Shown: positions 1 to 64,000 of the stretch, piece by piece | Numbering within the stretch: position 1 is the stretch's first letter | How the letters are laid out: each line of letters begins with the position of its first letter | Translations under genes and position numbers: made by a program | The notes under the pieces: model-generated | The model's database searches: none | The model's input: the letters and a program-made list of their open reading frames with translations, nothing else | What the model was told of the DNA's origin: nothing | Origin: Candidatus Poribacteria bacterium | Lineage (GTDB): Bacteria; Poribacteria; WGA-4E; WGA-3G | Reading direction: 5' to 3' | DNA: 64,000 bases | Assembly: GCA_965205015.1 (NCBI GenBank) | Contig: OZ242029.1 | Coordinates: 768,001-832,000 of the forward strand

Positions 1-101
1 GGGGCTTACCTTGGGGTTGACAGCATTTCTATACACATTTCGCCTCGCTGGGGCTAAAACATAGGGTTTCTGACCTATAAATATATCACCTTGTATCCGT
101 T

Positions 102-3100
102 TTATCCGTCTTTCTTAAGTTTTTCCCATTCCTTTTCAAGATTGCACCGGGATTTCTTGCCGCCATGGATACTCGGTTCGGCACACAACAATTCTCGGAG
201 GCGATGCATGGCGTTGTGTGCATCTTCAGTTGTGATGCCCAACACCTCGCTTAGCAAAAGATGATCAAGTTCGTGACGCACTGGATCGTGATTTATCTCA
301 TTGAAGGGCAACATTCGTTGATGCTTCAAATCGTGAAAGATGCGTTCAGCGTTCGCCAATGCTCCATCTGACAGACAGCGTACATCCAGTGTGGGCATTT
401 GCAGTAAGGCAGTTCTCGAACTTACACCTCTTCCGGGATACTGTTTGCAGCTATACGCCCATTGGATCAAAAAACCTAATGTTGAATTGCCCCAGAGCGT
501 CCAGATATAATCGTAAATCCGCTTTTTTAACACAACATTGGGCAACGAATTTATCCCAAGAGCCGGCTTTTCCGTGAAGAGGACGCCAAGAGAGTTGGCA
601 TTGAAGCCTATCATAACGTTAAAGTGAATACGTCCGTTACGAGTGAGGATAGCTTGTGCTTTATCATGCCGGTTGGGACGTTTGATGAGATGACAATCTG
701 GTTCAACTATCATTGCCCTTTGTGTCGGGGCATTTACATGCCACAATCCCGGATGTAAGTCGGTATTAGTGTAACTTTTTTCCACATCAAACGCGCCTCG
801 TTCTCCTGCCTCATGGATATCCCGATGATGTGCGCTCACCTTTGCAATATCCCCTACGCTGCACATTCGAATTTCTAACGGGTTTACTTGTGTTGGCAGC
901 CACATCTCACCTTTTGCTAAACGATATGCGGATTGAATTAACGCCATTTCCTTTATACGAACCGCATCCCATGCCCTATCTATCTGTAATGGACAGTTGA
1001 GAACATGTCCAACGGAACTGTCTCCAACTTTAAGTAAATCACCTCCACTTGGCTCATCTTCTAATCGTCGCAAGTTGTCAAGTCTATGTGTGGTATTAGC
1101 TATTTCAAATGACTCTATTACGCTCTGAGGTCGGTGATTCAGGGATATAAATATTCCTCGTCCAGTGTTATTAACCTTCTGCCCCTTAGTTGCTACCACC
1201 ATACACTCTGCTATAGTTGTATCTGCTGAGAACGCGCAGTTTTCACCTTTGGCATCCGCTATAGTAATCACGACTACGTCGTGGTATTCAGTTGCCCACA
1301 TGTTCCGTACCTTTTTCCAATGTGGAGAAACAAGACAGGCAATAGGTAAGATAAAACCCATTTTACTATGCCCATTGTTCTTCAGCATCTTGTCTGCGAG
1401 GTCAACAAAGTCAGAAGCAAGTCCAGCGTTCCCATCCCCAATCCGCCAGTCTTTTTGCACTCGTGCCTTCCGCATTTTCTGTTCTTCTTCTTTCTCCCTG
1501 CCGCTTCCTTTGAATACGGCTTTAGGTGTACCACTGCTTGCATCGGAATCTGGTCTCGTAAACGGTGGATTTAGGACAACAATATCAAATTCATTATGGC
1601 GGAATTCATGTTGTGTAATTACCTCTGCATCCCCTTCTCCGCCGACTTGTTGGATTTCGATACCCATCATTGGAAGAGGAGGCGTTTCTTCAGGGGCATC
1701 AACAAGATCCAGTGCGCCGAGGGCGTAACTCCCATCTCTCTGTTTGCCATAGGGCATCGTGTGGATTCGGGTGTTACCGATTTTCAAGTCAGGGTAAATG
1801 CTCGTCAGAAGGGAGGCGGTGAGGTGACTGGCGTTCGGCATAACATCGCAGCCAACGAGATTCTTCTCCACCATCTGGGTGTGAATGCGGCTACCTTTGC
1901 CACCAGCTTGCTCGTGCAGTTCGAGGATACGCTGGTAAACACCGTTGAGAAGCGAACCCGTCCCGCATGCAAAATCCGCCACCTTCAATTCGCTCACATT
2001 CTCTTGCGTTTTGGGAAGGACTAAGGCAGACAACAACGCAACAGATTCAAGGCGTGTGTAGTTCGCTTTAACATACTTTCTATCAACGATAAGGCGTTGG
2101 AAAACGGTTCCGGCGAGTTCATGAACCTGTGTGAGTCGCTGGTCAACCAACTCCTTCGCGGTATCACAGAGGGTTGCCAGTACCCTATCAACGAGCTCAT
2201 CATCAGTTGCAATTGCCGCTATGAGCCGTTTGGCAACATGGAAAATTGGACGGTAATTTACCTTAAGAATGATGTCCCACCCCGCGATGACCTGTTCGTA
2301 GCGCAGCCGTTTCGCATTGTCAGATAGCATCCGTTTGAGGGACATAACCTTTTTCATTTCAGGTTTACCCGCGAGAACACTTTGGAATACAAATGCGTTG
2401 GTGATGATAAGCATCGCCATTCGTGAGGTTTGTTCACCAGTTTTCTGAAAAAGGATCGTCTCAATTTCTGTTCCGATGCCGGGACGTTCTTTAATCGCGG
2501 TTTCAAGCTGCTGCGCGGCGATTTCTATCCGTTTTTCCAACAAATCGGCGGCGGCATCTATTTTAGAAATGGGAGTTGCTCTGACGCGGATAGCCGTTGC
2601 AATGTCGGCGACACTACCTTTCAACCAACCGCTTTGCGGGAAAGATTCGGGTTCTACTTCGTTATCAGGTTCTGGTTCGGCGATGAATAGAACCTGATCG
2701 GCTTCCGGTTCGCGCTCTGGTTCCGATTTATTGAGAAGTATGTAGGCGATGTCCTCTGCCCTCTGCATCTCCGACTCAATTTTATCTTGGGGCATCGTTC
2801 TAAATCGGGCAGGCATGCGGACGCGCAGAACGTTCTCAATGGTATTGTAGGTGAGTTCCGCAAAGATACTCGGATCGAGAAGCATTCCGAAATGTGCTTC
2901 TGCCTGTATTTCACCTGAAAGATTTGGCGTGTCTCCATCAATTTTCACCTCAATGACGATAGGATTTCGCCCCGATTCGGTGACAATTGCGTCAGGCTTT
3001 TTTGCAGCATTGAGAAATGGTCTTGTAATTTGCTCGTTGATACTCCACGCATCCCGCATGTGACGGAGTATATTTACAAACACCGTTGTAATGGTATTTT

Positions 3101-3113
3101 CACTGTTTGCCAT
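102..3113 (-). CDS. Type IIG-like restriction-modification enzyme (PD-(D/E)xK nuclease + N6-adenine methyltransferase + probable target recognition region)
   Basis: 1003 aa; N-terminal KPD...IEVK nuclease-like motif; MTase motif I DFACGTGSLL and motif IV NPPF in gamma-class order. Confidence 0.8.
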   Translation of the reverse strand: MANSENTITTVFVNILRHMRDAWSINEQITRPFLNAAKKPDAIVTESGRNPIVIEVKIDGDTPNLSGEIQAEAHFGMLLDPSIFAELTYNTIENVLRVRMPARFRTMPQDKIESEMQRAEDIAYILLNKSEPEREPEADQVLFIAEPEPDNEVEPESFPQSGWLKGSVADIATAIRVRATPISKIDAAADLLEKRIEIAAQQLETAIKERPGIGTEIETILFQKTGEQTSRMAMLIITNAFVFQSVLAGKPEMKKVMSLKRMLSDNAKRLRYEQVIAGWDIILKVNYRPIFHVAKRLIAAIATDDELVDRVLATLCDTAKELVDQRLTQVHELAGTVFQRLIVDRKYVKANYTRLESVALLSALVLPKTQENVSELKVADFACGTGSLLNGVYQRILELHEQAGGKGSRIHTQMVEKNLVGCDVMPNASHLTASLLTSIYPDLKIGNTRIHTMPYGKQRDGSYALGALDLVDAPEETPPLPMMGIEIQQVGGEGDAEVITQHEFRHNEFDIVVLNPPFTRPDSDASSGTPKAVFKGSGREKEEEQKMRKARVQKDWRIGDGNAGLASDFVDLADKMLKNNGHSKMGFILPIACLVSPHWKKVRNMWATEYHDVVVITIADAKGENCAFSADTTIAECMVVATKGQKVNNTGRGIFISLNHRPQSVIESFEIANTTHRLDNLRRLEDEPSGGDLLKVGDSSVGHVLNCPLQIDRAWDAVRIKEMALIQSAYRLAKGEMWLPTQVNPLEIRMCSVGDIAKVSAHHRDIHEAGERGAFDVEKSYTNTDLHPGLWHVNAPTQRAMIVEPDCHLIKRPNRHDKAQAILTRNGRIHFNVMIGFNANSLGVLFTEKPALGINSLPNVVLKKRIYDYIWTLWGNSTLGFLIQWAYSCKQYPGRGVSSRTALLQMPTLDVRCLSDGALANAERIFHDLKHQRMLPFNEINHDPVRHELDHLLLSEVLGITTEDAHNAMHRLRELLCAEPSIHGGKKSRCNLEKEWEKLKKDG

Positions 3114-3513
3114 AAGTTAGAGTTGTCAGTCACTGAACTGGTTTTCAGAAAAATCCATGCTTCTTACGCAGAACTGAAGCCTGATAAGTCCTTGTAGGAG
3201 GGTTTGATAAACCAGACCTTTCTATTCGCGATTAATAACCCTTCGCACAAAAGGGACACACTTCAAACAATAACGATAATACACAAGCACAACCTAATAA
3301 CGTGAGATCGGCTAAACTTTAATCTATAACCCAATCGGTGCTGTAAACACTTCTACCCGCCTTTATCCCCCGCAAGCGCGGATAGGAAATGCGCACGCAT
3401 ATATGCACAATGTAAAAGATCATACTACAAAGGTGGCAACTTAAGGTTATAAATAGAACTACTAGGAACCTATCCTAAAATTCAAACAAGTCGAAGTACG
3501 AGTGCTTGTCCTT

Positions 3514-3945
3514 TTAAAGTTGCATTGTTTTGTACACTGCTTCAAGAACAGCATTCCACTTTGAATACTCGAAAACAGGTTGTATGGCAAAATTCTTGTA
3601 ATCCTCAGTTGTCGGTTTTCTTTTCAATTTCTCAGTCAGCATTTCCAATAGATACGCGCCGGGATTTCCGGTCGACTTAATTACGACAGCTGTCAGACGT
3701 GGTATCCTTTCTCCCCAATCTTTTTCTATCTGATAAATCGTCTTTGATATACTACCGCATACTGCTCCCATCTTGCGTGGACTACCATATTTTATTGCGT
3801 CAGCCAAATCACCAAAATTTATAGTTCGCTTCTCAATTGCTGCCTTCACAACGATTGGCAAAGCCTTACGGGCATACGGTTGATACCAGTGTGCTTCACC
3901 ATACATATTCTCATATTTCGCTTCTTTGTTATTTAACATGCTCAT
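3514..3945 (-). CDS. Hypothetical protein in an AT-rich segment, possibly a winged-helix-like or defence-associated domain
   Basis: 143 aa ORF with AGGA SD upstream; no family recognised with confidence. Confidence 0.6.
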   Translation of the reverse strand: MSMLNNKEAKYENMYGEAHWYQPYARKALPIVVKAAIEKRTINFGDLADAIKYGSPRKMGAVCGSISKTIYQIEKDWGERIPRLTAVVIKSTGNPGAYLLEMLTEKLKRKPTTEDYKNFAIQPVFEYSKWNAVLEAVYKTMQL

Positions 3946-4005
3946 GTATTATCCTACTTTCTAAATTGGTTCGATTAATAATACAATCCTTAGGTTGCTT
4001 TGTAT

Positions 4006-4111
4006 AGCATTAAGGAAGGGTTGTGTTTTGTTCGTTGACACCTCACGACTCTCGCATGTGACGGAGTATACTTACAAACACCGTTGTAATGGTATTTTCA
4101 CTGTTTGCCAT
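4006..4111 (-). pseudogene. Decayed duplicate of the 5' end of the R-M gene at 102..3113
   Basis: Reads MANSENTITTVFVSILRHMRES*GVNEQ versus MANSENTITTVFVNILRHMRDAWSINEQ; about 60 bp near-identical to 3055-3113; TGG to TGA change then a frameshift; TAGGAG SD retained. Confidence 0.85.
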
Positions 4112-4280
4112 AATCTCCTACGTTCGCTTTATTATTGAATTTCCAAGATTAGGCGCGGTAAATGAACGCTTCGTAACCCAAACCGACTAAAATCCGCGTC
4201 ATCCGATAAATCCGTGAAAATCCGCGATTCAGACAATAAACGCACACGCACAACCTAACAGGTTATGCTACAACAAGAAT

Positions 4281-5123
4281 CTACTCAAATAATCCGGCGT
4301 CGGGTTCGCCGCGATAGAGGACAACGCGATACCGCAGATTCAAGGTTTCATCGGATGCAAGATGGAGCGGCTCATAGTAAACGAGTGAGGGGTGGATTAA
4401 ACAGTAATTTTCTCGGTTGCGCACCCACCACGTCGTCGGATACCGAGGATTATCGGGGTGATCGACAATGGCAACCCCGTAGGTTTTGTCGTCAGTGGGA
4501 TGTTGCGAAGTGAAACTGCACCACCGGCTCTGCTTGCCAAAGATGTCCATCGGTTCAGTGCGTCCATCGGCATCCAACAGGTGCCCCGGTGTGATGATAT
4601 TGTCAAATCGGATCGCCATGCCGCTGTAGAATCTGCCGTCTGCCCCGGGTTCACCGCGCCGCAGATCCAAGACGACATCGCGCTTGTTCGGCTGCAACGT
4701 CAATGACACGGAAATCTGCATCGCATCCGCTGTCGGTCGATGAACGACTATCTCCCGTTGCTCGGTTAGATGCGTCGTGCCTTGCCAATCTATCCATGCG
4801 TTCTCTGTCGTTAAATTTGCGCTGTCGGCATCCGCACTTTGCGCGACAACCCGCTGATGGACGATTTTGCCGAAACCTGTTGGGTCGCTACCGGGTGCCG
4901 GTTGTTCCCAGAAATTGACGTCGTTGACCTTCTTCCATGCGACCCATAGACCTTGATGGTGGACGTGGTCCCCAGGTTCGTTCATCGTGAGTGGCGGGGC
5001 ACCGGGCAAATTTAACGGGTGGCAAAAGGGACGGTTGCCGTCTTCTGGAAAATGGTAACCTAAGACCTGTTGTCCGCCCCAAGTGATCGTTAAATTGTCT
5101 TGTGTTTGTGAGAGTGAAAACAT
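4281..5123 (-). CDS. DUF6807 / PmoA-like (PF14100-type) protein; not a true methane monooxygenase subunit
   Basis: RPFCHPL...PGDHVHHQGLW...NFW and DHPDNPRYPTTWWVR motifs; start moved to MFSLSQ at 5123 to avoid overlap with the upstream gene. Confidence 0.7.
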   Translation of the reverse strand: MFSLSQTQDNLTITWGGQQVLGYHFPEDGNRPFCHPLNLPGAPPLTMNEPGDHVHHQGLWVAWKKVNDVNFWEQPAPGSDPTGFGKIVHQRVVAQSADADSANLTTENAWIDWQGTTHLTEQREIVVHRPTADAMQISVSLTLQPNKRDVVLDLRRGEPGADGRFYSGMAIRFDNIITPGHLLDADGRTEPMDIFGKQSRWCSFTSQHPTDDKTYGVAIVDHPDNPRYPTTWWVRNRENYCLIHPSLVYYEPLHLASDETLNLRYRVVLYRGEPDAGLFE

Positions 5124-5127
5124 ATTT

Positions 5128-5913
5128 TTATCCGTAATCTTGCTCTGCCTGATAACCCTGTTGTGCGAGCGCAGTAGATACAGATGTCCAGACAGTGCGT
5201 GCTTGTTCAACAGCCTTGGAGGCCTCTGCTTTGGTGGCTTCTCGCATCTTCTCTGGGTAGCGGGCTTCAACTGCCCATGTGTTTAGGTCATCCAAGTTTG
5301 GCAGTGCGGTTTTGAGTTGCCAGCTATCAGGCAACAGATCTCGTAGAATATTTAAGTCATGTGTTCTCCGAAAATCGATCTGTAAGAAAATTAATGCTGC
5401 TTTTAAAGCCTTTTCAGCAGCTTGTTGCGCGTGCCAACAGATTTGGCGAGGTGGAACATTTGGATGCCCTAAAAAGGTTTCAGCTGTTGTTAAGTCTTCC
5501 TCTGCATAGCGGAGCCAGCGGGCGGTATCTTCGAGCCTATCAGCTGTTTGCATAGCGGACTGTACCCCCTTGTCGGGCATACGGAAACGTGCGGTTGCGT
5601 CCCAATTCTTCCAAAGGACTTTACCCTCTTGTTGGGCATACCGCAGCACTGATCCGATTCGTGTGCGACTGCGTTCCAGCTCTTCCGGTGTTGATACAAT
5701 GATGTCCTTTGCCACAGGCACATCAGATAGTGCGCGCCCAATGTCAATCGCAGTTCTCCGTTTATCCGTGAGTTCCTCGAAAACCACAAGCAGATCTATA
5801 TCGCTATGCCGATCTGCCTCTCCACGCGCCTGTGAACCGAAGAGGATAATCTGTAGCGGGTCAAACTCACGCACAATGCGGTCTGTCATGATTGAGATGA
5901 ATTCGTTATTCAT
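5128..5913 (-). CDS. Minimal nucleotidyltransferase (MNT)-HEPN fusion protein
   Basis: LFGSQARG...SDIDLLVV (MNT) followed in frame by HAQQAAEKALKA...RTHDL...ARYP (HEPN); start taken at MNNEF. Confidence 0.85.
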   Translation of the reverse strand: MNNEFISIMTDRIVREFDPLQIILFGSQARGEADRHSDIDLLVVFEELTDKRRTAIDIGRALSDVPVAKDIIVSTPEELERSRTRIGSVLRYAQQEGKVLWKNWDATARFRMPDKGVQSAMQTADRLEDTARWLRYAEEDLTTAETFLGHPNVPPRQICWHAQQAAEKALKAALIFLQIDFRRTHDLNILRDLLPDSWQLKTALPNLDDLNTWAVEARYPEKMREATKAEASKAVEQARTVWTSVSTALAQQGYQAEQDYG

Positions 5914-6019
5914 TTTATCTGTACTCTCCAATTTCCTACCTCGGTGCTTTTCCACGAACAAGTGATTCGCTGAGGTTATAGGAGTGTAACACCATCAAGC
6001 ACACACAAAAACGCCGCCT

Positions 6020-6844
6020 CTAATTGAGATAAGGGTTCACGACTTCGCGTTCAATCGCCAAGCCTTCCCATTCGTCATCCCCGGGTCCGTCGTAGATGAG
6101 GGTATGGGGTCCAGCGAAACCGGCTTTTTGGGCAAGATCAAGGCATTGCACGTAATCTTCCTTGTCCATTTCACGCGGTGCCGCGAAATGTGCTTTGGTA
6201 TGACACGATTCTGCCCACGAGGCAATCGCGGCGAGATCTTCATATTTTGTATCGCCACGCCAGTTCCCGAAGTCGAGACAGAGTCCCACCTTACCGTCTA
6301 AGCCACTTAAAATGGTGTTGACGTTTTCAGGTGTAGAGAAGATAGAAAACCAGTTCTCACTCATCAAACGGATACCTGCGGTGTCAGCCCGTTCGGTGAG
6401 TTGCGAGAGGACATCGCGACTCTGCGCTACGGTTTCCGCGGACGGATCGGCTTTACCGCCAATGACGCGCGCACACGTCGCGCCGAGTTCACCAGCGATG
6501 TCGATCCACTTTTCAATCCATGCGATGTCGCGTGCTGCATCAGAGGGATGGGTAATGTCGCCATCGTCAATCAGTAAAGAGAAAAGTTCAACGTCTGCAG
6601 CTGCGAGTGCAGCACGAAGTTCAGCGAGATACGTTTTCTCGACAGAGGGCAGATGGAAATGACAAATTTCTAAGGTGTTAATGCCGAATTCGGCGACGCG
6701 TGCGGGTAATTCCACAAGCGGAATAGGTCCCTTGTTATGGGTTTCGACTGGAATTTGCATGTCATGTGCGGGTCCGGTGAATCCCGGTTTCCCGAGTTGT
6801 CGATGCAGACTCCATGTTGAGACTGAAAGACGCGGTGCTGCCAT
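6020..6844 (-). CDS. Sugar phosphate isomerase/epimerase (xylose isomerase-like TIM barrel)
   Basis: SEN, CLDFGN and CHTK metal-binding pattern; GGAGG SD. Confidence 0.8.
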   Translation of the reverse strand: MAAPRLSVSTWSLHRQLGKPGFTGPAHDMQIPVETHNKGPIPLVELPARVAEFGINTLEICHFHLPSVEKTYLAELRAALAAADVELFSLLIDDGDITHPSDAARDIAWIEKWIDIAGELGATCARVIGGKADPSAETVAQSRDVLSQLTERADTAGIRLMSENWFSIFSTPENVNTILSGLDGKVGLCLDFGNWRGDTKYEDLAAIASWAESCHTKAHFAAPREMDKEDYVQCLDLAQKAGFAGPHTLIYDGPGDDEWEGLAIEREVVNPYLN

Positions 6845-6886
6845 AATTTTTGTTCCTCCAAAGTTTGCGGTAAAGTCTTGAAATTT

Positions 6887-8032
6887 TCAACTTCTTTTCA
6901 AAATAACAATTCGATTGCTGTTTGTGCCTCTCTTGTTATTGGAGACCCCCCAGCAATTCGCCGTTTTCGTGAACTGCTGGGCGTTAATCATGAGCATTTC
7001 AGGCACAAGTCCGACATCAAGTGCTGCCTTGACGACGGCATTTTCTAAAAAGACTGTTCCATTCCGAACCTCTCCAACTTCAAACGCTATCCGCCCTCCA
7101 TGTTTTAAAACCCTATGGAGTTCTGCCAAAACATCTGTCATCCGAGCGGCCCAATCCTCCAGCGATTTCAGTTGCCAAATTTTGCCCTGTTCGATCTCTA
7201 TACCGCAAAACCACATCCGTAACCAGTTGTCTTGCATATAGTCAATCGTATCAAGGAAGGGCGGTGAAGTGACAACCAAGTCAACCGATTCGTCTGCAAT
7301 TTGGGGGGTACTATCAGCGGACTCGGTCAGCAGTATAGCGTCATCCCTCTGAAAACAGTCTGGCAGGCTATGCCGTAATAATTGCTTAGATTTTCGAAGT
7401 ATGAGTTCCTTGGTGTTCCGATATTCGGGGATCTGATTCCGTTTCTCATTGATTTTCTGTTGTGCCACAATTGAGGTCGCTAAATTCGGCGGAAGGGTGA
7501 AAACCGAAAAAAAACCGGTAGAATGCCCCGTCAAACGGCTACACGCCACCATTTGCAACCACGCATCCACAGGGTCAGAGCGTTCCTGTTGGAAGTATGT
7601 CCGCCAGCCGTAAATCTCTCGGAGCGTATCCTCATGAAAAAATACGAGTAGTGCTGTGTCGACCTCCGCATCAGTAGAGAGATGAATTTTCTGTAATCGC
7701 GTTTCGATCTGCTCTAATGTGGGTGGGTTCAAACGCGGTGCGGTGAGAATTTTCGCCAACGGATTGATATCATTGCCGATGACCCGATGTCCGTGCAGCT
7801 GCGCTTCTATCAGCGTTGTCCCGCGTCCCATAAACGGATCGTAGACGACAGCCTCTGTTTTGCAGAACTTCTTGATGAAATACTCGGGTAACTGCGGTTT
7901 GTAACACGCCCGATACGATACTTCGTGCAGGGAATGTCCAGTGCGCTGTTTCGATGTCCAAAATTCGTCTACACGGGTAGGGAGGTAAACCGTATAATCG
8001 TTGGGTCTATTGAAATCAACAGCCAATTGCAT
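6887..8032 (-). CDS. Orphan amino-DNA methyltransferase (N4-C/N6-A type)
   Basis: Motif I YDPFMGRGTT precedes motif IV DLVVTSPPF (alpha order); no adjacent endonuclease gene. Confidence 0.85.
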   Translation of the reverse strand: MQLAVDFNRPNDYTVYLPTRVDEFWTSKQRTGHSLHEVSYRACYKPQLPEYFIKKFCKTEAVVYDPFMGRGTTLIEAQLHGHRVIGNDINPLAKILTAPRLNPPTLEQIETRLQKIHLSTDAEVDTALLVFFHEDTLREIYGWRTYFQQERSDPVDAWLQMVACSRLTGHSTGFFSVFTLPPNLATSIVAQQKINEKRNQIPEYRNTKELILRKSKQLLRHSLPDCFQRDDAILLTESADSTPQIADESVDLVVTSPPFLDTIDYMQDNWLRMWFCGIEIEQGKIWQLKSLEDWAARMTDVLAELHRVLKHGGRIAFEVGEVRNGTVFLENAVVKAALDVGLVPEMLMINAQQFTKTANCWGVSNNKRGTNSNRIVILKRS

Positions 8033-8113
8033 TGCCCTGAAGATACTCCCTACTTGGTATTTCTCAACGCCAGTCCTTACTCCTTATCGCGGTGGGAGGA
8101 TCAAAAAAGTCAA

Positions 8114-8830
8114 TTACAGATTTTGATTAATCCATGCGACGACTTTTTCGACCATCACAGGCGTGCCATCCCCAGAAAAGACGTGATCCACGCCCGGCAG
8201 TTCGAGAAGCTCTGTATCTTCGTTCGCGTACTGTAGGATATCATGGCTATCTTCAGGTGGAACGATATCGTCCTCAGTGCCGTGAACCAAAAGCCACGGA
8301 ACCGCAAATTGACTCGCGCGTCTTGCGACACTGTCTATTGTCGTCACGTCATCTACATAAGCCTGTGAGAGCGGGCAATCGGGTTCACCCCACATAAAGC
8401 CCGCATCGGGTGTAGCATCTCCGAATTCACGTTCTGCAAACGCTTTCGTGTGCACCATCCCCGCGAGCGAGACGAGTGCTTGGATACGTTCATCGACAGC
8501 AGCACGCAGGACACCCACCGCACCCCCCATACTATGCCCGACATAGCAGACGTTATATCCATCCAGCGCGTCAATGACACTGCCGAGGTCTGCCACCTCT
8601 TTTGTGATAGTCGAATCTGTAAACGCCCCCTCTGATTCACCGTTGCCGGAGAAGGAGAAGCGCAACGCAGAGATACCAGCCCCAGCGAGTCCTTCTGCCA
8701 AAGCGACGAGGGCAGGTCTGTCCTTGTTGCCTGTAACGCCGTGTCCGATCACCACAATTCTGTCGCCTTCGCCTTCATGAAAAGAGTAATCGAGGCGTTC
8801 ACCGTGTCCGTTTCTAATTTCACCAAACAT
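8114..8830 (-). CDS. Alpha/beta hydrolase
   Basis: GHSMGG nucleophile elbow; HGTEDDIV; DHVF catalytic His. Confidence 0.9.
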   Translation of the reverse strand: MFGEIRNGHGERLDYSFHEGEGDRIVVIGHGVTGNKDRPALVALAEGLAGAGISALRFSFSGNGESEGAFTDSTITKEVADLGSVIDALDGYNVCYVGHSMGGAVGVLRAAVDERIQALVSLAGMVHTKAFAEREFGDATPDAGFMWGEPDCPLSQAYVDDVTTIDSVARRASQFAVPWLLVHGTEDDIVPPEDSHDILQYANEDTELLELPGVDHVFSGDGTPVMVEKVVAWINQNL

Positions 8831-8953
8831 ATTTTAATTTCCGGCTCCTGGGCTGCCTTCCTTGCGCAGATCTTCTATAGAGGAAACCTGCGGGACAATG
8901 CTTCAGGCAGGTTTTTGGTTAAGTAGGGACAGGTTGCCAGTGAGGTATTTGTA

Positions 8954-9283
8954 CTAATCTGCTGAAACAACCTTCTCTAAGACCTCTTGAAGGTAGACAT
9001 CTATTTCTAATTGACGACGCGCTGCATTCACTGCAATCCGACTGTACAACTCAGGGGTTGTTTCGATTGTGAGTGTACCTGAGAAAGGTTTATCCGGTAT
9101 TTTTCCTTGTTCTTCGCAGACTTCAAAGTACACCTCAAGTGACTTCTGCATCTCTGCCCGAAGTTCGGTTACGGATGCCCCGTAGAATGTAATTACATCT
9201 TGCGTATTGATCACAGTTCCATGAAAGAGGTCTATTTCCGGATCAAAATCAACAACTCCGATATAACCTTTGTACTCCATCAT
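8954..9283 (-). CDS. hicB: HicB family antitoxin
   Basis: MEYKGYIG...FHGTV...DVITFYG...PDKPFSG pattern; ATGA overlap with hicA. Confidence 0.9.
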   Translation of the reverse strand: MMEYKGYIGVVDFDPEIDLFHGTVINTQDVITFYGASVTELRAEMQKSLEVYFEVCEEQGKIPDKPFSGTLTIETTPELYSRIAVNAARRQLEIDVYLQEVLEKVVSAD

Positions 9284-9537
9284 AGCGTAATCCCCGCCCT
9301 TTGGAGAAACTTTCGTAGATCTCTGATTGCCCCTTTATCCATGTTTGGACTTGGGTGTGGCCGATGAAATACGATAACGTGATTATTAAGCGATACGGAG
9401 ACCCTTGAACCCGCACGTTCTGTCAGGACAGCACCTAAGGTTTTTAACAACGACTCTACATCTCTCCATTTGATGTTGCCTGAGATTGGTTGTGCAAAAA
9501 TCGCTTCTAATGTTCTTCTGCGTCGCTTGTTCATCAA
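9280..9537 (-). CDS. hicA: HicA family toxin
   Basis: TLEAIFAQP...IKWRDVESLL...GSRV...FHRPHP pattern. Confidence 0.9.
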   Translation of the reverse strand: MMNKRRRRTLEAIFAQPISGNIKWRDVESLLKTLGAVLTERAGSRVSVSLNNHVIVFHRPHPSPNMDKGAIRDLRKFLQRAGITL

Positions 9538-9632
9538 TGTTATGTATCATGGCATTATTTCAAATACATTAGCAGCAGCGCGAGAAGCTACGCTACTGCT
9601 AATGTTCGTCACCTTACAAAACGGATATCGGA

Positions 9633-11930
9633 TTAGTGTCCATTGCTTCTCAACGCTTGGACAACCTTCTCCGGTTTGATCGGCAATTCGGTAACCCGCA
9701 CACCGATAGCATCTTTGACAGCGTTCGCCATCGTTGCCAATGTTGGCGTGATAGGCGGTTCACCCACACCTTTGGCACCGTAAGGACCGTTGGGGGCAGG
9801 CACTTCAACAATGACAGACTCGACCGTTGGGAGATCCGCCGAGGTTGGAACGCGGTAATCGACAAAGCCCGGATTGACGTTCCCGTTTTCGCCGTACTGC
9901 ATCTCCTCCATCATTGCCCAGGCATAACCTTGCACTGTACCACCTTCGATCTGCCCTTCAACTGCCATCGGGTTGATAGCATAGCCGACATCTTGCGAAG
10001 CGATCAGTTTGAGGACTCTCGTTCTACCTGTGCCTGGATCCACTTCGACTTTCGCAATCTGCGCTGCGAGTGCCGGTGTGCTGGGTTGTCGGGCAAAGGA
10101 CCCTTTTCCAACGATAGGACCACCGGTTGTAGACAGGCTGTAAGCTGCAAGTTCACCCAACGAAATGGATTTCGGCGGATCTGCGGAAATAACATGGACC
10201 CCTCCATCTTTGAGTTCGAGGTTGTCCACATTCATATTGAGACGCTCCGAGGCGAGCTCAAGAATCCGGCGGTGTGCATCTTCAGCCGCCAATTTTGCGG
10301 TGTTGCCCATCGTGAAGGTAACAACACTGCCACCTGAACCGGTAGAGTACGGGGCAGAATCCGTATCGCCACGTCGAATTGTGACGCTTTCATACGGCAC
10401 TGTCAGGATTTCGGCAATAATCTGCGAAATCGCGGTATCCGTTCCAGTGATGTCCATAGATCCATGGAAGATACGGGCACTCCCGTCTTCATGGACAGAA
10501 ACATAAACACCCCCCGGTCCACAACCGTTTGTCCAATCACCAACAGCGACACCCCATCCTTGGTTCTCACCCGCTTCCCGATCCCACCATCCGGCGGCAT
10601 CCGCAACGGCTTCCAAAGTCTCTTTGTAACCGACTTTGGGTTCCGCAGCACCTGCGGGGACGGGGTCCCCTTCTTCGCGCATGTTCATCAGGCGGAATTT
10701 AACCGGATCCATGCCGATACGTTCAGCAATTTCGTCGAGTTGGGATTCACCGGCGAAAATCGCTTGCGGGGCACCGGGTGCCCTATAAGCGGCAGTCCCA
10801 GATTTATTGGTGTGAACACCATAAGCGTCTACCTTGAGATTCGGAATTTTGTAGACACCGCGGACCCGAATCGTGCTGCCGATCGATGCGCCAGAGACGG
10901 AACCGGAATCCCAAAAAGCGAGCGCTTCCCGCGCAAGGATGTGCCCCTCGTTCGTAGCACCCGTCTTGATTTTAATAACACATCCGGGTGCCGGTCTACC
11001 ATCAATAAATTCCTCTTCACGCGTCATTTGAACCCGGACGGGACGTCCCGTTTTCTGCGAAAGCAGCACGGCAGGCACGTGCGTAATAATAACACCAAAA
11101 CGTCCACCAAAACCACCGCCCATTGTTGTGCCGATGACATTAATTTGCGTCAACGGAATCCCGAGCGTCCCAGCGATACCCGAACGGATAGCGAACGGAC
11201 CTTGCGTGGATGCCCAAACCGTGATTTTGCCGGAGGAGTCTGCGCTGGCGACAGAAACGTGCGGTTCCATGTAAGTCTGGTGGACCCGTGGAATCACATA
11301 GGTATCTTCAACAACGACATCAGATTCAGCAAATCCTTTTTCAACGTCTCCCGCATCGGAGTGGCTTTCGGCAGAGATGTTATAGTAAACTTCATCAGGG
11401 TATTCCTCTAAGGCTGCCTCAAGTTTGCTGATTTCGTCGCTGTGATCGTTCTCCTTATCACGAGAGAGTCTCCGGATCCGTGTGCTGATCTCCCGCCGAT
11501 TGGGACCATCCTTTGTTGCATCACCGTGCAAGCGTGGTGCTGACGGTTTAATCGCTTCCATAACATCTTGCACAACCGGCAGCACTTCGTATTCAATCTT
11601 AACGAGTTCAGCGGCTTCCTCGGCAATATCGGGATCGGTTGCCGCAACAGCAGCAAGCGGTTCGCCTAAGTAAAGCACTTTGTCCGTCGCAAAAACCCTT
11701 CTGCCGCTCGGCACATCGTCCTGCGTAATAATCGCCCTGACACCGGGAAGTTTTTCGGCTTCGCTGGTGTCAATGCTGAGTATATTGGCGTGGGCTTGTT
11801 TACTGCGGACGATTTTGCCATAAAGCATACCGGGTGGATGAACATCTGCCCCGTATTGCGCGGCACCGGTTACTTTTTCAACAGCATCAACGCGTGCAAC
11901 CTTTTGTCCGACGACAGTATATTCTGACAT
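9633..11930 (-). CDS. Xanthine dehydrogenase/CoxL-like molybdopterin-binding subunit
   Basis: YMEPH, MGGGFGGR, AYRAPG, GQIEGG and GAKGVGEP motifs. Confidence 0.92.
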   Translation of the reverse strand: MSEYTVVGQKVARVDAVEKVTGAAQYGADVHPPGMLYGKIVRSKQAHANILSIDTSEAEKLPGVRAIITQDDVPSGRRVFATDKVLYLGEPLAAVAATDPDIAEEAAELVKIEYEVLPVVQDVMEAIKPSAPRLHGDATKDGPNRREISTRIRRLSRDKENDHSDEISKLEAALEEYPDEVYYNISAESHSDAGDVEKGFAESDVVVEDTYVIPRVHQTYMEPHVSVASADSSGKITVWASTQGPFAIRSGIAGTLGIPLTQINVIGTTMGGGFGGRFGVIITHVPAVLLSQKTGRPVRVQMTREEEFIDGRPAPGCVIKIKTGATNEGHILAREALAFWDSGSVSGASIGSTIRVRGVYKIPNLKVDAYGVHTNKSGTAAYRAPGAPQAIFAGESQLDEIAERIGMDPVKFRLMNMREEGDPVPAGAAEPKVGYKETLEAVADAAGWWDREAGENQGWGVAVGDWTNGCGPGGVYVSVHEDGSARIFHGSMDITGTDTAISQIIAEILTVPYESVTIRRGDTDSAPYSTGSGGSVVTFTMGNTAKLAAEDAHRRILELASERLNMNVDNLELKDGGVHVISADPPKSISLGELAAYSLSTTGGPIVGKGSFARQPSTPALAAQIAKVEVDPGTGRTRVLKLIASQDVGYAINPMAVEGQIEGGTVQGYAWAMMEEMQYGENGNVNPGFVDYRVPTSADLPTVESVIVEVPAPNGPYGAKGVGEPPITPTLATMANAVKDAIGVRVTELPIKPEKVVQALRSNGH

Positions 11931-12053
11931 TTAATTCTCCTTTTTTTATGGCTGTCGGCTGTCAGCATTTGAAGGGAAGATTAGAAGGGTGGAAGAGTGG
12001 GTCCCCATCCTTCCCTTCTTCCAACCGTCCAGTCCCTTGCTGACCGCTGATAA

Positions 12054-12287
12054 CTATGATACGTTTGCAATGAGTTGCTGGAGTTTACCGCGTCCGATAG
12101 CAGTATTGCATCTTTTACAGACTTTCACGGTATCCTCTCCGACCTCTCGATCATAAAGGACTTTCACGCCGGTCCGTCCACAAGTCGGACAGGTTCCACG
12201 ACCATTATTATATTCGCCGTTGTGTACGTTCCCGTTTGGATCCACGTAAAGGTGCCTTATGCCTGTTCCACGATGAGTCTTTGCCAT
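12054..12287 (-). CDS. Small basic zinc-ribbon protein (CxxC...CxxC)
   Basis: 77 aa; CPTC and CKRC; AGGAG SD; co-oriented between the 2Fe-2S and Mo subunit genes. Confidence 0.75.
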   Translation of the reverse strand: MAKTHRGTGIRHLYVDPNGNVHNGEYNNGRGTCPTCGRTGVKVLYDREVGEDTVKVCKRCNTAIGRGKLQQLIANVS

Positions 12288-12412
12288 GTTTGCTCCTATT
12301 AATTGGGTTCCCAGTTTTCGGTTCTCGGTCTTCGGTTAGAGAGAGGCTTTTTGGCAGACAAGGCGTTTGTAACTGCTACACGTCTTAACCGACAACTGAC
12401 AACTGATAACTT

Positions 12413-12892
12413 TTATGCCGATGTTTGGACCTCTTCCGCTGCTTTCAGGACTGCTTCAAGAATCTTTGTGTATCCGGTGCAACGGCAGATATTCCCGCCG
12501 AGTGCATGCCTGAATTCTTCTTCGGTCCTCTCCGGATTTTCGTCTAAAAGTGCCTTCGCTGCCATGATGAAACCTGGGGTACAGAAACCACACTGATAGC
12601 CGCCTGTGTTAATAAACGCCTGTTGGACAGGATGAAGTTCACCGTCGCTGGCTAAACCTTCAATGGTGGTAATCTCTTTTTCAGAAGCGGTGACACCAAG
12701 CACCATGCAGGATGTAACGGCTTTGCCATCAACAATAACAGTGCAAGCACCGCAGTCGCCTGTACTACATCCCTCTTTGGTTCCCGTCAAACCGATCGTA
12801 TCGCGAAGTACTGCTAACAGGGTTTTGCGCGGTTCAATGAGTAAATCGTAGTCGTCCCCGTTTACCTTTAGACTGACAGGGTGTTTTTCCAT
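12413..12892 (-). CDS. (2Fe-2S)-binding CoxS-like subunit
   Basis: GCSTGDCGAC, QCGFCTPG and GNICRCTGY motifs. Confidence 0.95.
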   Translation of the reverse strand: MEKHPVSLKVNGDDYDLLIEPRKTLLAVLRDTIGLTGTKEGCSTGDCGACTVIVDGKAVTSCMVLGVTASEKEITTIEGLASDGELHPVQQAFINTGGYQCGFCTPGFIMAAKALLDENPERTEEEFRHALGGNICRCTGYTKILEAVLKAAEEVQTSA

Positions 12893-12934
12893 ATTTTTGC
12901 TCCTTTTTTAATTTTACCTTGCGGTTAATAGGAT

Positions 12935-13780
12935 TTATGCCCGCGCGACTGCCTCTTGTAAGGTTCGTCTCGTAAGAACATCGACCATTTCTTTGCGATG
13001 TTCCGCGGAGCATCGTAAATCCGATATCGGACTGGCGGCGGCTGCCGCGGCTTCACCGGCTTGTTGCAGAAGTTCCGCTGTCAGCTCGTTTCCTCTTAAA
13101 AGATTCTCTGCCTCCGTTGCACGAATCGGCGTAGGGGCAACGGCTGCGAGTCCGATTCGAGCATCCGTGATGGTTCCATTGTCGAGATTGACGGCAGTAG
13201 CGACACCAATGAACGCCAGATCCATCACTTCACGGATTTTATGCTTAACATAGTGGGAACCAGACGCTGGGCTCGGTAAACGAAAGCGTGTGATAATCTC
13301 ACCCGGTGCTAAGACGGTCTGTCCAGGTCCCGTGAAAAGCTCGTCAATTGGTACAGTTCGCTCGCCATCCGCACTTGCGATGTCCACCTGCGCATCAGCA
13401 ACAAGTAAACCGGCGACCGTATCCGCAGCCGGGGAAGCGTGTGCTATATTTCCACCGATGGTTGCGAGGTTACGAATTTGGATGGAACCGATTTCCGAAG
13501 CACCTTCTGCCAAGGCAGTGTGGTGATTCAGAATATCCGATGATAATTCGACTTGGCGCACCTTCGTCATCGCACCGATGCTAATGCCGTCGCCCTCTGT
13601 CGTAATGCCCTCCAATCCCGGAATTTTCTGCAAACTAATTACGGACTGCGGCGTTTCGATGAGTGCCTTCATACCGATAACGAGGTCTGTTCCGCCTGCC
13701 AGGAGCTGCGCGTGCTCCTGAGCGAAGAGTCGAGATGCCTCCGCGAGGGTGGTCGGTTCAAAAAACTCAAAACCTTTCAA
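12935..13780 (-). CDS. FAD-binding CoxM-like subunit
   Basis: AGGTDL and IRNLATIGGN...ASPAAD motifs; TTG start with GGAGG SD. Confidence 0.93.
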   Translation of the reverse strand: MKGFEFFEPTTLAEASRLFAQEHAQLLAGGTDLVIGMKALIETPQSVISLQKIPGLEGITTEGDGISIGAMTKVRQVELSSDILNHHTALAEGASEIGSIQIRNLATIGGNIAHASPAADTVAGLLVADAQVDIASADGERTVPIDELFTGPGQTVLAPGEIITRFRLPSPASGSHYVKHKIREVMDLAFIGVATAVNLDNGTITDARIGLAAVAPTPIRATEAENLLRGNELTAELLQQAGEAAAAAASPISDLRCSAEHRKEMVDVLTRRTLQEAVARA

Positions 13781-14020
13781 ATTTAATCCTCCGTGTTATG
13801 TTCCTTCAAGCAAATTTTTAATTTATTGATCCTGGGCTGCGTTCCGCTACAAAAATGCCGCCCTGCTGGGACTGAATCGGTGCTGGACACCTTTTGTTAT
13901 GCGTTTCACGCAGATTTCTGGTAATCCCATACAGCATACTGCAACAGCACACCCGATACCCCTTTAAAGAATACCCGATTGCGGGGTAATTTGTCAACTT
14001 TAAATTCGCTGAACAGTCCG

Positions 14021-15265
14021 TTATGGAAGGTGCCAACCCGGTATCGGTTCCGCGCGGAGTCCTTCCAACTCATAAAGTTCCTCTACGCTGACTTCACGAC
14101 CGAGTTTCGCTGACAAGAGGGCACCGCTCATAATCTCTGTAACCTTAAGACCGACATCTCCATTACTGACAGGTTGGGCATCACTGTTACAGGCATCAAG
14201 GAAATCACGGAACTTATCGGGGAAAGACCTATCTGGCAGTTCCAACGGTGTTTCGACAAGATCGCCTTGATAGCGTCTGCGATTGCCCTGATCATCGGTA
14301 TCCCACTCACCGTTTTCAAGGAAGAGTTTGTCGTTGCTAAACGAACCTTTGGATCCAAAAATGAAGATGCCCTGCGGTTGCCCTGCCATATTGCTCGACC
14401 AACCGTTTTCATACGTGAACGACATCCCGTTGGTAAACCGGACAAACACCGATGCGTGCTCCTCAACATCATTGATTTCTTCGCCTGTGTATTCGGGAAG
14501 CATCCCACGATAAGCAATGCCACTAATTGTAGCGGGTTGTGGTGAACCGAGAAGATAGAGAGAACGATTGATAAGGTAGACGCCTGTGTCATATATCGTG
14601 CCGCCACCGCTGTAAACGGAATGGAGGAACCATCTACCGTAACCGAACATATCCACATTCGGTCTGCCACGTACACGGTAACTGGTGAGTCTGCCGTAAT
14701 AGACATCACCGAGTTTCCCAGAGGTGATATAGTCTCGAATGGCGTAACTTGTCGGATCCAGGCATGTGCCGCCGCTTTGGTATGCGAGCTTAACGCCAGC
14801 GGCTTCACAGGCATCCCGCATATTTCTCGCCTCTGTTGCTGTGCGCGCCATCGGTTTTTCGCAGAAGACGTGCTTTCCAGCCTGCGCCGCTGCGACTGTA
14901 GCGGGTTCATGGACAAATGGCGGTAGGGCAAGGCTGACGGCGTCTACATCACACTCCGTCAACATTTCGTCGTAGTCGCTAAAGATTTTGACGCCATTGT
15001 CGCTATATTCTGACCAGCGCGCGGCGTCCGCCTTCGATTGCTCGCGTGCTTCCGCCGTATCTGCGTTTTCTGCTGCTTCAGTTGCAGCTTCCGCGCGCGA
15101 GGCTGCCCCGGAAAGGACTTCCGCATGTCGCCGCTTTACATTCGCTTCTACCGTATCGCAAACAGCAACGATTTCGGCGTGCTGTGGATGGTCAAGATAC
15201 CCGTTGACATGCGAACCGGATACCATGCCGCATCCAATAATCCCGATTTTAATCCGTTTTGACAT
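14021..15265 (-). CDS. Gfo/Idh/MocA family oxidoreductase
   Basis: IGIIGCG Rossmann motif and GKHVFCEKP; AAGGAG SD before MSKRIK. Confidence 0.9.
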   Translation of the reverse strand: MSKRIKIGIIGCGMVSGSHVNGYLDHPQHAEIVAVCDTVEANVKRRHAEVLSGAASRAEAATEAAENADTAEAREQSKADAARWSEYSDNGVKIFSDYDEMLTECDVDAVSLALPPFVHEPATVAAAQAGKHVFCEKPMARTATEARNMRDACEAAGVKLAYQSGGTCLDPTSYAIRDYITSGKLGDVYYGRLTSYRVRGRPNVDMFGYGRWFLHSVYSGGGTIYDTGVYLINRSLYLLGSPQPATISGIAYRGMLPEYTGEEINDVEEHASVFVRFTNGMSFTYENGWSSNMAGQPQGIFIFGSKGSFSNDKLFLENGEWDTDDQGNRRRYQGDLVETPLELPDRSFPDKFRDFLDACNSDAQPVSNGDVGLKVTEIMSGALLSAKLGREVSVEELYELEGLRAEPIPGWHLP

Positions 15266-15351
15266 TATGGCACTCCTTCTCAGGGTAAAATTGCCCAAAG
15301 TTTATGCAATCGGGGTTGAAAACCCCTCCCATGGAGAATTAGACTCCACTT

Positions 15352-16017
15352 CTACAACCGCCCTGACGGCGTATGCCCCGCGCCGACTTTGACGTGGGTA
15401 TCCGCCAACTGCGTTTGCACATGCGCAATGCACTCTTGAAGATTCTGAAACGGGGAACTCGGATAGGATTCGATGCTAAAATTCAGGTCGTTCTCACCAA
15501 AAGTTACCATATCCACACCGGGTTTGGCGAATTTGCTGACGTTAATCACGGCATCCACGGATTCGATCTGTAAGATGAGGATGCCGGTGTTGTTCCACCA
15601 CTCGGCGTACTCAAGACGGTCCATACCGCCCTTGATACCGTAACCACTGCTGGGACCCCAACTCCGTTTTCCCATCTGAGGATAGTAGAAGAAATCAATT
15701 GCTTCGTCCACCGTTTCAACGCTCTCGACCTGTGGTACAACAATAGCACGGGGACCGAGATCCAACAGATTGCCGATGAGATACGCGTTGCGCGTATGTT
15801 TGATACGAAGTTGGACACCAACATCGAATTCGCTCGCCATCGCACAATATTCAACGAGTTTGTCTTCATTTGCGGCGCCATGCTGATGGTCAACACTGAC
15901 TAAATCGTAGTTGCCTTGACCGAGAACCGCTTCCATCTCGTCGCGGGTGCAACCGAACGGGACACCGGATGCGATGTTAATCGCTTCTTTGTTATGGATG
16001 CGTTGTTTTAAAGACAC
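15352..16017 (-). CDS. HpcH/HpaI aldolase family protein
   Basis: VDHQHG, LDLGP..IVVPQV and LQIES..AV motifs; GTG start inferred from AAGGAG SD. Confidence 0.85.
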   Translation of the reverse strand: MSLKQRIHNKEAINIASGVPFGCTRDEMEAVLGQGNYDLVSVDHQHGAANEDKLVEYCAMASEFDVGVQLRIKHTRNAYLIGNLLDLGPRAIVVPQVESVETVDEAIDFFYYPQMGKRSWGPSSGYGIKGGMDRLEYAEWWNNTGILILQIESVDAVINVSKFAKPGVDMVTFGENDLNFSIESYPSSPFQNLQECIAHVQTQLADTHVKVGAGHTPSGRL

Positions 16018-16057
16018 TGGGATGATCTCCTTGGAACTCAACTAAATTGTGATGTCT

Positions 16058-16085
16058 ATTATAGAGGCTTTGAGATTTTTGTCAA
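16058..16085 (-). promoter_or_regulatory. Housekeeping sigma70 promoter for the aldolase/oxidoreductase genes
   Basis: Minus strand TTGACA-N16-TATAAT. Confidence 0.7.
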
Positions 16086-16235
16086 GTCTTTTGAAATCAC
16101 AAATCACTCTAACTTTCCTCAAAGCGATACCAAATTCATAGAAGACCACAAATTCAATGGTTCTGCAAAATGCGAAACCTTGAAAATTTTGCCGAATTCT
16201 GCTAATCTATATTTTTAGAAATAGGAGGAACCTAT

Positions 16236-17333
16236 ATGAGATGCTTACCAACTTATGTGGTATTAGGCACAGTGTTATTGCTAAGTGGATGTTTGCTGTT
16301 CGTAAATGGTTGGGCACACGCCGCGGGAAGCGAATGGCTCTCCTTCACTTCCAACCGAGACGGAATCTTTGATATCTATGTCATGGATATCGATGGCAAG
16401 AACCTCCGCAACGTGACGAACCACCCAGATGACCATTTTGGTCCTTGGGCCACCATATCAGAACCTGCTTACACGTGGTCGCCGGATGGGCGTTTCCTGG
16501 CTTATGTGTCCAAACGAGATCGAGATTGGAGAATCTATGTTATGGACACCAAGACACAGGCGCACTGGAGACTCACAGATCACCGCGAGAGCGAATGGTC
16601 GCCAGCGTGGTCGCCGGATGGAAAATGGATCGCCTTTGTCTCTCATGATAACGAACGTAATTACCAAATCTACAAAACGGATATCAACGGAGCACATCTG
16701 GTCCAGTTGACAGACTTCGGCGGAAATGGTCCCCCCGCTTGGTCTCCCGATGGAAGTCAGATCGCGTTCGTCTCTGACTCCCACAAGAAAGGGGTTAAGA
16801 AGGACGGACTCTATGTAATGAATACCGATGGCAGAAGGTTGAGACAGGTTCTTGATAGGAACAGAGGTAGATTTGGTCCTGAATGTGCGTGGTCTCCTGA
16901 CGGAAAACAGATCGCCTTTAGTCTCGACATCCCTCACCTCCAACGCGAGCACCTCTGCGTGATTGACGTGGATGGCAAAAATTTTCGCCAACTCACCCAA
17001 GGGGGTCCCATAAAACCAATGAAAGTAGAAAAACAGAAACCTGCAAAGGGACAACACCCTCCGCCTCCACCTTTCCTTCGCCTTCCGCATGTTGGTTCCC
17101 CGGCGTGGTCGCCGGATGGCAAGCGAATTGCTTACGTCTTTTCAGATACAATATTGTGGCAAACGGCTGATATCTATATTATAGACGTGGAGGGCAACGG
17201 ACACGGCACATCGCTTGTAACGGGTACGAGGCAAGATCTATCTCCTGCGTGGGTACCAGAGGGATTTCTCTCTGTTTCCCCAAGTGCAGAGAAACAGACA
17301 ACACTCTGGGGCAGGCTTAAGCAAGCCAAGTAG
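16236..17333 (+). CDS. Secreted TolB-like PD40-repeat beta-propeller protein with a TLWGxLK C-terminal tail (copy 1)
   Basis: Signal-peptide-like N-terminus; multiple PAWSPDG repeats; ends SVSPSAEKQTTLWGRLKQAK. Confidence 0.88.
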   Translation: MRCLPTYVVLGTVLLLSGCLLFVNGWAHAAGSEWLSFTSNRDGIFDIYVMDIDGKNLRNVTNHPDDHFGPWATISEPAYTWSPDGRFLAYVSKRDRDWRIYVMDTKTQAHWRLTDHRESEWSPAWSPDGKWIAFVSHDNERNYQIYKTDINGAHLVQLTDFGGNGPPAWSPDGSQIAFVSDSHKKGVKKDGLYVMNTDGRRLRQVLDRNRGRFGPECAWSPDGKQIAFSLDIPHLQREHLCVIDVDGKNFRQLTQGGPIKPMKVEKQKPAKGQHPPPPPFLRLPHVGSPAWSPDGKRIAYVFSDTILWQTADIYIIDVEGNGHGTSLVTGTRQDLSPAWVPEGFLSVSPSAEKQTTLWGRLKQAK

Positions 17334-17362
17334 CTGCCACATTAGAGGACGGATTTGTCCAT

Positions 17363-18475
17363 ATGAAATGCATACGAAATTACGTGGTATTAGGAATGAC
17401 GTTTTTGCTAAGTGGATGTCTGCTGTTCATAGACAACTGGGCAGACGCTGCTAACAGCAAGTGGATCTCCTTCGCTTCCGATCGAACAGGGAACTTTGAT
17501 ATCTATATTACGGACATTGACGGCAAAAACCTCCGCAACTTGACAAACCACCCAGCACGTGAAGTGGAGCCGGCGTGGTCCCCTGATGGACGTTTCTTGG
17601 CTTACGTCTCCAACCGAGATGGAGATTTTAAGATCTATGTCATGGACACAAGGACAGGAGAACACCGACGACTCACAGACCACCATGAGCAAGAATGGGC
17701 ACCGGCGTGGTCGCCGGATGGAAAATGGATCGCCTTTGTTTCCCGTAGCGATGAAATTATTCCACCGGCCAAATTCAAAATAACGAGCCACATCTACAGA
17801 ATAGATGCCAACGGTGCAAATCTGGTGCAGTTGACAGACCAAGGGAAAAACCTCCGACCCGCATGGTCACCCGATAGCAAACAGATTGCGTTCGTGTCTT
17901 ATCATCGGGGTAAAGACAGGAAAGGGCTCTACATAATGGATGCCGATGGGAGAAAGCTGAGACGCGTTAATGACCAACAGGTACAAGCACTTAATGGGAT
18001 ATTTCAAAACGCGTGTGCTTGGTCCCCCGATGGTAAACAGATCGCTTTCAGTATTGTAGTTCCCAAGGATGATCGCATGCACTTGTGTGTGATTGACGCA
18101 GATGGCAAAAATTTTCACCAACTCACCCAAGGGGGTCCCATAGAAAAACCAGCAATAGAAATACAATTAAACCCAGTAATAGCAGGAAAACAACTGCTAC
18201 TGCCCTTTCCACTTCCCCAGATTGGTTCCCCAGCGTGGTCACCCGATGGCAAATGGATTGCCTACACTTTTTCAGATACAATAGCCTGGCAAACCGCTGA
18301 CATCTATATTATAGACGCCGAGGGCAACGGACGCGGAACGCCGCTTGTAAAGGATGCGGGACGAAATTTATTTCCTGCGTGGGTGCCGGAGGGATTTCTC
18401 TCTATATCACCAAGTGTGGAGAAGCAAACAACGCTTTGGGGGAAACTCAAGCAAATGGAAGGCACTTCCAAGTAG
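17363..18475 (+). CDS. Secreted TolB-like PD40-repeat protein (copy 2)
   Basis: Paralog of copy 1; ends SISPSVEKQTTLWGKLKQ. Confidence 0.88.
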   Translation: MKCIRNYVVLGMTFLLSGCLLFIDNWADAANSKWISFASDRTGNFDIYITDIDGKNLRNLTNHPAREVEPAWSPDGRFLAYVSNRDGDFKIYVMDTRTGEHRRLTDHHEQEWAPAWSPDGKWIAFVSRSDEIIPPAKFKITSHIYRIDANGANLVQLTDQGKNLRPAWSPDSKQIAFVSYHRGKDRKGLYIMDADGRKLRRVNDQQVQALNGIFQNACAWSPDGKQIAFSIVVPKDDRMHLCVIDADGKNFHQLTQGGPIEKPAIEIQLNPVIAGKQLLLPFPLPQIGSPAWSPDGKWIAYTFSDTIAWQTADIYIIDAEGNGRGTPLVKDAGRNLFPAWVPEGFLSISPSVEKQTTLWGKLKQMEGTSK

Positions 18476-18504
18476 ATGCCATATTATAGAAAGGATATGT
18501 TGAC

Positions 18505-19515
18505 ATGAAACGCATACGAACTTACGTGGTGTTAGGAATGACATTGTTGCTGTCTGTCAGTAACGGATGGACGATTGAGAGGGAGATCCTTTCTTTTCTC
18601 CCCAGAAAAGGCGGAGACCGTTCTATCTATCTCGTAAACACCGGTGGACAGCTCCTTGAAACGCCACGATTGATAGTAGGTCCGGGACGTATAGGTACTT
18701 TCAGCTGGTCTCCCAATGGACGCTCAGTTACCTACGGCTCTAATCAGGATGGAGACCCTGATATTTATGTGGCGGATGTAAGAACAAATACACAACGTCA
18801 ATTGACCTTTGACGGTAACAGAGATATTTGGCCCGCGTGGTCCCCGAATGGGAAATGGATTGCGTTCATCTCAGACCGTGTCGGGGAGATGGCTATTTAT
18901 AGAATGGACGCCGATGGCGAAAATTTGATGCGACTGACGAATCAAGGGCACTGCAGCAGACCGGTTTGGTCGCCAGATAGTCAACGGATCGCCTTCACTT
19001 CAAACAAAGTAGATAATAATTCCCTTTATGTGATGACCGCTGCGGGTAGAGGGGTAAGGCACCTCGCGAAGGCATCTTCTGGTGGATGCACATGGTCACC
19101 CGACGGTAAAGAGATTGCTTTTATTGCTCCGGGAGATGTCCGTGGAAGTGTCGCTCTTTTCAGTATTAACGTTGACAGAAAAAAACAGCGCCAACTTACC
19201 CAATTGTATAAAGATTTCACACGCATCTCCCAACCTGCGTGGTCCCCGAGCGGGAAATGGATTGCCTATACTTTGACAGAATTGCCGATAGATTTGCTCA
19301 GACAGGGGCCGGTTCCAGTGGATGTGGTTTTTGCGAAGTCGGTCATCCATCTCGCAAATACAGCAAATAATAGGGACGGGAGACCTCTCGAAGAGACAAG
19401 CGGATTGGTGAGTGCGGCTGCTCTTGAGTGGGTGCCGGAGGGGTTTCTCTCTGTATCTCCAAGTGCGGAGAAACTGATGACCCTCTGGGGGGAACTCAAG
19501 CAGAGCGAGAAGTGA
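18505..19515 (+). CDS. Secreted TolB-like PD40-repeat protein (copy 3)
   Basis: WSP(D/N)G repeats; ends SVSPSAEKLMTLWGELKQ. Confidence 0.88.
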   Translation: MKRIRTYVVLGMTLLLSVSNGWTIEREILSFLPRKGGDRSIYLVNTGGQLLETPRLIVGPGRIGTFSWSPNGRSVTYGSNQDGDPDIYVADVRTNTQRQLTFDGNRDIWPAWSPNGKWIAFISDRVGEMAIYRMDADGENLMRLTNQGHCSRPVWSPDSQRIAFTSNKVDNNSLYVMTAAGRGVRHLAKASSGGCTWSPDGKEIAFIAPGDVRGSVALFSINVDRKKQRQLTQLYKDFTRISQPAWSPSGKWIAYTLTELPIDLLRQGPVPVDVVFAKSVIHLANTANNRDGRPLEETSGLVSAAALEWVPEGFLSVSPSAEKLMTLWGELKQSEK

Positions 19516-19533
19516 AAACTGCGGAGAAAATTA

Positions 19534-20376
19534 ATGCATACCATCCATTCCACTTTGACGGCAGCGGAGAAGTGGTATTTCGATTTACACGGCTTTCTCG
19601 TCTTACGGAATGTTATCCCAAAAGACGCAATTGCAGAGATGTTAGATGTGCTTCGGTATTGGTTGACAATTGATGATGCCGACATCCCACCACCGCTGGA
19701 CCGCGGACGACAGGAGCCTTGTAAGACACACATCGGACATATCCAGTATGGGCATCGTCTTTTTGAAGACCTTGCAATGAATCCTGACATTATGCGAGTT
19801 GTGGCGGGATTGACAATGAATGCCCCACGCCTGTTTCATTGCAACTTCACGATGATGACGAAACACGATGCCCCGCAACACTTCCATCGTGACGACAGCG
19901 GTTTCAAATTCCCACCCGGGTTTCGCAACCCACACAACGATTATCAAGCCGCCGCTGGACACATCTATTGCAGCCACATTGCGACGTGGGTCGCGCTTGT
20001 AGATGTGCCACCCGGAACCGGTTTTTGTCTTGTCCCCGGCAGCCACAAATCCCTGTTTCAGACCCCAGAGAATCTGCCCGTGAAGCACGATCCTCCGACT
20101 TCAATCACACTTCCGATGGCAGCAGGCGACGTGGCGATCTTCTCCACAAATCTGCTCCACGATGCGAGTCCATGGACAGAGGATTACCCACGGATGAATA
20201 TCTTCCAACGCTACCAACTGAGTGCCTATTTCAATGAGACCGGAAAGGGTGGATACCCACTCGATGAACATCGTGATAAAATTTCAGATGCACAATATGA
20301 ATTAGAATCGTTATCAAAAGAGGTGAAAGCGGCAGTGAAACCCGTTTTACCCAATGGAGGAAAAGAATGCGTTTAG
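19534..20376 (+). CDS. Phytanoyl-CoA dioxygenase (PhyH) family protein
   Basis: FDLHGFLVL, HRD, LVPGSHK and LLH (HxD...H triad). Confidence 0.9.
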   Translation: MHTIHSTLTAAEKWYFDLHGFLVLRNVIPKDAIAEMLDVLRYWLTIDDADIPPPLDRGRQEPCKTHIGHIQYGHRLFEDLAMNPDIMRVVAGLTMNAPRLFHCNFTMMTKHDAPQHFHRDDSGFKFPPGFRNPHNDYQAAAGHIYCSHIATWVALVDVPPGTGFCLVPGSHKSLFQTPENLPVKHDPPTSITLPMAAGDVAIFSTNLLHDASPWTEDYPRMNIFQRYQLSAYFNETGKGGYPLDEHRDKISDAQYELESLSKEVKAAVKPVLPNGGKECV

Positions 20377-21128
20377 AAGGAAATGTCTGTATTATTACGG
20401 GGGGTGGCAGCGGTATAGGGCGCGGAGCCGCCCTTTCAATGGCACAAGAAGGCGCCACGGTCGTCCTTATCGGTAGAACAGCATCGAAGTTAGAATCCGT
20501 TAAAGCTGAAGTGGCAGCAGTGGGTGGGACAGCGGTGCGTTACGCACTGGATGTCGCTGACTACGATGGTGTCGAACAGATGGCTGCGGATGTGCTTGAG
20601 AAGTTCGGGCGGATCGATGTGCTTGTAAACAACGCCGGACACAGTTCGCATCACCGGCGACTCCTCAATACGCCCCCTGAGGAGATGCGTTCGGTGATCG
20701 ATTCCAATCTGATCGGCACATTTTTCTGCACGAAAGCGGTCGTACCAGCGATGCTCGAAGCGAAATCGGGAACGATTATCAATATCTCGTCGCTCGCGGC
20801 GGTCACCCCGGGTCCGTTTAGCGGTTTTGCTTACGGCGCAGCGAAGGCAGCGGTTATCAATTTCACGGAATTCCTCAACGCCGATCTACGGAACACAGGT
20901 ATCCGAGCAAGCGTCGTTGTCCCGGGTGAGGTGGCAACACCGATTCTGGACAAACGTCCGGTTCCGCCGGACGCTGCCGCCCGCGCCACGATGGTGGATG
21001 TCGATGAGACGTCAGCGGCGATCCTGCTGATTGCGACGCTACCACAGCGGAGTAACATCCCGGAATTAGTCATCCGTCCGACGATGCACCGCAATATGAC
21101 AGGTGAAATCGTCGAACTGGACGATTGA
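20367..21128 (+). CDS. SDR family oxidoreductase
   Basis: TGGGSGIG, NNAG and YGAAK motifs. Confidence 0.95.
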   Translation: MRLEGNVCIITGGGSGIGRGAALSMAQEGATVVLIGRTASKLESVKAEVAAVGGTAVRYALDVADYDGVEQMAADVLEKFGRIDVLVNNAGHSSHHRRLLNTPPEEMRSVIDSNLIGTFFCTKAVVPAMLEAKSGTIINISSLAAVTPGPFSGFAYGAAKAAVINFTEFLNADLRNTGIRASVVVPGEVATPILDKRPVPPDAAARATMVDVDETSAAILLIATLPQRSNIPELVIRPTMHRNMTGEIVELDD

Positions 21129-21152
21129 TATTTCTGTACTTGCTGAGTTCGG

Positions 21153-22181
21153 TTAGCGGTAGATTGAGGTCTCAGGATAGTAGCGCGCCCACGCGAACCA
21201 ATAGATATTGACAGCAGGTAGTCGTTCTAAACGGGTTCCCTCATCTTTACCCGATATCGCTGCACCTGTAACGAGATTCCAACGCGCCCCTGTGTTGTCC
21301 TCTACAAAGTATCGATCTTGTGGCGTAAAGGTTCGTGCGTCCGCTGCGACATTTCGTTTGAAGACTGCCGTTGCGAACGACGTTTTATCGTGAAAGATGA
21401 GCAGCGGGACCCCGCCAAGTGTATCGTTGATAACGGCAGTTTCCGTAAAGTGTGTCAACGGATACGCCCGAAACTGCGTGTTCCCATCCTTTTTCTGTAC
21501 CTGAACGCCGATGACGAGGGATTTATTCGGTAACCTGTCATCGGTGTAGTCCATTCCGCTGACACCTGCGCGCTGGCTGGCGTGATAATCGGCGTAGACA
21601 TCCTGACTGCGATTCTCGCGCATCCCGCCTCTGGTCGGCACGGACAACACGCGCGTGTTCGGATAATTCAGCTGCCATGCTTTCCAAGCGATCTGTGGCA
21701 TAGAGGCGAGTGGTTTCAATCGCTTACCCGTGAGGGGTCCCTTTATCGCCTCCCCGGTGATATGTGACCAAAGGGAACGGGTCTGATGGTCATACATCAA
21801 CAGTGCATCCCGCCACAATTTACCGCTAACACCAAACGTATAGGTCTTCCCGTCAAGTTCCCGACTATACACGATAGCCGTTTTACAGAGCGGTCACCAC
21901 GTCGTGGCGATGTTCATTCCACCGACAACGTCGTTAACGATCTCGTGTCCGTTCAGCAGATAGAGCGAATAGGCATGGCTTTCGTCGTTGAAGGTTACGC
22001 CAATGACGGGGGCATCCGCGTCTAATTTTGCGTCGTTAGCCGATACGAATTGCGGATCGGTGATAGCCGGAATGGCATCGAAAGGCAATAGCGTTCGGAT
22101 TGCGTCGTCCGTATAATCTGCAGCGGTCGCACAGAGCGTAACGAAAAGTAGTAGTATGAAAATGGGGGTATAGTGTTTCAT
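21153..22181 (-). CDS. DUF3179 family protein, probable selenoprotein (in-frame UGA at 21894-21896 giving UPLC)
   Basis: The two called ORFs are in the same frame, joined by ATTW-TGA-PLCKTAIVYSRE; family motifs DAIPAITDP, HEIVND, FGVSGKL and AVNIYWFAW; hairpin downstream of the UGA. Confidence 0.85.
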
Positions 22182-22237
22182 GACCTTGCTTTAGTGTAGC
22201 CTCGGTGGGTATGTTAGGGAATTAAATTGAACATCGG

Positions 22238-22942
22238 TCATTTGTCAAGGGTGCTTTCATGTGCATCATCAAGGGCCAGATTAAGTTCACGTAGTTTCAC
22301 AGCTACGGAGGTTATCAAGCCATCAGGATCAGATTTATTCCACTTTAGATAGACTAAGAGGGTTTCAAGGCATATTTGCGTCAATTGATATCCCAAGTTC
22401 GGATTGGGTTTATCAAGCCTCAAGTCAGGTACGTAAGAGTCGCCCCTTTGGATGAGATAAGATGAATGAATATCCTCCCAGTTTCTATAAACACAATCCG
22501 ACACATGCTTTTTCGCTTTGTCTTGCAATTCGCGAAACGTCTTTAGCTCAGACAGATGTAAAGTTGAAACGGAGTTGTGGTGGGCCTGCTTGCTTGCCAT
22601 GATAAGGGCCTCTATGTTTCTCGTAACTTCAAGGATAGGAGGGAAAAAGAGGCGAGTGAGTTCTGGTTGAGCCCCACAAATCTGGATGAGTGCGCCTTCG
22701 TATAATTTTGTGAGTTGAACCATGTACCCCACAATTATTGCCTTAGACTTGGCATACCCTCTGTTAGCTGTTTCTGCGTCCGGTGCCGAGGCGATGCCTA
22801 CCCTGAGCAGGTACAAACACCGATTCATAACCTCAGCAGCGAATCTCATGCGCTCAGCATTCGTCTTGAATTCAGCGGGCGGCGGCAAATTGAAGTCAAT
22901 CCACGCTTTCATATTTGTAAGTTTCTGAATGATCTTATCCAT
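22238..22942 (-). CDS. Hypothetical helical protein (possibly DUF5677-like, degenerate)
   Basis: 234 aa ORF with GAGG SD; the family resemblance is weak. Confidence 0.55.
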   Translation of the reverse strand: MDKIIQKLTNMKAWIDFNLPPPAEFKTNAERMRFAAEVMNRCLYLLRVGIASAPDAETANRGYAKSKAIIVGYMVQLTKLYEGALIQICGAQPELTRLFFPPILEVTRNIEALIMASKQAHHNSVSTLHLSELKTFRELQDKAKKHVSDCVYRNWEDIHSSYLIQRGDSYVPDLRLDKPNPNLGYQLTQICLETLLVYLKWNKSDPDGLITSVAVKLRELNLALDDAHESTLDK

Positions 22943-22999
22943 ACAATCCTCTACAGTGGATGGTTTCCATCCGGGTGAGGCGTTGACTATGTCAAGCAG

Positions 23000-23323
23000 T
23001 CAATCCACAGTAAGTTGTCCAGAGATAGAGTCAACCTCCGTCTGCATTGGTTCGTGGTGAAGCACCATGAGTTGAGAGGCACGTAAACTCAGAAATTGGT
23101 ATGCCTGTCCATTGCGGTCGCTGAATTCGACCTCAAACGCGTCATCATTTGAAAAGACATGAACCACCGTACCCACTTCTCCACGCCTTAAATTGTGTTC
23201 AGGGAAGTCTTGCGTGATAGCGACGATGTCAAGAAGTTCAATCTTTCCAACTGCTTCAGACCGTGGATTGTGTTCAGGCAAATCATCTATTTGTGTAACA
23301 AGATCAAAGAATTTTATTTTCAC
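23000..23323 (-). CDS. DUF4926 domain protein (putative TA partner)
   Basis: LLDIVAITQDFPEHNLRRGEVGTVV...FEVEFSDRNG pattern. Confidence 0.8.
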   Translation of the reverse strand: MKIKFFDLVTQIDDLPEHNPRSEAVGKIELLDIVAITQDFPEHNLRRGEVGTVVHVFSNDDAFEVEFSDRNGQAYQFLSLRASQLMVLHHEPMQTEVDSISGQLTVD

Positions 23324-23343
23324 AGTTTATACTCCGCTGAATT

Positions 23344-23676
23344 TTATAGTGGATAGGCAGTTACCAATCTCGGAATTTCAGATCCCCGATCAATGATCCA
23401 ACCACTCCGAATTGTCGCTTGTCTGCCATGCCACTTGAGCGTAAAATCAACAGTATAGCGTTGTCCATAAACATCATTTTTTCCCAATTGTGCGTTGTCT
23501 GTCTGGACTGCTTGCAGCAATGCCTCACGTAATTCTTCCGCGTTATCAACCCTCATACCGATTTTAACGTAAAATTGGTGTGCTTTGTGTTTTCCCTCCT
23601 CATTTTGAGGATTGAGACAATACTCCCGCAGTTTGCGAATATCCACGATAGCCCGTTCTGCATTCGGTATTTTCAT
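23344..23676 (-). CDS. DUF6883 domain protein (putative toxin)
   Basis: PNAERAIVDIRKLREYCLNP...GKHKA...YGQRY...PRLVTAY pattern; typical pairing with DUF4926. Confidence 0.8.
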   Translation of the reverse strand: MKIPNAERAIVDIRKLREYCLNPQNEEGKHKAHQFYVKIGMRVDNAEELREALLQAVQTDNAQLGKNDVYGQRYTVDFTLKWHGRQATIRSGWIIDRGSEIPRLVTAYPL

Positions 23677-23850
23677 GAAATTTGTTATACAATGCCTACC
23701 AATCTCACATGGATATCAAAGTTTCCTATATTTACTTCCTTTGTGTAAAGCATTAACAGGGCGATTAGAAATCTGTTGGATCTGTCCAATTTGGTATATT
23801 ATACCAGATTTACCGAGTATTATCCAGTTATTTTTTGATTCCTTTAAAAG

Positions 23851-23879
23851 TTGGCGTAAAATCGGAGACGTGCTATAAT
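23851..23879 (+). promoter_or_regulatory. Sigma70 promoter with extended -10 for the M42 peptidase gene
   Basis: TTGGCG-N17-TATAAT with TG just upstream of the -10. Confidence 0.6.
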
Positions 23880-23918
23880 ACTTCTAAATAATAGAACAAT
23901 CACCAAAGGAACGCATAG

Positions 23919-24989
23919 ATGAACGAAACATCAATTGAACTCCTCAAATCATTGACACAAGCAGATGGAATCCCCGGTTACGAAACGGAAGTCCGTGAGA
24001 TTTTTCGTGAGACTGTCTCCGGTGTGGGTCCAATCGGAACGGACAGATTAGGGAGTATCTTCTGCACACGCGCTGGAAACGCTGAACAGCCCCGTATCTT
24101 GCTGGATTCACATTTAGACGAGATCGGTTTTGTTGTGCAGAGTGTGACAGACAATGGATTCGTCAAGTTTCTGCCGCTCGGTGGATGGTGGGCACATACG
24201 CTTTTAGCACAACGCGTTACCATCACAACGAAGTTGGGGAAAGTGCCGGGCGTGGTCGGTTCTACACCGCCGCATCTGCTCTCAGGATCCCGTGATAAAG
24301 TCTTAGATATGAAAGACCTCTTTATTGACATCGGTGCGGAGAGCGAAGAACAGGCGGCTGAGGAATTTGGTGTATTACCGGGATGCCCAATTGCCCCTTA
24401 TGGTCCCTTTATGCCCTTGAAAAATAGCAAATTGTTTTCTGCCAAAGCGTTCGATAATCGTGTCGGTGTTGCGGTTGTAATTGAGGCACTCCTGAAGCTT
24501 GATGAACATCCAAATACCGTTATTGGGGCAGGGAGTGTGCAAGAAGAGGTAGGGTTGCGAGGCGCGAGGACGGTCGCGGCAAGTGTGGAACCCGATCTCG
24601 CAATTGTGCTTGAGGGACCACCCGCCGATGATACGCCAGGATTAAGCGTCGGCGCGACACAAGGGAAACTTGGCGGCGGTGTACAAATTCGGATAATCGA
24701 TTCCTCAATGATTGTCAATCCGAAGTTAGCTGACTTTGCTATTGAGACAGCAAAGAAACATGAAATACCGTACCAACTCGGTGTGCGCCAATCCGGTGGA
24801 ACGGATGGCGGCGCAATTCATCAATCCGGCAGAGGGGTGCCGTCCGTTGTGCTTGGGGTGCCGTCCCGTTATATCCACAGCCATGTCTCGATCATTAACA
24901 GTGATGACTACACCGCAGCGTTGGATTTGACGATGCACCTTGTGCGTGAGATTGATACATCTGTTCTGCAAGGATTTCTATTCGATTAG
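23919..24989 (+). CDS. M42 family (TET-like) metallo-aminopeptidase
   Basis: SHLDEIG, KAFDNR, QEEVGLRGA, GGTDGG and RYIHS motifs. Confidence 0.95.
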   Translation: MNETSIELLKSLTQADGIPGYETEVREIFRETVSGVGPIGTDRLGSIFCTRAGNAEQPRILLDSHLDEIGFVVQSVTDNGFVKFLPLGGWWAHTLLAQRVTITTKLGKVPGVVGSTPPHLLSGSRDKVLDMKDLFIDIGAESEEQAAEEFGVLPGCPIAPYGPFMPLKNSKLFSAKAFDNRVGVAVVIEALLKLDEHPNTVIGAGSVQEEVGLRGARTVAASVEPDLAIVLEGPPADDTPGLSVGATQGKLGGGVQIRIIDSSMIVNPKLADFAIETAKKHEIPYQLGVRQSGGTDGGAIHQSGRGVPSVVLGVPSRYIHSHVSIINSDDYTAALDLTMHLVREIDTSVLQGFLFD

Positions 24990-25029
24990 GCACATTTTAG
25001 CAGCGTATCTCTTGCTTGGAGGGAAAACA

Positions 25030-25869
25030 GTGGAAACCACCTTACCGAAAGTCTCTTTTTGCAATCATCAAATCAGTAAGTTGATAATCGGCGATAACCC
25101 GATTTATGGCTACTCTCACTTCAACCAACTCCTTTCGCAGCACCAAAAGGAATATCACACCCCAGAGCGTGTTGTGGCAACACTCAAACGGGCAGAAAAG
25201 GCTGGACTCAATGCGTGGCAGAATAGTTTAACGGAACGCTCGCTTTCTGACCTGCAGCGGTACCGAAATGAAGGCGGCACATTGAATTGGTTCTGCCTCA
25301 GTCCAGGTGGACTCTGGTATGAGGAACCGGACGCCGTCTTTGAAGCGGCAAAGCACGATCCATTCGGTATGGCACCGCACGGCGGCGGTGTTGGTCACAG
25401 ATGTCTACGCGAAAACAGACTCGATCACCTACAGGACATCCTCAAACGGGTGCGGGATACCGGTGCGCTCGTTGGGTTGTCTGTGCATGATCCGAGACTC
25501 CTACACATCGCTGAAGACGAAGATTGGGATATAGATTACTATATGACAGGACTTTATAACCTTCACGGCGGTGCTGACAAGTTCAGGAAGAAATTCGGTT
25601 ACGCGGCTCTGGGCGAAATCTACGCGCGGGAGGATCGCGATGAAATGTGCCAAGCGATACAACGGACTGAGAAGCCGTGCCTTATCTTCAAAGTGCTTGC
25701 CGCAGGTAGAACCATCGGAAGTCCAGATCAGATTCGGGAAGAGGTGAAATTCGCGATAGAAAATACCAAGTCGATTGATCCGCTTTTGCTCGGTATGTAT
25801 CAACAATTCGGTGATCAGATCGGTCAGAACGCACAGTTGATTACGGAACTCTGTGCGGCAGTGGAATAG
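25030..25869 (+). CDS. Aldo/keto-reductase-like TIM-barrel protein, catalytic set unclear
   Basis: ISKLIIGDNP...GLSVHDP...KPCLIFKVLAAGR; GTG start after GGAGGG SD. Confidence 0.65.
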   Translation: METTLPKVSFCNHQISKLIIGDNPIYGYSHFNQLLSQHQKEYHTPERVVATLKRAEKAGLNAWQNSLTERSLSDLQRYRNEGGTLNWFCLSPGGLWYEEPDAVFEAAKHDPFGMAPHGGGVGHRCLRENRLDHLQDILKRVRDTGALVGLSVHDPRLLHIAEDEDWDIDYYMTGLYNLHGGADKFRKKFGYAALGEIYAREDRDEMCQAIQRTEKPCLIFKVLAAGRTIGSPDQIREEVKFAIENTKSIDPLLLGMYQQFGDQIGQNAQLITELCAAVE

Positions 25870-25879
25870 ATCGTAATAT

Positions 25880-25963
25880 TAGCCATCAGCGGAATAGCAG
25901 TCAGCAGTCAACACAAGAGGGTTTTGCTAAACGAAAACCTCTTAACTGAAAGCCGAAAGCCGA
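25880..25963. repeat. Heptamer-armed palindromic intergenic element
   Basis: TCAGCAG-type left arm, AAGAGGGTTTTGCTAAACGAAAACCTCTT core, CTGAAAG/CCGAAAG right arm; core shared with 48003-48032. Confidence 0.7.
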
Positions 25964-26088
25964 CAATTATAGTAAAGTCGAAAAATATGTAGACAGTTGC
26001 TTAGCGAAACAATCCTCTCCGCCGCTGGCGAGGATTGTATCCTCGCCTCTTTAAAGTGTCTAATTAATTCTAAACTTTACTATAATTG
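25964..26088. mobile_element. MITE-like element (125 bp)
   Basis: Perfect 15-bp inverted termini CAATTATAGTAAAGT (25964-25978) / ACTTTACTATAATTG (26074-26088), imperfectly extendable inward; internal GCGAGGAT..ATCCTCGC hairpin; no ORF. Confidence 0.7.
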
Positions 26089-26111
26089 CCATACATCACG
26101 GAGGCTGAAAA

Positions 26112-27095
26112 ATGGAGATGCGGACGTGTGGAAAATCTGGAATTGAAATCTCATCGATGGGTATCGGATGCTGGTCTTATGGGGGTGGTGATTACTGGGG
26201 ACCCCAAGCACAATCAGACGTTACGGCTGTTGCCAATGCAGCATTGGACGCCGGCATCAATTTTTTTGATACAGCAGAGGGGTATAACAACGGACGCAGC
26301 GAGGAGGCACTCGCCGTCGCACTGAAGGACAGACGGCATGAGGCGGTTATCGGCACGAAGGTCAGCAGACCAGACCCCGCTACGATCCGTGAACACTGCG
26401 AGGCGAGTCTTCAACGATTGCAAACAGATTACGTTGACATCTATATGATCCACTGGCCCGACGATGAGATTGCCATTGATGAGAGTATGGCGGAATTAAC
26501 GCGCCTACAGGAAGATGGACTCATCCGTGCTATCGGCGTCAGTAACTTCGGTGTAGAGCAACTCACAGCGGCTCTTAACACAGGCGCGTCTATCGCCGTG
26601 AATCAACTCTGCTATAACCTCTTGTCCCGGGCAATCGAACCGGAATTACTTCCATTGTGTCGAGAGCATAATGTCGGTATTTTGGGATATATGCCACTGC
26701 TGCAAGGCATCTTGACGGGGCAGTACAAAAGTGCGGAGGAGATCCCACCGGTGCATTCTCGATTCCGCCATTTTCGAGATGACCGAGAACAGGCCTCACA
26801 CGGTGAAGAAGGTGCCGAGGAAGAAATGTTTCAGACCTTAGAGGCTATCCGGCACATCGCGGAGGCGGAACAGATTCCGATGAGTCGGCTTGCTATTGCT
26901 TGGGCAATGGCACGCCCCGGCATCACGTGTATGCTCGTTGGTACCCGAAATATAAATGAACTGACGCAAAACCTGCACGTTGTTGAATACACGCCGTCTG
27001 CGGATGTCATTGAGAGCCTTGACACAGTGACCGCACCTCTCTTAGAAAAAATGGGAGCAAACCCTGACTATTTCACGGGGGCACGTATTCATTAG
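26112..27095 (+). CDS. Aldo/keto reductase
   Basis: FFDTAEGY, IGTK, DIYMIHWP and IGVSNF motifs. Confidence 0.95.
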   Translation: MEMRTCGKSGIEISSMGIGCWSYGGGDYWGPQAQSDVTAVANAALDAGINFFDTAEGYNNGRSEEALAVALKDRRHEAVIGTKVSRPDPATIREHCEASLQRLQTDYVDIYMIHWPDDEIAIDESMAELTRLQEDGLIRAIGVSNFGVEQLTAALNTGASIAVNQLCYNLLSRAIEPELLPLCREHNVGILGYMPLLQGILTGQYKSAEEIPPVHSRFRHFRDDREQASHGEEGAEEEMFQTLEAIRHIAEAEQIPMSRLAIAWAMARPGITCMLVGTRNINELTQNLHVVEYTPSADVIESLDTVTAPLLEKMGANPDYFTGARIH

Positions 27096-27154
27096 TCTGG
27101 CATCCGCACACGGTATTCTGTCCCCGCAGGCAGTTAGAAACGGAGGAATTTATA

Positions 27155-28039
27155 GTGGAACAGTTAGGTAAATTTAACAAAGACTTAGGCAGTCCGTTGG
27201 AAACAGCCCCTGCCGATCTTACGCAAACAAATGCTGATGGTAAACCCGTCGTTCCTCTAACGCAGGAACAGAAATATCTGTTTGATAAGAACGGATGGCT
27301 CTTGGTTCCAGGGGTTCTGACGGAATCAGAGACCGAGGAGATGCGCGATTTCTGCTACCGCTTAAAGCATGACCCCGAAACAATTCCGCAACACCATCGT
27401 TCAACTTACGGGGGTCCTTTAGAGAAATTGACAGATCACCCGGTCATCGTGGCGTTCGGAAACGAATTTCTCGCCTCGTCCTATCTCGCATCGGACACCT
27501 GTTACGGGTTCCGTATGGAGATGAGTTTTTTGGCATTGCGTTCCACAATGGACGAAACGCCTTTCAAATTCCATGCCCACAACGGCAACGGTATGTTGCG
27601 GATGCCCGGAGATTGCCATCAGTATTCCTGTCTTCCGGGTCAGGCGTATAGCGGTCTAACGCGCGTCGTCTGGGAACTCAATCCCGTGGAGAAAGGTGAT
27701 GGCGGCACGATGTTCATCACAGGAAGCCACAAAGCCGCTTATACCGCACCAGAGGGTGCCCACACACAAGATTGGGAGTTCTGGGATACCTATTCCTGTC
27801 CGGCGGGATCTGTTATTATCTTCACAGAAGCGATTACGCATAGCGGGCAGCCGTGGCAAAACCCTAATACTGATCGGGTCGCTGTTTTCAACGCTTATAA
27901 CTCGGTAGACAAACGGTGGAGTCTTTCAAAACCACCACAGGCACAGCTTGATGAAATGCCACCCAAACGCCAGACGCTCTTCCGTGAGGCTTACGTAAAG
28001 GGCAACGTCACCGGCACGAAGTTCGACATGGCACTGTAA
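27155..28039 (+). CDS. PhyH family dioxygenase
   Basis: QKYLFDKNGWL, FITGSHK and EAITH motifs. Confidence 0.85.
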   Translation: MEQLGKFNKDLGSPLETAPADLTQTNADGKPVVPLTQEQKYLFDKNGWLLVPGVLTESETEEMRDFCYRLKHDPETIPQHHRSTYGGPLEKLTDHPVIVAFGNEFLASSYLASDTCYGFRMEMSFLALRSTMDETPFKFHAHNGNGMLRMPGDCHQYSCLPGQAYSGLTRVVWELNPVEKGDGGTMFITGSHKAAYTAPEGAHTQDWEFWDTYSCPAGSVIIFTEAITHSGQPWQNPNTDRVAVFNAYNSVDKRWSLSKPPQAQLDEMPPKRQTLFREAYVKGNVTGTKFDMAL

Positions 28040-28282
28040 CCCTACTGAAGGTGAAGGATAGTTATCAGTTTCCAATGAAGTCCCGCTACCAGCGAGCTGC
28101 GCCTCTATCCTTTGAAAAAGATGTGTTTGATAGGGTAATATAAATTGTATAGAATACAGATGTGTCACTTCAACGTAACGTTGTTAATAATCTTTTAGGA
28201 CTTACGTAATTCGCCCGTTTTTCCACACTGGATTTTTGGGTAAGTCATGAGGTTGTGAGAGTGAAAGGAGGATTTTTTGGCC

Positions 28283-28600
28283 ATGGTAGAAACAGTTGAA
28301 ACCCTCGCCCAGCGGTTAACTCAGTTAGAAGAAGCAGTAGAGAACATAACATTACAACTGTCTTGGATTGTTAATGAATTGGGGAACGATACTGACTGGA
28401 GAAAAGATGTACAACTAAAATCAGATTCCATAGGAAACAACAAGCAAGAGGCAGAAGTTGCTCGGAAAATCCTTGAGCAGATGGGAATTTCCGGGGAACC
28501 GATTCCGGCTGAAGAACTCCAAGAACGGATGGTTCGTAACGGCATTCAACCCGAAGGGAGCGAGTTCAGTAGCGCAATTATAGAAGAACGCGAGAAATAA
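28283..28600 (+). CDS. Putative antitoxin upstream of a PIN toxin
   Basis: Short acidic protein ending SSAIIEERE, typical of VapB-like partners; AAGGAGG SD. Confidence 0.65.
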   Translation: MVETVETLAQRLTQLEEAVENITLQLSWIVNELGNDTDWRKDVQLKSDSIGNNKQEAEVARKILEQMGISGEPIPAEELQERMVRNGIQPEGSEFSSAIIEEREK

Positions 28601-28602
28601 CG

Positions 28603-29106
28603 GTGTACTATTTTTATTGTGATGCCAGTGCCCGTGTAAAACGATATACACAAGAACTTGGTAGTGATAAAATCAATTTTCTTTTCGCTAACGTACCTCA
28701 TAACCGCTTGATGTGCCTCATCCTCGGTGCACTTGAGGTTATCTGGGTACTTGTGCGAAAAAGAAATGACAACCGCCTCACGAATGCTGATTTTCGTCAG
28801 GCTGGTATTAACCTTGATTATGAAGTAATTGATCATCAATCGGATTTCAGAACAATTCCTGTTCCGAATTCTCTTGTTTGGCACTCAATGGATTTGATTG
28901 AAACCTACTCTCTCAATAGCGTTGATGCAATTGTATTGCGTTCTGCCTTGGATATTGCAGCAACACGCCGTGACATGGGGGATGAACTCGTTCTTATTGC
29001 CTCCGACCAACGGTTACTGAGAGCCGCAAGTAGTGAAAACCTCCTTGTTTTCAAACCCGAAACACATCCAAAACAGACTTTAACTGACTGGCTCTCTACA
29101 CCATAA
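28603..29106 (+). CDS. vapC: VapC family PIN-domain toxin
   Basis: YCDASARVKRY..E.GS, LNSVDAIVL and IASDQRLLRAA motifs. Confidence 0.85.
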   Translation: MYYFYCDASARVKRYTQELGSDKINFLFANVPHNRLMCLILGALEVIWVLVRKRNDNRLTNADFRQAGINLDYEVIDHQSDFRTIPVPNSLVWHSMDLIETYSLNSVDAIVLRSALDIAATRRDMGDELVLIASDQRLLRAASSENLLVFKPETHPKQTLTDWLSTP

Positions 29107-29154
29107 CTGACCGGGGGACAGTTTTTCAAAACTGGCAAAGAAAGGAAATCAACT

Positions 29155-29979
29155 ATGACACCGAAACAACGCTATCTGTTTGATGTAACCGGATACCTTC
29201 ACTTGGAAAATGTTATCACCGGTGATGCGTTAGCAGAGGCTGCTGAGGCAGTCGATAGATATATCACAACACCCCCCGATGAATTACCTTCAGGATTTGA
29301 GATACAGGGGCTCCATCAGCACGGGTTCGCCTTCGATAAATCGCTCGAACGTTTAACGGTGCATAAAGCGATATGGCCGATTATCAAAGAACTAACAGAC
29401 AATCAGCCCCGATTCGGTAGGGGTTCACTGAAGCATGACAAGCACGATGTGTGGGAGGCTGGTGAACGCGCAAAAGTGAATCCGGGCGGACTGCATTGCG
29501 CGCGTGACGATTACGGGTGGTATAGCACGCGTTACGAGGTCGATAACGGACATATCTACTGCGATAACTTTGTCTGTTTTCCGTATTTTACGGATGTCTA
29601 TCCCGGCGATGGCGGACTCATTGTGATTCCGGGTTCGCATAAGAGTGAGTTCGAGCGACCGAAAGAACTCCTGACGCTCGATGAAACAGATGGCATCGAT
29701 CCAGTTGAGGATCCCGTTTTTGTCAATATTACGCCAAAGGCAGGCGATATTGTAATTATTTCGGAGTTGCTAACGCACGGTGTACTCCGCTGGAAGCCGA
29801 AGGATCGAGATCGTCGCTTCCTCGTCCTGCGATATTTCCCACAATACACGGGTAGGCATAGCTTCCCGCAACCTATCTTGGATCGGTTGTCTCCAGAGAC
29901 ATTAGAATTGGTGGAATCCGCCGGATATGGGCACATCAAGGAGATTGTGAAACAGGATGAGATAAGGCTAACAGTATGA
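29155..29979 (+). CDS. PhyH family dioxygenase
   Basis: QRYLFDVTGYL, VIPGSHKS and ELLTHG motifs. Confidence 0.88.
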   Translation: MTPKQRYLFDVTGYLHLENVITGDALAEAAEAVDRYITTPPDELPSGFEIQGLHQHGFAFDKSLERLTVHKAIWPIIKELTDNQPRFGRGSLKHDKHDVWEAGERAKVNPGGLHCARDDYGWYSTRYEVDNGHIYCDNFVCFPYFTDVYPGDGGLIVIPGSHKSEFERPKELLTLDETDGIDPVEDPVFVNITPKAGDIVIISELLTHGVLRWKPKDRDRRFLVLRYFPQYTGRHSFPQPILDRLSPETLELVESAGYGHIKEIVKQDEIRLTV

Positions 29980-29982
29980 GTT

Positions 29983-30201
29983 ATGAAGAAAGAACAAATT
30001 GTCTCCCAAGATCCACGCGTGATGCACGGCACCTTAGTTTTTGCTGGTACCCGTGTGCCAGTTGAAAGCCTGATTCAACATCTTGTCGCAGGCGACTCGC
30101 TTGATATATTCCTTGACGATTTCCCGACAGTCTCACGTGAGCAGGCAGTGGCATATTTGCAGATGACTCTGGAGTTTGCTAATGCGCGTGTTGCTTGTTG
30201 A
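29983..30201 (+). CDS. DUF433 domain antitoxin
   Basis: DPRVMHGTLVFAGTRVPV...FLDDFPTVSREQ pattern. Confidence 0.9.
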   Translation: MKKEQIVSQDPRVMHGTLVFAGTRVPVESLIQHLVAGDSLDIFLDDFPTVSREQAVAYLQMTLEFANARVAC

Positions 30202-30244
30202 AAAAATACTTCAAAATTTAGCACATATTGAAGAACTACCATGA
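30182..30244 (+). pseudogene. Probable remnant of a DUF5615 PIN-like toxin
   Basis: Overlapping 20-codon ORF MRVLLVEKILQNLAHIEELP; MRVLL(D)E is the usual start of the DUF433 partner toxin. Confidence 0.5.
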
Positions 30245-30307
30245 AACTTGAACAATCCGTGTCTTTGGAAACTGTTACTTACTAATAACCTTAATTCTAA
30301 TTCAGAC

Positions 30308-30338
30308 AAAGAAAAAGGCGCGCTTCCGAAGCGCGCCT
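30308..30338 (-). terminator. Intrinsic terminator of the atp operon
   Basis: AGGCGCGCTTC-GAAGCGCGCCT hairpin followed by a T-tract on the minus strand. Confidence 0.8.
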
Positions 30339-30362
30339 ATCAGAAAATTAAAAGAGGTGCGA

Positions 30363-30773
30363 TTACAAATTACTTGCGACTTTGATCCGGTTTTGTGCGC
30401 GGGCGAGTGCCGCTTCCGCACGCGGGCGGTTCAGGTCAGAGGCATTTGTCGTGAGTTGCGTTTGGGCGCGTTCGAGCGCGCTTTCAGCACGCGCTACATC
30501 GATCTCCGATGCCCATTCCGCTGTCTCAACTAAGACGGTGACACCAGTGCGGAGCACCTCGAAGACACCGCCGCTCGTCGCCATTAATTGCGGTGTGTCC
30601 GATGATTCACGAATACGTATCTCACCAACCTCTAACGCCGTAAGGAATGGAATGTGTCCGGCGAGAATCTGAAAATTGCCCTCAACGCCTGGGGCACTCA
30701 CGCTCGTTACATCCCCTTCATAAACCGACTGTTCCGGTGTCCGAATTTCAAGATGAAAACTTCTATTTAACAT
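30363..30773 (-). CDS. atpC: ATP synthase F1 epsilon subunit
   Basis: EIRTPE...PGVEG.FQILAGHIP...SGG..EV pattern; operon position. Confidence 0.95.
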   Translation of the reverse strand: MLNRSFHLEIRTPEQSVYEGDVTSVSAPGVEGNFQILAGHIPFLTALEVGEIRIRESSDTPQLMATSGGVFEVLRTGVTVLVETAEWASEIDVARAESALERAQTQLTTNASDLNRPRAEAALARAQNRIKVASNL

Positions 30774-30823
30774 GTCTACTCTGTTTTATCGTAGATTTTA
30801 GAATTACTTAGGCACTCCGCATC

Positions 30824-30845
30824 GGCGAGGTTAGGAAACCTCGCC
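30824..30845. repeat. REP-like palindrome
   Basis: GGCGAGGTT-AGGA-AACCTCGCC; related to the hairpin inside the MITE at about 26027-26046. Confidence 0.65.
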
Positions 30846-30878
30846 TACCGAGAGCGGGAAACCCTTAACCAATAACTA

Positions 30879-32303
<1,425 letters not shown>

Positions 32304-32407
32304 TCAGAATCGTTGACTTTTCGTTACACCCAAATTTCTGGCATTTCTGTTTTGCACGGCACTTTCAAATCATAGTTTTCTTGAACACTGCGCACTCCTA
32401 TGCAGCG

Positions 32408-32881
32408 TCATAGATTCGGACACACCTTTTGGAAGCGGGCGAGTGCCTGTGCTCGATTCACTAATGCGTATTGCCGATTTCGAGTTGGCATCAGGAGATT
32501 CACGCGTTGGACTTTCCGATTCAGGTTTTCGAGTTTTTCACTATATTGCGCCAGAGCGCGAGCCCGTTCCTGTTCAAAAGTCCGACTGATGGCTCCACGC
32601 CGATGCGGATACTGTTGGACGATAGCCGCCAACCGCTCTCGACGGGCTTTCAGGTTTATGAGGACTCTTTCAAGTTGTGCTTTTTCTTGCTTGATTTCTT
32701 TTTCTAATTCAACCCACCGTGGCGCGAATCCGTTCTCCTTCAGGAGTCGGTTTACCATTCGTGCCTGGGGAGTGAGATAAGGATTTGTGTCTAATTTGAG
32801 CGGTTTACCTCTGCCGGGCAAATTTGCGAATTCGCCACGGTCCATCGCTTCCTTGATCTGTTTGTTGACATCGATCGGCAT
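32408..32881 (-). CDS. DUF1992 domain protein (DnaJC28-related conserved domain)
   Basis: IKEAMDRGEFANLPGRGKPL...RLLKENGFAPRWVEL pattern; GAGGAGG SD. Confidence 0.85.
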   Translation of the reverse strand: MPIDVNKQIKEAMDRGEFANLPGRGKPLKLDTNPYLTPQARMVNRLLKENGFAPRWVELEKEIKQEKAQLERVLINLKARRERLAAIVQQYPHRRGAISRTFEQERARALAQYSEKLENLNRKVQRVNLLMPTRNRQYALVNRAQALARFQKVCPNL

Positions 32882-32991
32882 CTGAAACCTCCTCGCGGTT
32901 ACGGCACGACGGCGCGTGCCTACTCTCCTACAGGGCAGAACGGAATCTGCTCGCTTTTTTGCTACGGCAGAGCGGAGTCTGCCTGCTACTT

Positions 32992-33870
32992 CTAACCCTC
33001 GAGTGCGGCTGCCCCACTGACAATCTCGGAAATTTCTGTCGTGATCTGTGTTTGACGTGCCCTGTTGCGTTGGAGAATCAGTTCATCGATCAATTCTTTC
33101 GCCTTTTGTGTGGCATTCTCCATCGCTGCCATTCGCGCGGCTTGTTCCGCTGCGTTGGAATCCAGAAGCACTTTCCACATTTGCATATTCAGGTGTTTGC
33201 CGAGTAGCATTTCAAAGAGCTCCACTTGTCCCGGTTCATAGATATAATCCAGAAAGAGCTCATCACCCTCTGGTATTTCAGGTTCTAACGGAAGAAGCTG
33301 CTCAACAAGGACAGTCTGGAGAATAGCAGACCTGAAGTTATTGTAGATAACCTCGACTTTATCGATTTTTTTATCCGTATAAAGATGTTCAAATTCGTGA
33401 ACAACGTCAACAGCGGTTTGGAATTCAAGCTGACGGAAAATGTTGATGTAGGCATCGGTGATGTTGTAACCACGCCGGGTAAAATGCTCTTGCGATCGTC
33501 TGCCGATACAGATAAGCGTCACATCTGCACCACTCTCTTGATAATGCCCTATGCGTTGTGTCGTTGTCCGAATAACGTTACTATTGAAACTTCCACACAA
33601 CCCTCGATCTGCGGAGACAGAAATAATGCAGACATGCTTTATCTCACGCGTTTCAAGCAGCGGATGTGTCAGTGTCTGATTCTCAGTATCCATCTGCGAG
33701 ATTAGGTGTCCTAAGATCGTGTCGAGTTTATCGGCGTAAGGACGCGTCGCATTAATATTCTCTTGGGCACGGCGGAGCCGTGCAGCAGCCACGACACGCA
33801 TTGCATCGGTGACCTGCTCAATGTTTTGAATGCTGGCGATACGCCTTCGAATTTCTCGTAAAGTTGCCAT
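32992..33870 (-). CDS. atpG: ATP synthase F1 gamma subunit
   Basis: DRGLCGSFN, ARMAAMENAT and RQTQITTEISEI motifs. Confidence 0.98.
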   Translation of the reverse strand: MATLREIRRRIASIQNIEQVTDAMRVVAAARLRRAQENINATRPYADKLDTILGHLISQMDTENQTLTHPLLETREIKHVCIISVSADRGLCGSFNSNVIRTTTQRIGHYQESGADVTLICIGRRSQEHFTRRGYNITDAYINIFRQLEFQTAVDVVHEFEHLYTDKKIDKVEVIYNNFRSAILQTVLVEQLLPLEPEIPEGDELFLDYIYEPGQVELFEMLLGKHLNMQMWKVLLDSNAAEQAARMAAMENATQKAKELIDELILQRNRARQTQITTEISEIVSGAAALEG

Positions 33871-33970
33871 ATTTTTTTAATTATGGGAGTCCCGGTATAA
33901 TCCCAAAGCGCGCAGCTCGTAATGAAATGGAGAGTGGATATATAGAAATCAACGCGATGCATCCAACCCA

Positions 33971-34000
33971 CCTCACCGAACCGCAAGGTAAAATTAAAAA
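33971..34000 (-). repeat. End of a dispersed repeat TTTTTAATTTTACCTTGCGGTTCGGT (also at about 12905-12926 and 35509-35538)
   Basis: Three near-identical copies seen; this copy overlaps the atpA stop codon. Confidence 0.7.
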
Positions 34001-35508
34001 TTTTCCTTGAACGTTTTCACAGCAGTGTGTAAGGTCTCAAGGAGTTCATCACCCAGCAACCCCGTTTCTGCGACTTCCGCGAGAAGTTCTGCGTGATTCC
34101 GGTCAAGGTATTGTAAAAATTCGGATTCAAACCTTGCCACTTCTGTCTCTTCGACATCGTCCAGATAACCGTTGGTGCCACAGAAGATAGAAGCGACTTC
34201 GCGTGCTACAGACATCGGTTCATATTGCGGTTGTTTCAGCAATTCAACGAGTCGTGTGCCGCGGAGCAGCAAGGATTGCGTTAATGCGTCCAAATCCGAT
34301 CCAAATTGCGCAAAGGCGGCAACCTCCCGGAAACTGGCGAGATCCAATTTCAGGGTACCCGCAACCTCGTCTGATTTCATGGCTCTCACCTGCGCATCCC
34401 CACCGACTCGCGAAACAGATAGACCGACATCAATCGCGGGTCTCACGCCTTGGTTAAACAGATCCGTTGTGAGATATATCTGCCCATCGGTGATGGAAAT
34501 AACGTTTGTGGGGATATAGGTCGTCAAATCGCCTTCAAAGATCTCAATAATCGGTAGAGCAGTAAGAGAACCCCCGCCCAATTCATCGCTTAATTTTGCA
34601 GCGCGTTCTAAGAGGCGTGAGTGTAAGTAGAAGACATCCCCCGGATAGGCTTCCCTACCGGGCGGTCTCCGCGAGAGCAATGACATCTGCCGGTACGCCC
34701 ACGCGTGTTTCGTCAAGTCGTCGTAGATAATGAGGGCGTGTTTGCCGTTGTCTCTGAAGTATTCACCCATTGCAGTACCAGAATAGGGGGCAAGGTACTG
34801 AAGCGGGGACGGTGCACTGGCAGGCGCGGAGACGATCGTCGTATACTCCAGGGCGTTATGCTCACGAAGCGTCGCTGCAACTTGTGCCAAAGTTGAACCT
34901 TTTTGACCGATAGCGACATAGATACAGTAGACATCCGTATCTTTCTGACTCAAGATAGTATCCAAGGCAATAGCCGTCTTGCCGGTTCGACGGTCCCCGA
35001 TAATCAGTTCACGTTGCCCTCTGCCGATCGGAGTCAAGCTGTCAATCGCTTTTAAGCCTGTATAAAGGGGTTCGCTCACGGGTTGCCGTTGAACAATGCC
35101 GAGTCCCTTCTGTTCGACAGGAAGTCGATGTTCTGTTTCAATGTCACCCAAGCCATCAATCGGTTGACCGAGCGCATCGACGATCCGTCCGAGAAGTGCC
35201 TCGCCGACAGGGACTTCGGGAAGTCGTCCTGTGCGTTTGGCGGTATCCCCTTCGTGTATGAGCTGATCTTCGCCGAACAGGACACAACCGACGTTGTCTT
35301 CTTCGAGGTTGAAAGCGATACCGTAGACATCGTTAGGAAACTCGATCATTTCACTCGCCATAGCGTTCGCAAGCCCATGCACCCGCGCGATGCCATCGCC
35401 TACCTCCAGCACCGTGCCGGAGTCATAGACATCCACGTCCTGTTCAAACTGTTGCAGTTGTTGTTTAAGGATATTTGATATTTCGTCCGGTCGGACTTCT
35501 CTTGCCAT
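33994..35508 (-). CDS. atpA: ATP synthase F1 alpha subunit
   Basis: [18 protein letters not shown] and [21 protein letters not shown] motifs. Confidence 0.98.
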
Positions 35509-35730
35509 TTTTTAATTATTCCTTGCGGTTCGGTCAGGTGAATTAGAGGTTCAATCTCATCTCCGTATATCCGCTTGCGTGTTTTTGCTTGGGTATTTCT
35601 GCGGATTGTTGCAGGCTACAATTGTGATTCATGTTTCCAAGATACAAGAAACTCAAAATACCCAAACCCAGCCGAGACTTCATCGGAAACCACGGCGTAA
35701 CATAGTGGAGCGGTACCCAGGACCTATAGT

Positions 35731-36273
35731 TTAAGATCCTCTTGCGAGTTGCTGCTTCAGGCGTTGGAGTTGTGTTGTAACGCTTGCATCAAAAACGGTG
35801 TCTTCTAACTGCACGATGAATCCACCCTGAATGTGTGGATCCGTTACGGTTTCCAATCGCACCTGTTTTCCTGAATACGTGCTTAACTGCTGTGCGAGCC
35901 GCTCCTCTTGTTCCACTGTTATGGGTACAGCCGTCGTCACTTTTGCGATAAGCCTACCGGCAGCCTCGTCAACGATTGCTGAAAAAGCATCCATTATTGC
36001 GATAAGATAGCGTTCACGCTGCTTCAACGCGAGGAGTTTGAAAAAATTAACCGTCAGCGGTTGCATCGTATCGGTGAAAAGCTGCTGAAACGTCTCGCTT
36101 TTAAATTGCGGAGACAGAATAGGACTGTGGATTAACTGTGTGAATTCCTCAGACTGTTCAATCAACTCTCGCAGGCTATCTACATCTGCAATAACAGGTG
36201 CCAAGGCGTTCTGTTCCACGGCTGCATCGTATAGGGCGCGTGCATAAGGTTTTGCAACCCGAATGTCTCTCAT
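35731..36273 (-). CDS. atpH: ATP synthase F1 delta subunit
   Basis: VAKPYARAL...DPHIQGGFIV...DASV pattern. Confidence 0.95.
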   Translation of the reverse strand: MRDIRVAKPYARALYDAAVEQNALAPVIADVDSLRELIEQSEEFTQLIHSPILSPQFKSETFQQLFTDTMQPLTVNFFKLLALKQRERYLIAIMDAFSAIVDEAAGRLIAKVTTAVPITVEQEERLAQQLSTYSGKQVRLETVTDPHIQGGFIVQLEDTVFDASVTTQLQRLKQQLARGS

Positions 36274-36371
36274 AGTTCGTTTTCACCTCAATAGTTTTCA
36301 GTCGTTAGCCATCAATTAAGACGTTCTTGCTTATAAGCAACTTCTTGTAACTGACGACTGATAACCGATAC

Positions 36372-36977
36372 CTATTCCGTTGGCAACCTGCTAATAGATG
36401 CATCAATGATATGCTGATGTCTCTCGGCGTTGAGTTCTTCGCTTATGATTTTGCTGGCGGCATCAATGGCAAGTTCAGCGACGACCCCTCGTAGTTCCGA
36501 GATCGCTTCGTCTTTTTCACGTTGAATCTCTGCTCTGGCTCTTGTCACTTCATCATCCGCCTCTTGCCGTGCCTGCGCGAGAATTTGCTGACGCTCAGCA
36601 TTTCCTTGGTCAATCGCTGCTTGAATTCTGGCTTGTGCTTCGGTCTCAATATCGGCTAAACGTTGACGTGTCTCTGCAGTGAGCCGATCTAACTCGTCCC
36701 GATCCGTTCGCAGTTGTTCCAACTGCGTGCTAATCTCATTTCTGCGATCCTCTAAAAGTCCGCCGACCCTGCCGAAAACAAACTTCCAAAGTACCGCAAG
36801 CACAATCAAAAAACCGATGACTTGGATGGTGATCGTTTTTGGGTCAATCCCGAGCAGACTCAACAGTCCGCCGTCGCCAGCAGGCGCCTCCGCAGCGAAC
36901 ACATTCTTGACGCAGATGCCCATTAAAATTGCGGTATATAGGACGTAATGTGTAGTCCTGTACTTGGTATTTTGCAT
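36372..36977 (-). CDS. atpF: ATP synthase F0 subunit b (start uncertain)
   Basis: TM helix IQVIGFLIVLAVLWKFVF, then LEDRR and a coiled coil; operon position. Confidence 0.9.
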   Translation of the reverse strand: MQNTKYRTTHYVLYTAILMGICVKNVFAAEAPAGDGGLLSLLGIDPKTITIQVIGFLIVLAVLWKFVFGRVGGLLEDRRNEISTQLEQLRTDRDELDRLTAETRQRLADIETEAQARIQAAIDQGNAERQQILAQARQEADDEVTRARAEIQREKDEAISELRGVVAELAIDAASKIISEELNAERHQHIIDASISRLPTE

Positions 36978-37092
36978 CAGTGTGCTGTACTCTATTTTTG
37001 GAACTGAAGACGTATGCCCTCGCAAATTTTTTGTCAGGACGTTTCCGGTTCCGCTTGCAAGTCGTGCTGTACGTCCTCAGTCAGGAGTTATT

Positions 37093-37398
37093 TTAATTTC
37101 CGCTTCCGACATCTGTCGCAACTCGTTTCGCGTCTGCATCAATCATCTCTCTCAGCATTTCACCTTCAGGGAGTTTTGCTTGCAAGATAAAGAACATTAA
37201 GAGCGCATAGATAACGAGCGACTCGATGAGTGCCAAACCGATAATCATTGCCGTTTGGATACGCGGCGCGGCATCCGGTTGACGTGCAATACCTTCAAGA
37301 GCGGTACTTGTCGCACTGCCTTGTGCTCTTGAGGCGAAGATGACGGCGATTGGCAAGCCTAACGTTACGCCAAACGCCAACACAGCTAAATAAATCAT
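37093..37398 (-). CDS. atpE: ATP synthase F0 subunit c
   Basis: IARQP loop; LIESLVIY ion-binding helix. Confidence 0.95.
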   Translation of the reverse strand: MIYLAVLAFGVTLGLPIAVIFASRAQGSATSTALEGIARQPDAAPRIQTAMIIGLALIESLVIYALLMFFILQAKLPEGEMLREMIDADAKRVATDVGSGN

Positions 37399-37426
37399 GA
37401 AATGTCCTCCTTGGACGGGTAAGGGC

Positions 37427-37457
37427 TTGTAGGGGCGGGGTTACCCCGCCCCTACAA
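37427..37457. repeat. REP-like perfect palindrome between atpB and atpE
   Basis: TTGTAGGGGCGGGG-TTA-CCCCGCCCCTACAA. Confidence 0.75.
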
Positions 37458-37468
37458 ATCCCAGAGAA

Positions 37469-38299
37469 TTAATGATGCGCTTCATGCGCTTCGTCGTGGT
37501 GTTCTATGAACAGCACAATATAGATAGATGTTAAGATGGTAAAAACGAATGCCTGCAGGAAGCCAGCAAACAGTCCGAAGAACAGCATAGGCACTTGCAC
37601 CGGAATAATCGGTATGGCATCTGCAATCAGCACGATAAGTCCGAGTTTCGTCAGTTCAATCACGACCGATTTTTCGCCAAAAATGTTTCCGAAAAGACGG
37701 ACAGCGAGAGAACCCGCACGCGATAACTGCGCAATAACTTCGAGTGGGAACATTAAGACCCCCAACCACGGAGGGTCACCGGCTAAATGTTTCAGATAGC
37801 CCCCTATCCCGTTCTCTTTAATCGCGATAATTTGAACGCCTAACACAGCCGTTATGCCGAGTGCAAGCGTTGTATTCAAATCTGCTGTTGGGGGTTGAAG
37901 ACCCGGAATAACGCCAAGATAATTCAGGAAGAGAATGAAGATGAAAAAAGAGCCAACGAATGGAATATACTTTTTGCCGTGTTCGCCTAAAATACCGCCG
38001 AAGAAATCAATGATACCCTCTACAAACATCTCTAACAGGGTTTGTCCTTTCCCTTCAGGTATCCGTTTCAACTTCCGGGTGACGAAAATAAAAAACAACA
38101 CTAAAACGAGAACAGCGAAGTATGTGTTAGGAATTAGATCGGGCTGATGCCACCGAGTCGGTTCAGGGATAATTTCATCTGGTAAAATTTTTGAAATCGG
38201 ATAGAGCAGACTCCGGTGACCGTTCTCGGCTGCGAAACTCCCGGCGCCTGCTGCCAAACTGAGTCCGACAACCCAGCAGATAAATGATATTTTTTTCAT
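37469..38299 (-). CDS. atpB: ATP synthase F0 subunit a
   Basis: PTADLNTT, SLAVRLFGNI and LQAFVFTILT motifs. Confidence 0.97.
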   Translation of the reverse strand: MKKISFICWVVGLSLAAGAGSFAAENGHRSLLYPISKILPDEIIPEPTRWHQPDLIPNTYFAVLVLVLFFIFVTRKLKRIPEGKGQTLLEMFVEGIIDFFGGILGEHGKKYIPFVGSFFIFILFLNYLGVIPGLQPPTADLNTTLALGITAVLGVQIIAIKENGIGGYLKHLAGDPPWLGVLMFPLEVIAQLSRAGSLAVRLFGNIFGEKSVVIELTKLGLIVLIADAIPIIPVQVPMLFFGLFAGFLQAFVFTILTSIYIVLFIEHHDEAHEAHH

Positions 38300-38374
38300 A
38301 TTTGTTGTTATATCTTTTAAGAGCGCGGCGCGTTTCGGACACGTCCCGCTTGAAATCTACCTGTAAATTTTGCC

Positions 38375-38782
38375 TCAAGACTGATTCGGATCCTTATTTG
38401 ACAGGATCGTCACCATCAAACCGATCGCTTTGATAATGATGGCTCCCTGTACTAAAGCAATTCCTCCAGCGAACGCGTATATATTCATCCATTCCATTTT
38501 AAACAGAAGATAGAGGATTCCACCCAGTACCGTGTATTTACCGAGTGCGATGAAACCCAGCACGTATTTCGTGCGCTTCGTGCTCCCGGGTCGCACGAGT
38601 CGCCGAACCACGAATTCAATGGACCAGAAGAGACTCAGGCTGATAGCACTGCCGATCAGAAAACTGGGGAGCGCGGGGCGTTTGAATCCTAACAACACTG
38701 CCGAAATGACGACGGTGAGACAGATCGTCAAGATATAGACGTGGCGGATAAATCGGTCGCCAATTTCCAAAACCGGACCCAT
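38375..38782 (-). CDS. atpI: ATP synthase subunit I-like membrane protein
   Basis: Four hydrophobic segments; position upstream of atpB. Confidence 0.75.
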   Translation of the reverse strand: MGPVLEIGDRFIRHVYILTICLTVVISAVLLGFKRPALPSFLIGSAISLSLFWSIEFVVRRLVRPGSTKRTKYVLGFIALGKYTVLGGILYLLFKMEWMNIYAFAGGIALVQGAIIIKAIGLMVTILSNKDPNQS

Positions 38783-38856
38783 CCAGGTGACTCCTTTGTC
38801 ATAATAACGGCGAAGGATAATCGCCGAAATTTCCGGACCTCGATTGCTTTCAGATT

Positions 38857-39156
38857 TTATCCTTCTTCAGCGTCCTGTGTTTGTTCTGAAGTGGCACGAC
38901 GCTGTTTTTCCAGACGTTCGAGTTGGCGGTTCCAACGTGCTACCGAGCGAAACATCTCCATGAAGCCAGCGGCAACTCCCATTCCGAAACCGATATAGGA
39001 TCCAACTGCTGCGTTGCCTAATTTTCCACCGAGCCACTTGCCCCCGAAATACCCGATACAAATCGCGAGTGCAAGCGTTATCCCGATTGAAGCGAGGTCG
39101 AACATCCCGATGTTGTCATTTTTCAGATGTTTCAGACGTTTCTTAAATATTAACAT
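38857..39156 (-). CDS. AtpZ/AtpI family membrane protein
   Basis: IGITLALAICIGYFGGKWLG...GFGMGVAAGF pattern; first gene of the operon. Confidence 0.8.
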   Translation of the reverse strand: MLIFKKRLKHLKNDNIGMFDLASIGITLALAICIGYFGGKWLGGKLGNAAVGSYIGFGMGVAAGFMEMFRSVARWNRQLERLEKQRRATSEQTQDAEEG

Positions 39157-39221
39157 CGCTGCACCTTCAAACAACGGAACACGTTTATCAGATGGTAACC
39201 TCTTATCAAGCAACGGTATAT

Positions 39222-39250
39222 ATTATAACACGCAGATGTTGGGAATGCAA
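39222..39250 (-). promoter_or_regulatory. Sigma70 promoter of the atp operon
   Basis: Minus strand TTGCAT-N17-TATAAT with extended TG. Confidence 0.7.
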
Positions 39251-39417
39251 AAAAAAATAGAATAGCTTTAGAAGGGGGGTATTGTGTTTAGGGGTTAATA
39301 TAGTCATTGTTTATCTGAACCCAGGATGACGGTTCCTTCCCGCCTTAAAAGGTGAGATTTCCACGGCAAAGAACTTAATGATGAACTGTGTAAACTATAG
39401 TATAACTCTCTATGATT

Positions 39418-41232
39418 TCACCGGTACTTTTCCGACTGCATTCGGTAGAGTGTCGCATACCTACCCCCTTTGTTCATCAACTGCTCGTGGGTGCCTTCCT
39501 CAAGAATTTTCCCTGCGTCAATGACGAGAATCCTATCAGCCATGCGAACCGTCGAGAAGCGATGCGAGATTAATAACGTTGTCACATTCTGCGTGAGCAT
39601 TTTGAAGCGTTGAAAGAGGGCGTATTCGGATTCCGCATCGAGTGCGGCCGTCGGCTCATCGAGGATTAAGATTGCTGCGTTTCTCATAAAGGCACGCGAG
39701 ATGGCGATTTTCTGCCACTCTCCGCCGGATAAATCGGTGCCGCCGTCAAAATGCCGTCCAAGCAAGGTCTGGTACCCCTCAGAAAGTTGTGAAACGACGG
39801 TATCTGCTTGACCCTGTTCCGCTGCCTGAATCACCGCGGACTCGTTGTTGACCTGCTCCACATTCCCAACACCGATATTTTCCCCAGCGGTGAGGAAAAA
39901 GTGTGAAAAATCCTGAAAGACGGGGGCAATTTTCTGGCGTAAACTGTCAAGGCGATACTGATGTAAAGGGATGCCATCAACGAATATTTGTCCTGCTGTT
40001 GGGTCATAAAAACGGCAGAGAAGTTTTACAAGCGTCGTTTTGCCGGCACCGTTTTCGCCAACGATGGCGAGCGTCTCTCCAGCTTTTATTGAGAAGGAAA
40101 CATCACTGAATACGGTGTTCTCACATCCCGGATACCGAAAAGAGACGTTCCGGAACTCAACGTCTCGATTAATGTGAGAAAACGTCTGGGGTGCCTCGGC
40201 GGTTTTCAGGGTAGGTGTCAGCTCGAAGAAGGACGATAACGTATGAAATTCTATTGTGGAACCGGTTAGATTCCCAACTTTCAGAGTTAAGTCCCAGAAC
40301 GCCGCTTGCAAACCATTCACAATCGAAAAATACATCGCTACCTCACCGACGGTAATCCTTCCTTGAAACGCGACCAGCACAACGTAGATGTAGAGAAGTG
40401 TGAGTCCGATGCCGTGTAAAAGTGTGAAAAGCAAGGTAATTTTGGTGTGTGAGATTCTCACAGACAGGAATCGTTTGAAAAGCGTGTCAAAAAGTTCACG
40501 ATACCGGTTGGTAAAGTAGGCACCCAGGTTAAAGAGTTTTATCTCTTTTACGGACTCAATATTAAAAAGGAGTCCATGGAAGTATCCCAATTGACGGGAT
40601 TCTGGCAGCTGCTCCCAACGGGTGTCAAAGGCGTATTGGTGATGGCGATACTCTGCGAAGAGGTGGGGTAAAGCAACAAGAACCATCGCAATTGGGATGA
40701 AGGGGCTGATGGTTATCGTCAAACTTAAGAGGGAGAAGAGCGTAATGCCGTTGCTAATCGTGGATGACAGCACCCAGAGCATACCTTCAAGGAGCGTTGA
40801 GTTTTCTCTGAGGAAGCGGAGTTGATCGTAAAATTTACTTTCATCAAAGTATGCTAGTCCGGTGAGTTGCGATGCCTTTTTCATGACCTGCTCATCTATA
40901 TCGGCAATGAGCAGGTCTGAAAGCGTAGAGCGGACAACCTCTGCTGCTGGATTCATAACGAAGGGGAGGATGTTACAGAGGATACAACCGATACCCAGAA
41001 GGATCGTTGTCATCTCCAATGGGGTTCCGGTCTTTACGATCGCTACGACATCGTTGACGAGGTGATTGAGCAGCAACGCGGCAGTCGCCGGAAGGCTGCT
41101 GGAAATAATAAGAAATAGCAAAAGTAAAGAGGTGCGTTTAGCGGAAGTCTGCCAAGCGAAGGCAAGGACCTTCAGACTCATTTTCACAGTATCAACGACG
41201 AGTGTTTTCCAAGAAAGTAGTTTTTTAAACAT
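39418..41232 (-). CDS. ABC exporter, fused TMD-NBD
   Basis: GENGAGKTT, LSGGEWQK and ILDEPT motifs; start MFKKLL overlaps the upstream stop. Confidence 0.92.
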   Translation of the reverse strand: MFKKLLSWKTLVVDTVKMSLKVLAFAWQTSAKRTSLLLLFLIISSSLPATAALLLNHLVNDVVAIVKTGTPLEMTTILLGIGCILCNILPFVMNPAAEVVRSTLSDLLIADIDEQVMKKASQLTGLAYFDESKFYDQLRFLRENSTLLEGMLWVLSSTISNGITLFSLLSLTITISPFIPIAMVLVALPHLFAEYRHHQYAFDTRWEQLPESRQLGYFHGLLFNIESVKEIKLFNLGAYFTNRYRELFDTLFKRFLSVRISHTKITLLFTLLHGIGLTLLYIYVVLVAFQGRITVGEVAMYFSIVNGLQAAFWDLTLKVGNLTGSTIEFHTLSSFFELTPTLKTAEAPQTFSHINRDVEFRNVSFRYPGCENTVFSDVSFSIKAGETLAIVGENGAGKTTLVKLLCRFYDPTAGQIFVDGIPLHQYRLDSLRQKIAPVFQDFSHFFLTAGENIGVGNVEQVNNESAVIQAAEQGQADTVVSQLSEGYQTLLGRHFDGGTDLSGGEWQKIAISRAFMRNAAILILDEPTAALDAESEYALFQRFKMLTQNVTTLLISHRFSTVRMADRILVIDAGKILEEGTHEQLMNKGGRYATLYRMQSEKYR

Positions 41233-43075
41233 CGTAATGTTCCGCCTGGAGGGTGTAGAGTCGGGCATACAACCCATTGTCCTTCATCAATTCCTCGTGA
41301 CTCCCTTCTTCGATCACTTTTCCGTCATCAAGGACAAGGATTCGTTCTGCCATACGAACAGTTGACATGCGATGAGAAATCAGGACGGTTGTTTTCTCTT
41401 TTGTTAATTCCTGAAATCGGGTATAGATATCGTGCTCACTGCGGACATCAAGGGCTGCGGTGGGTTCATCAAGGATGAGGAGCTGTGCGTTTCGGGTGAG
41501 GGCGCGAGCGAGCGCGATTTTTTGCCATTGTCCACCTGAGAGTTCTGTGCCGTCTTCAAATTGACGCGAGAGGACAGTTTCATACCCGTTTGGGAGTTGG
41601 TTAATAAAATCAGCACCTGCTTTTTCAGCCGCTGCTTTGATGTCGTTTAATTCAGAAAGTCGGTCAACATTGCCGAGTCCGATATTTTCCTGTACACTGA
41701 GTTGATATTTGAGAAACCCCTGATCGACGACACTCATTTGCGAGCGTAGATCGTCCAGATCATAGTGGTGGATAGGAACATTATCGAGATGAATGTCTCC
41801 GTCACTCGGGTCATACATTCGTGTGATTAATTTGACTAAGGTTGTTTTTCCGGCACCGTTTTTTCCAACGATGGCAACGGTTTCCCCAGGGTAAATATTC
41901 AAGGAGATCCCGTCCAAAATCTTTCGGTCTGTGTTGGGGTAAGTAAAGGAGACGTTTCTCAATTCAATGCCTTTTTGAAAGGGACGGGGTGCCGGTTTGG
42001 CAAATTCTTTGGGGACCCTTTTAATGACCGGCTTTCTTTTTAAAAAGTCATAAAGGTGTGTTAAAAAGCTTCCGGTGCGGTGCATAAATGCGAAGTTGAA
42101 GAGGGAAGTGCTCATGCTCGTCCAGATGACGAGAACAGCACCCGCGTAGGCAGTGAGTTCACCGACACTTAACTCGCCGCCGATCGTCTGTCGAAAAAGG
42201 GTGCCATAAACGGCACACACAGCAGCACCGCCTAATAAAGCATAGAGGGAAAGCGTACGAAACTCACGCTTTCGGACAGACCAGAGTACGCCGAGAATCC
42301 GAGTAAAGATGCGCCGATACTTTCCGAAAAAGAAATCGCGTAGCCCAAAAATACGCACATCTTTCGCGGTATCGTGAGAGAGGAACTGATTTCTGAAGTA
42401 GTCGAGTTTTCGGGCTTCGGGTGCTTGAAATTGAAGCGCGACTCCAAAAAGGTTTGCGTATTTATAGTGCGCTAATGCATAGGGTAATGCACAAAGCATT
42501 AGAAGGAGGGGTGCCAGTGGATGAAATAAGGATAGGAAGATGGCTACGGAAATCAACGCCCAAAAATCACTTCCTGCCTGAAAAGCGTAGATAACTAAAT
42601 CGGCACTACTTCCTTCGACATGCCGAACCCGTTGGAGTTGGTCATGCAGTTTTGGATCTTCAAAATGTGCAATGCCTGGATGTTGGTTGGCAGTTTCCAT
42701 GACGAGGAGTGCCACATACCGACGCATCTTATCGCCAAGGACGCTTTTCACCAGAAGGAAAATCGGTTCCATTATTTGCATGACGACCGTGGCGAGTGCT
42801 AATCCAATCAAGAGTGGCGCCGCGTCCCAAAAACGCTGATCGTTCGTATCAGCGATAGCGATGACCATATTAATAGCATCCTTGCTTAAGTAAAGGATGA
42901 AGACCGGTAACACACCTTGGATGAGCATTAAGAAAAACAGGACTACTGTCTCAACTTTACCTGCGCGCCATATCATGCTGAAGGCGCGGAAAATCGCTGT
43001 GTATACTGGACCCCATTCTTTTACGGGAGGATTCCACTCTTCAAGTTGGATATCAGGTTCTTTGTGTTGTTCCAT
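41225..43075 (-). CDS. ABC exporter, fused TMD-NBD (likely heterodimer partner)
   Basis: GKNGAGKTT, LSGGQWQK and ILDEPT motifs. Confidence 0.92.
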   Translation of the reverse strand: MEQHKEPDIQLEEWNPPVKEWGPVYTAIFRAFSMIWRAGKVETVVLFFLMLIQGVLPVFILYLSKDAINMVIAIADTNDQRFWDAAPLLIGLALATVVMQIMEPIFLLVKSVLGDKMRRYVALLVMETANQHPGIAHFEDPKLHDQLQRVRHVEGSSADLVIYAFQAGSDFWALISVAIFLSLFHPLAPLLLMLCALPYALAHYKYANLFGVALQFQAPEARKLDYFRNQFLSHDTAKDVRIFGLRDFFFGKYRRIFTRILGVLWSVRKREFRTLSLYALLGGAAVCAVYGTLFRQTIGGELSVGELTAYAGAVLVIWTSMSTSLFNFAFMHRTGSFLTHLYDFLKRKPVIKRVPKEFAKPAPRPFQKGIELRNVSFTYPNTDRKILDGISLNIYPGETVAIVGKNGAGKTTLVKLITRMYDPSDGDIHLDNVPIHHYDLDDLRSQMSVVDQGFLKYQLSVQENIGLGNVDRLSELNDIKAAAEKAGADFINQLPNGYETVLSRQFEDGTELSGGQWQKIALARALTRNAQLLILDEPTAALDVRSEHDIYTRFQELTKEKTTVLISHRMSTVRMAERILVLDDGKVIEEGSHEELMKDNGLYARLYTLQAEHYDV

Positions 43076-43149
43076 GTTATCGTAAACCTACAATCATTTA
43101 TATCCCAGAAGATTGACAGAGTTATAGGTTTCCCATCCTTGTGTAAATG

Positions 43150-44415
43150 TTAATTCTTGGTGTGGAGCGCGTCGACGGGTGAAAGCTGAGCTGCCCGCAT
43201 CGCAGGATAGACTCCGAAACCCACGCCCATGACAATCGAGAAAATAACAGAAGTCAATATCCACGGAAGGGAGAGGACGACGGGCCATGCCTCCACAACT
43301 GGTACAATCCGCACCGCAAGCCATGCCATTCCGTGTGCTGCGCCCCAACCGCCCGCGATCCCGAGCACCCCGCCACACAAACAGAGACAGATCGATTCCG
43401 TTAAAAATTGACAAAAAATGTGAATCCGTTTCGCACCTACGGATCTCCGTAAACCTATCTCCCGTGTCTTTTCACCGACAGAGACGAGACAGATATTCAT
43501 GATGCCGACGCCGCTGACGAACAGCGAGAAACCCGCAAGACTGCCCAAGGTGATTTTTATCACTTTTTGAATGTGGAAAAGTCGGTGAGCCGTCAGTTTC
43601 GCTATCCAAACGCCGATAAACTCATCTTTCCCTCGGTGTCTTTTACGCAGGGTGTTTTTAACAGAATCAATAATACTGTCCATCTCTGCCCCTTTTCTAA
43701 AAAAGACGAGCAAGTAGTCAACGTAACGAAAGCCTTTCACCCGTTGCTGATAGGTTGTCAACGGCACAGAAATCGCATCATCTAAAGAATACGTGTCGCT
43801 GAGGCTCATGCCTTTTGTTGTCATCACCCCGATAACCCGTAACCGAATCTGCGATTGCCGCCAGTGATACCGAACCTTCACCTCTTGTCCAATGGGCGAT
43901 GTTTTCCCAAAAAGCTCACTGGCGGTATTCGCACCGAGGACACAGACCTGCTTCGCATTTTTGATATCGCTGTCGGAAAAGAATCTACCGGCGTGAACTT
44001 CCCATCCCATGCCGAGAGAGTAGTCCGCTGTGATACCTTCTAAACGCGCTTTCGCTTGATTCCCGTTTCGGCTGCTCACAAAGGTGTTGAAGTCTTCTAC
44101 TTTAGGCAAGACGTACAGCACATCGGGGCATTCTGCCTCAACTGCAGAAGCGTCCTCAAGGGTATATCGCTCTGTCGTACGTCGGGCGAGCCGCGGCCCC
44201 TTCCAAATAGTCGTCCGTGTCCAGAATGCGATCTGGTTGGCACCCCCCATCATTTCAAGGTTTTGAGCGATGATACGTTTCCCGCCATCGCCGATAGCGA
44301 TCATGCACAGCACACCCGCAATCCCGATGAAAATGCCGAGAATGGACAATCCAGCACGGAGTCTATTTTGCGCGACGGGCTTCACACCCGCGATGATAGC
44401 ATCACGAAATTTCAT
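43150..44415 (-). CDS. MacB/FtsX-type ABC permease
   Basis: RAGLSILGIFIGIA, GRFFSDSD and GIMNICLVSVGEKTREIGLRRSVGA motifs. Confidence 0.92.
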   Translation of the reverse strand: MKFRDAIIAGVKPVAQNRLRAGLSILGIFIGIAGVLCMIAIGDGGKRIIAQNLEMMGGANQIAFWTRTTIWKGPRLARRTTERYTLEDASAVEAECPDVLYVLPKVEDFNTFVSSRNGNQAKARLEGITADYSLGMGWEVHAGRFFSDSDIKNAKQVCVLGANTASELFGKTSPIGQEVKVRYHWRQSQIRLRVIGVMTTKGMSLSDTYSLDDAISVPLTTYQQRVKGFRYVDYLLVFFRKGAEMDSIIDSVKNTLRKRHRGKDEFIGVWIAKLTAHRLFHIQKVIKITLGSLAGFSLFVSGVGIMNICLVSVGEKTREIGLRRSVGAKRIHIFCQFLTESICLCLCGGVLGIAGGWGAAHGMAWLAVRIVPVVEAWPVVLSLPWILTSVIFSIVMGVGFGVYPAMRAAQLSPVDALHTKN

Positions 44416-44515
44416 TGCTGCACCTTTTCCTGTATCAGAACCCGAAAGGACTTACCGATGTGTTTGAAATCGGACAAATCTTTCGGAATTACCAATCACG
44501 AAAATAAATGTTGTC

Positions 44516-46216
44516 CTACGTCTGCCCAAGAACCTTCAGAAACGCTTCATCGTCTTTTACATCCGAAAATTCAGGGGTCTCAAGGAAAGTCGGGTAGTAT
44601 GTATCCTGATTATAAGGATCTACCACATAGTACGCCTGAGCGGACTTTAAATGATGTAAAGTTTTTTCTCTGTCCTTTTCAGAAGCCCAGATGCTTGCAG
44701 CCAGCTGGAAGTGTCCATAATGGTTGTTATCTTCCAAATCAATGGCGATTTGTAGGAAACATCTCGCCTCGTTATACTTCTTAGACCACAACAGACAACA
44801 ACCGATATCGTGTGCTAACCACATAAGGTCGTCGAGATTTACAGGTTGACCCGCATCCCGTTTCTTCAACTCTCCTTCCATATAGGCACTCACTTCCGTA
44901 AAAATTCGATCGAAACGTCCCCAATCTCCTTGTTTACCGTATATGAGAAGTCGACTTTCTTTCGCAATCAACCAGAATTGAAAATAATGCTCTGAACCGG
45001 GTTCGTTGTTAGCACGTTCCAACTTTTCTATCTCAAGGAAGGCTTCATCGAACCGGTCGTTGCATCGTAATACATCTATTCCGGCCTGCAGGAATTCACA
45101 ACGCCTGAAGTAACTCACGCCTGGGTTCTCTAAGCGTTCAGAGGCGTCATTATATAGCTGAATCCAGTCATCAATACGACCTTCCGCCGCCCAACATCCG
45201 GATCCCCCCAGATTAGCACCAGCCTCCAACACATATTTATCCGGCAAGTGCTGGCACGTCCAACAGTAAAGCCGAGAGTGTTCCTCAATAGCTGCTCGAT
45301 TTCTTCCAAGAGAAGCGAGACTATCGACTAACCTGTCATGCGCCCAGAAACGCTCCGTATCACCCAGCGCGTCCTCCATATACCTACGGAGTAGAGGTAC
45401 CCGCTTTTCCATGCCGAGTTTGCCCATATACGGGTATATCTCATCGGCAGCAAGATGCACCAATTCAGGCGTGATTTCACCCTTAAGTGCGTCTTCAATC
45501 TCGTTACAGGCTTCTGTAAGAATACCCACTCTGGATGCAGGATCAGATTTCACTTTTTCCATGAATAAATTGAACTTACTGCGAACTTCTTCTAATTGTG
45601 TCATGACATTCTCCTTCAGATTATCTGATAGTTGTAGATGACCAAAAAATTCTGGATTCAAGAGTTCTTGCTCTGTTCGCAAACGCTTTCGCGCCCGTTG
45701 GAGTCGACTCGTAATTGTGTTCACCGACACCCCCATGAATTTGCCGATCTCTTTCGTTGACATTTCGTCCAGATAGAAGAGGGTTACAACTGTGCGTTCC
45801 TTCTCCGGCAGTTTTTCTAAAAGTCTTTTCACAAGTTCATGGTAATGCTCGGTTCTCTCTGTCATTCGCTGTTCTGATATATGATGCGTATAAGAGGACT
45901 GCTCGATTTCTTCTACAGGTGTATCCTCCAGGGATTGCATCATAGACTTTTGGCTTCGCATCCAATCAATGCAAAGCCGATTTGCGATAACATGGAGCCA
46001 CCCCGCAAATTGATCGGGATTCTTGAGCGTCGGAAGTTTTCTGTATGCCCTCAGGAAGGTATCTTGCATAATCTCTTCCGCATGGTGAAAATCTTGGATC
46101 TTCCGCCATGCCAGTGCATGAACGCTTTTTTGGTACTTTTCGACCAAGATGCTAAACGCAGCGTCGTCCCCAGATAAAATTTTGCGAATCAATTGAACAT
46201 CGTCTTCTCTTTCCAC
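44516..46216 (-). CDS. ECF sigma factor with a C-terminal ~360-aa helical TPR-like domain (paralog 1)
   Basis: sigma2 (AEEIMQDTFLRAY...F.GWL..IA) and sigma4 (LPEKERTVVTLFY...EIG...TITSRLQRARKRL) followed by a helical repeat-like extension. Confidence 0.88.
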   Translation of the reverse strand: MEREDDVQLIRKILSGDDAAFSILVEKYQKSVHALAWRKIQDFHHAEEIMQDTFLRAYRKLPTLKNPDQFAGWLHVIANRLCIDWMRSQKSMMQSLEDTPVEEIEQSSYTHHISEQRMTERTEHYHELVKRLLEKLPEKERTVVTLFYLDEMSTKEIGKFMGVSVNTITSRLQRARKRLRTEQELLNPEFFGHLQLSDNLKENVMTQLEEVRSKFNLFMEKVKSDPASRVGILTEACNEIEDALKGEITPELVHLAADEIYPYMGKLGMEKRVPLLRRYMEDALGDTERFWAHDRLVDSLASLGRNRAAIEEHSRLYCWTCQHLPDKYVLEAGANLGGSGCWAAEGRIDDWIQLYNDASERLENPGVSYFRRCEFLQAGIDVLRCNDRFDEAFLEIEKLERANNEPGSEHYFQFWLIAKESRLLIYGKQGDWGRFDRIFTEVSAYMEGELKKRDAGQPVNLDDLMWLAHDIGCCLLWSKKYNEARCFLQIAIDLEDNNHYGHFQLAASIWASEKDREKTLHHLKSAQAYYVVDPYNQDTYYPTFLETPEFSDVKDDEAFLKVLGQT

Positions 46217-46330
46217 GAAACTTCCTCCTCATGAACAGATTGAATCGTGTTGCATTCGCCAAAAGATTTAATCAAACGCCAATCTTTAAAATTAAGCAAT
46301 ACAGTCCGATTTACACTCTCTATTATTAAG

Positions 46331-46357
46331 GACGAAAGTTTAATCAAAAAACGTGCA
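46331..46357 (-). promoter_or_regulatory. ECF-type promoter TGCACG-N17-CGTC upstream of ECF-TPR paralog 1
   Basis: Same motif and spacing at 51452-51478 and 53014-53040. Confidence 0.7.
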
Positions 46358-46529
46358 TTCTGCCGAAAAAACGTTCAAGTCATTGTAAATTTTATTATAA
46401 GTCAGGGTGATCGATGGATGGAACAGCGAAAAGAGCAGCACAAATGCTTTTCTGTCGTGCGGTGTCCGAAGCAAAGAACACAAGGGCACATTTGTTTCTT
46501 TGTAATATGGGAAGTTTGAAAACTATACG

Positions 46530-47936
46530 CTAAATTTCAATGCGTACAAATGCCAGGAACGCTCCGGAGAAAAAAACAACGAAAAATAGCGTTAACAACA
46601 GCAAATTCATCGCCGCTGTGTTGAAATCACGACCAAAGTTGCGTGTGTCTTCAAATTTGGGAACTGCTTCTGGATTGACGGGTTTCTGCGATACCCCCTC
46701 GCGAACACCAATGATATGAAGACTCTCCGGATCCGCTCTATCGGTATCAACAATGAATTCGCGAAATTGTTGAGCGTAGGATTGAACATTCTCTAAGAAT
46801 TGCAGGTGTCGCTCAAAACCGGTTCCAGCGAACGACTCAAGGAGATGCTCCACAATTGTGACAGGTGAAAGACGGGTGATGGTGCGCGCCCGGTTCACTT
46901 GAGAAATCCGCCGTTTTAAGTGTTCTTCGCGCAAGCGTTCCCGCTGTTCTGCGTCTTGGGTAACATACTCGCCTGACAATTGTAATTTTTTTCTTTCATC
47001 TTCGCGGACTTCATGCCAATGAGTGTCGAATTCCTCCCTACGTTCCCAAAATCCAAGACTCGTCCTGAACGATGAAGAGCGTCCCTCGGATGAAGAGTGC
47101 CCGGCGATCGAAGCAAGTGTACTGGGCATAAAAACAACAAGCGTGACCCAAGCTAACAGAAGTATCACAAGGCTTACTGCGCTCCGTTGCACACGCGCCG
47201 ATACCAATAAACCTAATGCAAGAAAAAGACAGGTGTACAGGAGCGCAATAAAGTAGATGACACCTAAACGTCCCCACGCATCTGCGCTAAGGTAAACATC
47301 ACTTGACATAGAGATTACCAACAGATTCACCAACACGGCAAGCGTAAATGGAATACTCATGCTTACCAACGCCCCTAAAAATTTGCCAATCAGCACAGTG
47401 TGCCGCGGAATCGCATTTGCCAACATTAATCGCAATGTACCCTGTTCACGTTCATTGGAGATGGAATCGAAGGTGAACAGGAGCGCGAGGAGACTTAAGA
47501 CATAGCCGATGATAAAACCCCAGTCCACTTTGGTAACCTCTGGGTCTAGGTTGTCCCGATTGGGGGTGGCAGATGGATATCCGAGTGTCCATAAGCCCTC
47601 TAAGCCACGTTCCTGCCAACTCCAGCTCTGAAAACTACTGACATGTGCGGACAAAAACGCTTCACCGCGCGCTGCGCAGAAGTGGAGGGGGGATGGTTTT
47701 TTGTGAAGATCCCCAGGTCCCTTTTGTGCGAGTGTATAGAAACTTGCGTTGGCATGAGACTTTAAACGGTTTTGATGTGCAGCGACATTCTCGCTATACT
47801 TCTGAACCCGCTCTGGATGCTCTCGGAGATGCAGAACGGCATTGGTCAGCATCAAACCCAAGAGCAGGACTGTTGCAAGCGCGAATCGGAGGCTATTGAG
47901 ATTATCATAGAGTTCGCGTTTTACGATATGCCACAT
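46530..47936 (-). CDS. ABC-2 type permease (type B of the pair)
   Basis: FDSISNEREQGTLRLMLAN...LIGKF motif; paralog of 59038..60489. Confidence 0.88.
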   Translation of the reverse strand: MWHIVKRELYDNLNSLRFALATVLLLGLMLTNAVLHLREHPERVQKYSENVAAHQNRLKSHANASFYTLAQKGPGDLHKKPSPLHFCAARGEAFLSAHVSSFQSWSWQERGLEGLWTLGYPSATPNRDNLDPEVTKVDWGFIIGYVLSLLALLFTFDSISNEREQGTLRLMLANAIPRHTVLIGKFLGALVSMSIPFTLAVLVNLLVISMSSDVYLSADAWGRLGVIYFIALLYTCLFLALGLLVSARVQRSAVSLVILLLAWVTLVVFMPSTLASIAGHSSSEGRSSSFRTSLGFWERREEFDTHWHEVREDERKKLQLSGEYVTQDAEQRERLREEHLKRRISQVNRARTITRLSPVTIVEHLLESFAGTGFERHLQFLENVQSYAQQFREFIVDTDRADPESLHIIGVREGVSQKPVNPEAVPKFEDTRNFGRDFNTAAMNLLLLTLFFVVFFSGAFLAFVRIEI

Positions 47937-47940
47937 TTTT

Positions 47941-48063
47941 GGGTTCTCGGTCTTCGGTTTTCGGAGGAAAGGGTTATCGGTATGCCTCGCAGTGAGAGTT
48001 CCAAGAGGGATTTGTTAAACGAAAACCTCTTACTGACCACCGACAACTGACCACCGATAACCA
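47941..48063. repeat. Heptamer-armed palindromic intergenic element
   Basis: TCGGTCT/TCGGTTT left arm, AAGAGG...AAACGAAAACCTCTT core, ACTGACC/ACCGACA right arm. Confidence 0.7.
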
Positions 48064-48065
48064 CT

Positions 48066-49577
48066 TTACACTTCACTTTTGACGAAAATCAGAAATATCA
48101 GGATGAAAATAACGACATTCATCATGAGCAAGATGCCTACATCCGGCAAGGCTCGCTTAGCATTTGTGTTCACATTGCCCCTTTGAAAAGCAAATTCTGG
48201 AAGAATGCTCCAATCCGCTGCGCCCTGGTCTGAGGAGAACCACTGTCGAGATCCAAATGCCTCTTTATCGTAGAGAGCGTCGATCACTTCCTGTCTGTAT
48301 CGTCTCGCTGCGTCGAAGAAATCTCTGACACCGTGCAAGTCAGTATCGGTCCATGCTTGTGTTGCAGCATCATACAGCCCCACGGGTGAAAGTTTCAAAT
48401 AGAGTCGCTTCACATTTGCCGGGTGAATGAAGATATCCTCCAGCGCAGGTTTTCGGACAAGCCAGGTCTGGTCGGCCGTACGGATAATCAGCGAACCGAG
48501 GAAACGGAAATGACTCTGGGCGTGAGGTATCTTGTGTTCCTCTTTCTCATCAAACCCTTCAAACGCCAAGATACCTTCAAAGGAGTATTTTAGCGTCCGG
48601 GGGTCACCCCAGAAGTAAGCGTAAGGGTTGGATCCACTGCCTCTTAATCCAAGATTCCAATCTATTCCTGGGAAAGCGTCGGTAGCGAGGAAATGCCTCC
48701 GTTCTCTCTCAAATTCTCCTTCCCACATCTGTTTAATTTGACTAAAAGCGGAGGCAGCACGCGCCTGCGGTGCTTCAGAGCGGGGGATCACAGCAAGAAT
48801 CGTATTCGGATAGATGAGGACTAAAAACCCCCAAACGAACATCGAGAGCATCAATGCAGTACTCGTTCGACACGTCGCCGCCGAAATCAGCAGTCCGATG
48901 AGGTAAAACACTGACAGATACGCAACGGATGCCAAAAGAATCCCGCCGATCCGTAAAAAATCATCGGTGTTTAGAGAAATGGAAGGGGTCGTCGTCAGCA
49001 AGATGACGGCGAGGAGAAGGCTTATTAGCAATGGCACGAGTAGGCAGATCATCGCACTGATGTATTTGGCAAGCAGGACATGCCCGCGACGGACGTGCGA
49101 CATCAAGACGAGACGTAATGTGCCACGCTCGTATTCTCCCGCGAGGGTATCGTAGGCGAAAATCAATGCCAATAAGCTCAGGATCACCTCAAAGATAAAA
49201 ACAATATCCATGGAAGCAAACATATCCATAAACGGATTATCCGCCCCATGCATTCCGGCATCCCACAGCGATGGAACATACGTATGTGATACCTGTACCT
49301 GGTTTCCAACCCGTTTATCGTATCCAGCATTGAAAATGCTCAATGGATTGGGGGGACGGTCGATACGCACTTCACCTGCTGAATAGGTTTTTTTCGCCTG
49401 CATCTGTCGCTGATGCGTTTTGACAGCGTCGTTGTAGTCCATCAATCGCTGTTCATAATCCTTAAGAAGCACAGCAGTATTGGCGACAACAAGCAACAAC
49501 GTAATAAAGACAGCTGCAGCGAAGCGGAACGTCATCAGGTTGTCGAGGAGTTCTCGGCGGATAAGCGTTGTTAACAT
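48066..49577 (-). CDS. ABC-2 type permease (type A of the pair)
   Basis: RPPNPLSIF and AYDTLAGEYERGTLRLVL motifs; paralog of 60639..62201. Confidence 0.88.
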   Translation of the reverse strand: MLTTLIRRELLDNLMTFRFAAAVFITLLLVVANTAVLLKDYEQRLMDYNDAVKTHQRQMQAKKTYSAGEVRIDRPPNPLSIFNAGYDKRVGNQVQVSHTYVPSLWDAGMHGADNPFMDMFASMDIVFIFEVILSLLALIFAYDTLAGEYERGTLRLVLMSHVRRGHVLLAKYISAMICLLVPLLISLLLAVILLTTTPSISLNTDDFLRIGGILLASVAYLSVFYLIGLLISAATCRTSTALMLSMFVWGFLVLIYPNTILAVIPRSEAPQARAASAFSQIKQMWEGEFERERRHFLATDAFPGIDWNLGLRGSGSNPYAYFWGDPRTLKYSFEGILAFEGFDEKEEHKIPHAQSHFRFLGSLIIRTADQTWLVRKPALEDIFIHPANVKRLYLKLSPVGLYDAATQAWTDTDLHGVRDFFDAARRYRQEVIDALYDKEAFGSRQWFSSDQGAADWSILPEFAFQRGNVNTNAKRALPDVGILLMMNVVIFILIFLIFVKSEV

Positions 49578-49614
49578 GGTTTACCCTTAAAATCAAACTG
49601 GATACAGCATTATC

Positions 49615-51333
49615 CTACTTCTGCCCGAGAACCTTCAGAAACTCTGGGTCATCCTTTACATCCGAAAATTCCGGAGTTTTAAGGAAAGACGGGTAGTAGC
49701 TATCCATATAATTGTAGGAACTAACTATATAATCGCTCTGAGCGATCTTCAAATGGTGTAAAGTCTTCTCTCGGTTTTTCTCAGATGCCCAGACGCTCAC
49801 AGCAAGCATGAAGTGATTATAATCGTTGTAATTTCCCAAATCGATGGCGAGTTGTAGCAAACGTTTCGCTTCATCATACCTCTTCGCCCATACCAGACAA
49901 CAACCGATATTATGAGCAGTACAAACAAGCTCATAGATATTTACGGGATAACCGGCACTCCGTTTTTCGACTTCTCCTTCAATAAACGTCCTTGTATCCA
50001 TCAAGACTCGATCGAAACGATCCCAATCTCCCTGTTTGCTATACACCCGAAGTCGATTCTCTCTTATCGCCAACCAGAATCGAAAATAACTCCGCCAACC
50101 CGGTTCGCCATTGGCACGTTCCAACTTTTCTATCTCAAGAAGTGCCGCATCTAACCTATCGTTCCTTATTAAGATATCTGATCCAAATTGCAGAAAATCG
50201 CAACGACTGTACTGACTCACTTCAGGGTTCTCTAAGCGTTCAGATGCCTCATTGTAAAGTTGAATCCAGTCATCAATACGGCCTTCCGCCGCCCAACATC
50301 CAGCAGTGTTCGGATTAGAAACAATCCGCAACACATATTTTTCTGAGTGCTTGCATGCCCAACGGTAAAGACGCGTCTGTTCCTCAATAGCTTCTTGATT
50401 TCTCCGAAGAAAAGCGAGGCTTTTGACTAACCTGTCATGTGCCCAGGAACGCTCCGTATCATCTGGAGTGTCATCCATATACTTCCGGAGTAGAGGGAGC
50501 CGTTTTTCCATGCCGAGACTGCCCATATACGGGTATATCTTATCAACCACAAGACGCACCAATTCAGGCGTAATTTCACCCTTAAGTGCATCTTCAATCT
50601 CGTTGGCGGCTTCCTTAAGAATATCCTCCCTTGATGCAGGGTCAGATTTCACTTTTTCCATGAATGCATCGAATTTGCTGCGAAGTTGCTCTAATTGATT
50701 CATAATATTCTCCTCCAGATTATCTGATAACGGTAAATGACCAAAGAATTCTTGATCCAAGAGTTCCGGATCTGTTTGTAAACGTTTTCGCGCCCGGTGG
50801 AGCCGACTCGCAATTGTGTTTACCGGCACGCCCAAAAATTTGCCGATCTCTTTCGTCGGCATTTCGTCAAGATAGTAGAGTGTTACGACCGTGCGTTCAT
50901 TTTCTGGCAGTTTTTCTAAAAGCTGTTGGACAAGATCACGGCAATACTCTGTTCTCTCCGTCATCCGCTGTTCTGACATGTGGTGTGTATAAGAGGATTC
51001 CTCAATTTCTTCCAAACGTGTGCCTTCCAAAGATTGCATCGCAGGCTTGTGCTTCTGTATCCTCTTTTGCTTTCGCATCCAATCAATGCAAAGCCGATTG
51101 GCGATGACATAGAGCCACCCAGCAAATTGATCGGGATTTTTAAGCGTCGAGAGTTTTTTGTATGCCTGAAGGAAGACTTCTTGCATAATATCCTCAGCGT
51201 AGTGATAATCGCCGATCTTCCGCCATACAAGGGTATGAACGCTCTTTCGGTACCTTTCGACCAAGATGCCAAACGCAGCGTCGTCCCCGGATAAAATTTT
51301 GCGAATCAGTTGAACATCGCTTTCTTTTTCCAC
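49615..51333 (-). CDS. ECF sigma factor with a C-terminal TPR-like domain (paralog 2)
   Basis: Collinear paralog of 44516..46216; GTG start MEKESDVQL after GGAGG SD. Confidence 0.88.
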   Translation of the reverse strand: MEKESDVQLIRKILSGDDAAFGILVERYRKSVHTLVWRKIGDYHYAEDIMQEVFLQAYKKLSTLKNPDQFAGWLYVIANRLCIDWMRKQKRIQKHKPAMQSLEGTRLEEIEESSYTHHMSEQRMTERTEYCRDLVQQLLEKLPENERTVVTLYYLDEMPTKEIGKFLGVPVNTIASRLHRARKRLQTDPELLDQEFFGHLPLSDNLEENIMNQLEQLRSKFDAFMEKVKSDPASREDILKEAANEIEDALKGEITPELVRLVVDKIYPYMGSLGMEKRLPLLRKYMDDTPDDTERSWAHDRLVKSLAFLRRNQEAIEEQTRLYRWACKHSEKYVLRIVSNPNTAGCWAAEGRIDDWIQLYNEASERLENPEVSQYSRCDFLQFGSDILIRNDRLDAALLEIEKLERANGEPGWRSYFRFWLAIRENRLRVYSKQGDWDRFDRVLMDTRTFIEGEVEKRSAGYPVNIYELVCTAHNIGCCLVWAKRYDEAKRLLQLAIDLGNYNDYNHFMLAVSVWASEKNREKTLHHLKIAQSDYIVSSYNYMDSYYPSFLKTPEFSDVKDDPEFLKVLGQK

Positions 51334-51451
51334 GAAATTTCCTCCGAATAAATAGATTGGACCCTGTATACCCTCGCCAAAGCGTTTAATCAAATACCAA
51401 GTTTTATGCAATTAAGCAATATGAGGTAGTTTACACCTTCTATATATTAAA

Positions 51452-51478
51452 GACGAAATTTTGGGTAGAAAACTTGCA
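51452..51478 (-). promoter_or_regulatory. ECF-type promoter TGCAAG-N17-CGTC upstream of ECF-TPR paralog 2
   Basis: Conserved motif and spacing with 46331-46357 and 53014-53040. Confidence 0.7.
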
Positions 51479-51538
51479 TTCTGGGGAAAAAATGAAAAAC
51501 TGGATTTTTTAGTAGGTGTTTTGTGAGTGTCAGGCAAC

Positions 51539-51570
51539 AAAAAAGGGAACCGGTAAAAAACCAGTTCCCT
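51539..51570 (-). terminator. Intrinsic terminator after the STAS gene
   Basis: Minus strand AGGGAACTGGT...ACCGGTTCCCT followed by a T-run. Confidence 0.75.
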
Positions 51571-51596
51571 GTGGACATTCTACTGGACCTCGGAAG

Positions 51597-51938
51597 CTAA
51601 GCCGACAATCCAGCAACAGCAGCGTCCTCACTGTCAAAATGTTCAAACAGATTAACCACACGACTCAGAACAATGAGATTTCTGATATGTTTTCCGACAT
51701 TGATGACACCCACGCGTCCCTGTTTTCGCGACGCAGCAGCGTATGCCTCCATCAAGGTGCCAAGACCTGAACTATCGATCCGATTGACCTGCTCGAAATT
51801 GATGAGGATACGTGGGGTATCAGAAGCCTCTATTTGTGGCAAGATAACTTTCCGTAAGTCTGATACGGAGCGTCCGCCCACCTTTCCAGTGGGTTTCAAA
51901 ATCGAGATACCATTTTGCTGGCGAATTTGCGTTGTCAT
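51597..51938 (-). CDS. STAS domain anti-sigma factor antagonist
   Basis: ILINFEQVNRIDSSGLGTL with the conserved phospho-Ser motif DSSG. Confidence 0.92.
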   Translation of the reverse strand: MTTQIRQQNGISILKPTGKVGGRSVSDLRKVILPQIEASDTPRILINFEQVNRIDSSGLGTLMEAYAAASRKQGRVGVINVGKHIRNLIVLSRVVNLFEHFDSEDAAVAGLSA

Positions 51939-52056
51939 TTTTTTCTCCTTTTTTTATTTGTGAAATTTGTCACTGTTAATTGTTCTTTAATACGATTCAA
52001 ACGTTCAATTTAAGGATGCGTTGACTTAACCCGAATTCTATTAAAACACCGTCTTT

Positions 52057-52251
52057 TTAACGCAAATCCAAGTCCATCTCCGTTTTGAGGCGTTTATGGA
52101 ACGTTTCAAAAGCCGCTCCCCAAGGTCCCTCCTCTGTATGAGGATCGCGCTGTTCAGCAGGCACGACAGTCTCATCAGAGCCGAAAGCAAGGTAACCGAT
52201 GCCGAAGAGTAACAAACAGACGAGGAGTAGATTAATCATTAGGAAACGCAT
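52057..52251 (-). CDS. Small exported or membrane-anchored peptide
   Basis: 64 aa; AAGGAG SD; hydrophobic signal-like N-terminus; ECF-like promoter upstream. Confidence 0.65.
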   Translation of the reverse strand: MRFLMINLLLVCLLLFGIGYLAFGSDETVVPAEQRDPHTEEGPWGAAFETFHKRLKTEMDLDLR

Positions 52252-52334
52252 TTTTTTCTCCTTATTAGCGTAGGACTTGCATTTGAATTCGGAAGTGGCA
52301 ATTTTACTGAAATTTTACATCCGTTGATTTAAGT

Positions 52335-52362
52335 GACGCATCTTAGATGTCAAAAGGTTGCA
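52335..52362 (-). promoter_or_regulatory. ECF-type promoter variant TGCAAC-N18-CGTC
   Basis: Upstream of the small peptide and STAS genes; matches the array motif with a 1-nt longer spacer. Confidence 0.5.
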
Positions 52363-52535
52363 TTATTTTCAAAAAGGGTGTTGAAACCATGAAACCAAAT
52401 GAACGCAATTTGAAAAAATGGAGAGATAGAAGATGCATTCTCCGACCCCCCTCAACCCTATGACGCGTTTTAAACGTTGCCGACAATTCGGCTATCATCG
52501 ACATCAAATATCGGAGCGGAAAAATTTCAGAAACG

Positions 52536-52811
52536 CTACCGTTCATTTTTCCGTGAGGTGATATATGCCCCTTTTATAATTAATGATACAAGCTCGCGCC
52601 GAAAGGGGTGCATAAAGCGAAAAAAATCTGGATTTTTATCGAAGAGATAGCAAAATTGTTTGAAATTGAAAAGAACCCTCACGTCTCGGGTGCCGGTGTT
52701 GTGGTGGATACTATTGTTCTGATTCTTCGGATTCTGGTTCTGGATGTGTGAGTATCCATTCGTGGAAAGTTGCTCAGTCTTGAAAAAACGAGCGCATGAG
52801 CGCGAATTCAC
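52536..52811 (-). CDS. Possible small ORF of unknown function
   Basis: GTG start 8 nt after a strong AAAGGAGGAG SD; composition atypical, so coding status is uncertain. Confidence 0.3.
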   Translation of the reverse strand: MNSRSCARFFKTEQLSTNGYSHIQNQNPKNQNNSIHHNTGTRDVRVLFNFKQFCYLFDKNPDFFRFMHPFRRELVSLIIKGAYITSRKNER

Positions 52812-53013
52812 CTGCAGTTCTCCTCCTTTTGCCTATATAGAGTTCGTTGAGGGAAAAAAGATAGTAAAAAATTTGTCAGGTGTCGTTACTACAAACGAGT
52901 TCCAAAACAGTTGCATTTTTTATCAAAACCTCCGAGTCTAAAACCGCCTTGCTTCAGCTGGGGTTACGAACGCACAGATGGTTCTTTTACTGTTCACGCT
53001 CTCTATTATTAAA

Positions 53014-53040
53014 GACGAGAACTCAATCAGAAAACGTGCA
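53014..53040 (-). promoter_or_regulatory. ECF-type promoter TGCACG-N17-CGTC with no sigma gene downstream
   Basis: Motif plus flanking AAAAAACTG.ATTTTTTAGTAGGTGTTTTG shared with about 51490-51523. Confidence 0.65.
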
Positions 53041-53197
53041 TCAGGAGAAAAATTAAAAAACTGAATTTTTTAGTAGGTGTTTTGGGAGGACAATTCCAGA
53101 TGTGCGATAAACACTCGATTGCGTAAATTTCGGAAGGATAAACTGTAGGGTTATTGCTGAAAGGCGTTTTAGGAAGATGCTCCCAAACTTTCGAGGT

Positions 53198-55270
53198 CTA
53201 AAATGCGCGGATCACCTTAGCAACGAAACGCTGTTTGAACTCCGAGGCGTTTGGATCACCCAGAATAACAAAAAAGTCAGTACCGGCATAACCTGAACGG
53301 CGCAGGGCAAAGTAGATATTAATTCCCTCGACTTGCCAGATGAGGCGACTCCCGAGGCTTAAAGCGGGACTGAAATCGTATGTGAGAGTTAGAATCTGTT
53401 GGTAACGTCTCTCAAAATGCCACTGGATTTGTGAGGAGAGTCCTGCGGTGAAACCGTAGGCGCGGAGATTCAGATTTCCACTGATGCGATGAATTGTCTC
53501 GCCTGCCTGTTCACCCCAATTGTAGGTAATCCCAACATTATTGAACCTGTCAGAAGCACGCGCGCGTAATCCAACGCTGAAAACACTGTCGCTGAATTCT
53601 TCAAATTGCCCGCCCCTCCAGCCAGCAGCAAGGGCATAGTCACTATGCGATCGGATAAGTGAAGATATGGACAAACCACGCCGAAAGACTTCACCTTCGT
53701 AAGTATTAGAGACCTCGCTTTGGATAGAAGCGGATGCGCTGCGGAAGAATCCTTCACGCCACTCGTTACGGAAATAACTCCCTAAACTTAGACCGCGATA
53801 CCCCGTAAACGGATGGTACCCAAGTCTATTGACGAAATCCGAATCGACAAAAAATACGGAAAAGTACGGTTGAACGACTCGGCCTTGATAGATTAAATTG
53901 GCATATCCATCCCTTCCAGTTGACTCGCCTGCCCAACTTTGGGTGATGACAGATCTGGCTAAAAACTTGCCACGTCTGACATCGCCTGATAAGTAACCAA
54001 CATTGTTCGCTTCGGTGTCACGGTGGTGATGCGAAAGGAGTGCCGCGCTGATATTCGATGTTGCCGTGAGTGATTGAGAGGCTTGAAGAATAACGTTCTG
54101 GTTGTTCCGGTGATAGGTACCTAAGGTGCCGACTGAGGTGTTTTTCCCGATTTTCCCAAAGAGTTTAAGCCCGCCATCCATATCCACTATCCGTCGTGAA
54201 TGGAACAGGCGACCGAGGCGATAAACATTACCGCCTTCCGAGAAGAAAGGTCTCCGATCGGGCACATAGCGTTCACCGTAGGAGAAGTCGATACCTTCGA
54301 CTGCCTGCTCAATGTTCTCGAAATCAGGGTTTGCTGTGCCGATGAGTCGCAGTTGCGGTGTAACCTCATAGCGGAGATCTGCTCCCGCGCGAGCCGTATA
54401 TTCTCTTTCCGTCTCGGAGGTTGCCCCTACAGTAGTTTCTGCTTCGCTGATGCCACCAATCAGATAGGGTAACACCTTAAGTTCACGTTTGCGAGGCGGG
54501 GGCAGCACATCAATCCAGTGTCCATCGTTTTCCCGAAATTCTTGAACGCCTAAGTTGCACCACCAAGAACGTTCTCCAGTGCGTTGTTGTAGCCTGTCAA
54601 TGTTAATGCCCATCCGAACGGGTTCGGTTGTATCGGGATAATCGAGCATCTGCCACGGGATTTCCATTTCCACAATCCATCCGTCTTCCACAATCTGTGC
54701 AGCGGTTTTCCATAGCCCAATCCACTCACTTTTCTCGGCGCGTCCCGTAGCGAGATGTGCGTATTTGGTGCCGAGTGGATTTACAATGAAGAAATTTCTG
54801 TCTGAAAACTGATGCGTATGAAACGGATCAAGACTGAAGGAGACCCAGTCCTCGCCGCGGATCCGCGTTTGGTCTTTGGTTTGGCGTGCCACAATTTTGT
54901 CGGGCATATCATCGTAGAGATGAAGTCCAACATAAATGGCTGTGTCGGTATAAACGAGGCGACCGATGGATTGGTCCTTTGCGGGTTTTTCAGTCCGTTC
55001 GTCGGTGAAACCGATGGCTTGCGGTGCCTCTTGCCAGCAGGCATCGTCGAGAACACCATCAAGAGTGGGTGGCTGATCTGTTTTGACAGCAGGGAGTTCT
55101 TTCTGAACGGTCTGTATGTTTGCAGCTGCCGAAGTCTGTAAACTTGTGATTAAGGTAAAGGATAGCGCGATGAGCAATACCATCGCGTAATTTTTCCGTT
55201 CTACCTGTTTGTTTGTGCCATACCCGTGCGCTGCACGAGTCTTTGCCGTTGTAAACTTCGGCGTTTGCAT
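53198..55270 (-). CDS. CBM9-like / DUF5916 domain protein (probable outer-membrane carbohydrate-binding protein)
   Basis: PTLDGVLDDACW, GW.VEMEIPW, NPDF..IE and D.RPFFSEG...LFHSRRI motifs; C-terminal Phe. Confidence 0.8.
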   Translation of the reverse strand: MQTPKFTTAKTRAAHGYGTNKQVERKNYAMVLLIALSFTLITSLQTSAAANIQTVQKELPAVKTDQPPTLDGVLDDACWQEAPQAIGFTDERTEKPAKDQSIGRLVYTDTAIYVGLHLYDDMPDKIVARQTKDQTRIRGEDWVSFSLDPFHTHQFSDRNFFIVNPLGTKYAHLATGRAEKSEWIGLWKTAAQIVEDGWIVEMEIPWQMLDYPDTTEPVRMGINIDRLQQRTGERSWWCNLGVQEFRENDGHWIDVLPPPRKRELKVLPYLIGGISEAETTVGATSETEREYTARAGADLRYEVTPQLRLIGTANPDFENIEQAVEGIDFSYGERYVPDRRPFFSEGGNVYRLGRLFHSRRIVDMDGGLKLFGKIGKNTSVGTLGTYHRNNQNVILQASQSLTATSNISAALLSHHHRDTEANNVGYLSGDVRRGKFLARSVITQSWAGESTGRDGYANLIYQGRVVQPYFSVFFVDSDFVNRLGYHPFTGYRGLSLGSYFRNEWREGFFRSASASIQSEVSNTYEGEVFRRGLSISSLIRSHSDYALAAGWRGGQFEEFSDSVFSVGLRARASDRFNNVGITYNWGEQAGETIHRISGNLNLRAYGFTAGLSSQIQWHFERRYQQILTLTYDFSPALSLGSRLIWQVEGINIYFALRRSGYAGTDFFVILGDPNASEFKQRFVAKVIRAF

Positions 55271-55454
55271 TAATCAACTTCCCCCGATTCAGAATATCTT
55301 TAGAACTATCTTCACAATTTGACGAGGATTAAGAACCAAATTCTTAATCCTCATCAAAGCATTTTTAGGTTAAATCTCTACACTAATTATATATTCAAAC
55401 TAACATCTAACTTGCAGCATGAAATTCCGATCAAATTTACCCTTCGTGATCCTT

Positions 55455-57665
55455 TCATGGCGATTCTGACAAATGCTCATCAAACCAAGAAAGCATCCGT
55501 TGCCAATAATCAGCCACATTCGGATAACGCCATGATGTGACTTGCGAATGTCCCTCACCTTCATAACGCGCTAAAACGGCCTTTTTTCCCAGTCTACGCA
55601 AGCCAGAGAACATTTCTCCTGCCTGTGGGACAGCAGGGACACCATCCAAGGCACCAACAACTAACAACAGCGGCGTCTCCACCTTGTCCAGAAAAAAGAT
55701 AGGGGAGTTTTCGATGTATCGGTCCTGGAACTCCCAGAGCGACCCACCCATTTTGCCCTGTCCTTTTTCTGCCCAATCGATCCACTGGCTATCTCCCTCT
55801 TCCGTCAAATGCCCATAGAAACTAATGAGATTCCCCACCGGCGCACTACTGACAGCTGCACTAAACCTTGATGTTTGTGTAATCAGAGCGTTGACGCAGT
55901 AACCTCCGTAACTGTGCCCCATTATTCCTAAACGGTTGGGATCGGCAATTCCCATATCAATTAGCGTATCTATACCAGAGAGCACCATCTCCGTCAACTC
56001 TCGGACCGGCGCGTTGGTTTCCATTGGGGTATCGGGAAGAAAGACGACGTAATCTTGCTTCGTCAGCAGAAAATTGCCCCCATAGCGATCTGTGCCGAAA
56101 TCGTTAAATTGATACGAGAGCAAAGAACCCCCGTAGACCTCCGTAATTAATGGATAGTGTTTGCCCTCTACATAGTCTGGTGGGAGCAGCAAGGCACCTC
56201 TAAGGTCTTTTCCAGAAGGTGTCTGCCAAGTGACGAGTTGAGAAGTCCCAAGTCGTTCTGTTTCAATATCTGGGTTCAGTCGAGTGAGTTGCTGTGGATT
56301 TTGAAAGTCGGTGTCCGCTACCCACACATCGGGCGCGTGATTTACGTCCTCAATGCTGTAGAAAATATCCCCCGTTTGAGGTGCAACATCCATGTTTCTA
56401 CCCATAGGATTATAATTACGCTTTTCCTGAACCAACCGTGTGATCTCGCGCGTTTTCAGATTGACGCGATGAAAACCGTGCTGTTCACTGTTTGAATGGA
56501 CGGTATGCATGTATATTGACTCGGTGCAGTCTGGCGACCAAACAGTGTCTGCTTCCGCTTGCCGAACAATTCGAACAACACGTCCATCAAATCCGTCTGT
56601 CAATTTTTCAATAGCGCGATCAGCGATCGTAATTCGCCAGAGATCCCCCCGGGCAACACAGAATAGGTGTTTACTATCAGAACTCCACAAAGGCGGATGC
56701 GAACTATTTGTTAGTTCAATATCGGTGTCTTGGGTGAGATTTAGTTGGCTACCGTCAACTGTCGAAATGAGGAAAAGCTCATCTTTTGCAGCCTTATTCT
56801 CTGTCGGAAACGCAACGTAGCGACCATCTGGCGACCAAGTAAACAAACGTCCCCATCCAGATTTCAGCGAGTCAGCAAGTAATTTCGGAGGTCCTCCATT
56901 TAGCGACGAAAGATAGAGTTCGTACAGTAGTTGAGCGTTACTTTCTAACCCTTGAAAACTCGTAAACGCCGCGGTCGCTCCATCAGGGGCAACACGGATA
57001 CCAGATGGATAGAGTCCCTGCGCTAACGTTTCGACTTCTCCTGTATCAACCCTTATCATCCCAAGGTCTGCGCGATATCGCGCGTCAAACCACGAAGTCC
57101 GCCGCGGTCGGAATTCATTTTCCGGTTGTCCAGCAATAGGACTCGCAAAGAGTGTTACCGATGCCTTTTCCTTGTCTGGAGGTGCTTCTTCATCTGTCTC
57201 CGCTTCTGAATGCAACCTAACGATAATACGTGTTCCATCAGGTGTCCAGAGCGGTGGCTGCGCCCTTGACAAAAACGGCTGAATCCTGACATCACTCGCG
57301 AGTCGTGGGACATCTTCGCCGACCTCCCATATCCACAATTGGGCTGTTTTATGCTTATCCGAATAAAAAGCCAATCTTTTTCCATCCGGAGACCAGGCAG
57401 GTCTATAACTTGTGCCCCAATTCGGCGTGAGATTTCGCGATTCGCCACTCTGAACATCGATGAGCCAAATTTCACTTCCTTCTTGCAAGCCAGCGATACC
57501 CGTTGGAAGATATGTTTTATCTCCGGCTCCTACGCGTTTTCTGAAATAACTTTGAACAGCAACAGCAAGTTGTGTTCCATCTGGTGAAACAGCAATTGGA
57601 TCAAATAGCGTGAGGAGTTCTATCGAGAGAATGTCCTCAATACCGCTAAAAAGGTCAGTGTGCAT
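55455..57665 (-). CDS. S9 family (prolyl oligopeptidase-like) peptidase with beta-propeller
   Basis: WSPDG repeats; GIMGHSYGGY; LLVVGALD; EGHS; AGGAGG SD before MHTDL. Confidence 0.92.
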   Translation of the reverse strand: MHTDLFSGIEDILSIELLTLFDPIAVSPDGTQLAVAVQSYFRKRVGAGDKTYLPTGIAGLQEGSEIWLIDVQSGESRNLTPNWGTSYRPAWSPDGKRLAFYSDKHKTAQLWIWEVGEDVPRLASDVRIQPFLSRAQPPLWTPDGTRIIVRLHSEAETDEEAPPDKEKASVTLFASPIAGQPENEFRPRRTSWFDARYRADLGMIRVDTGEVETLAQGLYPSGIRVAPDGATAAFTSFQGLESNAQLLYELYLSSLNGGPPKLLADSLKSGWGRLFTWSPDGRYVAFPTENKAAKDELFLISTVDGSQLNLTQDTDIELTNSSHPPLWSSDSKHLFCVARGDLWRITIADRAIEKLTDGFDGRVVRIVRQAEADTVWSPDCTESIYMHTVHSNSEQHGFHRVNLKTREITRLVQEKRNYNPMGRNMDVAPQTGDIFYSIEDVNHAPDVWVADTDFQNPQQLTRLNPDIETERLGTSQLVTWQTPSGKDLRGALLLPPDYVEGKHYPLITEVYGGSLLSYQFNDFGTDRYGGNFLLTKQDYVVFLPDTPMETNAPVRELTEMVLSGIDTLIDMGIADPNRLGIMGHSYGGYCVNALITQTSRFSAAVSSAPVGNLISFYGHLTEEGDSQWIDWAEKGQGKMGGSLWEFQDRYIENSPIFFLDKVETPLLLVVGALDGVPAVPQAGEMFSGLRRLGKKAVLARYEGEGHSQVTSWRYPNVADYWQRMLSWFDEHLSESP

Positions 57666-57675
57666 TATTTTCCTC

Positions 57676-58935
57676 CTATCTTGGGTCATCACACGCTTGA
57701 CTTTGTTTGCTGCCATCACCGATGCGGTTAGAACGAAATCCCGAGATGCTTCTTTCAACACTTCGGCGCAGCATCTCATCGCTGAGATGGAACGCCTCGC
57801 GTATTGTTATTGACAGTTTCTGCTGCTGCTCTATCGAATCGAGCAATTGCTGGTTTTGCACGACAACGACAGAATCAGCATTCTCTTGAATTTCCTGTAG
57901 CGAACGTTTCGCTTGTTCGGCGCGACGTTGACCCTCAAAGTTGAATGGACAGGTCACAACCCCTACAGCCAAAGCACCTTGCTCTCGGGCGAGAGAGGCG
58001 ATCAGAGGCGAAGCACCCGCTCCTGTTCCGCCCCCCATACCGGCGATAACGAAGACAATATCCGCGTCCGCAACGATGGCGTTGAGCGTTTCCCTGTCCT
58101 CCTCAGCCGCTTTTCTACCTATCTCTGGGTTCGCGCCACATCCAAGTCCTTGGGTAGTCTTAGCACCGATCTGCACCGGTGTTGCTTCAGGGTGCTTGTC
58201 AAGTGCTTGCTGGTCTGTATTCACGGCATAAAATTCAATGTCTGTCAAACCGTCTTCAATCATTCGTTTAACGGCGTTCCCGCCCGCGCTACCGACTCCA
58301 ATAACCTTGATTATAGTTTCGGTGCGTTTGGATTCTTCTCGTTTGGATGACATAGTTCTCCCTCTTTCAGGTTCGACACCGAACTCCCTGCGTAAGAGTT
58401 CACGTGTCTGTCTTAATTTGGTCTTGATTGTGCCTATCGCCAATCCGAGTTCAGTGTGGATCTCCTTGACGCTCCACAATTCCAGATAGTATAGGACCGC
58501 AACGCGGCGCACTTTATCTGGAAGGTGATGCACTGCTTCCCTTATAGCGTCGTAGTGTTCCGTTTCCCTGAAGCGTGCGACTGCATCTTGGTCGATACGA
58601 TCCGTCAGATCCGCATAACTATAAGGAATGTCGTTTCCGGAACGATCGGCAGCAGCATAGTACCGCTTGCAAGCGTTGTAAGCAATGCGATGCAGCCACC
58701 CCCCAAAACTCTCAACGCTCCGCAGTCCACTGATATTTTCCCAGACGGCTCTCCAGACATCCATGAGAATTTCTTCGGCATCGCGGGGTTGTCTCGAATG
58801 TGCGATAATCACTTTCCAGATGCGTCGACTATAACGCGACATCAGTTCTGCAAACGCTAATTCATCACCGGCTTGTGTAAGCCCAATGAGTTCTTCATCT
58901 GTTAGAATGGCGTGCGTTGATAGATCGTATCGCAT
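57676..58935 (-). CDS. ECF sigma factor fused to an FtsZ N-terminal GTPase domain
   Basis: sigma2/sigma4 (DAEEILMDVW...F.GWL.RIA; LPDKVRRVAVLYY...TIKTKLRQTR), then IKVIGVGSAGGNAV, NTDQQAL, TQGLGCGANPEIGRKAAEE, AGMGGGTGAG and PFNFEG. Confidence 0.9.
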   Translation of the reverse strand: MRYDLSTHAILTDEELIGLTQAGDELAFAELMSRYSRRIWKVIIAHSRQPRDAEEILMDVWRAVWENISGLRSVESFGGWLHRIAYNACKRYYAAADRSGNDIPYSYADLTDRIDQDAVARFRETEHYDAIREAVHHLPDKVRRVAVLYYLELWSVKEIHTELGLAIGTIKTKLRQTRELLRREFGVEPERGRTMSSKREESKRTETIIKVIGVGSAGGNAVKRMIEDGLTDIEFYAVNTDQQALDKHPEATPVQIGAKTTQGLGCGANPEIGRKAAEEDRETLNAIVADADIVFVIAGMGGGTGAGASPLIASLAREQGALAVGVVTCPFNFEGQRRAEQAKRSLQEIQENADSVVVVQNQQLLDSIEQQQKLSITIREAFHLSDEMLRRSVERSISGFRSNRIGDGSKQSQACDDPR

Positions 58936-59037
58936 AAACAGTTCCCAATTGATTTTAACCTAAAGAGTGGACTTTTTCGGAAGGTGGTTTAAAAAAAGAA
59001 AAATCGCTGTACTTTTCGCTACGCCTCTCACAGGGAC

Positions 59038-60489
59038 CTATACCTCCGAACGCAGGAAGACGAGGAAGGCTCCTGAAAGCGACACACCGAGCAGTAAAAT
59101 GAGTAACAGAATATCGACTATAGCGGGATTGAGCGTCTCCTGAAAAGACAACTTATCCTCAAACATTGGGATAGTCTCTGGTAAGACGGACCTTTCCGAC
59201 ATGCCTTTCCGGACACCCACGAAATGAAGGCTCTCTGGATCCGCCCGATCCATTTCAACGATGAAATTTCGGAAGTGTCGGATATGAAGGCGGCAGTGTT
59301 CTAAGAATTGCAAATGCCGATTAAAGCCTGTGCCTGCCATGGATTCAAGGGCATATTGGACAACCGCTGCAGGAGAGCATCGGGTTATCTGTCTTGCATG
59401 CAGGACTTGCGCACTTTGCGCAGCGAGATGCTGGCGACTCAGCCGCTCCCGAATCTCCATGTCTTTGTTAACGAACGCCTGTTGGATCTCCAATTCTGAA
59501 GTGTCTACCCCCGCAACTTCCTCCTGAGAGGTTTCTGCGGATTGACGGCGTTCTCTTAAAGTCTCCCTTTTATCCAGGAAATCGCTCCGAATTTGGTCGA
59601 AGGCGGTCCCCTTTGTCCTCTGAAATTGATGGTGCGTTTGAATCGGAGGCATCCATCTTGTGGAGAGTGTGCCGAGGGTTGACGGCATAAACACCACGAC
59701 AGTCACCCAGATGAGCAACAGGACAACCAGACTTAACCGACTTTCCCGAGTCATCGCCGAGATAATAAGCCCAATTGCGACGAAGATACCAGCATAGCAA
59801 GAAGCAATCAGCACGATCAGTCCTAAACGCCCCCAGTCTGCGCCGCTGAGCTGCGTCCAACTCTCGGTAGAAATGATGGCGAGATTGAATAACACGGCAC
59901 AATAGAAGGCAATGAGGACCGTGATGAGGGAGCCAAGGAACTTACCCATTAATAGAGTCGGGCGCGAAATCGAATTGGCAAGACACAGCCGCAGCGTCCC
60001 GCGTTCTCGTTCTCCGGAGAGCGCGTCAAAGGTAAACAGGAGCGGCATGAAAGAGAGCAGATAGGTCACAATAAAGACCCAATCGATCCCCGTGGCAGTG
60101 GGACGAAGATTGCTAATCGCCTCCATATTCAGACGTGGAACGCCCATCGACCAAATATAGGCAAGCCCGTATAACCGCCAGAAACCACCACTCACGCTTT
60201 CGTCCGGTAGTAAGGCGTCCCCGCCATCGGCGATGAAGGCGAGCGATGCGGGGCGTTTGTAAAGCTTACCGGGTCCCTTGTGTAGCAGTTCATACAACTG
60301 CGTTCGGGATTTCAATTCGGTCTGAGATGCGTTAACCTTCTCGGAATACTTTCGAACCCGTTCCGGATGGGTTCGAAGATGCACAACGGCATTGGTTACC
60401 ATTAATGCTACGAGGATGAACGTGGTTAAGGCAAAGCGGAGACTCGTGAGGTGGTCTAAAAGTTCGCGTCTGACAACATGCCAAATCAT
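59038..60489 (-). CDS. ABC-2 type permease (type B)
   Basis: FDALSGERERGTLRLCLAN motif; paralog of 46530..47936. Confidence 0.88.
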   Translation of the reverse strand: MIWHVVRRELLDHLTSLRFALTTFILVALMVTNAVVHLRTHPERVRKYSEKVNASQTELKSRTQLYELLHKGPGKLYKRPASLAFIADGGDALLPDESVSGGFWRLYGLAYIWSMGVPRLNMEAISNLRPTATGIDWVFIVTYLLSFMPLLFTFDALSGERERGTLRLCLANSISRPTLLMGKFLGSLITVLIAFYCAVLFNLAIISTESWTQLSGADWGRLGLIVLIASCYAGIFVAIGLIISAMTRESRLSLVVLLLIWVTVVVFMPSTLGTLSTRWMPPIQTHHQFQRTKGTAFDQIRSDFLDKRETLRERRQSAETSQEEVAGVDTSELEIQQAFVNKDMEIRERLSRQHLAAQSAQVLHARQITRCSPAAVVQYALESMAGTGFNRHLQFLEHCRLHIRHFRNFIVEMDRADPESLHFVGVRKGMSERSVLPETIPMFEDKLSFQETLNPAIVDILLLILLLGVSLSGAFLVFLRSEV

Positions 60490-60638
60490 TTATTAGTTCT
60501 CGATTATCAGTTTTCAGTTAAGAAGCCATCGGTTAGTTTCATATCATTTCTAAAAATAAGTATTGCATACGCGATTTTTCTGAAGGGATACACAGCGGAT
60601 TTTAACTTAAGCAAAACACCTATTAACTGACAACTATT

Positions 60639-62201
60639 CTACACTTCAACTTTGATAAAAATCAAAAATGTCGCCATGAACAGGACGATATTGGTGCATA
60701 ACAGCAAAAACAGTTCAGGTAGGGCGCGATGCGCGTTGATGCCGATTTCTGCTCGCTCGAAGTGAAAACGAGGGAGGACCGACCAGTCTATATCCGCTTG
60801 ATTTGGAGCAAACCACTGCAGGCTCGCGAACGCATCTCTCTCATGAAAGGTCCCAATGAGGGTGCGGCGGTACGCCTGCGCGGTTTGAATATAATCCACC
60901 ATGCTGTTTAAATCGGTGCCTGCCCATGCGGCGGTAGCAAACGTATAAAGGCTTGCCGGACTGAACTTCATGAGACGCTCATCCCATTGTGCTTGATGGA
61001 GGGTGGTCTGTGCTACCAACTGCTGGCCGACGAAACCGACTTCGTCGGCATTCCGGATGTGCAGGGAGGCGGCGAATGCATAATAACGGCGTAAGTGTGG
61101 CACTAAAGGGTGCGCTGTATCTTTCAGTTCAAGGTTAACCCGAGGGAAGTCCCCAAGGAAGAAATATCCTGCTCCACTAAAGAGACCTGAAAACGCTTCA
61201 GAATCTGAAAATATCGGAGACTCCCCCTTAAGCGGACTATTGGCTAAGAACCGGTGTCGTTCTCTATCCGCCGCTTCCCGAATCTGCGCTATCTGCTGCT
61301 CGGTGGATCTTTTTTTTCCACGCATGTCCGCGTCTGGATTCAAGGCAAAGCGGCTCCAATTTGGATAGACGAGCACTAAAATCACCCATAAGAACATACA
61401 GAGCATCAAGGAGGTAGCGGCACGACGGGCTATCGCGGAAACGAGCAGACCGATCAGATAGAAAACCGACAGATAGACGATTGTCATTAAAACAATGCCG
61501 CCAATTCGTAGAAAATCACTTCCACTGAATTGCAAGGAACGCGCGAAGGAACACTGAATCAGGGCAAGCAATAGACTCATCAACACGGGGAGTAGCAGGC
61601 AAACCATCGCCGCAATATATTTAGCAAACAGCACATTTCCTCGCCCGACGGGATGTGAGAGCACCAAACGCAAGGTCCCTGTCTCCCAATCTCCCGCAAT
61701 CGCGTCATAAGCGAAAAGCAGAGCGATCAGACTCAACACAACCTGAAAGATAAAGACCAGGTCTATCTGTGAAAAGAGATACAGATAGGGGTTATTTATC
61801 CCGAGCGGTGCCCCTGGACTTGAGAGGGACGGGACGCTGCCAGACACCCACTGTTCTTCCTCGGGTCTGACATCAACGATGGGATTTGAGAGGGCTGGCA
61901 CACTGTCAAACGCTATATCAAGCTCACTGCCAAAACGCGTTTCCAAGCCCGCGCTAAAGAGGCTCAGGGGGTTCGGAGGACGCTGAACCTTTAACTTTAA
62001 GACCGAATAGGTGGGGGTTGCCTCGACCTTCTCGCGATTTACCGCTTCTTTCTGACTATAGTCGGCGAGACGCTCTTCATGTGCACCGATTAAGACGAAC
62101 GTATTGGCAACGACAAGTAAGAGTGTAATGACCACCGCAGCAAAAAAACGCGCACTCATCAGATGAATCAAGAGTTCCTGGCGTATCAGGGTCCGTAACA
62201 T
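60639..62201 (-). CDS. ABC-2 type permease (type A)
   Basis: RPPNPLSLF and AYDAIAGDWETGTLRLVL motifs; start MLRTLIRQE by analogy with 48066..49577. Confidence 0.88.
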   Translation of the reverse strand: MLRTLIRQELLIHLMSARFFAAVVITLLLVVANTFVLIGAHEERLADYSQKEAVNREKVEATPTYSVLKLKVQRPPNPLSLFSAGLETRFGSELDIAFDSVPALSNPIVDVRPEEEQWVSGSVPSLSSPGAPLGINNPYLYLFSQIDLVFIFQVVLSLIALLFAYDAIAGDWETGTLRLVLSHPVGRGNVLFAKYIAAMVCLLLPVLMSLLLALIQCSFARSLQFSGSDFLRIGGIVLMTIVYLSVFYLIGLLVSAIARRAATSLMLCMFLWVILVLVYPNWSRFALNPDADMRGKKRSTEQQIAQIREAADRERHRFLANSPLKGESPIFSDSEAFSGLFSGAGYFFLGDFPRVNLELKDTAHPLVPHLRRYYAFAASLHIRNADEVGFVGQQLVAQTTLHQAQWDERLMKFSPASLYTFATAAWAGTDLNSMVDYIQTAQAYRRTLIGTFHERDAFASLQWFAPNQADIDWSVLPRFHFERAEIGINAHRALPELFLLLCTNIVLFMATFLIFIKVEV

Positions 62202-62266
62202 CGTTTTCCGTTGCCTCAATTCCACGGGTTCTACTACCGAATTAGATATTTTCCAGGGATAGGTGA

Positions 62267-64000
62267 TTAGGACTTCAAGAGCATCGGCATGATGAGGTGG
62301 ATATGTCCTTCCTCACCAACCGGCTTAACAATCACAGGATCCAACGCGCTCGAGAACTCCAATGCCAAAGACGCCGTTCCAATGTGCGTGAGCGCCTCTA
62401 TCAGCATCCGAGCATCGAGACCGACACGGATACTTCCAGTGCTGGACACCACTGCTAAGGTTTCCTGCTGCTCATCTATCTCAGAATCCCTCGGCGAAAT
62501 CCGAATCCGTTGTTCATCTATCTCTAAACAGACCGTCGGCGAAATCCGAATCTGTTGTTCATCTATCTCTAAACAGAGAGCAGGGCATTTCGGATCCGAA
62601 AATGCTGAAACCTGACGTGTTGCACGCAAAATCGGCGCTTTCTGCACAACTGTACGCATCTGAGGAGACTTTGGAAAGAGTTTCTCATACTTCGGATATT
62701 CACCGTCTACCAACTGCGCCGTCAACGTGGTTCGCTCATCCGCGAAAAGAATCTGGTTCGCAACGCGTGAAACCCGTACCTCCAAGGAATCAGCAAACGT
62801 TCGTTCAATATCTTTGACGGCTTTGAGCGGGACGATAAACCCATCGTTATCCTCAGACAACCTTAAGGGTTCACACCGTGCGATGGCAATCTGCTTGCCG
62901 TCGCATCCAACGACTTCGGTCCTGTCCTCAAGCAGGTTAAAATAGAGCCCGTTTAGAAAAGTCCGCCGGACTTTCTCCGTGGACGCAGCACATTCGGTTT
63001 TGTGGAGGATCGACCGCAGGATCTCTCCATCAATCGCAAATGCTCCCGGGTCAACAGAAGGGAGTTGTGGAAATTCCTCATCCGCAAGCCCGACGATTTT
63101 GTAAACGTCATCTCCAGAAGTGATTCTAACCCGACCGTCCGCTGTCTTTGTCACGTCTATCGGTTTCTCCGCGGGCCACGCTTTAACGATATCCCCTAAT
63201 TTTTGGGCGGGGACAGTGATCGCTCCCGCTTCTTTGACTGTCCCTTCAACCTTCATTCTGATGCCAATTTCCGTGTCCATCGCCATGCATTCAATCGTGC
63301 TTCCTTCCGCACGGATGAGAACGTTTGAGGGAATAGGTGAGGTATCCTGCCCACTCGTGACACGCTGCAGCATTTGTAAAGAAGTTAAAAGCGCATCCCT
63401 TTCAAAAGTTAATTTCATTCCAAAACCCCTATTCAAATATATTTGGGCGCGACGTTCGGGTTCAATTGTGAGGTCTAAGGCTTCCTGAATCATGAATTCA
63501 TACTGCTTTAACTGTTGTCGCGCACGTCGAAGCCGACTTTTAATCGTGTTTTCTGACACACCTAAAAAGTTACTTATTTCTGTGTAGGTCATCCCCTCAA
63601 GGTAGTGAAGCGTGATAGTTGTCCGATTGCTCTCCTTCAACCTCGCGAGCAGCTTTTCGACCACGTCGCGCCGCGCTTCAGCGAAGGTCCTCGCGTGTTC
63701 TGTCGCGATATACTGGGAATACGCCTCTGTCTCTACTTCAGAGATGTCAGTGTTTTCCAGCGGCTCAGTGTGCCGCTGGTTTTTTCGGAGCCAAGCGATA
63801 CAGAGACGATCCGCAATCACATAAACCCACCGTAGAAACCGCGTCGGATCTTCCAAGGTCTCTAATTTGTGATAGACTCGCAGGAAGGTTTCCTGCGTAA
63901 TATCTTCGGCGATATGGAAATCCCCAATTTTCCGCCATGCGAGCGCGTGAACCTGTTTCTGGTACTTTCTAACCAACCTTGAAAAGGCAGTTTCATCACC
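62267..64000 (-). CDS. ECF sigma factor fused to a full-length DNA polymerase III beta sliding clamp (DnaN-like); 5' end lies outside the window
   Basis: Frame open to the window edge (GDETAFSRLVRKY); sigma2/sigma4, then MKLTFERDALL...P.IPSNVLI...D.EIGI...ITVPAQKL...EEFP...FLNG...GEYPKY...LIMPM. Confidence 0.9.
   Translation of the reverse strand, partial: GDETAFSRLVRKYQKQVHALAWRKIGDFHIAEDITQETFLRVYHKLETLEDPTRFLRWVYVIADRLCIAWLRKNQRHTEPLENTDISEVETEAYSQYIATEHARTFAEARRDVVEKLLARLKESNRTTITLHYLEGMTYTEISNFLGVSENTIKSRLRRARQQLKQYEFMIQEALDLTIEPERRAQIYLNRGFGMKLTFERDALLTSLQMLQRVTSGQDTSPIPSNVLIRAEGSTIECMAMDTEIGIRMKVEGTVKEAGAITVPAQKLGDIVKAWPAEKPIDVTKTADGRVRITSGDDVYKIVGLADEEFPQLPSVDPGAFAIDGEILRSILHKTECAASTEKVRRTFLNGLYFNLLEDRTEVVGCDGKQIAIARCEPLRLSEDNDGFIVPLKAVKDIERTFADSLEVRVSRVANQILFADERTTLTAQLVDGEYPKYEKLFPKSPQMRTVVQKAPILRATRQVSAFSDPKCPALCLEIDEQQIRISPTVCLEIDEQRIRISPRDSEIDEQQETLAVVSSTGSIRVGLDARMLIEALTHIGTASLALEFSSALDPVIVKPVGEEGHIHLIMPMLLKS
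62491..62577. repeat. 45-bp tandem duplication inside the DnaN-like domain
   Basis: 62491-62532 and 62536-62577 differ at one base; encodes CLEIDEQ(Q/R)IRISP twice. Confidence 0.9.

Follow-up and report, generated by a model that had tools for sequence, protein, structure and literature searches.

Introduction

Internal in-frame initiation of translation, known from a few well-studied genes, and ECF sigma factors with fused regulatory domains have both been described already, separately from each other. In the first category, Escherichia coli ArcB gives rise through internal in-frame initiation to the product ArcB-C, as demonstrated by Ribo-RET and Western blotting (bioRxiv 10.1101/520783, Meydan et al.), and internal in-frame translation of C-terminal parts has been described as widespread and conserved, with demonstrated assembly of the product with the full-length protein. 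In the second, the consulted sections of the ECF literature describe sigma factors in which regions 2 and 4 are followed by a soluble domain that replaces a separate anti-sigma factor, one such group carrying TPR, and a review attributes some of these extensions to fusion with an anti-sigma gene. Also known are membrane-spanning sigma/anti-sigma hybrids, among them IutY and the ECF52 member SCO4117, which are released by proteolysis (PMC8999054).

Here, a stretch of 64,000 nucleotides of Candidatus Poribacteria DNA (the window) has been analyzed, in which four genes encode ECF sigma fusions that are conserved across that phylum. Comparison with relatives suggests that each of these genes makes both the fusion and its free second half. 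As with ArcB and ArcB-C, a free diffusible C-terminal domain would then exist beside the full protein, and the site is conserved among orthologues; unlike the case of ArcB-C, the full protein contains a fused ECF sigma, and what is predicted to be set free is a whole former protein, namely a clamp, an FtsZ domain or a solenoid. The assembly demonstrated for other internally translated C-terminal products is, for the sigma fusions, a proposal. The window sigmas resemble the ECF groups with extensions in carrying a fused soluble domain after regions 2 and 4, but differ from them in their candidate internal starts, none being described in the consulted sections on those groups. The IutY and SCO4117 hybrids find their likeness in about 26 of the 36 sigma fusions of a related genome, which have a hydrophobic span some 40 residues past sigma region 4 and large repeat domains after that span, whereas the four window genes lack a membrane span and the hybrids, in the part of the source consulted, are not paired with an internal start.

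No report combining internal in-frame initiation with ECF sigma fusions has been found in the literature, nor has anything on poribacterial sigma fusions, on sigma factors fused to FtsZ or to a clamp, or on translation starts inside sigma fusion genes, the supplements of the 2021 ECF classification aside; the main text of that classification contains none of the terms FtsZ, tubulin, clamp and Poribacteria. A Fusobacterium preprint considered as a parallel was set aside as irrelevant, its "internal translation" being that of mCherry. The six poribacterial proteins of a sponge metaproteome are all oxidoreductase-like, with no sigma factor among them (PMC6081418). Four sequencing runs are listed for positions 54001-64000 of the window, none of them recorded as RNA.

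Results and Discussion

Sigma fusions of the window

All four genes (Table 1) encode sigma-70 regions 2 and 4 at the N-terminus (Pfam PF04542 and PF08281) and no other sigma regions, and are thus ECF (group 4) sigma-70 factors; the three that were scanned with TIGR02937 score 71-105 bits against a cut-off of 42.9. Like the ECF41/42-like factors, they have a soluble C-terminal extension of more than 50 aa (here 225-383 aa), and no hydrophobic span was found in the homologues of the window fusions in genome G001. Copy 1 of the TPR-like fusion has a GTG start with GAGGAGG ahead of it, and Pfam places its regions 2 and 4 at residues 24-180. Copy 2 likely starts at the GTG at 51333, behind GGAGG, a choice made from the family alignment and the pairing energy of this Shine-Dalgarno (SD) sequence (-9.5). 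Since the two TPR-like genes are paralogues, the window offers three independent cases rather than four.

Table 1. Sigma fusion genes, candidate junction sites and predicted free modules of the window
Feature	Coordinates	Strand	Basis
ECF sigma + TPR-like alpha-solenoid, copy 1, 566 aa	44516..46216	-	ORF, Pfam, model fold
Junction site, copy 1: AAGGAG (45616..45611)-N6-ATG (45604..45602)	45602..45616	-	sequence, pairing energy -7.1, family conservation
Predicted free TPR-like module from internal ATG, 362 aa	44516..45604	-	AF2 model, PDB matches
ECF sigma + TPR-like solenoid, copy 2 (paralogue)	49615..51333	-	ORF, Pfam, start context
Junction site, copy 2: GGAGGAG (50716..50710)-N6-ATG (50703..50701); module ORF 49615..50703	50701..50716	-	pairing energy -9.3
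ECF sigma + N-terminal GTPase domain only of FtsZ, 419 aa	57676..58935	-	Pfam
Junction site, sigma-FtsZ: GAGGGAG (58364..58358)-N4-ATG (58353..58351); module ORF 57676..58353, 225 aa	58351..58364	-	sequence
ECF sigma + complete DnaN-like sliding clamp; 5' end beyond window edge	62267..64000	-	Pfam, TIGR00663
Junction site, sigma-DnaN: AGGGG (63430..63426)-N7-ATG (63418..63416); module ORF 62267..63418, 383 aa	63416..63430	-	sequence

The fused modules

The module of sigma-DnaN contains three DNA_pol3_beta domains (Pfam PF00712, PF02767 and PF02768) and scores 193.9 bits against TIGR00663 (cut-off 137.65), as a DnaN sliding clamp does; position 1 of the Pfam model falls on the junction Met. Two free DnaN genes are present in a related genome, so the sigma-fused clamp is a third paralogue. 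In sigma-FtsZ, the Tubulin domain (PF00091) is found at 209-368 with a conserved G-box GGGTGxG, FtsZ_C (PF12327) is absent, and the match to TIGR00065 covers profile positions 7-200 of 353 at 239.7 bits, below the cut-off of 295.2. The module was therefore rejected as FtsZ proper, the C-terminal domain with the T7 loop being missing, and represents an FtsZ-derived half. A complex prediction for the sigma part (residues 1-190) with the FtsZ-derived module (195-405) gave a score of 0.00, which speaks neither for nor against binding. Among the matches listed, the fused architecture is present in all of at least 120 protein clusters for sigma-FtsZ and in all of at least 120 for sigma-DnaN, from many sources, and assembly artefacts or frameshift errors were dismissed on this ground; the fusions are real and old.

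The C-terminal part of the TPR-like pair has no Pfam match, including none to TPR, the repeat that characterizes ECF42 extensions. Its AF2 model (alignment A3) is all-helical, with 20 helices and a pLDDT of 89.6, the best PDB matches being TPR/PPR solenoids at TM 0.3-0.5; TPR clusters of the Atlas reach a score of 0.87, which serves as a lead only. Five clusters of 361-362 aa, in which gene callers had placed the start at the junction Met, were considered as free TPR-like genes and rejected, as all of their contigs are short (1.2-2.7 kb) and break off within the sigma part.

SD sequences and start codons at the domain junctions

The initial annotation held that every sigma fusion has an SD sequence and an in-frame ATG at the domain junction. 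Within the window this is accurate in every detail: all four minus-strand fusions have the annotated motifs, with an SD-like block at a working distance of 4-7 nt before an ATG that lies in frame within a long ORF. In sigma-FtsZ, the four linker codons R-G-R-T form both the SD and the spacer, and an unfused paralogue has its end at the homologous ...KEFGVDSE. The organism uses SD sequences, pairing of -7 or better with a 12-nt anti-SD being found at 18 of the 47 longest-ORF starts of the window versus 16 of the 295 internal ATGs; the 16S rRNA 3' end of a related complete genome reads ...GATCACCTCCTTTCT, and the SD spacing at several annotated starts, judged by eye, is about 6-7 nt. Pairing with CCUCCU at -7 kcal/mol or better occurs at 8 of the 295 (2.7%) internal in-frame ATGs in the 47 long window ORFs. 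Of these eight, three are junction sites and a fourth probably marks where the peptidase gene truly begins. The DnaN junction SD of the window is weaker (-5.6), and 29 of the 295 internal ATGs reach -5. Energy thresholds were set after the data had been seen.

Conservation of the junction in relatives

In total, 165 sigma ORFs from 79 loci of relatives and from the window were surveyed. A C-terminal extension of at least 100 aa is present in 138 of them, and these extensions cluster into FtsZ (70), TPR-like (46) and DnaN (21) families and one singleton. A start codon stands at the junction in 136 of the 137 homologous genes with DNA in the three families, although sigma-FtsZ paralogues in the comparison diverge down to 45% identity. 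It is ATG in 70/70 sigma-FtsZ copies (one offset by one alignment column) and in 21/21 sigma-DnaN copies. The 46 TPR-like copies comprise 41 with ATG, four with GTG behind a stronger AAGGAGG, and one (L019) with GGAGG-N7-ATG eight codons upstream of the junction. At the protein level, the junction Met is found in 121/121 sigma-FtsZ and 121/121 sigma-DnaN fusions, and 103 of the 113 fused TPR-like matches fit the junction pattern (M in 102, V in one), the other 10 falling outside it. Homologous sequences share ancestry, and all of these counts are of non-independent events.

When whole-gene alignments were scanned column by column, the mean anti-SD energy was -7.2 to -7.3 at the junctions, the column mean being about -1.7 (sd 1.8-2.0). 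In each of the three families, the junction is the sole internal column that combines at least 90% start codons with a mean energy of -6 or lower. In the TPR family, the scan also picks up the genuine start at the N-terminus, and it found none among the 2,896 columns of five neighboring gene families used as a control.

SD-like sequences inside genes stimulate frameshifting in dnaX and prfB, and a slowing of ribosomes has been proposed for them as well. The junction blocks might likewise act in elongation, as a pause for sigma folding or as a frameshift stimulator with no start involved, and the window DnaN junction does contain G GGT TTT. This heptamer is, however, absent from 20 homologues, which read GGA GAT TTT or GGA GGT TTT, and the FtsZ and TPR junctions have no slippery heptamer. 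A programmed frameshift of the dnaX/prfB type or a pause would moreover leave unexplained the invariant start codon 4-8 nt downstream and the ATG-to-GTG swaps, and was rejected as scarcely credible.

Codon choice and mRNA structure

Conservation of synonymous SD positions among homologs, which the initial annotation had proposed as a check, was confirmed: the SD core columns show a synonymous diversity of 0-0.17, the spacer columns one of 0.41-0.58. In sigma-FtsZ, where the linker comprises 32 different hexapeptides, Arg within the SD is encoded by AGR in 90/90 cases and Gly by GGR in 74/75, the genome-wide shares of these codons being 20% of Arg and 43% of Gly codons. In the TPR-like family, Glu is GAG in 39/39 cases (38% genome-wide) and the Lys before it is AAG in 37/37, unlike the preferred codons of the genome, AAA and GAA. 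In the DnaN family, Gly is GGA in 20/20. The site is thus conserved among orthologues beyond the coding expectation, while the per-context recoding test is weak when taken alone: against a synonymous-recoding null, p<=0.05 was reached in 5 of the 32 FtsZ, 0 of the 17 TPR and 0 of the 6 DnaN peptide contexts. At the junction, the mRNA is rich in A and T and folds weakly, ranking 33/390, 7/546 and 91/541 from the least structured across the families. The DnaN evidence is the thinnest, given the SD energy of -5.6 in the window, the exclusive use of GGR in five of the 20 Gly-majority columns as well, and the mRNA-structure rank of 91/541.

A charged flexible linker rich in K, E, R and G, together with a Met that the protein needs, could by constraint or by chance mimic an SD and a start. 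Such linkers are purine-rich by nature, the SD overlaps K-E-N, R-G-R and N-G-D codons, the motif K-K-E-E-x-[MLVI] after sigma region 4 yields SD-like strings in membrane-tethered paralogues, and the per-context recoding p-values are mostly 0.1-0.4. The initial annotation had entered this reservation for the TPR pair, where the SD covers (K/E)-E-N, and there it does not hold, since AAG and GAG are both non-preferred codons, a TPR-like subfamily obtains the same AAGGAG from K-G-D (AAA GGA GAT), four copies place GTG behind AAGGAGG, and one site has moved. With the Met swapped only for GTG, the spacer codons at normal synonymous diversity, the amino acids varying freely (the 32 hexapeptides of the FtsZ linker), and the Arg and Glu codons uniform, the protein-level explanation appears very improbable. 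The constraint seems instead to act at the nucleotide level, the SD bases persisting while linker residues change.

Origin by gene capture

As an alternative to internal starts, the initial annotation had raised the capture of whole genes together with their RBS, and this origin is directly supported by sequence comparison. The junction Met of sigma-DnaN aligns with the native first Met of a relative's two free DnaN genes (54-59% identity), and that of sigma-FtsZ is at most one residue away from where free FtsZ begins (63% identity). A sigma-methyltransferase fusion was found in only 1 of 81 genomes; genes for the free methyltransferase elsewhere begin at the position of its junction ATG and have the same AAGGAG as their SD. 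Immediately downstream of another fusion there is a free tandem paralogue of that fusion's module.

Descent alone would place a captured RBS at the junction, and to that extent the pattern can be explained with no selection. The sites could then be pure relics, the undecayed RBS and starts of captured genes in which only the full-length fusion matters, as the capture with RBS in one genome and the native Met of DnaN and FtsZ at the junctions would allow. That relics should have kept 136 of the 137 start codons despite divergence, with a nearby replacement in the remaining copy, is difficult to reconcile with decay, as are SD bases that stayed, in non-preferred codons, while linker residues changed, and the lack of any such column in control genes. 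This explanation is considered unlikely.

Two probable products from one gene

The explanation preferred here, to which a probability of roughly 0.7 is assigned, is that the junction SD and ATG are the RBS and start of captured genes kept by selection, and that internal initiation at them yields a free module in addition to the fusion. Three once separate genes, a paralogue each of dnaN and ftsZ and one TPR-like gene, came to lie in frame behind ECF sigma genes that lost their stop codons, and the conservation of the junction sites in Poribacteria argues that they have since been maintained as internal initiation sites. Translation of a single gene would thereby begin at two points, the upstream start producing the sigma-module fusion and the junction start the module by itself. 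The proposal of two products per gene made in the initial annotation is backed by comparative evidence of selection on the SD and start codon. This proposal and that of gene capture are compatible, each being correct in part, while the titrating or built-in anti-sigma role suggested there for the free module is hypothetical. The free module would most likely compete or assemble with the sigma-tethered one, forming mixed dimers in the case of the clamp and competing for a shared partner in the other cases, and may in this way set how much sigma is active.

The module might alternatively come mainly from its own transcript, made from a promoter inside the sigma coding region, with the junction SD and ATG serving the short mRNA. 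This would also account for the upkeep of both elements, and a sigma-70-like TTGAAC-18-TATATT, with its last base at 63436, stands shortly before the DnaN junction SD. The match is, however, absent from the homologues, which read aaacat, and the region has 23 promoter-like matches versus 23.7 expected from shuffles. A consensus scan for promoters and terminators gave counts equal to those of shuffles and is uninformative on this point; an internal promoter as the main source is regarded as improbable.

If the sites work as internal starts, the mRNA of each gene would set a constant ratio between a regulator and the free partner encoded with it, and an uncultured phylum associated with sponges would have a compact means of controlling its sigma factors. 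The case also shows that a fused gene is able to keep the expression signals of its parts, which gives annotators a reason against treating such ORFs as single products. As a long shot, the fusions may follow a general design in which ECF sigmas are wired to core machines and the free module, translated from the same mRNA, sets the ratio of sigma-bearing to sigma-free units in mixed rings or at filament ends. The partner tied covalently to the sigma would be a surplus clamp or an FtsZ half that acts as a cap, and the activity of the sigma would signal how replication or division stands; the clamp-activated transcription of phage T4 would then have an equivalent in cells. In T4 late transcription, the clamp gp45 activates RNA polymerase via two proteins, gp33 and gp55, of which the latter is sigma-like. 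Both systems have a physical connection between a sliding clamp and a member of the sigma family; the T4 link is a short clamp-binding tail, whereas here it is a covalent fusion with a clamp-like module known from its sequence.

Other sigma fusions in relatives

The claim that every sigma fusion carries a junction site, correct for the four of the window, does not extend genome-wide: in a complete relative, the site is present in 8 of the 10 soluble fusions (the exceptions being L135 and L150) and in 6 of the 26 membrane-tethered ones, where a common K-K-E-E-x-M motif contains both the SD and the start. Open frames of at least 300 aa contain 37 of the 55 sigma region-4 matches of one complete genome. 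The patchiness of the tethered families would suit undecayed relics, as would the membrane-tethered sigma-WD40 family, where the site is weak or missing in 12 of the 32 orthologues. In this family, however, the SD is lost where the ATG is lost: 20 copies have ATG with a strong SD, five ATG with a weak SD, none a strong SD with no ATG, and seven neither (Fisher p 0.0002, uncorrected for relatedness), which implies constraint wherever both remain. With a strong site kept in 20 of the 32 sigma-WD40 copies, the membrane-tethered fusions are only partly valid as a negative control. In the old sigma-M61_N-like family, 16 of the 18 fused ORFs were scored (L158 and L161 were left out), and all 16 orthologues have xxG-GAG-GAR-xxx-ATG, the codon before GAG being AAG, CAG, ACG or AGG and always ending in G.

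Sigma factor fusion genes and their junction sites

Four long open reading frames on the minus strand, between 44.5 and 64 kb of the window, start with an ECF-type sigma factor and run without a stop codon into a second module. The sigma parts match Pfam Sigma70_r2 and Sigma70_r4_2, with TIGR02937 above its cut-off. The TIGR00065 match of the sigma-FtsZ gene is restricted to profile positions 7-200 of 353, and the sigma-DnaN gene scores 193.9 bits with TIGR00663 (cut-off 137.65). The C-terminal part of the TPR-like genes is predicted to form 20 helices (pLDDT 89.6), with TPR/PPR solenoids as the best PDB matches; the TM-scores are modest, so that “TPR-like” is to be taken as a fold label only. 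The four motifs of a Shine-Dalgarno (SD) block followed by an ATG, which the initial annotation had placed at the boundary between the sigma part and the C-terminal module, are present exactly as described, all in frame.

Features of the window discussed in the text (positions in the window)
Feature	Position	Strand	Description
Sigma-TPR-like gene, copy 1	44516..46216	-	C-terminal part 362 aa, no Pfam match
Junction, copy 1	45604	-	AAGGAG-N6-ATG
Sigma-TPR-like gene, copy 2	49615..51333	-	paralogue of copy 1; C-terminal part 362 aa, no Pfam match
Junction, copy 2	50703	-	GGAGGAG-N6-ATG
Sigma-FtsZ gene	57676..58935	-	N-terminal GTPase domain of FtsZ alone, without FtsZ_C
Sigma-FtsZ junction	58353	-	GAGGGAG-N4-ATG
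Sigma-DnaN gene	62267 to window end	-	complete three-domain DnaN clamp
Sigma-DnaN junction	63418	-	AGGGG-N7-ATG
Repeat in sigma-DnaN	62491..62577	-	45-bp unit, 1.9 copies, 97% match
Promoter-like match	63436..63465	-	TTGAAC-18-TATATT
ABC-2 permease gene pair	46530..49577	-	with DUF3526; follows sigma-TPR-like copy 2
ABC-2 permease gene pair with DUF3526	59038..62225	-	follows sigma-DnaN
S9 peptidase, longest open reading frame	55455..57779	-	overlaps the end of sigma-FtsZ (57663..57779); codon 39 ATG at 57665

Shine-Dalgarno sequences are in use in this organism: many genes of the window start behind GGAGG or AAGGAG, and the 16S rRNA sequence taken from a related complete genome terminates with GATCACCTCCTTTCT. 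As a check for chance occurrence, 295 internal in-frame ATG codons in 47 long open reading frames of the window were scored for upstream pairing with CCUCCU. Only eight reach -7 kcal/mol or lower, and junction sites account for three of them; the DnaN junction pairs more weakly (-5.6). Also among the eight is codon 39 of the S9 peptidase, behind TAGGAGGAAAATA (-9.9), which is probably the true start of this gene and would abolish its overlap with sigma-FtsZ. The TPR-like pair arose by duplication, and the window therefore holds three independent cases.

The repeat in the third clamp domain of sigma-DnaN is in frame and duplicates approximately 15 residues; most homologues are 576 aa long and lack these residues; the repeat may also be present in the nearest cluster, which is 591 aa long and 94% identical. 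A sigma-70-like promoter match lies upstream of the DnaN junction and stops shortly before its SD, and the junction itself contains a G GGT TTT heptamer; the 20 homologues with available DNA have retained neither.

Conservation of the junction among relatives

Scanning of species-representative genomes with 10-kb flanks yielded 79 loci, 72 of them poribacterial, in which the neighboring fusions were also sampled because synteny is conserved. A profile HMM of the sigma part detected 165 sigma open reading frames in these loci and the window, and 138 of these carry an extension of at least 100 aa (70 FtsZ-type, 46 TPR-like, 21 DnaN and one singleton). Among the FtsZ-type genes are distant paralogues (45-58% identity) with sigma fused to full-length FtsZ and one open reading frame of 1,379 aa. 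Among the matches listed, all 120 protein clusters have the fused domain set for sigma-FtsZ, and likewise 120 of 120 for sigma-DnaN, which rules out that these architectures are artefacts.

The codon aligned with the junction Met of the window genes was tabulated for each family. It is ATG in 70 of 70 FtsZ genes (one offset by one alignment column) and 21 of 21 DnaN genes; of the 46 TPR-like genes, 41 have ATG and four have GTG. These four GTG copies carry the stronger SD AAGGAGG, and the single TPR-like gene that lacks a start codon at this position (locus L019) carries GGAGG-N7-ATG eight codons further upstream. In larger protein sets, the junction Met is found in 121/121 sigma-FtsZ and 121/121 sigma-DnaN sequences; among the fused TPR-like matches, 103 of 113 fit the junction pattern (102 with Met, one with Val), the remaining ten lying outside the count.

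At the nucleotide level, each family alignment was scanned column by column, recording how strongly the 15 nt upstream pair with CCUCCU on average and what fraction of the codons are start codons. The mean energy at the junctions is -7.2 to -7.3, compared with approximately -1.7 (sd 1.8-2.0) averaged over the columns, and in each family the junction is the sole internal column in which start codons reach at least 90% and the mean energy is -6 or lower, the energy thresholds having been fixed after the data had been seen. The same scan recovers the true N-terminal start of the TPR family as a positive control. In five neighboring control families (three ABC-2 permease families, S9 peptidase and DUF5916), none of 2,896 columns combines both properties, and 49 are rich in start codons. 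As with all conservation counts given here, these figures come from related sequences and do not represent independent events.

Could the SD-like strings simply reflect the encoded peptide? The FtsZ linker occurs as 32 hexapeptides (e.g., ERGRT, ERRGT, IREGI, IGGNA, TKENT and TEEDT); the linker amino acids vary while the SD bases stay constant. In the FtsZ SD region, Arg is encoded by AGA or AGG in 90 of 90 cases, AGR making up 20% of the Arg codons in these genomes, and Gly by GGR in 74 of 75. The TPR family uses GAG for Glu (39/39) and AAG for the Lys preceding GAG (37/37), against a genomic preference for GAA and AAA (each approximately 62% of their codon families), and one TPR subfamily reaches AAGGAG through K-G-D (AAA GGA GAT). 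In the DnaN family, which is the weakest on every measure, all 20 Gly codons at the SD are GGA. Among 29 Arg-majority columns, that at the SD alone uses AGR exclusively, and the SD column of Glu is likewise alone among 52 in using GAG exclusively. Conservation of synonymous SD positions among homologs, which had been proposed as a check, is borne out, with a synonymous diversity of 0-0.17 in the SD core columns compared with 0.41-0.58 in the two spacer codons. The case is weakened by recoding of the junction peptides with genomic codon usage, which gave p ≤ 0.05 in just 5/32 (FtsZ), 0/17 (TPR) and 0/6 (DnaN) contexts, a test of little power because each context offers few synonymous choices, the contexts also being related. 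The surroundings of the junction start are AT-rich and weakly folded, ranking 33/390, 7/546 and 91/541 among the least-structured positions. The junction feature is confirmed as real, non-random and conserved.

Distribution among sigma factor fusions

That every sigma fusion carries such a site, as initially suggested, proved too broad. Sigma region 4 is matched 55 times in a related complete poribacterial genome (G001), and 37 of these matches (loci L116-L152) fall in open frames of at least 300 aa. By Pfam and hydropathy, about 26 are tethered fusions consisting of sigma, a hydrophobic span and large repeat domains, and ten are soluble fusions; the genes of the window are of the soluble type. 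The tethered fusions carry BNR/Sortilin, LRR, Kelch, WD40 or redoxin domains of 550-1,060 aa. One-protein sigma/sensor fusions are very strongly expanded in this genome. Within approximately 45 residues after region 4, a start codon whose SD reaches -6.3 or lower is present in 8/10 soluble compared with 6/26 tethered fusions (Fisher p 0.005, with a post-hoc threshold).

The tethered paralogues share the motif K-K-E-E-x-[MLVI]-I-R-E, which is able to yield SD-like strings through coding alone. Among 32 orthologues of the tethered sigma-WD40 fusion, 20 have AAGGAGGAA-N3-ATG, five have ATG with a weak SD, seven have neither and none has a strong SD without ATG. In the sigma-M61_N-like fusion, the site is kept in 16 of 16 scored orthologues, and the codon before GAG (AAG, CAG, ACG or AGG) always ends in G.

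Origin of the fusions

The alternative raised in the initial annotation, capture of whole genes together with their ribosome-binding sites, is well supported as the origin of the fusions. Compared with the two free DnaN genes of G001, the DnaN-like module shows 54-59% identity, and its first Met falls on their native Met in the alignment; the FtsZ-derived module shares 63% identity with free FtsZ, whose gene adjoins an FtsA-like gene, and begins at most one residue from the start of free FtsZ. An unfused sigma paralogue ends in ...KEFGVDSE, where the sigma-FtsZ genes carry on with four codons, R-G-R-T, that constitute the SD and spacer. A sigma-methyltransferase fusion (L147 / L184, in G001) was found in one of 81 genomes searched, and elsewhere (L185-L213) the methyltransferase is a free gene of approximately 250 aa, the ATG, GTG or TTG start of which aligns with the junction Met of the fusion behind AAGGAG at the loci that allow scoring; the fusion is apparently of recent date. 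Free tandem paralogues of the M61_N-like module lie directly downstream of the corresponding fusion. These native-Met alignments and free-gene counterparts therefore indicate capture of whole genes with their ribosome-binding sites.

Several related arrangements were also observed. The tandem M61_N-like copies (L161, 4400..4560, and other loci) have stop/start overlaps, TAATG, with AAAGGAG before the start. Fusions of sigma with full-length FtsZ (569-616 aa, FtsZ_C present) and one 1,379-aa open reading frame (L063-L069, L151 and L059) all have AAGGAG- or GAGGAG-type junction sites. At L070 (10010..11055), an unfused sigma approximately 50% identical to the sigma part of sigma-FtsZ is followed by the gene of a small membrane protein, with the sigma stop and the next start overlapping (GTGA) as in the classical sigma/anti-sigma arrangement.

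Possible function and relation to known systems

The junctions combine an in-frame start codon, an anti-SD match at a working distance, an AT-rich, weakly folded setting and phylum-wide conservation. On these sequence features, the interpretation with the best support is retention of the junction as a site of internal initiation, with a probability of about two in three. Ribosomes would then also initiate at the junction, and each gene would give both the sigma-module fusion and a free module, with predicted lengths of 419 and 225 aa for sigma-FtsZ, about 590 and 383 aa for sigma-DnaN, and 566 and 362 aa for sigma-TPR-like. The simplest idea is that the putative free module competes or co-assembles with the tethered one. 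The upstream starts are GTG in the TPR family, TTG or GTG in the DnaN family and ATG with a weak SD (mean -4.7) in the FtsZ family, and at the junction almost every copy has ATG; conjecturally, this would fit an excess of free module over fusion.

Among known systems, the nearest are genes with internal in-frame initiation at the boundary between domains, which is where the junction sites of the window lie. ECF sigma factors that carry a fused regulatory extension are also known as a class, and TPR, SnoaL-like, Cys-rich and transmembrane extensions are mentioned for them. FtsZ, tubulin, clamp and Poribacteria do not occur in the main text of the 2021 ECF classification, the supplements of which might list such groups, and our literature search turned up no publication that deals with sigma fusions of Poribacteria or with internal start sites in genes for such fusions in general.

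Pairs of ABC-2 permease genes with DUF3526 follow sigma-DnaN and sigma-TPR-like copy 2, and a MacB-like permease and an ABC ATPase follow sigma-TPR-like copy 1. These permease and ATPase genes may be regulons of the respective sigma factors.

Follow-up and report, generated by a model that had tools for sequence, protein, structure and literature searches.

The window, a stretch of 64,000 nucleotides of Candidatus Poribacteria DNA, contains between positions 44516 and 64000 four ECF sigma factor genes on the minus strand, each of which encodes both Sigma70_r2 and Sigma70_r4_2 according to the list of open reading frames and Pfam. The sigma parts are followed by a three-domain sliding clamp in one protein, an FtsZ GTPase domain in another and TPR-like helical repeats in the remaining two. 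Between these genes lie, according to Pfam, two pairs of ABC2_membrane_2/DUF3526 permeases, an S9 peptidase, a CBM9/DUF5916 protein and a STAS protein. An earlier sequence-only reading had proposed this arrangement of ECF genes, modules and neighbours, with which the open reading frames and Pfam matches agree. It had also noted that no membrane anti-sigma gene is visible; none of the 13 open reading frames of at least 100 aa scanned in the island matched an anti-sigma Pfam family. The NCBIfam sigma70-ECF model was matched above cut-off by the three ECF proteins scanned (all except 49615-51411). The genes are as follows, with the evidence for each in brackets:

62267..64000, minus strand: ECF sigma factor with a complete beta sliding clamp of three domains, 5' end beyond the window (Pfam)
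60639..62225, minus strand: ABC-2 type permease with DUF3526, 41 bp downstream of the sigma-clamp gene (Pfam)
59038..60489, minus strand: second ABC-2 type permease with DUF3526 (Pfam, synteny)
57676..58935, minus strand: ECF sigma factor with the FtsZ N-terminal GTPase domain, 419 aa (Pfam, alignments, AlphaFold2)
55455..57779, minus strand: S9 peptidase with PD40 propeller repeats (Pfam)
53198..55270, minus strand: CBM9/DUF5916 protein (Pfam)
51597..51938, minus strand: STAS protein of the anti-sigma-factor antagonist superfamily (Pfam, NCBIfam TIGR00377)
49615..51411, minus strand: ECF sigma factor with a TPR-like helical C-terminal module (Pfam for sigma, identity to 44516-46216)
48066..49577, minus strand: ABC-2 type permease with DUF3526, 37 bp downstream of the ECF gene 49615-51411 (Pfam)
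46530..47936, minus strand: ABC-2 type permease with DUF3526 (Pfam)
44516..46216, minus strand: ECF sigma factor with a TPR-like helical C-terminal module (Pfam for sigma, AlphaFold2, Foldseek)
43150..44415, minus strand: MacB-type permease (MacB_PCD and FtsX), 100 bp downstream of the ECF gene 44516-46216 (Pfam, NCBIfam)
41225-43075 and 39418-41277: two MsbA-like ABC exporters following the MacB-type permease (Pfam, NCBIfam)

The MacB/FtsX permease sits just beyond the start of the region covered by the earlier reading (44516). The order of sigma-clamp gene and ABC-2 permease (60639..62225) is retained at the majority of the most closely related loci, and the CBM9/DUF5916 gene was found again beside ECF genes in related loci. 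The STAS protein scored 55.0 bits against TIGR00377 (cut-off 53.45) and is 93-100% identical across related loci. Because the open reading frame of the S9 peptidase overlaps the sigma-FtsZ gene, its true start probably lies downstream of 57779; the protein gave weak, below-cut-off NCBIfam matches to Dpp5 and to the lasso-peptide isopeptidase Atxe2. The locus adjoins an ATP synthase operon and lies in an ordinary chromosomal context, outside any recognisable defence island.

The two TPR-like proteins are 71% identical over their whole length and 75% in their sigma parts, and in neither did Pfam match the approximately 380 aa that follow sigma. The AlphaFold2 model of the protein encoded at 44516-46216 (pLDDT 78.5) has helical repeats throughout the C-terminal module, for which Foldseek returned TPR proteins such as LGN, a consensus TPR and P58IPK at E values of about 1e-4. 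Its linker (residues 182-195) is predicted to be disordered, and a hydrophobicity scan revealed no transmembrane segment in this protein. The listed TTG start of 49615..51411 is probably too far upstream.

Anatomy of the clamp and FtsZ fusions

In the sigma-clamp gene, sigma occupies approximately 63473-64000 and is joined by a linker (~63419-63472) to the clamp at 62270-63418, in which DNA_pol3_beta domains 1, 2 and 3 were matched by Pfam with E values of 1e-25, 3e-17 and 2e-12. The protein scored 194 bits against the NCBIfam dnaN equivalog (cut-off 137.65), and the fused clamp aligns end to end with solved clamp structures. This architecture is the same in all 120 clusters at 90% identity among the matches listed (517-591 aa), and a truncated relative of 486 aa retains 251 residues matching the clamp. 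The pocket motifs LVDGEYPKYEK and MPM are retained; the pocket arginine of two standalone clamps (MPMRL) is replaced by leucine or serine in all five fused clamps of one alignment, which hints at an altered partner specificity. Clamp domain III additionally carries an in-frame duplication:

62491..62577, minus strand: tandem duplication of 45 bp in 1.9 copies (Tandem Repeats Finder)

The 15 extra residues are present in two of five fused relatives (P0123 and P0127) and absent from the other three, and by this comparison the duplication is lineage-specific.

The sigma-FtsZ gene consists of sigma (~58381-58935), a disordered linker (~58315-58380), the GTPase domain with helix H7 (~57730-58314) and a short disordered tail, and this architecture likewise recurs in 120 of 120 clusters at 90% identity among the matches listed (382-419 aa). 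The Tubulin/FtsZ GTPase domain was detected with an E value of 1e-44, and Pfam found no FtsZ_C domain in the window's protein, which ends past helix H7 and is devoid of the T7 loop, the C-terminal subdomain and the C-terminal FtsA-binding peptide. The C-terminal membrane-tether peptide of FtsZ is missing from all fusions aligned. The GTP-loop residues of T1, T4, T5 and T6, including the GGGTG box, are invariant in 40 orthologues. The fused domain is 62-66% identical to Poribacteria FtsZ; it matches a PDB FtsZ chain, which we take to be that of S. aureus, at most aligned positions (about 60% identity as read off the alignment). Its best NCBIfam match is ftsZ, yet with a score below the cut-off (239.7 versus 295.2), and on these comparisons the domain is of the FtsZ type and not of the TubZ type. 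The linker between sigma and module was predicted by AlphaFold2 to be disordered (pTM 0.51-0.59), and in the models both parts would be joined by a flexible tether.

Distribution, origin and exchange of the modules

The sequence-only reading had considered that the fusions might be confined to this assembly and had suggested looking for read support across the junctions, for canonical copies elsewhere in the genome and for module shuffling in a tree of sigma domains. All of the checks it had suggested spoke for fusions that are real and maintained. The fusions are found throughout Candidatus Poribacteria, which are sponge-symbiont bacteria. A sigma-FtsZ match is present in 104 of the 175 genomes of the phylum, closed chromosomes among them, and the gene occurs at 54 loci from species-representative genomes; the titles of 79 fetched loci name Poribacteria in 76 cases and an 'uncultured bacterium' in three. 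An assembly or gene-calling artefact that merges neighbouring genes is refuted for practical purposes: the fusions recur in many assemblies from several sources, both in closed chromosomes (4.8-6.1 Mb) and in contigs as long as 10 Mb, contigs of independent runs in two studies span the junction between sigma and clamp with 0-3 differences, and the frame is complete at 48 of 49 short-form loci, the exception (L015) being a contig end. The fusions are real genes of Candidatus Poribacteria, and chance is not at issue. Canonical copies exist beside them, as five closed genomes contain a separate ftsZ in a ftsQ-ftsA-ftsZ cluster, two standalone dnaN and one dnaE. Literature searches returned no paper describing sigma-FtsZ, sigma-DnaN or sigma-DnaE fusions, and a sigma factor fused to a spare FtsZ, sliding clamp or replicative polymerase seems to be undescribed.

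The fused clamps group together in one clade (support 100), which falls within the standalone DnaN of Poribacteria (support 93), and by this phylogeny the fused clamp derives from the phylum's own dnaN. In sigma-FtsZ (48 sequences), dN/dS is 0.16 for sigma and 0.17 for the GTPase domain, and in sigma-DnaN (17 sequences) 0.13 for sigma and 0.30, 0.21 and 0.41 for the clamp domains. Compared with standalone baselines of approximately 0.06 for the FtsZ GTPase domain and 0.05-0.09 for DnaN, the constraint on the fused domains is about 2-7 times looser. Values near 1 had been named as the sign of neutral decay, and those observed are far lower; judged from these substitution rates (0.17-0.41), the fused clamp and FtsZ domains are under purifying selection, and the coarse estimates gave no sign of positive selection.

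The sigma-domain tree separates into two clades and shows that C-terminal modules have repeatedly been exchanged, while the linker ahead of them is conserved. Further architectures comprise a sigma-FtsZ-DnaE triple fusion, sigma-DnaE, sigma-DnaN(II-III) and DnaN-FtsZ. DnaN occurs on sigma of clade A as the entire clamp and, separately, on sigma of clade B as domains II-III, and ties of replisome and divisome domains to transcription arose more than once. The DnaN-FtsZ fusion, found in three of 175 genomes (G070-G072), immediately precedes a sigma-54 activator without a sensor domain at the two loci examined (G071 and G072). The long form, whose synteny is kept across the phylum, retains the FtsZ T7 loop (NVDFAD) and the DnaE motif PDIDIDF, which we take to be the polymerase active site. 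The DnaE of long forms stops at or before the helix-hairpin-helix (HHH) domain, which presumably removes the clamp- and tau-binding end, and for this reason the fused DnaE would not join the replisome.

Close sigma relatives bear WD40, TPR-like or extracytoplasmic domains. A transmembrane-like segment is present in 98 of 115 clade-A representatives and WD40 in 39, and clade A is, by this prediction, mostly membrane-anchored. No hydrophobic segment was found after sigma in the DnaN, TPR-like and FtsZ fusions and in two of three S9/PD40 fusions, nor in clade B as a whole, so that all of these should be cytoplasmic. Upstream of clade-A genes lies a promoter-like motif, ATGCACGTTTT-N13-CGTCTTTAATA, with fixed spacing. 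The promoter-like elements in the window are:

58951..58997, minus strand: conserved block immediately ahead of the sigma-FtsZ gene (44 upstream regions aligned)
53007..53041, minus strand: orphan third copy of ATGCACGTTTT-N13-CGTCTTTAATA with no ECF gene behind it
51445..51479, minus strand: clade-A motif upstream of the TPR-like ECF gene 49615..51411
46324..46358, minus strand: clade-A motif upstream of the TPR-like ECF gene 44516..46216

A conserved ribosome-binding stretch separates the first of these from the sigma-FtsZ ATG at 58935, and we infer that this block is a promoter.

Possible role of the fused modules

As to function, the likeliest reading, which we put forward tentatively, is a one-component ECF sigma factor whose usual partner has been replaced by a duplicated replication or division domain serving as docking or input module for the state of divisome and replisome. 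The C-terminal module would bind the cell's own partners, candidates being clamp-binding proteins, the clamp loader and the T7 face of FtsZ that is free or at a filament end, and the assembly state of both machines would decide whether sigma can reach RNA polymerase. Freed sigma would then work at the conserved promoter-like element ahead of its own gene and, presumably, also control the downstream genes for exporters, peptidase and envelope proteins; gene order is the ground for supposing that the regulon comprises the exporter genes nearby. The earlier proposal of replication and division folds taken over as sensors or tethers agrees with this anatomy and is indirectly supported by the DnaN-FtsZ fusion upstream of a sensor-less sigma-54 activator. 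A simple working clamp or FtsZ is opposed by variants unable to close a ring or polymerise, namely sigma with clamp domains II-III, the 486-aa form and the FtsZ N-domain alone, and because of them docking to the native machines is not the sole reading of the anatomy. If docking applies, gene control may be tied to the state of the division and replication machines.

A less likely alternative is that the fused FtsZ, DnaN and DnaE are integrated decoys, baits resembling essential targets, whose binding by a phage protein, toxin or natural-product antibiotic directed at the genuine protein would turn on sigma and thereby exporters and peptidase. Phages and toxins target FtsZ and DnaN, a toxin-antitoxin system aimed at the sliding clamp has reportedly been found (PMC12795458), and self-resistance by extra dnaN or dnaE copies would be a parallel. 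The fused copies retain folds and ligand pockets and have lost parts that plug into the machines (the FtsZ C-terminal peptide, the C-terminal subdomain in the short form, DnaE at or before HHH), FtsZ-DnaE and DnaN-FtsZ unite several targets in one protein, and the genes nearby encode export permeases, MsbA-like exporters and an S9 peptidase. Evolution faster than that of the housekeeping copies would suit an arms race; however, dN/dS is well below 1 without visible positive selection. PADLOC defence families, which cover known systems only, gave no match to the five fusion proteins scanned, the surroundings of the locus are ordinary as described above and no inhibitor is known.

It is improbable that the paralogues constitute a non-regulatory structural machine, a DNA-anchored filament or replication apparatus for which sigma is only the DNA or RNA polymerase anchor. 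Such a machine would be akin to a TubR-TubZ partition system in which adaptor and tubulin-like protein form one chain, or to DNA synthesis primed by transcripts. The DNA association of the modules joined to FtsZ (sigma, clamp or polymerase) and the T7 loop and presumed DnaE active site kept in the long form would agree with it, but the fused domain is FtsZ-type by NCBIfam and PDB alignment, the commonest form has the N-terminal domain only and cannot polymerise alone, DnaN-FtsZ pairs with a regulator, the sigma-54 activator, and the WD40, TPR-like and extracytoplasmic domains on close sigma relatives point to a signalling family. Already disfavoured, and very improbable, is that roleless, decaying domains are by-products of shuffling in an expanding sigma family, which the free swapping of modules, the truncations, the in-frame duplication and the looser constraint might suggest and against which speak the low dN/dS, frames intact across dozens of species, invariant GTP-loop residues, long-form synteny across the phylum and the independent fusion of the same kinds of partner more than once.

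Comparison with known systems

According to the main text of Casas-Pastor et al. 2021 (PMC7826278), 19 ECF groups carry fused C-terminal regulatory extensions, among them ECF41 (SnoaL-like) and ECF42 (TPR). The fusions described here share with ECF41 and ECF42 a sigma2-sigma4 core and C-terminal domain on one chain and the lack of an anti-sigma Pfam match among the open reading frames scanned in the island; unlike in those groups, what follows sigma is a duplicate of a core protein of replication or division (DnaN, FtsZ, DnaE). FtsZ, tubulin, polymerase III, sliding clamp, Poribacteria and WD40 go unmentioned in the main texts of PMC7826278 and PMC7671368. By analogy, the window's two TPR-like ECFs may be likened to the ECF42 idea.

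The planctomycete 'ECF01-Gob' ECFs possess long WD40-bearing extensions. In its architecture, the majority form of clade A with sigma, a single transmembrane helix and beta-propeller repeats resembles them, whereas the fusions devoid of a hydrophobic segment after sigma, including all of clade B, differ.

The T4 sliding clamp gp45 works with the late sigma factor gp55 and with gp33 in transcription, and MuC of phage Mu is reportedly linked with the host beta clamp (PMC12867686). As in these phages, a sliding clamp is tied here to the transcription-initiation machinery and could couple transcription to replication. In contrast to their non-covalent clamp-binding motif, the clamp here is part of the same covalent chain as a cellular ECF sigma factor and is a chromosomal paralogue with a changed pocket residue. 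Relative to FtsZ itself, the fused GTPase domain keeps the high identity and GTP-loop residues set out above but, in the window's copy, not the T7 loop, C-terminal subdomain and FtsA-binding peptide. Plant NLR immune receptors carry integrated decoys, and self-resistance can come from target duplication, with an extra dnaN for griselimycin and an extra dnaE for nargenicin; the fusions may be compared with both, by analogy only, in that a response module carries, or stands next to, a spare copy of a target.

Layout of the sigma factor array

Every large open reading frame (ORF) between positions 39418 and 64000 of the window lies on the minus strand, and four of them encode ECF sigma factors with an additional C-terminal part.

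Features of the array, in transcription order
62267–64000, minus strand: ECF sigma factor joined to a beta sliding clamp with all three domains (sigma-DnaN; Pfam); first in transcription order, with its 5′ end beyond the window
Between the sigma-clamp and sigma-FtsZ genes, minus strand: two ABC-2 permeases with DUF3526 (Pfam)
57676–58935, minus strand: ECF sigma factor fused to an FtsZ GTPase domain (sigma-FtsZ), 419 aa (Pfam)
After sigma-FtsZ, minus strand: S9 peptidase with PD40 repeats, then a CBM9/DUF5916 protein, then a STAS protein (Pfam)
49615–51411, minus strand: ECF sigma factor followed by ~380 residues without Pfam assignment; located after the STAS gene and followed by two ABC-2 permeases
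44516–46216, minus strand: second ECF sigma factor of the same kind (Pfam)
After the 44516–46216 gene, minus strand: MacB-type permease and two MsbA-like ABC exporters (Pfam, NCBIfam)

ORF and Pfam analysis bears out the sequence-only reading of this region, which had described an array of four minus-strand ECF fusions with permease, peptidase and STAS neighbours. Anti-sigma Pfam families were absent from the 13 ORFs scanned. The exporters are followed by an F1Fo ATP synthase operon, which indicates that the setting is that of an ordinary chromosome; a gene with a DnaJ-C28-type domain (DJC28_CD; 32408–32881, minus strand) lies within this operon between the gamma and beta genes. Elsewhere in the window, three tandem PD40/DPPIV_N propeller genes on the plus strand (16236–19515) encode proteins of 336–370 aa without a peptidase domain. 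The order of sigma-DnaN, two permeases and sigma-FtsZ is kept in most of the 18 closest loci, where S9 and/or DUF5916, STAS and TPR-like ECF genes usually come after sigma-FtsZ.

All four ECF genes encode the Pfam domains Sigma70_r2 and Sigma70_r4_2, and the restriction to the sigma2 and sigma4 regions places them among the ECF (group 4) sigma factors. An NCBIfam scan covering three of the four gave TIGR02937 scores of 105.5 bits (TPR-like, 44516–46216), 71.0 bits (FtsZ fusion) and 95.6 bits (DnaN fusion) at a cut-off of 42.9 bits. From their sequence, these sigma factors are predicted to bind the RNA polymerase core and to direct transcription. Membership in ECF41 was rejected because the Pfam matches of the four genes include no SnoaL family. 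The two TPR-like proteins are 71% identical in a whole-protein alignment. Their C-terminal modules match no Pfam TPR family at E ≤1e-2 (0.01); AlphaFold2 models them as stacked helical hairpins (34 sequences, pLDDT 78.5), and Foldseek matches the module to TPR proteins at the fold level only (E ~1e-4, target TM-scores 0.3–0.5). They are thereby candidates for the TPR extension typical of ECF42. In the AlphaFold2 models, sigma and the C-terminal domain are each predicted with confidence, the linker between them is disordered, and their mutual arrangement is not fixed (pTM 0.51 and 0.59). An interface prediction between the sigma and FtsZ parts (40-row alignments) scored 0.01, which counts neither way.

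A candidate promoter motif, ATGCA(C/A)GTTTT-N13-CGTC(T/C)TTAATA, occurs in exactly three copies in the window, all on the minus strand and with identical spacing. Two of these are located upstream of the TPR-like ECF genes (46324–46358 and 51445–51479), which belong to the sigma group termed clade A below. The third (53007–53041) is an orphan with no ECF gene behind it: short ORFs only (e.g. 52057–52251, ~64 aa, with a hydrophobic N-terminus) and then the STAS gene follow, and the motif may be what remains of an ECF gene that was lost. A similar promoter-like element is found upstream of sigma-DnaN in relatives. Directly upstream of sigma-FtsZ, a 47-nt block (58951–58997) is conserved in 44 loci; a looser search for this block gave weak extra matches only, and two over-specified promoter-motif patterns yielded zero matches or one at chance level. 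The promoter-like elements are candidate −35/−10 targets by which these sigma factors would regulate their own genes.

Distribution of the fusions and exchange of their C-termini

A search of 5.8 billion proteins returned at least 120 clusters for each fusion. All 120 listed sigma-FtsZ clusters combine Tubulin with Sigma70_r2 (382–419 aa, 75–94% identity), and all 120 listed sigma-DnaN clusters combine three clamp domains with sigma domains (517–591 aa, 69–94% identity); for both fusions the listed clusters bear the source name Candidatus Poribacteria, many of them on contigs of 4–10 Mb. The ESM Atlas search yielded plain sigma clusters and one Gemmatimonadota-labelled ECF cluster of 485 aa at 0.95. 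Public records name the fusions after one domain, as 'cell division protein FtsZ', 'DNA polymerase III subunit beta' or 'alpha', or 'sigma-70 family RNA polymerase sigma factor'. Among contigs from one genome per species, relatives are encoded in 103 stretches, from which 79 loci were retained (76 titled Poribacteria, three 'uncultured bacterium'). In 54 loci the match covers sigma as well as FtsZ; 49 of these hold short forms, consisting of sigma and the GTPase domain, in open frames of 391–419 aa, apart from one (L015) cut to 368 aa by the contig end.

The sequence-only reading had named fusions confined to a single assembly and unsupported by reads as a counter-indication, and the results speak against it. 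Phylum-wide, 104 of 175 genomes match sigma-FtsZ at E ≤1e-70, and each of the 150 matches listed begins within sigma residues 1–12 and extends into the FtsZ domain. The sigma/clamp junction is bridged by single contigs from the public runs of two studies (X1, 60915–63920, and X3, 62056–63932, with 0 differences; X4, 62834–63920, with 3 differences). The sigma/FtsZ linker is covered by unitigs, with no single listed piece reaching at least 31 letters on both sides, and we accept this junction because many assemblies carry the fusion. Low-depth 'joints' also appear within clamp domain III, from 62331 to 62536. An assembly artefact was rejected as an explanation of the fusions.

Comparison of the sigma parts in the window gave 49–51% identity between the clamp and TPR-like fusions and 25–30% between the FtsZ fusion and both of these, and a tree of 41 sigma parts resolves two clades, A and B, each with a support of 100. 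A profile-free search for clade A against 1.84 billion representatives found one full-length clamp-fusion cluster, three fragments and 111 further clusters that share 51–74% of the sigma part and carry other C-termini. WD40 repeats are present in 39 of these 111; a scan of 45 of the 72 non-WD40 clusters identified BNR/sortilin propellers, PD40-S9 peptidase, transglutaminase, redoxin, LRR, Kelch, lectin, Big_5, HTH_20 and crystallin domains. One hydrophobic helix (residues ~211–240) directly follows sigma in 98 of 115 clade-A clusters. No such segment follows sigma in the clamp fusion, the TPR-like fusions or two of three S9/PD40 fusions (clusters P0286 and P0298), and the HTH_20 fusion (P0250) has a hydrophobic segment near its C-terminus only. 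Permease genes start 37–100 bp after each clade-A ECF gene. P0286 (936 aa) joins a clade-A sigma straight to a PD40-S9 peptidase, the same kind of protein as that encoded after sigma-FtsZ, so that neighbours and fusion partners overlap.

Clade B has no transmembrane segment, and its C-termini are the FtsZ N-terminal domain, FtsZ-DnaE, DnaE, clamp domains II–III or WD40, with a linker (D/G)VEPxxGxxM common to the clade-B modules. Since a clamp occurs on clade A and on clade B, it was joined to sigma twice independently. The family uses the sigma C-terminus as an exchangeable module.

The longest members are triple fusions of sigma, FtsZ (GTPase domain and C-terminal subdomain) and DnaE, found in four of five closed Poribacteria genomes (1350–1743 aa); at least 54 of the 150 phylum-wide matches listed have open frames of 1221–1744 aa. 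Their DnaE part comprises PHP, polymerase core and fingers, with or without HHH, and does not extend past the HHH domain. The long form retains the T7-loop motif NVDFAD and the DnaE motif PDIDIDF, which we take to be the polymerase active site, and at the loci examined (L095–L098 and L127) its conserved neighbours are enolase-like, short-chain dehydrogenase, TatD and BPD_transp_2 permease genes. Forms of ~560–600 aa are truncated derivatives, one of which still ends in the first PHP residues. At one long-form locus (L124) an IS605 OrfB/TnpB-like gene with a Cas12f1-like TNB domain (7250–8362, plus strand) directly follows a 585-aa sigma-FtsZ, and this gene may mark a route of DnaE loss. Sigma is also fused to DnaE without FtsZ (P0412) and to clamp domains II–III (P0258, a five-member cluster). 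A DnaN-FtsZ fusion without sigma (701–710 aa in full-length members) forms an 18-member cluster in three of 175 phylum genomes; at both loci examined (L133, 9066–11186, and L134, 8926–11007, both minus strand) the gene immediately downstream of it encodes a 358-aa sigma-54 activator, in which no N-terminal sensor domain was found at either locus.

Conservation of the fused clamp and FtsZ domains

The sequence-only reading had proposed a check for separate canonical copies of the fused genes, and related genomes answered it positively: stand-alone ftsZ, dnaN and dnaE are present in all five closed Poribacteria genomes (G001–G005). In G001, ftsZ stands behind ftsQ and ftsA and encodes the usual C-terminal peptide. 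Each closed genome has two stand-alone dnaN genes (366–388 aa), neither of them adjacent to dnaA, and one dnaE (open frame of 1183–1202 aa).

The fused clamp contains Pfam domains 1, 2 and 3, scores 194 bits for TIGR00663 (equivalog cut-off 137.65) and aligns end-to-end with solved clamps at ~30% identity as read off the alignment, which prints no figure. In a clamp tree, the fused copies group together (support 100) on longer branches, nested in the Poribacteria stand-alone clamps (support 93), to which they are 52–59% identical. The peptide-binding pocket motifs MPM and LVDG.YP.Y are retained in fused copies. The arginine of the C-terminal MPMR(L) is part of this pocket; its position is occupied by leucine or serine in five aligned fused clamps and in that of the window, and by arginine in two stand-alone clamps. 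Variants without part of the clamp exist among the fusions, and ring formation and DNA loading by the fused clamp are putative. Within clamp domain III of the window's fusion, 45 bp are duplicated in tandem and in frame (62491–62577, minus strand), a duplication shared with the clusters P0123 and P0127.

The GTPase domain of sigma-FtsZ matches Tubulin (Pfam, E 1e-44) and carries the signature GGGTG(S/T)G; across 40 orthologues, neither the G-box nor the other GTP-loop residues vary. Pfam detects no FtsZ_C/T7-loop subdomain in the sigma-FtsZ of the window, whose alignment stops after H7; the long and 'full' fusions do contain this subdomain. The canonical Poribacteria C-terminus (...EIPAFLRV...) is missing from five aligned fusions. 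Fused GTPase domains are 62–66% identical to Poribacteria's own FtsZ, and the FtsZ tree, computed without an outgroup, spans short, long and canonical forms. Membership in the TubZ/TubR type III partition systems was rejected: the best NCBIfam match is ftsZ, the closest solved chains are FtsZ, and Tubulin_2 is matched only at E 0.002, below the cut-off.

Pairwise Nei-Gojobori dN/dS for sigma-FtsZ (48 sequences) was 0.16 in sigma, 0.17 in the GTPase domain, 0.39 in the linker and 0.35 in the tail; for sigma-DnaN (17 sequences) it was 0.13 in sigma and 0.30, 0.21 and 0.41 in the clamp domains. The fused domains (0.17–0.41) are hence maintained and do not show the neutral decay, with values near 1, that had been named as a counter-indication. 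Constraint on the modules is looser than on the housekeeping copies, whose baselines of ~0.06 for the canonical FtsZ GTPase domain and 0.05–0.09 for stand-alone DnaN derive from few pairs of closed genomes in which dS is close to saturation. Within G001–G005, dS is lower for the fused genes (~0.5–1.0) than for canonical ftsZ and dnaN (~1.2–1.5); lineages may have exchanged the island, or the saturation filter may have introduced a bias. Taken together, bona fide ECF sigma factors are joined here, on single chains, to paralogues of proteins of replication and division, and these fusions are conserved and under selection.

Possible roles of the fused modules

The C-terminal module probably acts as the input or docking domain of its sigma factor. 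Tentatively, we prefer the reading that it docks to the machinery of the cell itself. The FtsZ N-terminal domain retains the nucleotide face, the partner of the T7 face on another FtsZ, and would be predicted to dock there; the clamp is whole in most lineages, which supports the same reading. Clamp-coupled transcription reportedly occurs in phage T4. Phage Mu is reported as a further case (PMC12867686).

Several features fit at least as well with a different reading, unlikely as we judge it, in which the fused FtsZ, clamp and DnaE are integrated decoys that mimic targets, and the sigma factor senses phage proteins, toxins or antibiotics of the sponge holobiont. Detection would switch on exporters and peptidases, and in a sister lineage DnaN-FtsZ would be a separate bait serving a sigma-54 activator. 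The parts that plug the copies into their machines are gone, one chain combines several targets, exporters and a peptidase are encoded next door, and the fused copies evolve faster than the housekeeping ones. PADLOC returned no match for sigma-FtsZ, sigma-DnaN, sigma-FtsZ-DnaE or the TPR-like protein at 44516–46216; the ECF at 49615–51411 had one weak generic HTH match, and ABC/AAA-type matches were confined to the exporters. On this outcome a known anti-phage defence system was rejected, and the lack of a defence-family match speaks weakly against decoys as well. Two further readings fit less well: a structural, DNA-anchored filament is improbable, and neutral shuffling, set against the dN/dS values, very improbable.

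If docking holds, sigma control would be coupled to the cell cycle by co-assembly, which would be new; if the decoy reading holds, attack would be sensed through mimicry of targets in a transcriptional guard system, for which we know of no bacterial precedent. The fusion proteins are small and, judged by their sequence, soluble-looking; Poribacteria are uncultured. In a dominant sponge symbiont, ~100 genomes at species level retain the fusions; this retention, together with repeated independent joining of the same kinds of partner to transcription regulators, suggests a selected link of transcription initiation to the machinery of replication and division, or to surveillance of that machinery.

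Full-text literature searches found no description of sigma fusions with FtsZ or DnaN. The relevant terms are absent from the main texts of the ECF reclassification (PMC7826278), of a study of ECF evolution (PMC7671368) and of Poribacteria single-cell genomics (PMC3909097), whose supplements may list such architectures. To judge by these searches, an input module that consists of a spare FtsZ, clamp or replicative polymerase has not been reported before. Much of signal transduction in bacteria runs through ECF sigma factors, among which forms that carry a C-terminal sensor on the same chain are an established class. The proteins described here share the layout of ECFs with an on-board C-terminal module, but the module is a spare FtsZ, clamp or polymerase.

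What the first reader, a model, noticed from the sequence alone, without database searches (positions are those of the whole stretch)
57676..58935. ECF sigma-FtsZ GTPase-domain fusion lacking the T7 catalytic loop
Seen: GTP-binding motifs are retained (GGNAV, NTD, GGGTGAG in place of GGGTGTG, PF.FEG). The domain ends just after the helix H7 equivalent (AFHLSDEMLRRSV), with no NxDxxD T7 loop and no FtsZ C-terminal domain or tail. Known: the T7 loop of one subunit activates GTP hydrolysis in the next. Inference: the domain could bind GTP or cap one end of an FtsZ filament but not polymerise, making it a candidate GTP or Z-ring sensor for a sigma factor, or a division inhibitor.
Basis: partly seen in the sequence, partly recalled or inferred. 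Interest (0 to 1): 0.85.

Follow-up and report, generated by a model that had tools for sequence, protein, structure and literature searches.

The report
Sigma factor fused to half an FtsZ
A sponge-symbiont bacterium (Candidatus Poribacteria) carries a well-conserved gene that joins a transcription start factor to the GTP-binding half of the cell-division protein FtsZ, which hints at a direct, so far undescribed wire between the division or nucleotide state of the cell and gene expression.

Summary
Window 57676-58935 (-) encodes a 419-aa protein with an intact ECF sigma core (sigma2, sigma4), a roughly 20-aa flexible linker, and an FtsZ N-terminal GTPase domain. That domain stops at the end of helix H7, so it has no T7 loop, no C-terminal domain and no tail.

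It is not a pseudogene or a chimera:
- The same architecture with the same truncation point occurs in at least 71 of 175 genomes of the phylum.
- dN/dS is about 0.15 on both halves.
- No FtsZ C-domain remnant lies downstream.

The gene has larger relatives. It is the short paralog of a conserved sigma-FtsZ(N+C)-DnaE fusion. The same sigma clade also carries WD40, DnaN or PHP extensions, and a sigma-DnaN fusion lies 3 kb upstream in the window. All paralogs share a promoter-like motif, TAAACC-N18-CTCT(T/A)TA. The genomes checked keep normal ftsZ, dnaE and dnaN.

Guanine, ribose and phosphate contacts are invariant, while T2/T3 and H6-H7 interface residues are relaxed in a minority of members.

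Best reading: a self-driven, one-component sigma factor whose input domain is a GTP-loaded FtsZ half that can accept but not donate a T7 contact. Whether it docks on FtsZ ends or only senses nucleotide is open. I found nothing in print on it.

The parts
57676..58935 (-). Whole gene: ECF sigma fused to the FtsZ N-domain, 419 aa, stop TAG at 57678-57676
   Evidence: ORF and translation. Domains. More than 120 protein clusters at 75-94% identity share the architecture.
58961..58991 (-). Promoter-like motif TAAACC-N18-CTCTTTA, about 30 nt upstream of the start codon. Candidate ECF-type -35/-10 (inferred autoregulation).
   Evidence: It is the only match in the 64-kb window, with 0.02 expected by chance. 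It is conserved in the alignment of 18 ortholog upstream regions. It is found upstream of 47 of 49 short, 5 of 5 long and 20 of 24 other paralogs, against 0 of 77 control stretches. In genome G001 the strict pattern hits 3 times, each upstream of a sigma-fusion gene, with 0 control hits.
58642..58845 (-). Sigma region 2 (residues 31-98)
   Evidence: PF04542, 37.4 bits. AF2 predicts helices with pLDDT about 80-89. dN/dS is 0.14 over residues 10-186.
58396..58551 (-). Sigma region 4 (residues 129-180)
   Evidence: PF08281, 32 bits, and PF04545. The LP..R....LYY...W...EI...LG...GT.K..L motif is conserved.
58315..58386 (-). Junction and linker (residues 184-207). It holds the conserved motif EFGVEPxRGxxMSS and the in-frame ATG at 58353-58351 (M195), which is preceded by a purine-rich GAGGGAG.
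   Evidence: pLDDT is below 50 for residues 188-205. The motif and the Met are kept in short, long and WD40 paralogs. Synonymous divergence is 0.43 here against 0.92-0.97 in the flanks. The function is unexplained.
57742..58314 (-). FtsZ N-terminal GTPase domain, strand S1 to the end of helix H7 (residues 208-398)
   Evidence: PF00091, 153.5 bits. Matches PDB FtsZ at E = 1e-53. pLDDT about 90. dN/dS 0.16. It is 60-64% identical to the canonical Poribacteria FtsZ N-domain.
57676..57741 (-). Non-conserved C-terminal tail (residues 399-419) and the stop codon. In this lineage the intergenic spacer to the next gene is deleted.
   Evidence: Orthologs end earlier. The DNA alignment of the 3' ends shows the deletion. 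pLDDT is below 50.
55455..57665 (-). Downstream gene: S9 peptidase with PD40 propeller. Its ATG at 57665 lies 10 nt after the stop, behind an AGGAGG. Probably co-transcribed here, but it is not a conserved partner.
   Evidence: Sequence. Pfam. It lies within 600 nt downstream in only 10 of 48 ortholog loci.

Best explanation
This is a functional, Poribacteria-specific ECF sigma factor of the 'one-component' kind. Its regulatory C-terminal extension is a GTP-binding FtsZ half.

Shown:
- The gene is real and conserved, and both halves are under purifying selection.
- The FtsZ half descends from the phylum's own ftsZ, by way of a sigma-FtsZ-DnaE paralog.
- It keeps the complete nucleotide pocket and, in the window copy, nearly all canonical top-face residues.
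- It lacks the T7 and C-domain face.
- It hangs on a flexible, roughly 20-aa linker.
- All paralogs of this sigma clade carry the same promoter-like motif in front of their own genes.
- No anti-sigma gene is adjacent.

Inferred mechanism:
- The sigma core drives its own promoter, TAAACC-N18-CTCTTTA.
- Its availability for RNA polymerase is set by what the FtsZ half is doing.
- When GTP-loaded, the half can accept the T7 face of a full FtsZ. That partner could be the growing end of cellular FtsZ filaments or the long paralog.
- It cannot pass the contact on. The sigma factor would therefore be parked on, and would cap, FtsZ ends, and would be free when FtsZ is disassembled or the domain holds GDP.
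- Transcription would thus report division or nucleotide state.

Odds:
- That it is a genuine sigma factor with an FtsZ-derived input domain: about 0.9.
- That the input is docking on FtsZ rather than nucleotide alone: about 0.35-0.4.
For: Architecture.

Conservation:
- All 120 listed protein clusters carry the Tubulin and sigma-2 domains, at 75-94% identity and 382-419 aa.
- 48 complete ortholog loci share one truncation point.
- At least 71 of 175 phylum genomes hold a short form, and 97 of 175 hold some sigma-FtsZ fusion.
- Several hits lie on multi-megabase chromosome records, which argues against assembly chimeras.

Selection: dN/dS is 0.14 for sigma and 0.16 for the FtsZ half.

Origin: canonical Poribacteria FtsZ, short forms and long forms make one clade (SH-aLRT 99). 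Short (99) and long (81) are sisters (83). This is the quick tree.

Housekeeping copies are retained. Each of the 4 genomes searched has a canonical ftsZ with a C-terminal peptide, a canonical dnaE and two dnaN.

The nucleotide pocket is invariant, and the window copy is canonical at N239, T240, D241, Q243, G265, G267, P270 and R338.

Geometry: incoming FtsZ subunits add through their GTP-bearing top face to the filament end that exposes T7, and bottom-face mutants are toxic cappers (PMC8936486 section 16; PMC9897490 abstract region; passages read).

Linker and tail are disordered, pTM 0.50.

The promoter motif is shared by paralogs.

The flanking genes hold no anti-sigma domain. This fits the published rule that ECFs with C-terminal extensions usually lack anti-sigma factors (PMC7826278 section 14, passage read).

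Sister paralogs carry WD40 propellers, a known ECF extension type (PMC8999054 passage).

Contigs from RNA libraries of 4 studies cover relatives about 90% identical. One 1448-nt contig spans the sigma and FtsZ halves.
Against: - No binding, GTP or transcription assay exists.
- Interface-specific residues are not as strictly kept as in real FtsZ. In the short family T2 N is 90%, T 76%, D 86% and Q 64%. T3 G is 74% and 84%, and P 86%. The Sa-R143 equivalent is 84%. T4 Thr is Ala or Gly in 70%.
- The H6-H7 loop, a longitudinal contact region, carries 0, 2 or 4 extra residues.
- AF2 gives no confident docking of the FtsZ half on the sigma core, so an intramolecular switch is not supported either.
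- With a relaxed pattern the promoter motif is no commoner than its control. No regulon beyond the sigma-fusion genes themselves was found.
- RNA-library contigs cannot exclude DNA carry-over.
- The organism is uncultured, and no whole genome is held for the window.
Confidence: 0.4

Rival explanations
1. Pure nucleotide sensor. The FtsZ half never touches FtsZ. Its GTP, GDP or empty state changes how the extension sits against sigma2/sigma4, so sigma activity follows the guanine-nucleotide state of the cell.
For: Every base, ribose and phosphate contact is invariant in 50 of 50 short forms, while residues that matter only between subunits (T2, T3, the Sa-R143 equivalent, H6-H7 loop length) are relaxed in 10-36% of members. 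In the long paralog the T3 loop is largely rewritten and the T7 Asp is Asn or Gly in 4 of 9 sequences. The FtsZ module of these fusions is therefore drifting away from polymer chemistry while keeping the pocket.
Against: FtsZ binds nucleotide tightly relative to cellular levels (recalled, not from a call), so occupancy alone is a poor signal. The gamma-phosphate-sensing T3 loop, which would distinguish GTP from GDP, is itself among the relaxed parts. AF2 shows no confident contact between the extension and the sigma core. Sibling extensions (WD40, DnaN) are protein-binding modules, not small-molecule sensors.
Confidence: 0.25
2. Integrated bait. The sigma factor carries a copy of a frequently attacked essential protein. 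When a phage protein, an interbacterial toxin or a natural product that targets FtsZ binds or modifies the bait, the sigma factor is released. It then turns on protective genes such as the neighbouring ABC-type exporters or peptidase.
For: The fused domains in this and a second sigma clade are extra copies of FtsZ, DnaN and DnaE/PHP, and the housekeeping copies are kept. In the closer relatives the gene sits behind sigma-DnaN and two ABC-2 permeases (roughly 20 of 48 loci). That these three proteins are classic targets of inhibitors is recalled knowledge, not from a call.
Against: No known defence or resistance gene was identified next to it; PADLOC was not run. The promoter motif was found only in front of the sigma-fusion genes, not the ABC genes. 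A bait would be expected to track the canonical FtsZ surface closely, but identity is only 60-64% and the loops differ. The idea rests on analogy only.
Confidence: 0.12
3. Division inhibitor first. The important product is a filament capper, either the fusion or a free FtsZ half made from the conserved internal ATG. The sigma part only provides self-limiting expression or a tether to RNA polymerase and the nucleoid.
For: The domain has a top face only, which is the geometry of toxic bottom-face FtsZ mutants (PMC8936486 passage). An in-frame ATG with a purine-rich stretch 5-10 nt upstream is kept in the 31 short and long genes inspected, and synonymous change is low there. The long paralog appears monocistronic behind the same promoter motif.
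Against: The same junction motif and Met occur in the WD40 paralogs, so they are not specific to making a free FtsZ half. The sigma core is under selection as strong as the FtsZ half. Interface residues are relaxed in part of the family.
Confidence: 0.1
4. Decaying remnant or assembly artefact: a broken ftsZ copy that happens to lie in frame behind a sigma gene.
For: The window copy has an odd, non-conserved 20-aa tail and a deleted downstream spacer. Some long paralogs are cut short: 554-700 aa, with a stump of the DnaE start.
Against: The truncation point is the same in 48 complete loci from different species. dN/dS is 0.16. The gene is present on multi-megabase chromosome records. No C-domain remnant lies downstream. 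Contigs from RNA libraries span the junction.
Confidence: 0.02

Closest known systems
ECF sigma factors with fused C-terminal regulatory extensions (ECF41 SnoaL-like, ECF42 TPR, ECF57 WD40-like)
   Same: A sigma2 plus sigma4 core is followed by a large extra domain. No anti-sigma gene lies next door (rule stated in PMC7826278). Sister paralogs of this very clade carry WD40 propellers, as reported for ECF57 (PMC8999054 passage).
   Different: Here the extension is a nucleotide-binding half of FtsZ. The words FtsZ and tubulin do not occur in the main text of the three ECF surveys checked. Their supplementary tables could not be read.
FtsZ (canonical cell-division GTPase)
   Same: It has the N-terminal GTPase fold, the T1-T6 motifs and helix H7. 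It is 60-64% identical to the Poribacteria FtsZ and about 50% identical to S. aureus FtsZ.
   Different: It has no T7 synergy loop, no C-terminal domain, no linker and no C-terminal peptide. It scores below the curated ftsZ cut-off. It sits behind a sigma factor.
FtsZ bottom-face mutants and end-cappers (MciZ, MipZ, SulA)
   Same: Predicted behaviour only. A unit that can bind the T7-exposing growing end but offers no further T7 face would cap filaments, as described for bottom-interface mutants and for MciZ and MipZ (PMC8936486 and PMC9897490 passages).
   Different: The cappers MciZ, MipZ and SulA are unrelated proteins, whereas this is an FtsZ half. No binding has been shown. The structure-prediction test gave no verdict and is listed under Tried and rejected.
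Phage T4 late transcription (gp55 sigma-like factor and gp33 tethered to the gp45 sliding clamp). Recalled, not from a call.
   Same: It is a precedent for coupling a sigma-type factor physically to a replication ring. This is relevant to the sigma-DnaN sibling in the window and to the idea that these fusions tie transcription to cell-cycle machines.
   Different: In T4 the link is a short clamp-binding peptide, not a covalent fusion to the machine's own subunit. No FtsZ is involved.

Membership tests
ECF (group 4) sigma-70 factors | Sigma region 2 and region 4 present and above curated cut-offs | tested here: met
   PF04542 scores 37.4 against a cut-off of 24. PF08281 scores 32 against 25.7. 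TIGR02937 scores 71 against 42.9.
ECF (group 4) sigma-70 factors | No region 1.1 or region 3 | tested here: met
   No other sigma-70 region is listed at E <= 0.1. About 30 residues link sigma2 and sigma4, with low pLDDT at 96-123.
ECF (group 4) sigma-70 factors | Own gene preceded by a conserved ECF-type promoter (AAC-rich -35, short -10) | tested here: inconclusive
   A conserved TAAACC-N18-CTCT(T/A)TA motif is present. That this sigma factor reads it has not been tested.
ECFs with C-terminal regulatory extension | Large domain fused after region 4 | tested here: met
   About 230 residues follow sigma4, and they form a folded domain.
ECFs with C-terminal regulatory extension | No cognate anti-sigma gene adjacent | tested here: met
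   The flanking genes are ABC-2 permeases, an S9 peptidase and a DUF5916/CBM9 protein. Pfam finds no anti-sigma domain in them. A novel anti-sigma factor cannot be excluded.
ECFs with C-terminal regulatory extension | The extension controls sigma activity | not testable with these tools
   AF2 gives no confident inter-domain packing, pTM 0.50.
ECF57 (WD40-type extension group) | WD40-like repeats in the extension | tested here: not met
   This protein has an FtsZ half instead. Paralogs with 52-66% identical sigma cores do carry WD40. The group models are not available here.
FtsZ (TIGR00065 equivalog) | Whole-protein score at or above the curated cut-off | tested here: not met
   It scores 239.7 against 295.2, and only model positions 7-200 of 353 are matched.
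FtsZ (TIGR00065 equivalog) | GTP-binding loops T1-T6, including GGGTG(T/S)G | tested here: met
   The motifs are present, with GGGTGAG as a variant. The pocket residues are invariant in 50 of 50 short forms.
FtsZ (TIGR00065 equivalog) | T7 synergy loop NxDxxD | tested here: not met
   The protein ends before it. No remnant lies downstream.
FtsZ (TIGR00065 equivalog) | C-terminal (GTPase-activating) domain PF12327 and C-terminal peptide | tested here: not met
   There is no PF12327 hit. The canonical copies have both, and the long paralog has the domain only.
Tubulin/FtsZ GTPase domain (PF00091) | Domain match above the gathering score | tested here: met
   153.5 bits against 33, covering profile positions 2-189 of 190.

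The most novel reading that the evidence does not exclude
Sponge-associated Poribacteria have built a family of sigma factors whose input domains are spare copies of the cell-cycle machines themselves: the FtsZ half, whole FtsZ plus DnaE, and the DnaN clamp. Through like-with-like assembly, each sigma factor would be loaded onto or released from the divisome or replisome. Alternatively, each would serve as a bait for agents that attack those machines. Either way, transcription would be wired directly to division and replication state without any second messenger or anti-sigma factor.
Probability: 0.3. Interest if true: 0.9.

Novelty: new variant of a known kind. Interest (0 to 1): 0.74.

Why it matters
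ECF sigma factors with built-in sensor domains are a known principle. A sensor made from half of FtsZ has not, as far as I could find, been described.

If the half docks on FtsZ ends, this would be:
- the first natural 'top-face-only' FtsZ;
- a built-in reporter of Z-ring dynamics;
- a new way for bacteria to couple gene expression to division.

If it only reads nucleotide, it would be a new class of GTP-responsive sigma factor.

The sibling fusions to DnaN and to FtsZ-DnaE suggest a general strategy in one uncultured phylum. They also give cell biologists ready-made, testable protein pairs.

The parts are small and soluble-looking. GTP binding, FtsZ co-assembly and in vitro transcription from the predicted promoter are therefore all ordinary experiments.

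Tried and rejected
1. Structure prediction of the FtsZ half together with the canonical FtsZ core of genome G001 plus GTP (job accepted, collected). It gave no verdict: score 0.26 against a mark of 0.32, and controls were not run. I draw nothing from it.
2. S9 peptidase as an obligate partner or linker protease. It is adjacent in only 10 of 48 ortholog loci, so it is not a conserved partner.
3. The linker as a fossil of the ftsZ ribosome-binding site and start. This was attractive, but the same EF(G/D)VEPxxGxxM motif occurs in the WD40 and sigma-only paralogs. It therefore belongs to the sigma clade, not to ftsZ. The low synonymous rate there remains unexplained.
4. A split FtsZ with a separate C-domain gene. 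PF12327 hits only the canonical and long genes in 4 of 4 genomes.
5. A frameshifted C-domain downstream. None was found.
6. A wider regulon. The relaxed promoter pattern is no commoner than its reversed control.
7. Identity of the ~380-aa extensions of the two other sigma genes in the window. Pfam finds nothing. The Atlas gives only weak TPR-like leads at 0.81-0.83, below the level that means anything.
8. Own-genome search and earlier notes.
9. P0145, a 36%-identical sigma plus FtsZ half that groups with a different canonical FtsZ. It is a single protein on one 2-kb contig. That is too thin to claim an independent origin.
10. Literature.
   - ECF + sigma factor + FtsZ + C-terminal extension found 1 unrelated paper.
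   - FtsZ + ECF sigma + fused + GTPase domain found 0 papers.
   - Poribacteria + FtsZ found 15 papers; I saw the listing and one passage, and none concerns a fusion.
   - Poribacteria + sigma factor found 9 papers; I saw the listing and one passage, which was irrelevant.
   - Du et al. 2018 is not held.
Full report
**What is there.** Window 57676-58935 on the minus strand is an open frame of 419 codons.
- Pfam places sigma-70 region 2 at residues 31-98, region 4 at 129-180 and the Tubulin/FtsZ GTPase domain at 209-368. It finds no FtsZ C-terminal domain.
- NCBIfam's ECF model is passed (71 bits against a cut-off of 42.9).
- The ftsZ equivalog is matched only over model positions 7-200 of 353 and stays under its cut-off (239.7 against 295.2).
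- Against solved structures, residues 208-394 align to S. aureus FtsZ from strand S1 to helix H7 at E = 1e-53.
- An AlphaFold2 model built on 51 relatives has mean pLDDT 73.9 and pTM 0.50. The FtsZ half is confident at about 90 and the sigma helices lie mostly between about 70 and 89. Residues 188-205 (linker) and 402-419 (tail) fall below 50. The relative placement of the two halves is not defined.

**Is it real?** Yes.
- The word-index protein search lists 120 clusters at 75-94% identity and 382-419 aa. All carry the Tubulin and sigma-2 domains, and 117 of the 120 also carry PF08281. Where a source names them, they are Candidatus Poribacteria.
- In the species-representative genome collection, 103 stretches encode a relative and 79 loci were kept. 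Of these, 48 hold a complete short form and 1 a short form cut by a contig end. Several lie on multi-megabase chromosome records.
- The alignment shows one truncation point: orthologs end ..SISEFHSST plus 2-5 residues.
- The window copy has a longer, unrelated tail because the spacer to the next gene is deleted in its lineage.
- Pairwise Nei-Gojobori estimates over about 1000 (non-independent) pairs give dN/dS 0.14 for the sigma part and 0.16 for the FtsZ part.
- A tblastn search with the canonical T7 loop plus C-domain at E <= 10 hits only canonical and long-form genes. It finds nothing in the window and, in the short-form loci, only one chance-level hit (L007, E = 2.7). A second weak hit (L066, E = 9.1) lies in a sigma-WD40 paralog locus.
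- Contigs from RNA libraries of four studies cover relatives about 90% identical. One 1448-nt contig spans both halves. DNA carry-over cannot be excluded.

**The family around it.** A search of all 175 genomes of the phylum shows two paralog lines.
- At least 71 genomes have a short form (open frames about 398-464 aa, 65-91% identity).
- Many also have, or have instead, a long form at 46-62% identity with open frames of about 1350-1440 aa. One is 1744 aa, and some are cut to 554-700 aa.
- By best E-value, 97 of 175 genomes carry some sigma-FtsZ fusion. 64 have only a canonical-FtsZ-level hit or none, and 14 are intermediate. 336 matches were not listed, so these counts are lower bounds.
- Pfam shows the long form to be sigma + FtsZ N-domain + FtsZ C-domain + DnaE (PHP, polymerase core, fingers, HHH).
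- The long form keeps a T7-like loop but has no FtsZ tail peptide. The shortened versions still carry a stump of the DnaE start.
- The long gene sits in a conserved place in four genomes.
- Those four genomes each also keep a canonical ftsZ with the C-terminal peptide, a canonical dnaE and two dnaN. No orphan FtsZ C-domain exists.
- A quick maximum-likelihood tree of the N-domains puts canonical Poribacteria FtsZ, short forms and long forms in one clade (SH-aLRT 99). Short (99) and long (81) are sisters (83). The careful search did not finish.
- The fused FtsZ therefore arose from the phylum's own ftsZ, and the short form is a truncated descendant.

**Other extensions.**
- The same sigma clade (52-66% identical cores) carries other extensions: WD40 propellers, DnaN domains 2-3 (5-member cluster), a PHP domain, or short tails.
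- In the window itself, a sigma factor of a different clade (25% identical core) is fused to a complete DnaN at 62267 to the window end.
- Two further sigma genes with unidentified ~380-aa extensions lie at 49615-51411 and 44516-46216.
- Each of these three is followed by ABC-type permease genes.

**Promoter.**
- Upstream of the start codon, orthologs share TTTTTTTAAACC-N18-CTCTTTA. It is the only such site in the window.
- The motif TAAAC(C/T)-N16-18-CTC(T/C/A)(T/A) occurs upstream of 47 of 49 short, 5 of 5 long and 20 of 24 other paralog genes. It occurs in 0 of 77 control stretches.
- In genome G001 the strict pattern has three hits, all upstream of sigma-fusion genes, with no control hits.
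- A relaxed pattern is no commoner than its control, so no wider regulon was seen.
- I read this as an ECF-type promoter that these sigma factors use on their own genes. That is an inference.

**What the FtsZ half can and cannot do.**
- I compared positions that are at least 88% conserved in 49 canonical FtsZ with 50 short forms.
- The residues that hold guanine, ribose and phosphates are invariant: T1 G/G/G/N, the T4 glycines, T5 P-F-x-x-E, T6 N and H7 D.
- Residues that act between subunits or on the gamma-phosphate and Mg are kept in most members, including the window copy, but not in all:
  - T2: N 90%, T 76%, D 86%, Q 64%.
  - T3: G 74% and 84%, P 86%.
  - The S. aureus R143 equivalent: 84%.
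  - The T4 Thr is Ala or Gly in 70%.
- The H6-H7 loop, a longitudinal contact region, has 0, 2 or 4 extra residues.
- Published filament structures define the contact regions (H6-H7 loop, T5, T3, H1/H2 of the nucleotide-bearing subunit). They show that D46A and R143Q abolish assembly. They argue that incoming subunits add by their GTP-bearing top face to the T7-exposing growing end, which explains why bottom-face mutants are toxic cappers (PMC8936486, passages read; PMC9897490, passages read).
- A top-face-only FtsZ half therefore has the geometry of a capper. The partial relaxation of interface residues means that selection for that contact is weaker than in true FtsZ.

**Mechanism chosen.**
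- I take the gene to be an active, self-driven ECF sigma factor whose C-terminal FtsZ half is its input domain. This is the same logic as the published ECFs with fused extensions and no anti-sigma factor (PMC7826278 section 14; neighbours checked).
- My preferred input is GTP-dependent docking on the T7 face of a complete FtsZ. That partner could be cellular filament ends or the long paralog. Docking would park the sigma factor and cap the end.
- The main rival is a nucleotide-only switch.
- A bait for FtsZ-directed inhibitors, and a division inhibitor with the sigma part as accessory, are less likely but not excluded.
- Decay or artefact is excluded in practice.

**Unexplained.**
- The junction motif EF(G/D)VEPxxGxxM(S/T)S, with its in-frame ATG behind a purine-rich stretch, is kept in every paralog whatever the extension.
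- It shows half the synonymous divergence of its flanks.
- It could be a cleavage site, an internal start, or a recombination joint for swapping extensions.

**Novelty.**
- The kind, an ECF with a fused regulatory domain, is known.
- An FtsZ-derived extension, and its FtsZ-DnaE and DnaN siblings, were not found in the searches made.
- Supplementary tables of the ECF surveys could not be read and might list such an architecture.
- Public annotation calls these proteins only 'sigma-70 family RNA polymerase sigma factor'.

Noticed in passing
window 62267-64000 (-), runs off the window end: This is a second fusion of the same spirit. An ECF sigma core of a different clade (25% identical to the one studied) is joined to a complete DnaN sliding clamp with all three domains. 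It is followed by two ABC-2 permease genes (60639-62225, 59038-60489). Orthologs lie 3-6 kb upstream of the sigma-FtsZ gene in about 20 of 48 related loci.
   Followed up: partly
L051, L052, L053 8001-12.3k; L092 5105-9178 (-); L093 3056-8287; L095 7047-11330: This is a conserved long paralog: sigma + FtsZ (N and C domains, T7-like loop, no tail peptide) + DnaE, 1357-1743 aa. It is additional to a canonical dnaE and ftsZ. Most copies end after the HHH domain. Some are cut to about 560 aa with a stump of the DnaE start. I did not check whether the polymerase active site is intact.
   Followed up: partly
window 49615-51411 (-) and 44516-46216 (-): Two more ECF sigma genes carry ~380-aa C-terminal extensions that match no Pfam family. 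Only weak TPR-like Atlas leads at 0.81-0.83 were found. The first is followed by two ABC-2 permeases. The second is followed by a MacB/FtsX-type permease and two ABC ATPases with long N-terminal parts.
   Followed up: partly
window 58315-58386 (-); same place in L001-L079: The junction motif EF(G/D)VEPxxGxxM(S/T)S, with an in-frame ATG behind a purine-rich stretch, is shared by all paralogs of the sigma clade whatever domain follows. It has about half the synonymous divergence of the flanking parts. It could be a cleavage site, an internal start or a recombination joint.
   Followed up: partly
window 53198-55270 (-): A secreted-looking protein of 690 aa with weak CBM9 and DUF5916 matches is the most constant neighbour of the sigma-FtsZ gene. 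It is on the same strand and within a few kb in 43 of 48 loci, either upstream or downstream. It may be a target gene.
   Followed up: no
L094 (G004) 6968-8287 and 11116-12327 (-): One genome has two short sigma-FtsZ copies flanking the S9 peptidase gene. The gene order is circularly permuted relative to the window. This suggests recombination between copies.
   Followed up: no
proteins P0166, P0126, P0129, P0139, P0142: Other unusual FtsZ architectures turned up in the representative library. One is a DnaN + FtsZ fusion (706 aa). Several proteins have two complete FtsZ units in tandem (731-840 aa). Their origin is unknown.
   Followed up: no
protein P0145: A 456-aa sigma + FtsZ half is 36% identical to the query. 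Its FtsZ part groups with a different canonical FtsZ and departs from the FtsZ sequence at the T7 position. It is a single sequence on a 2-kb contig, so an independent origin cannot be judged.
   Followed up: partly
window 51597-51938 (-): A small STAS-domain protein (anti-anti-sigma type fold) lies between the sigma-fusion modules.
   Followed up: no
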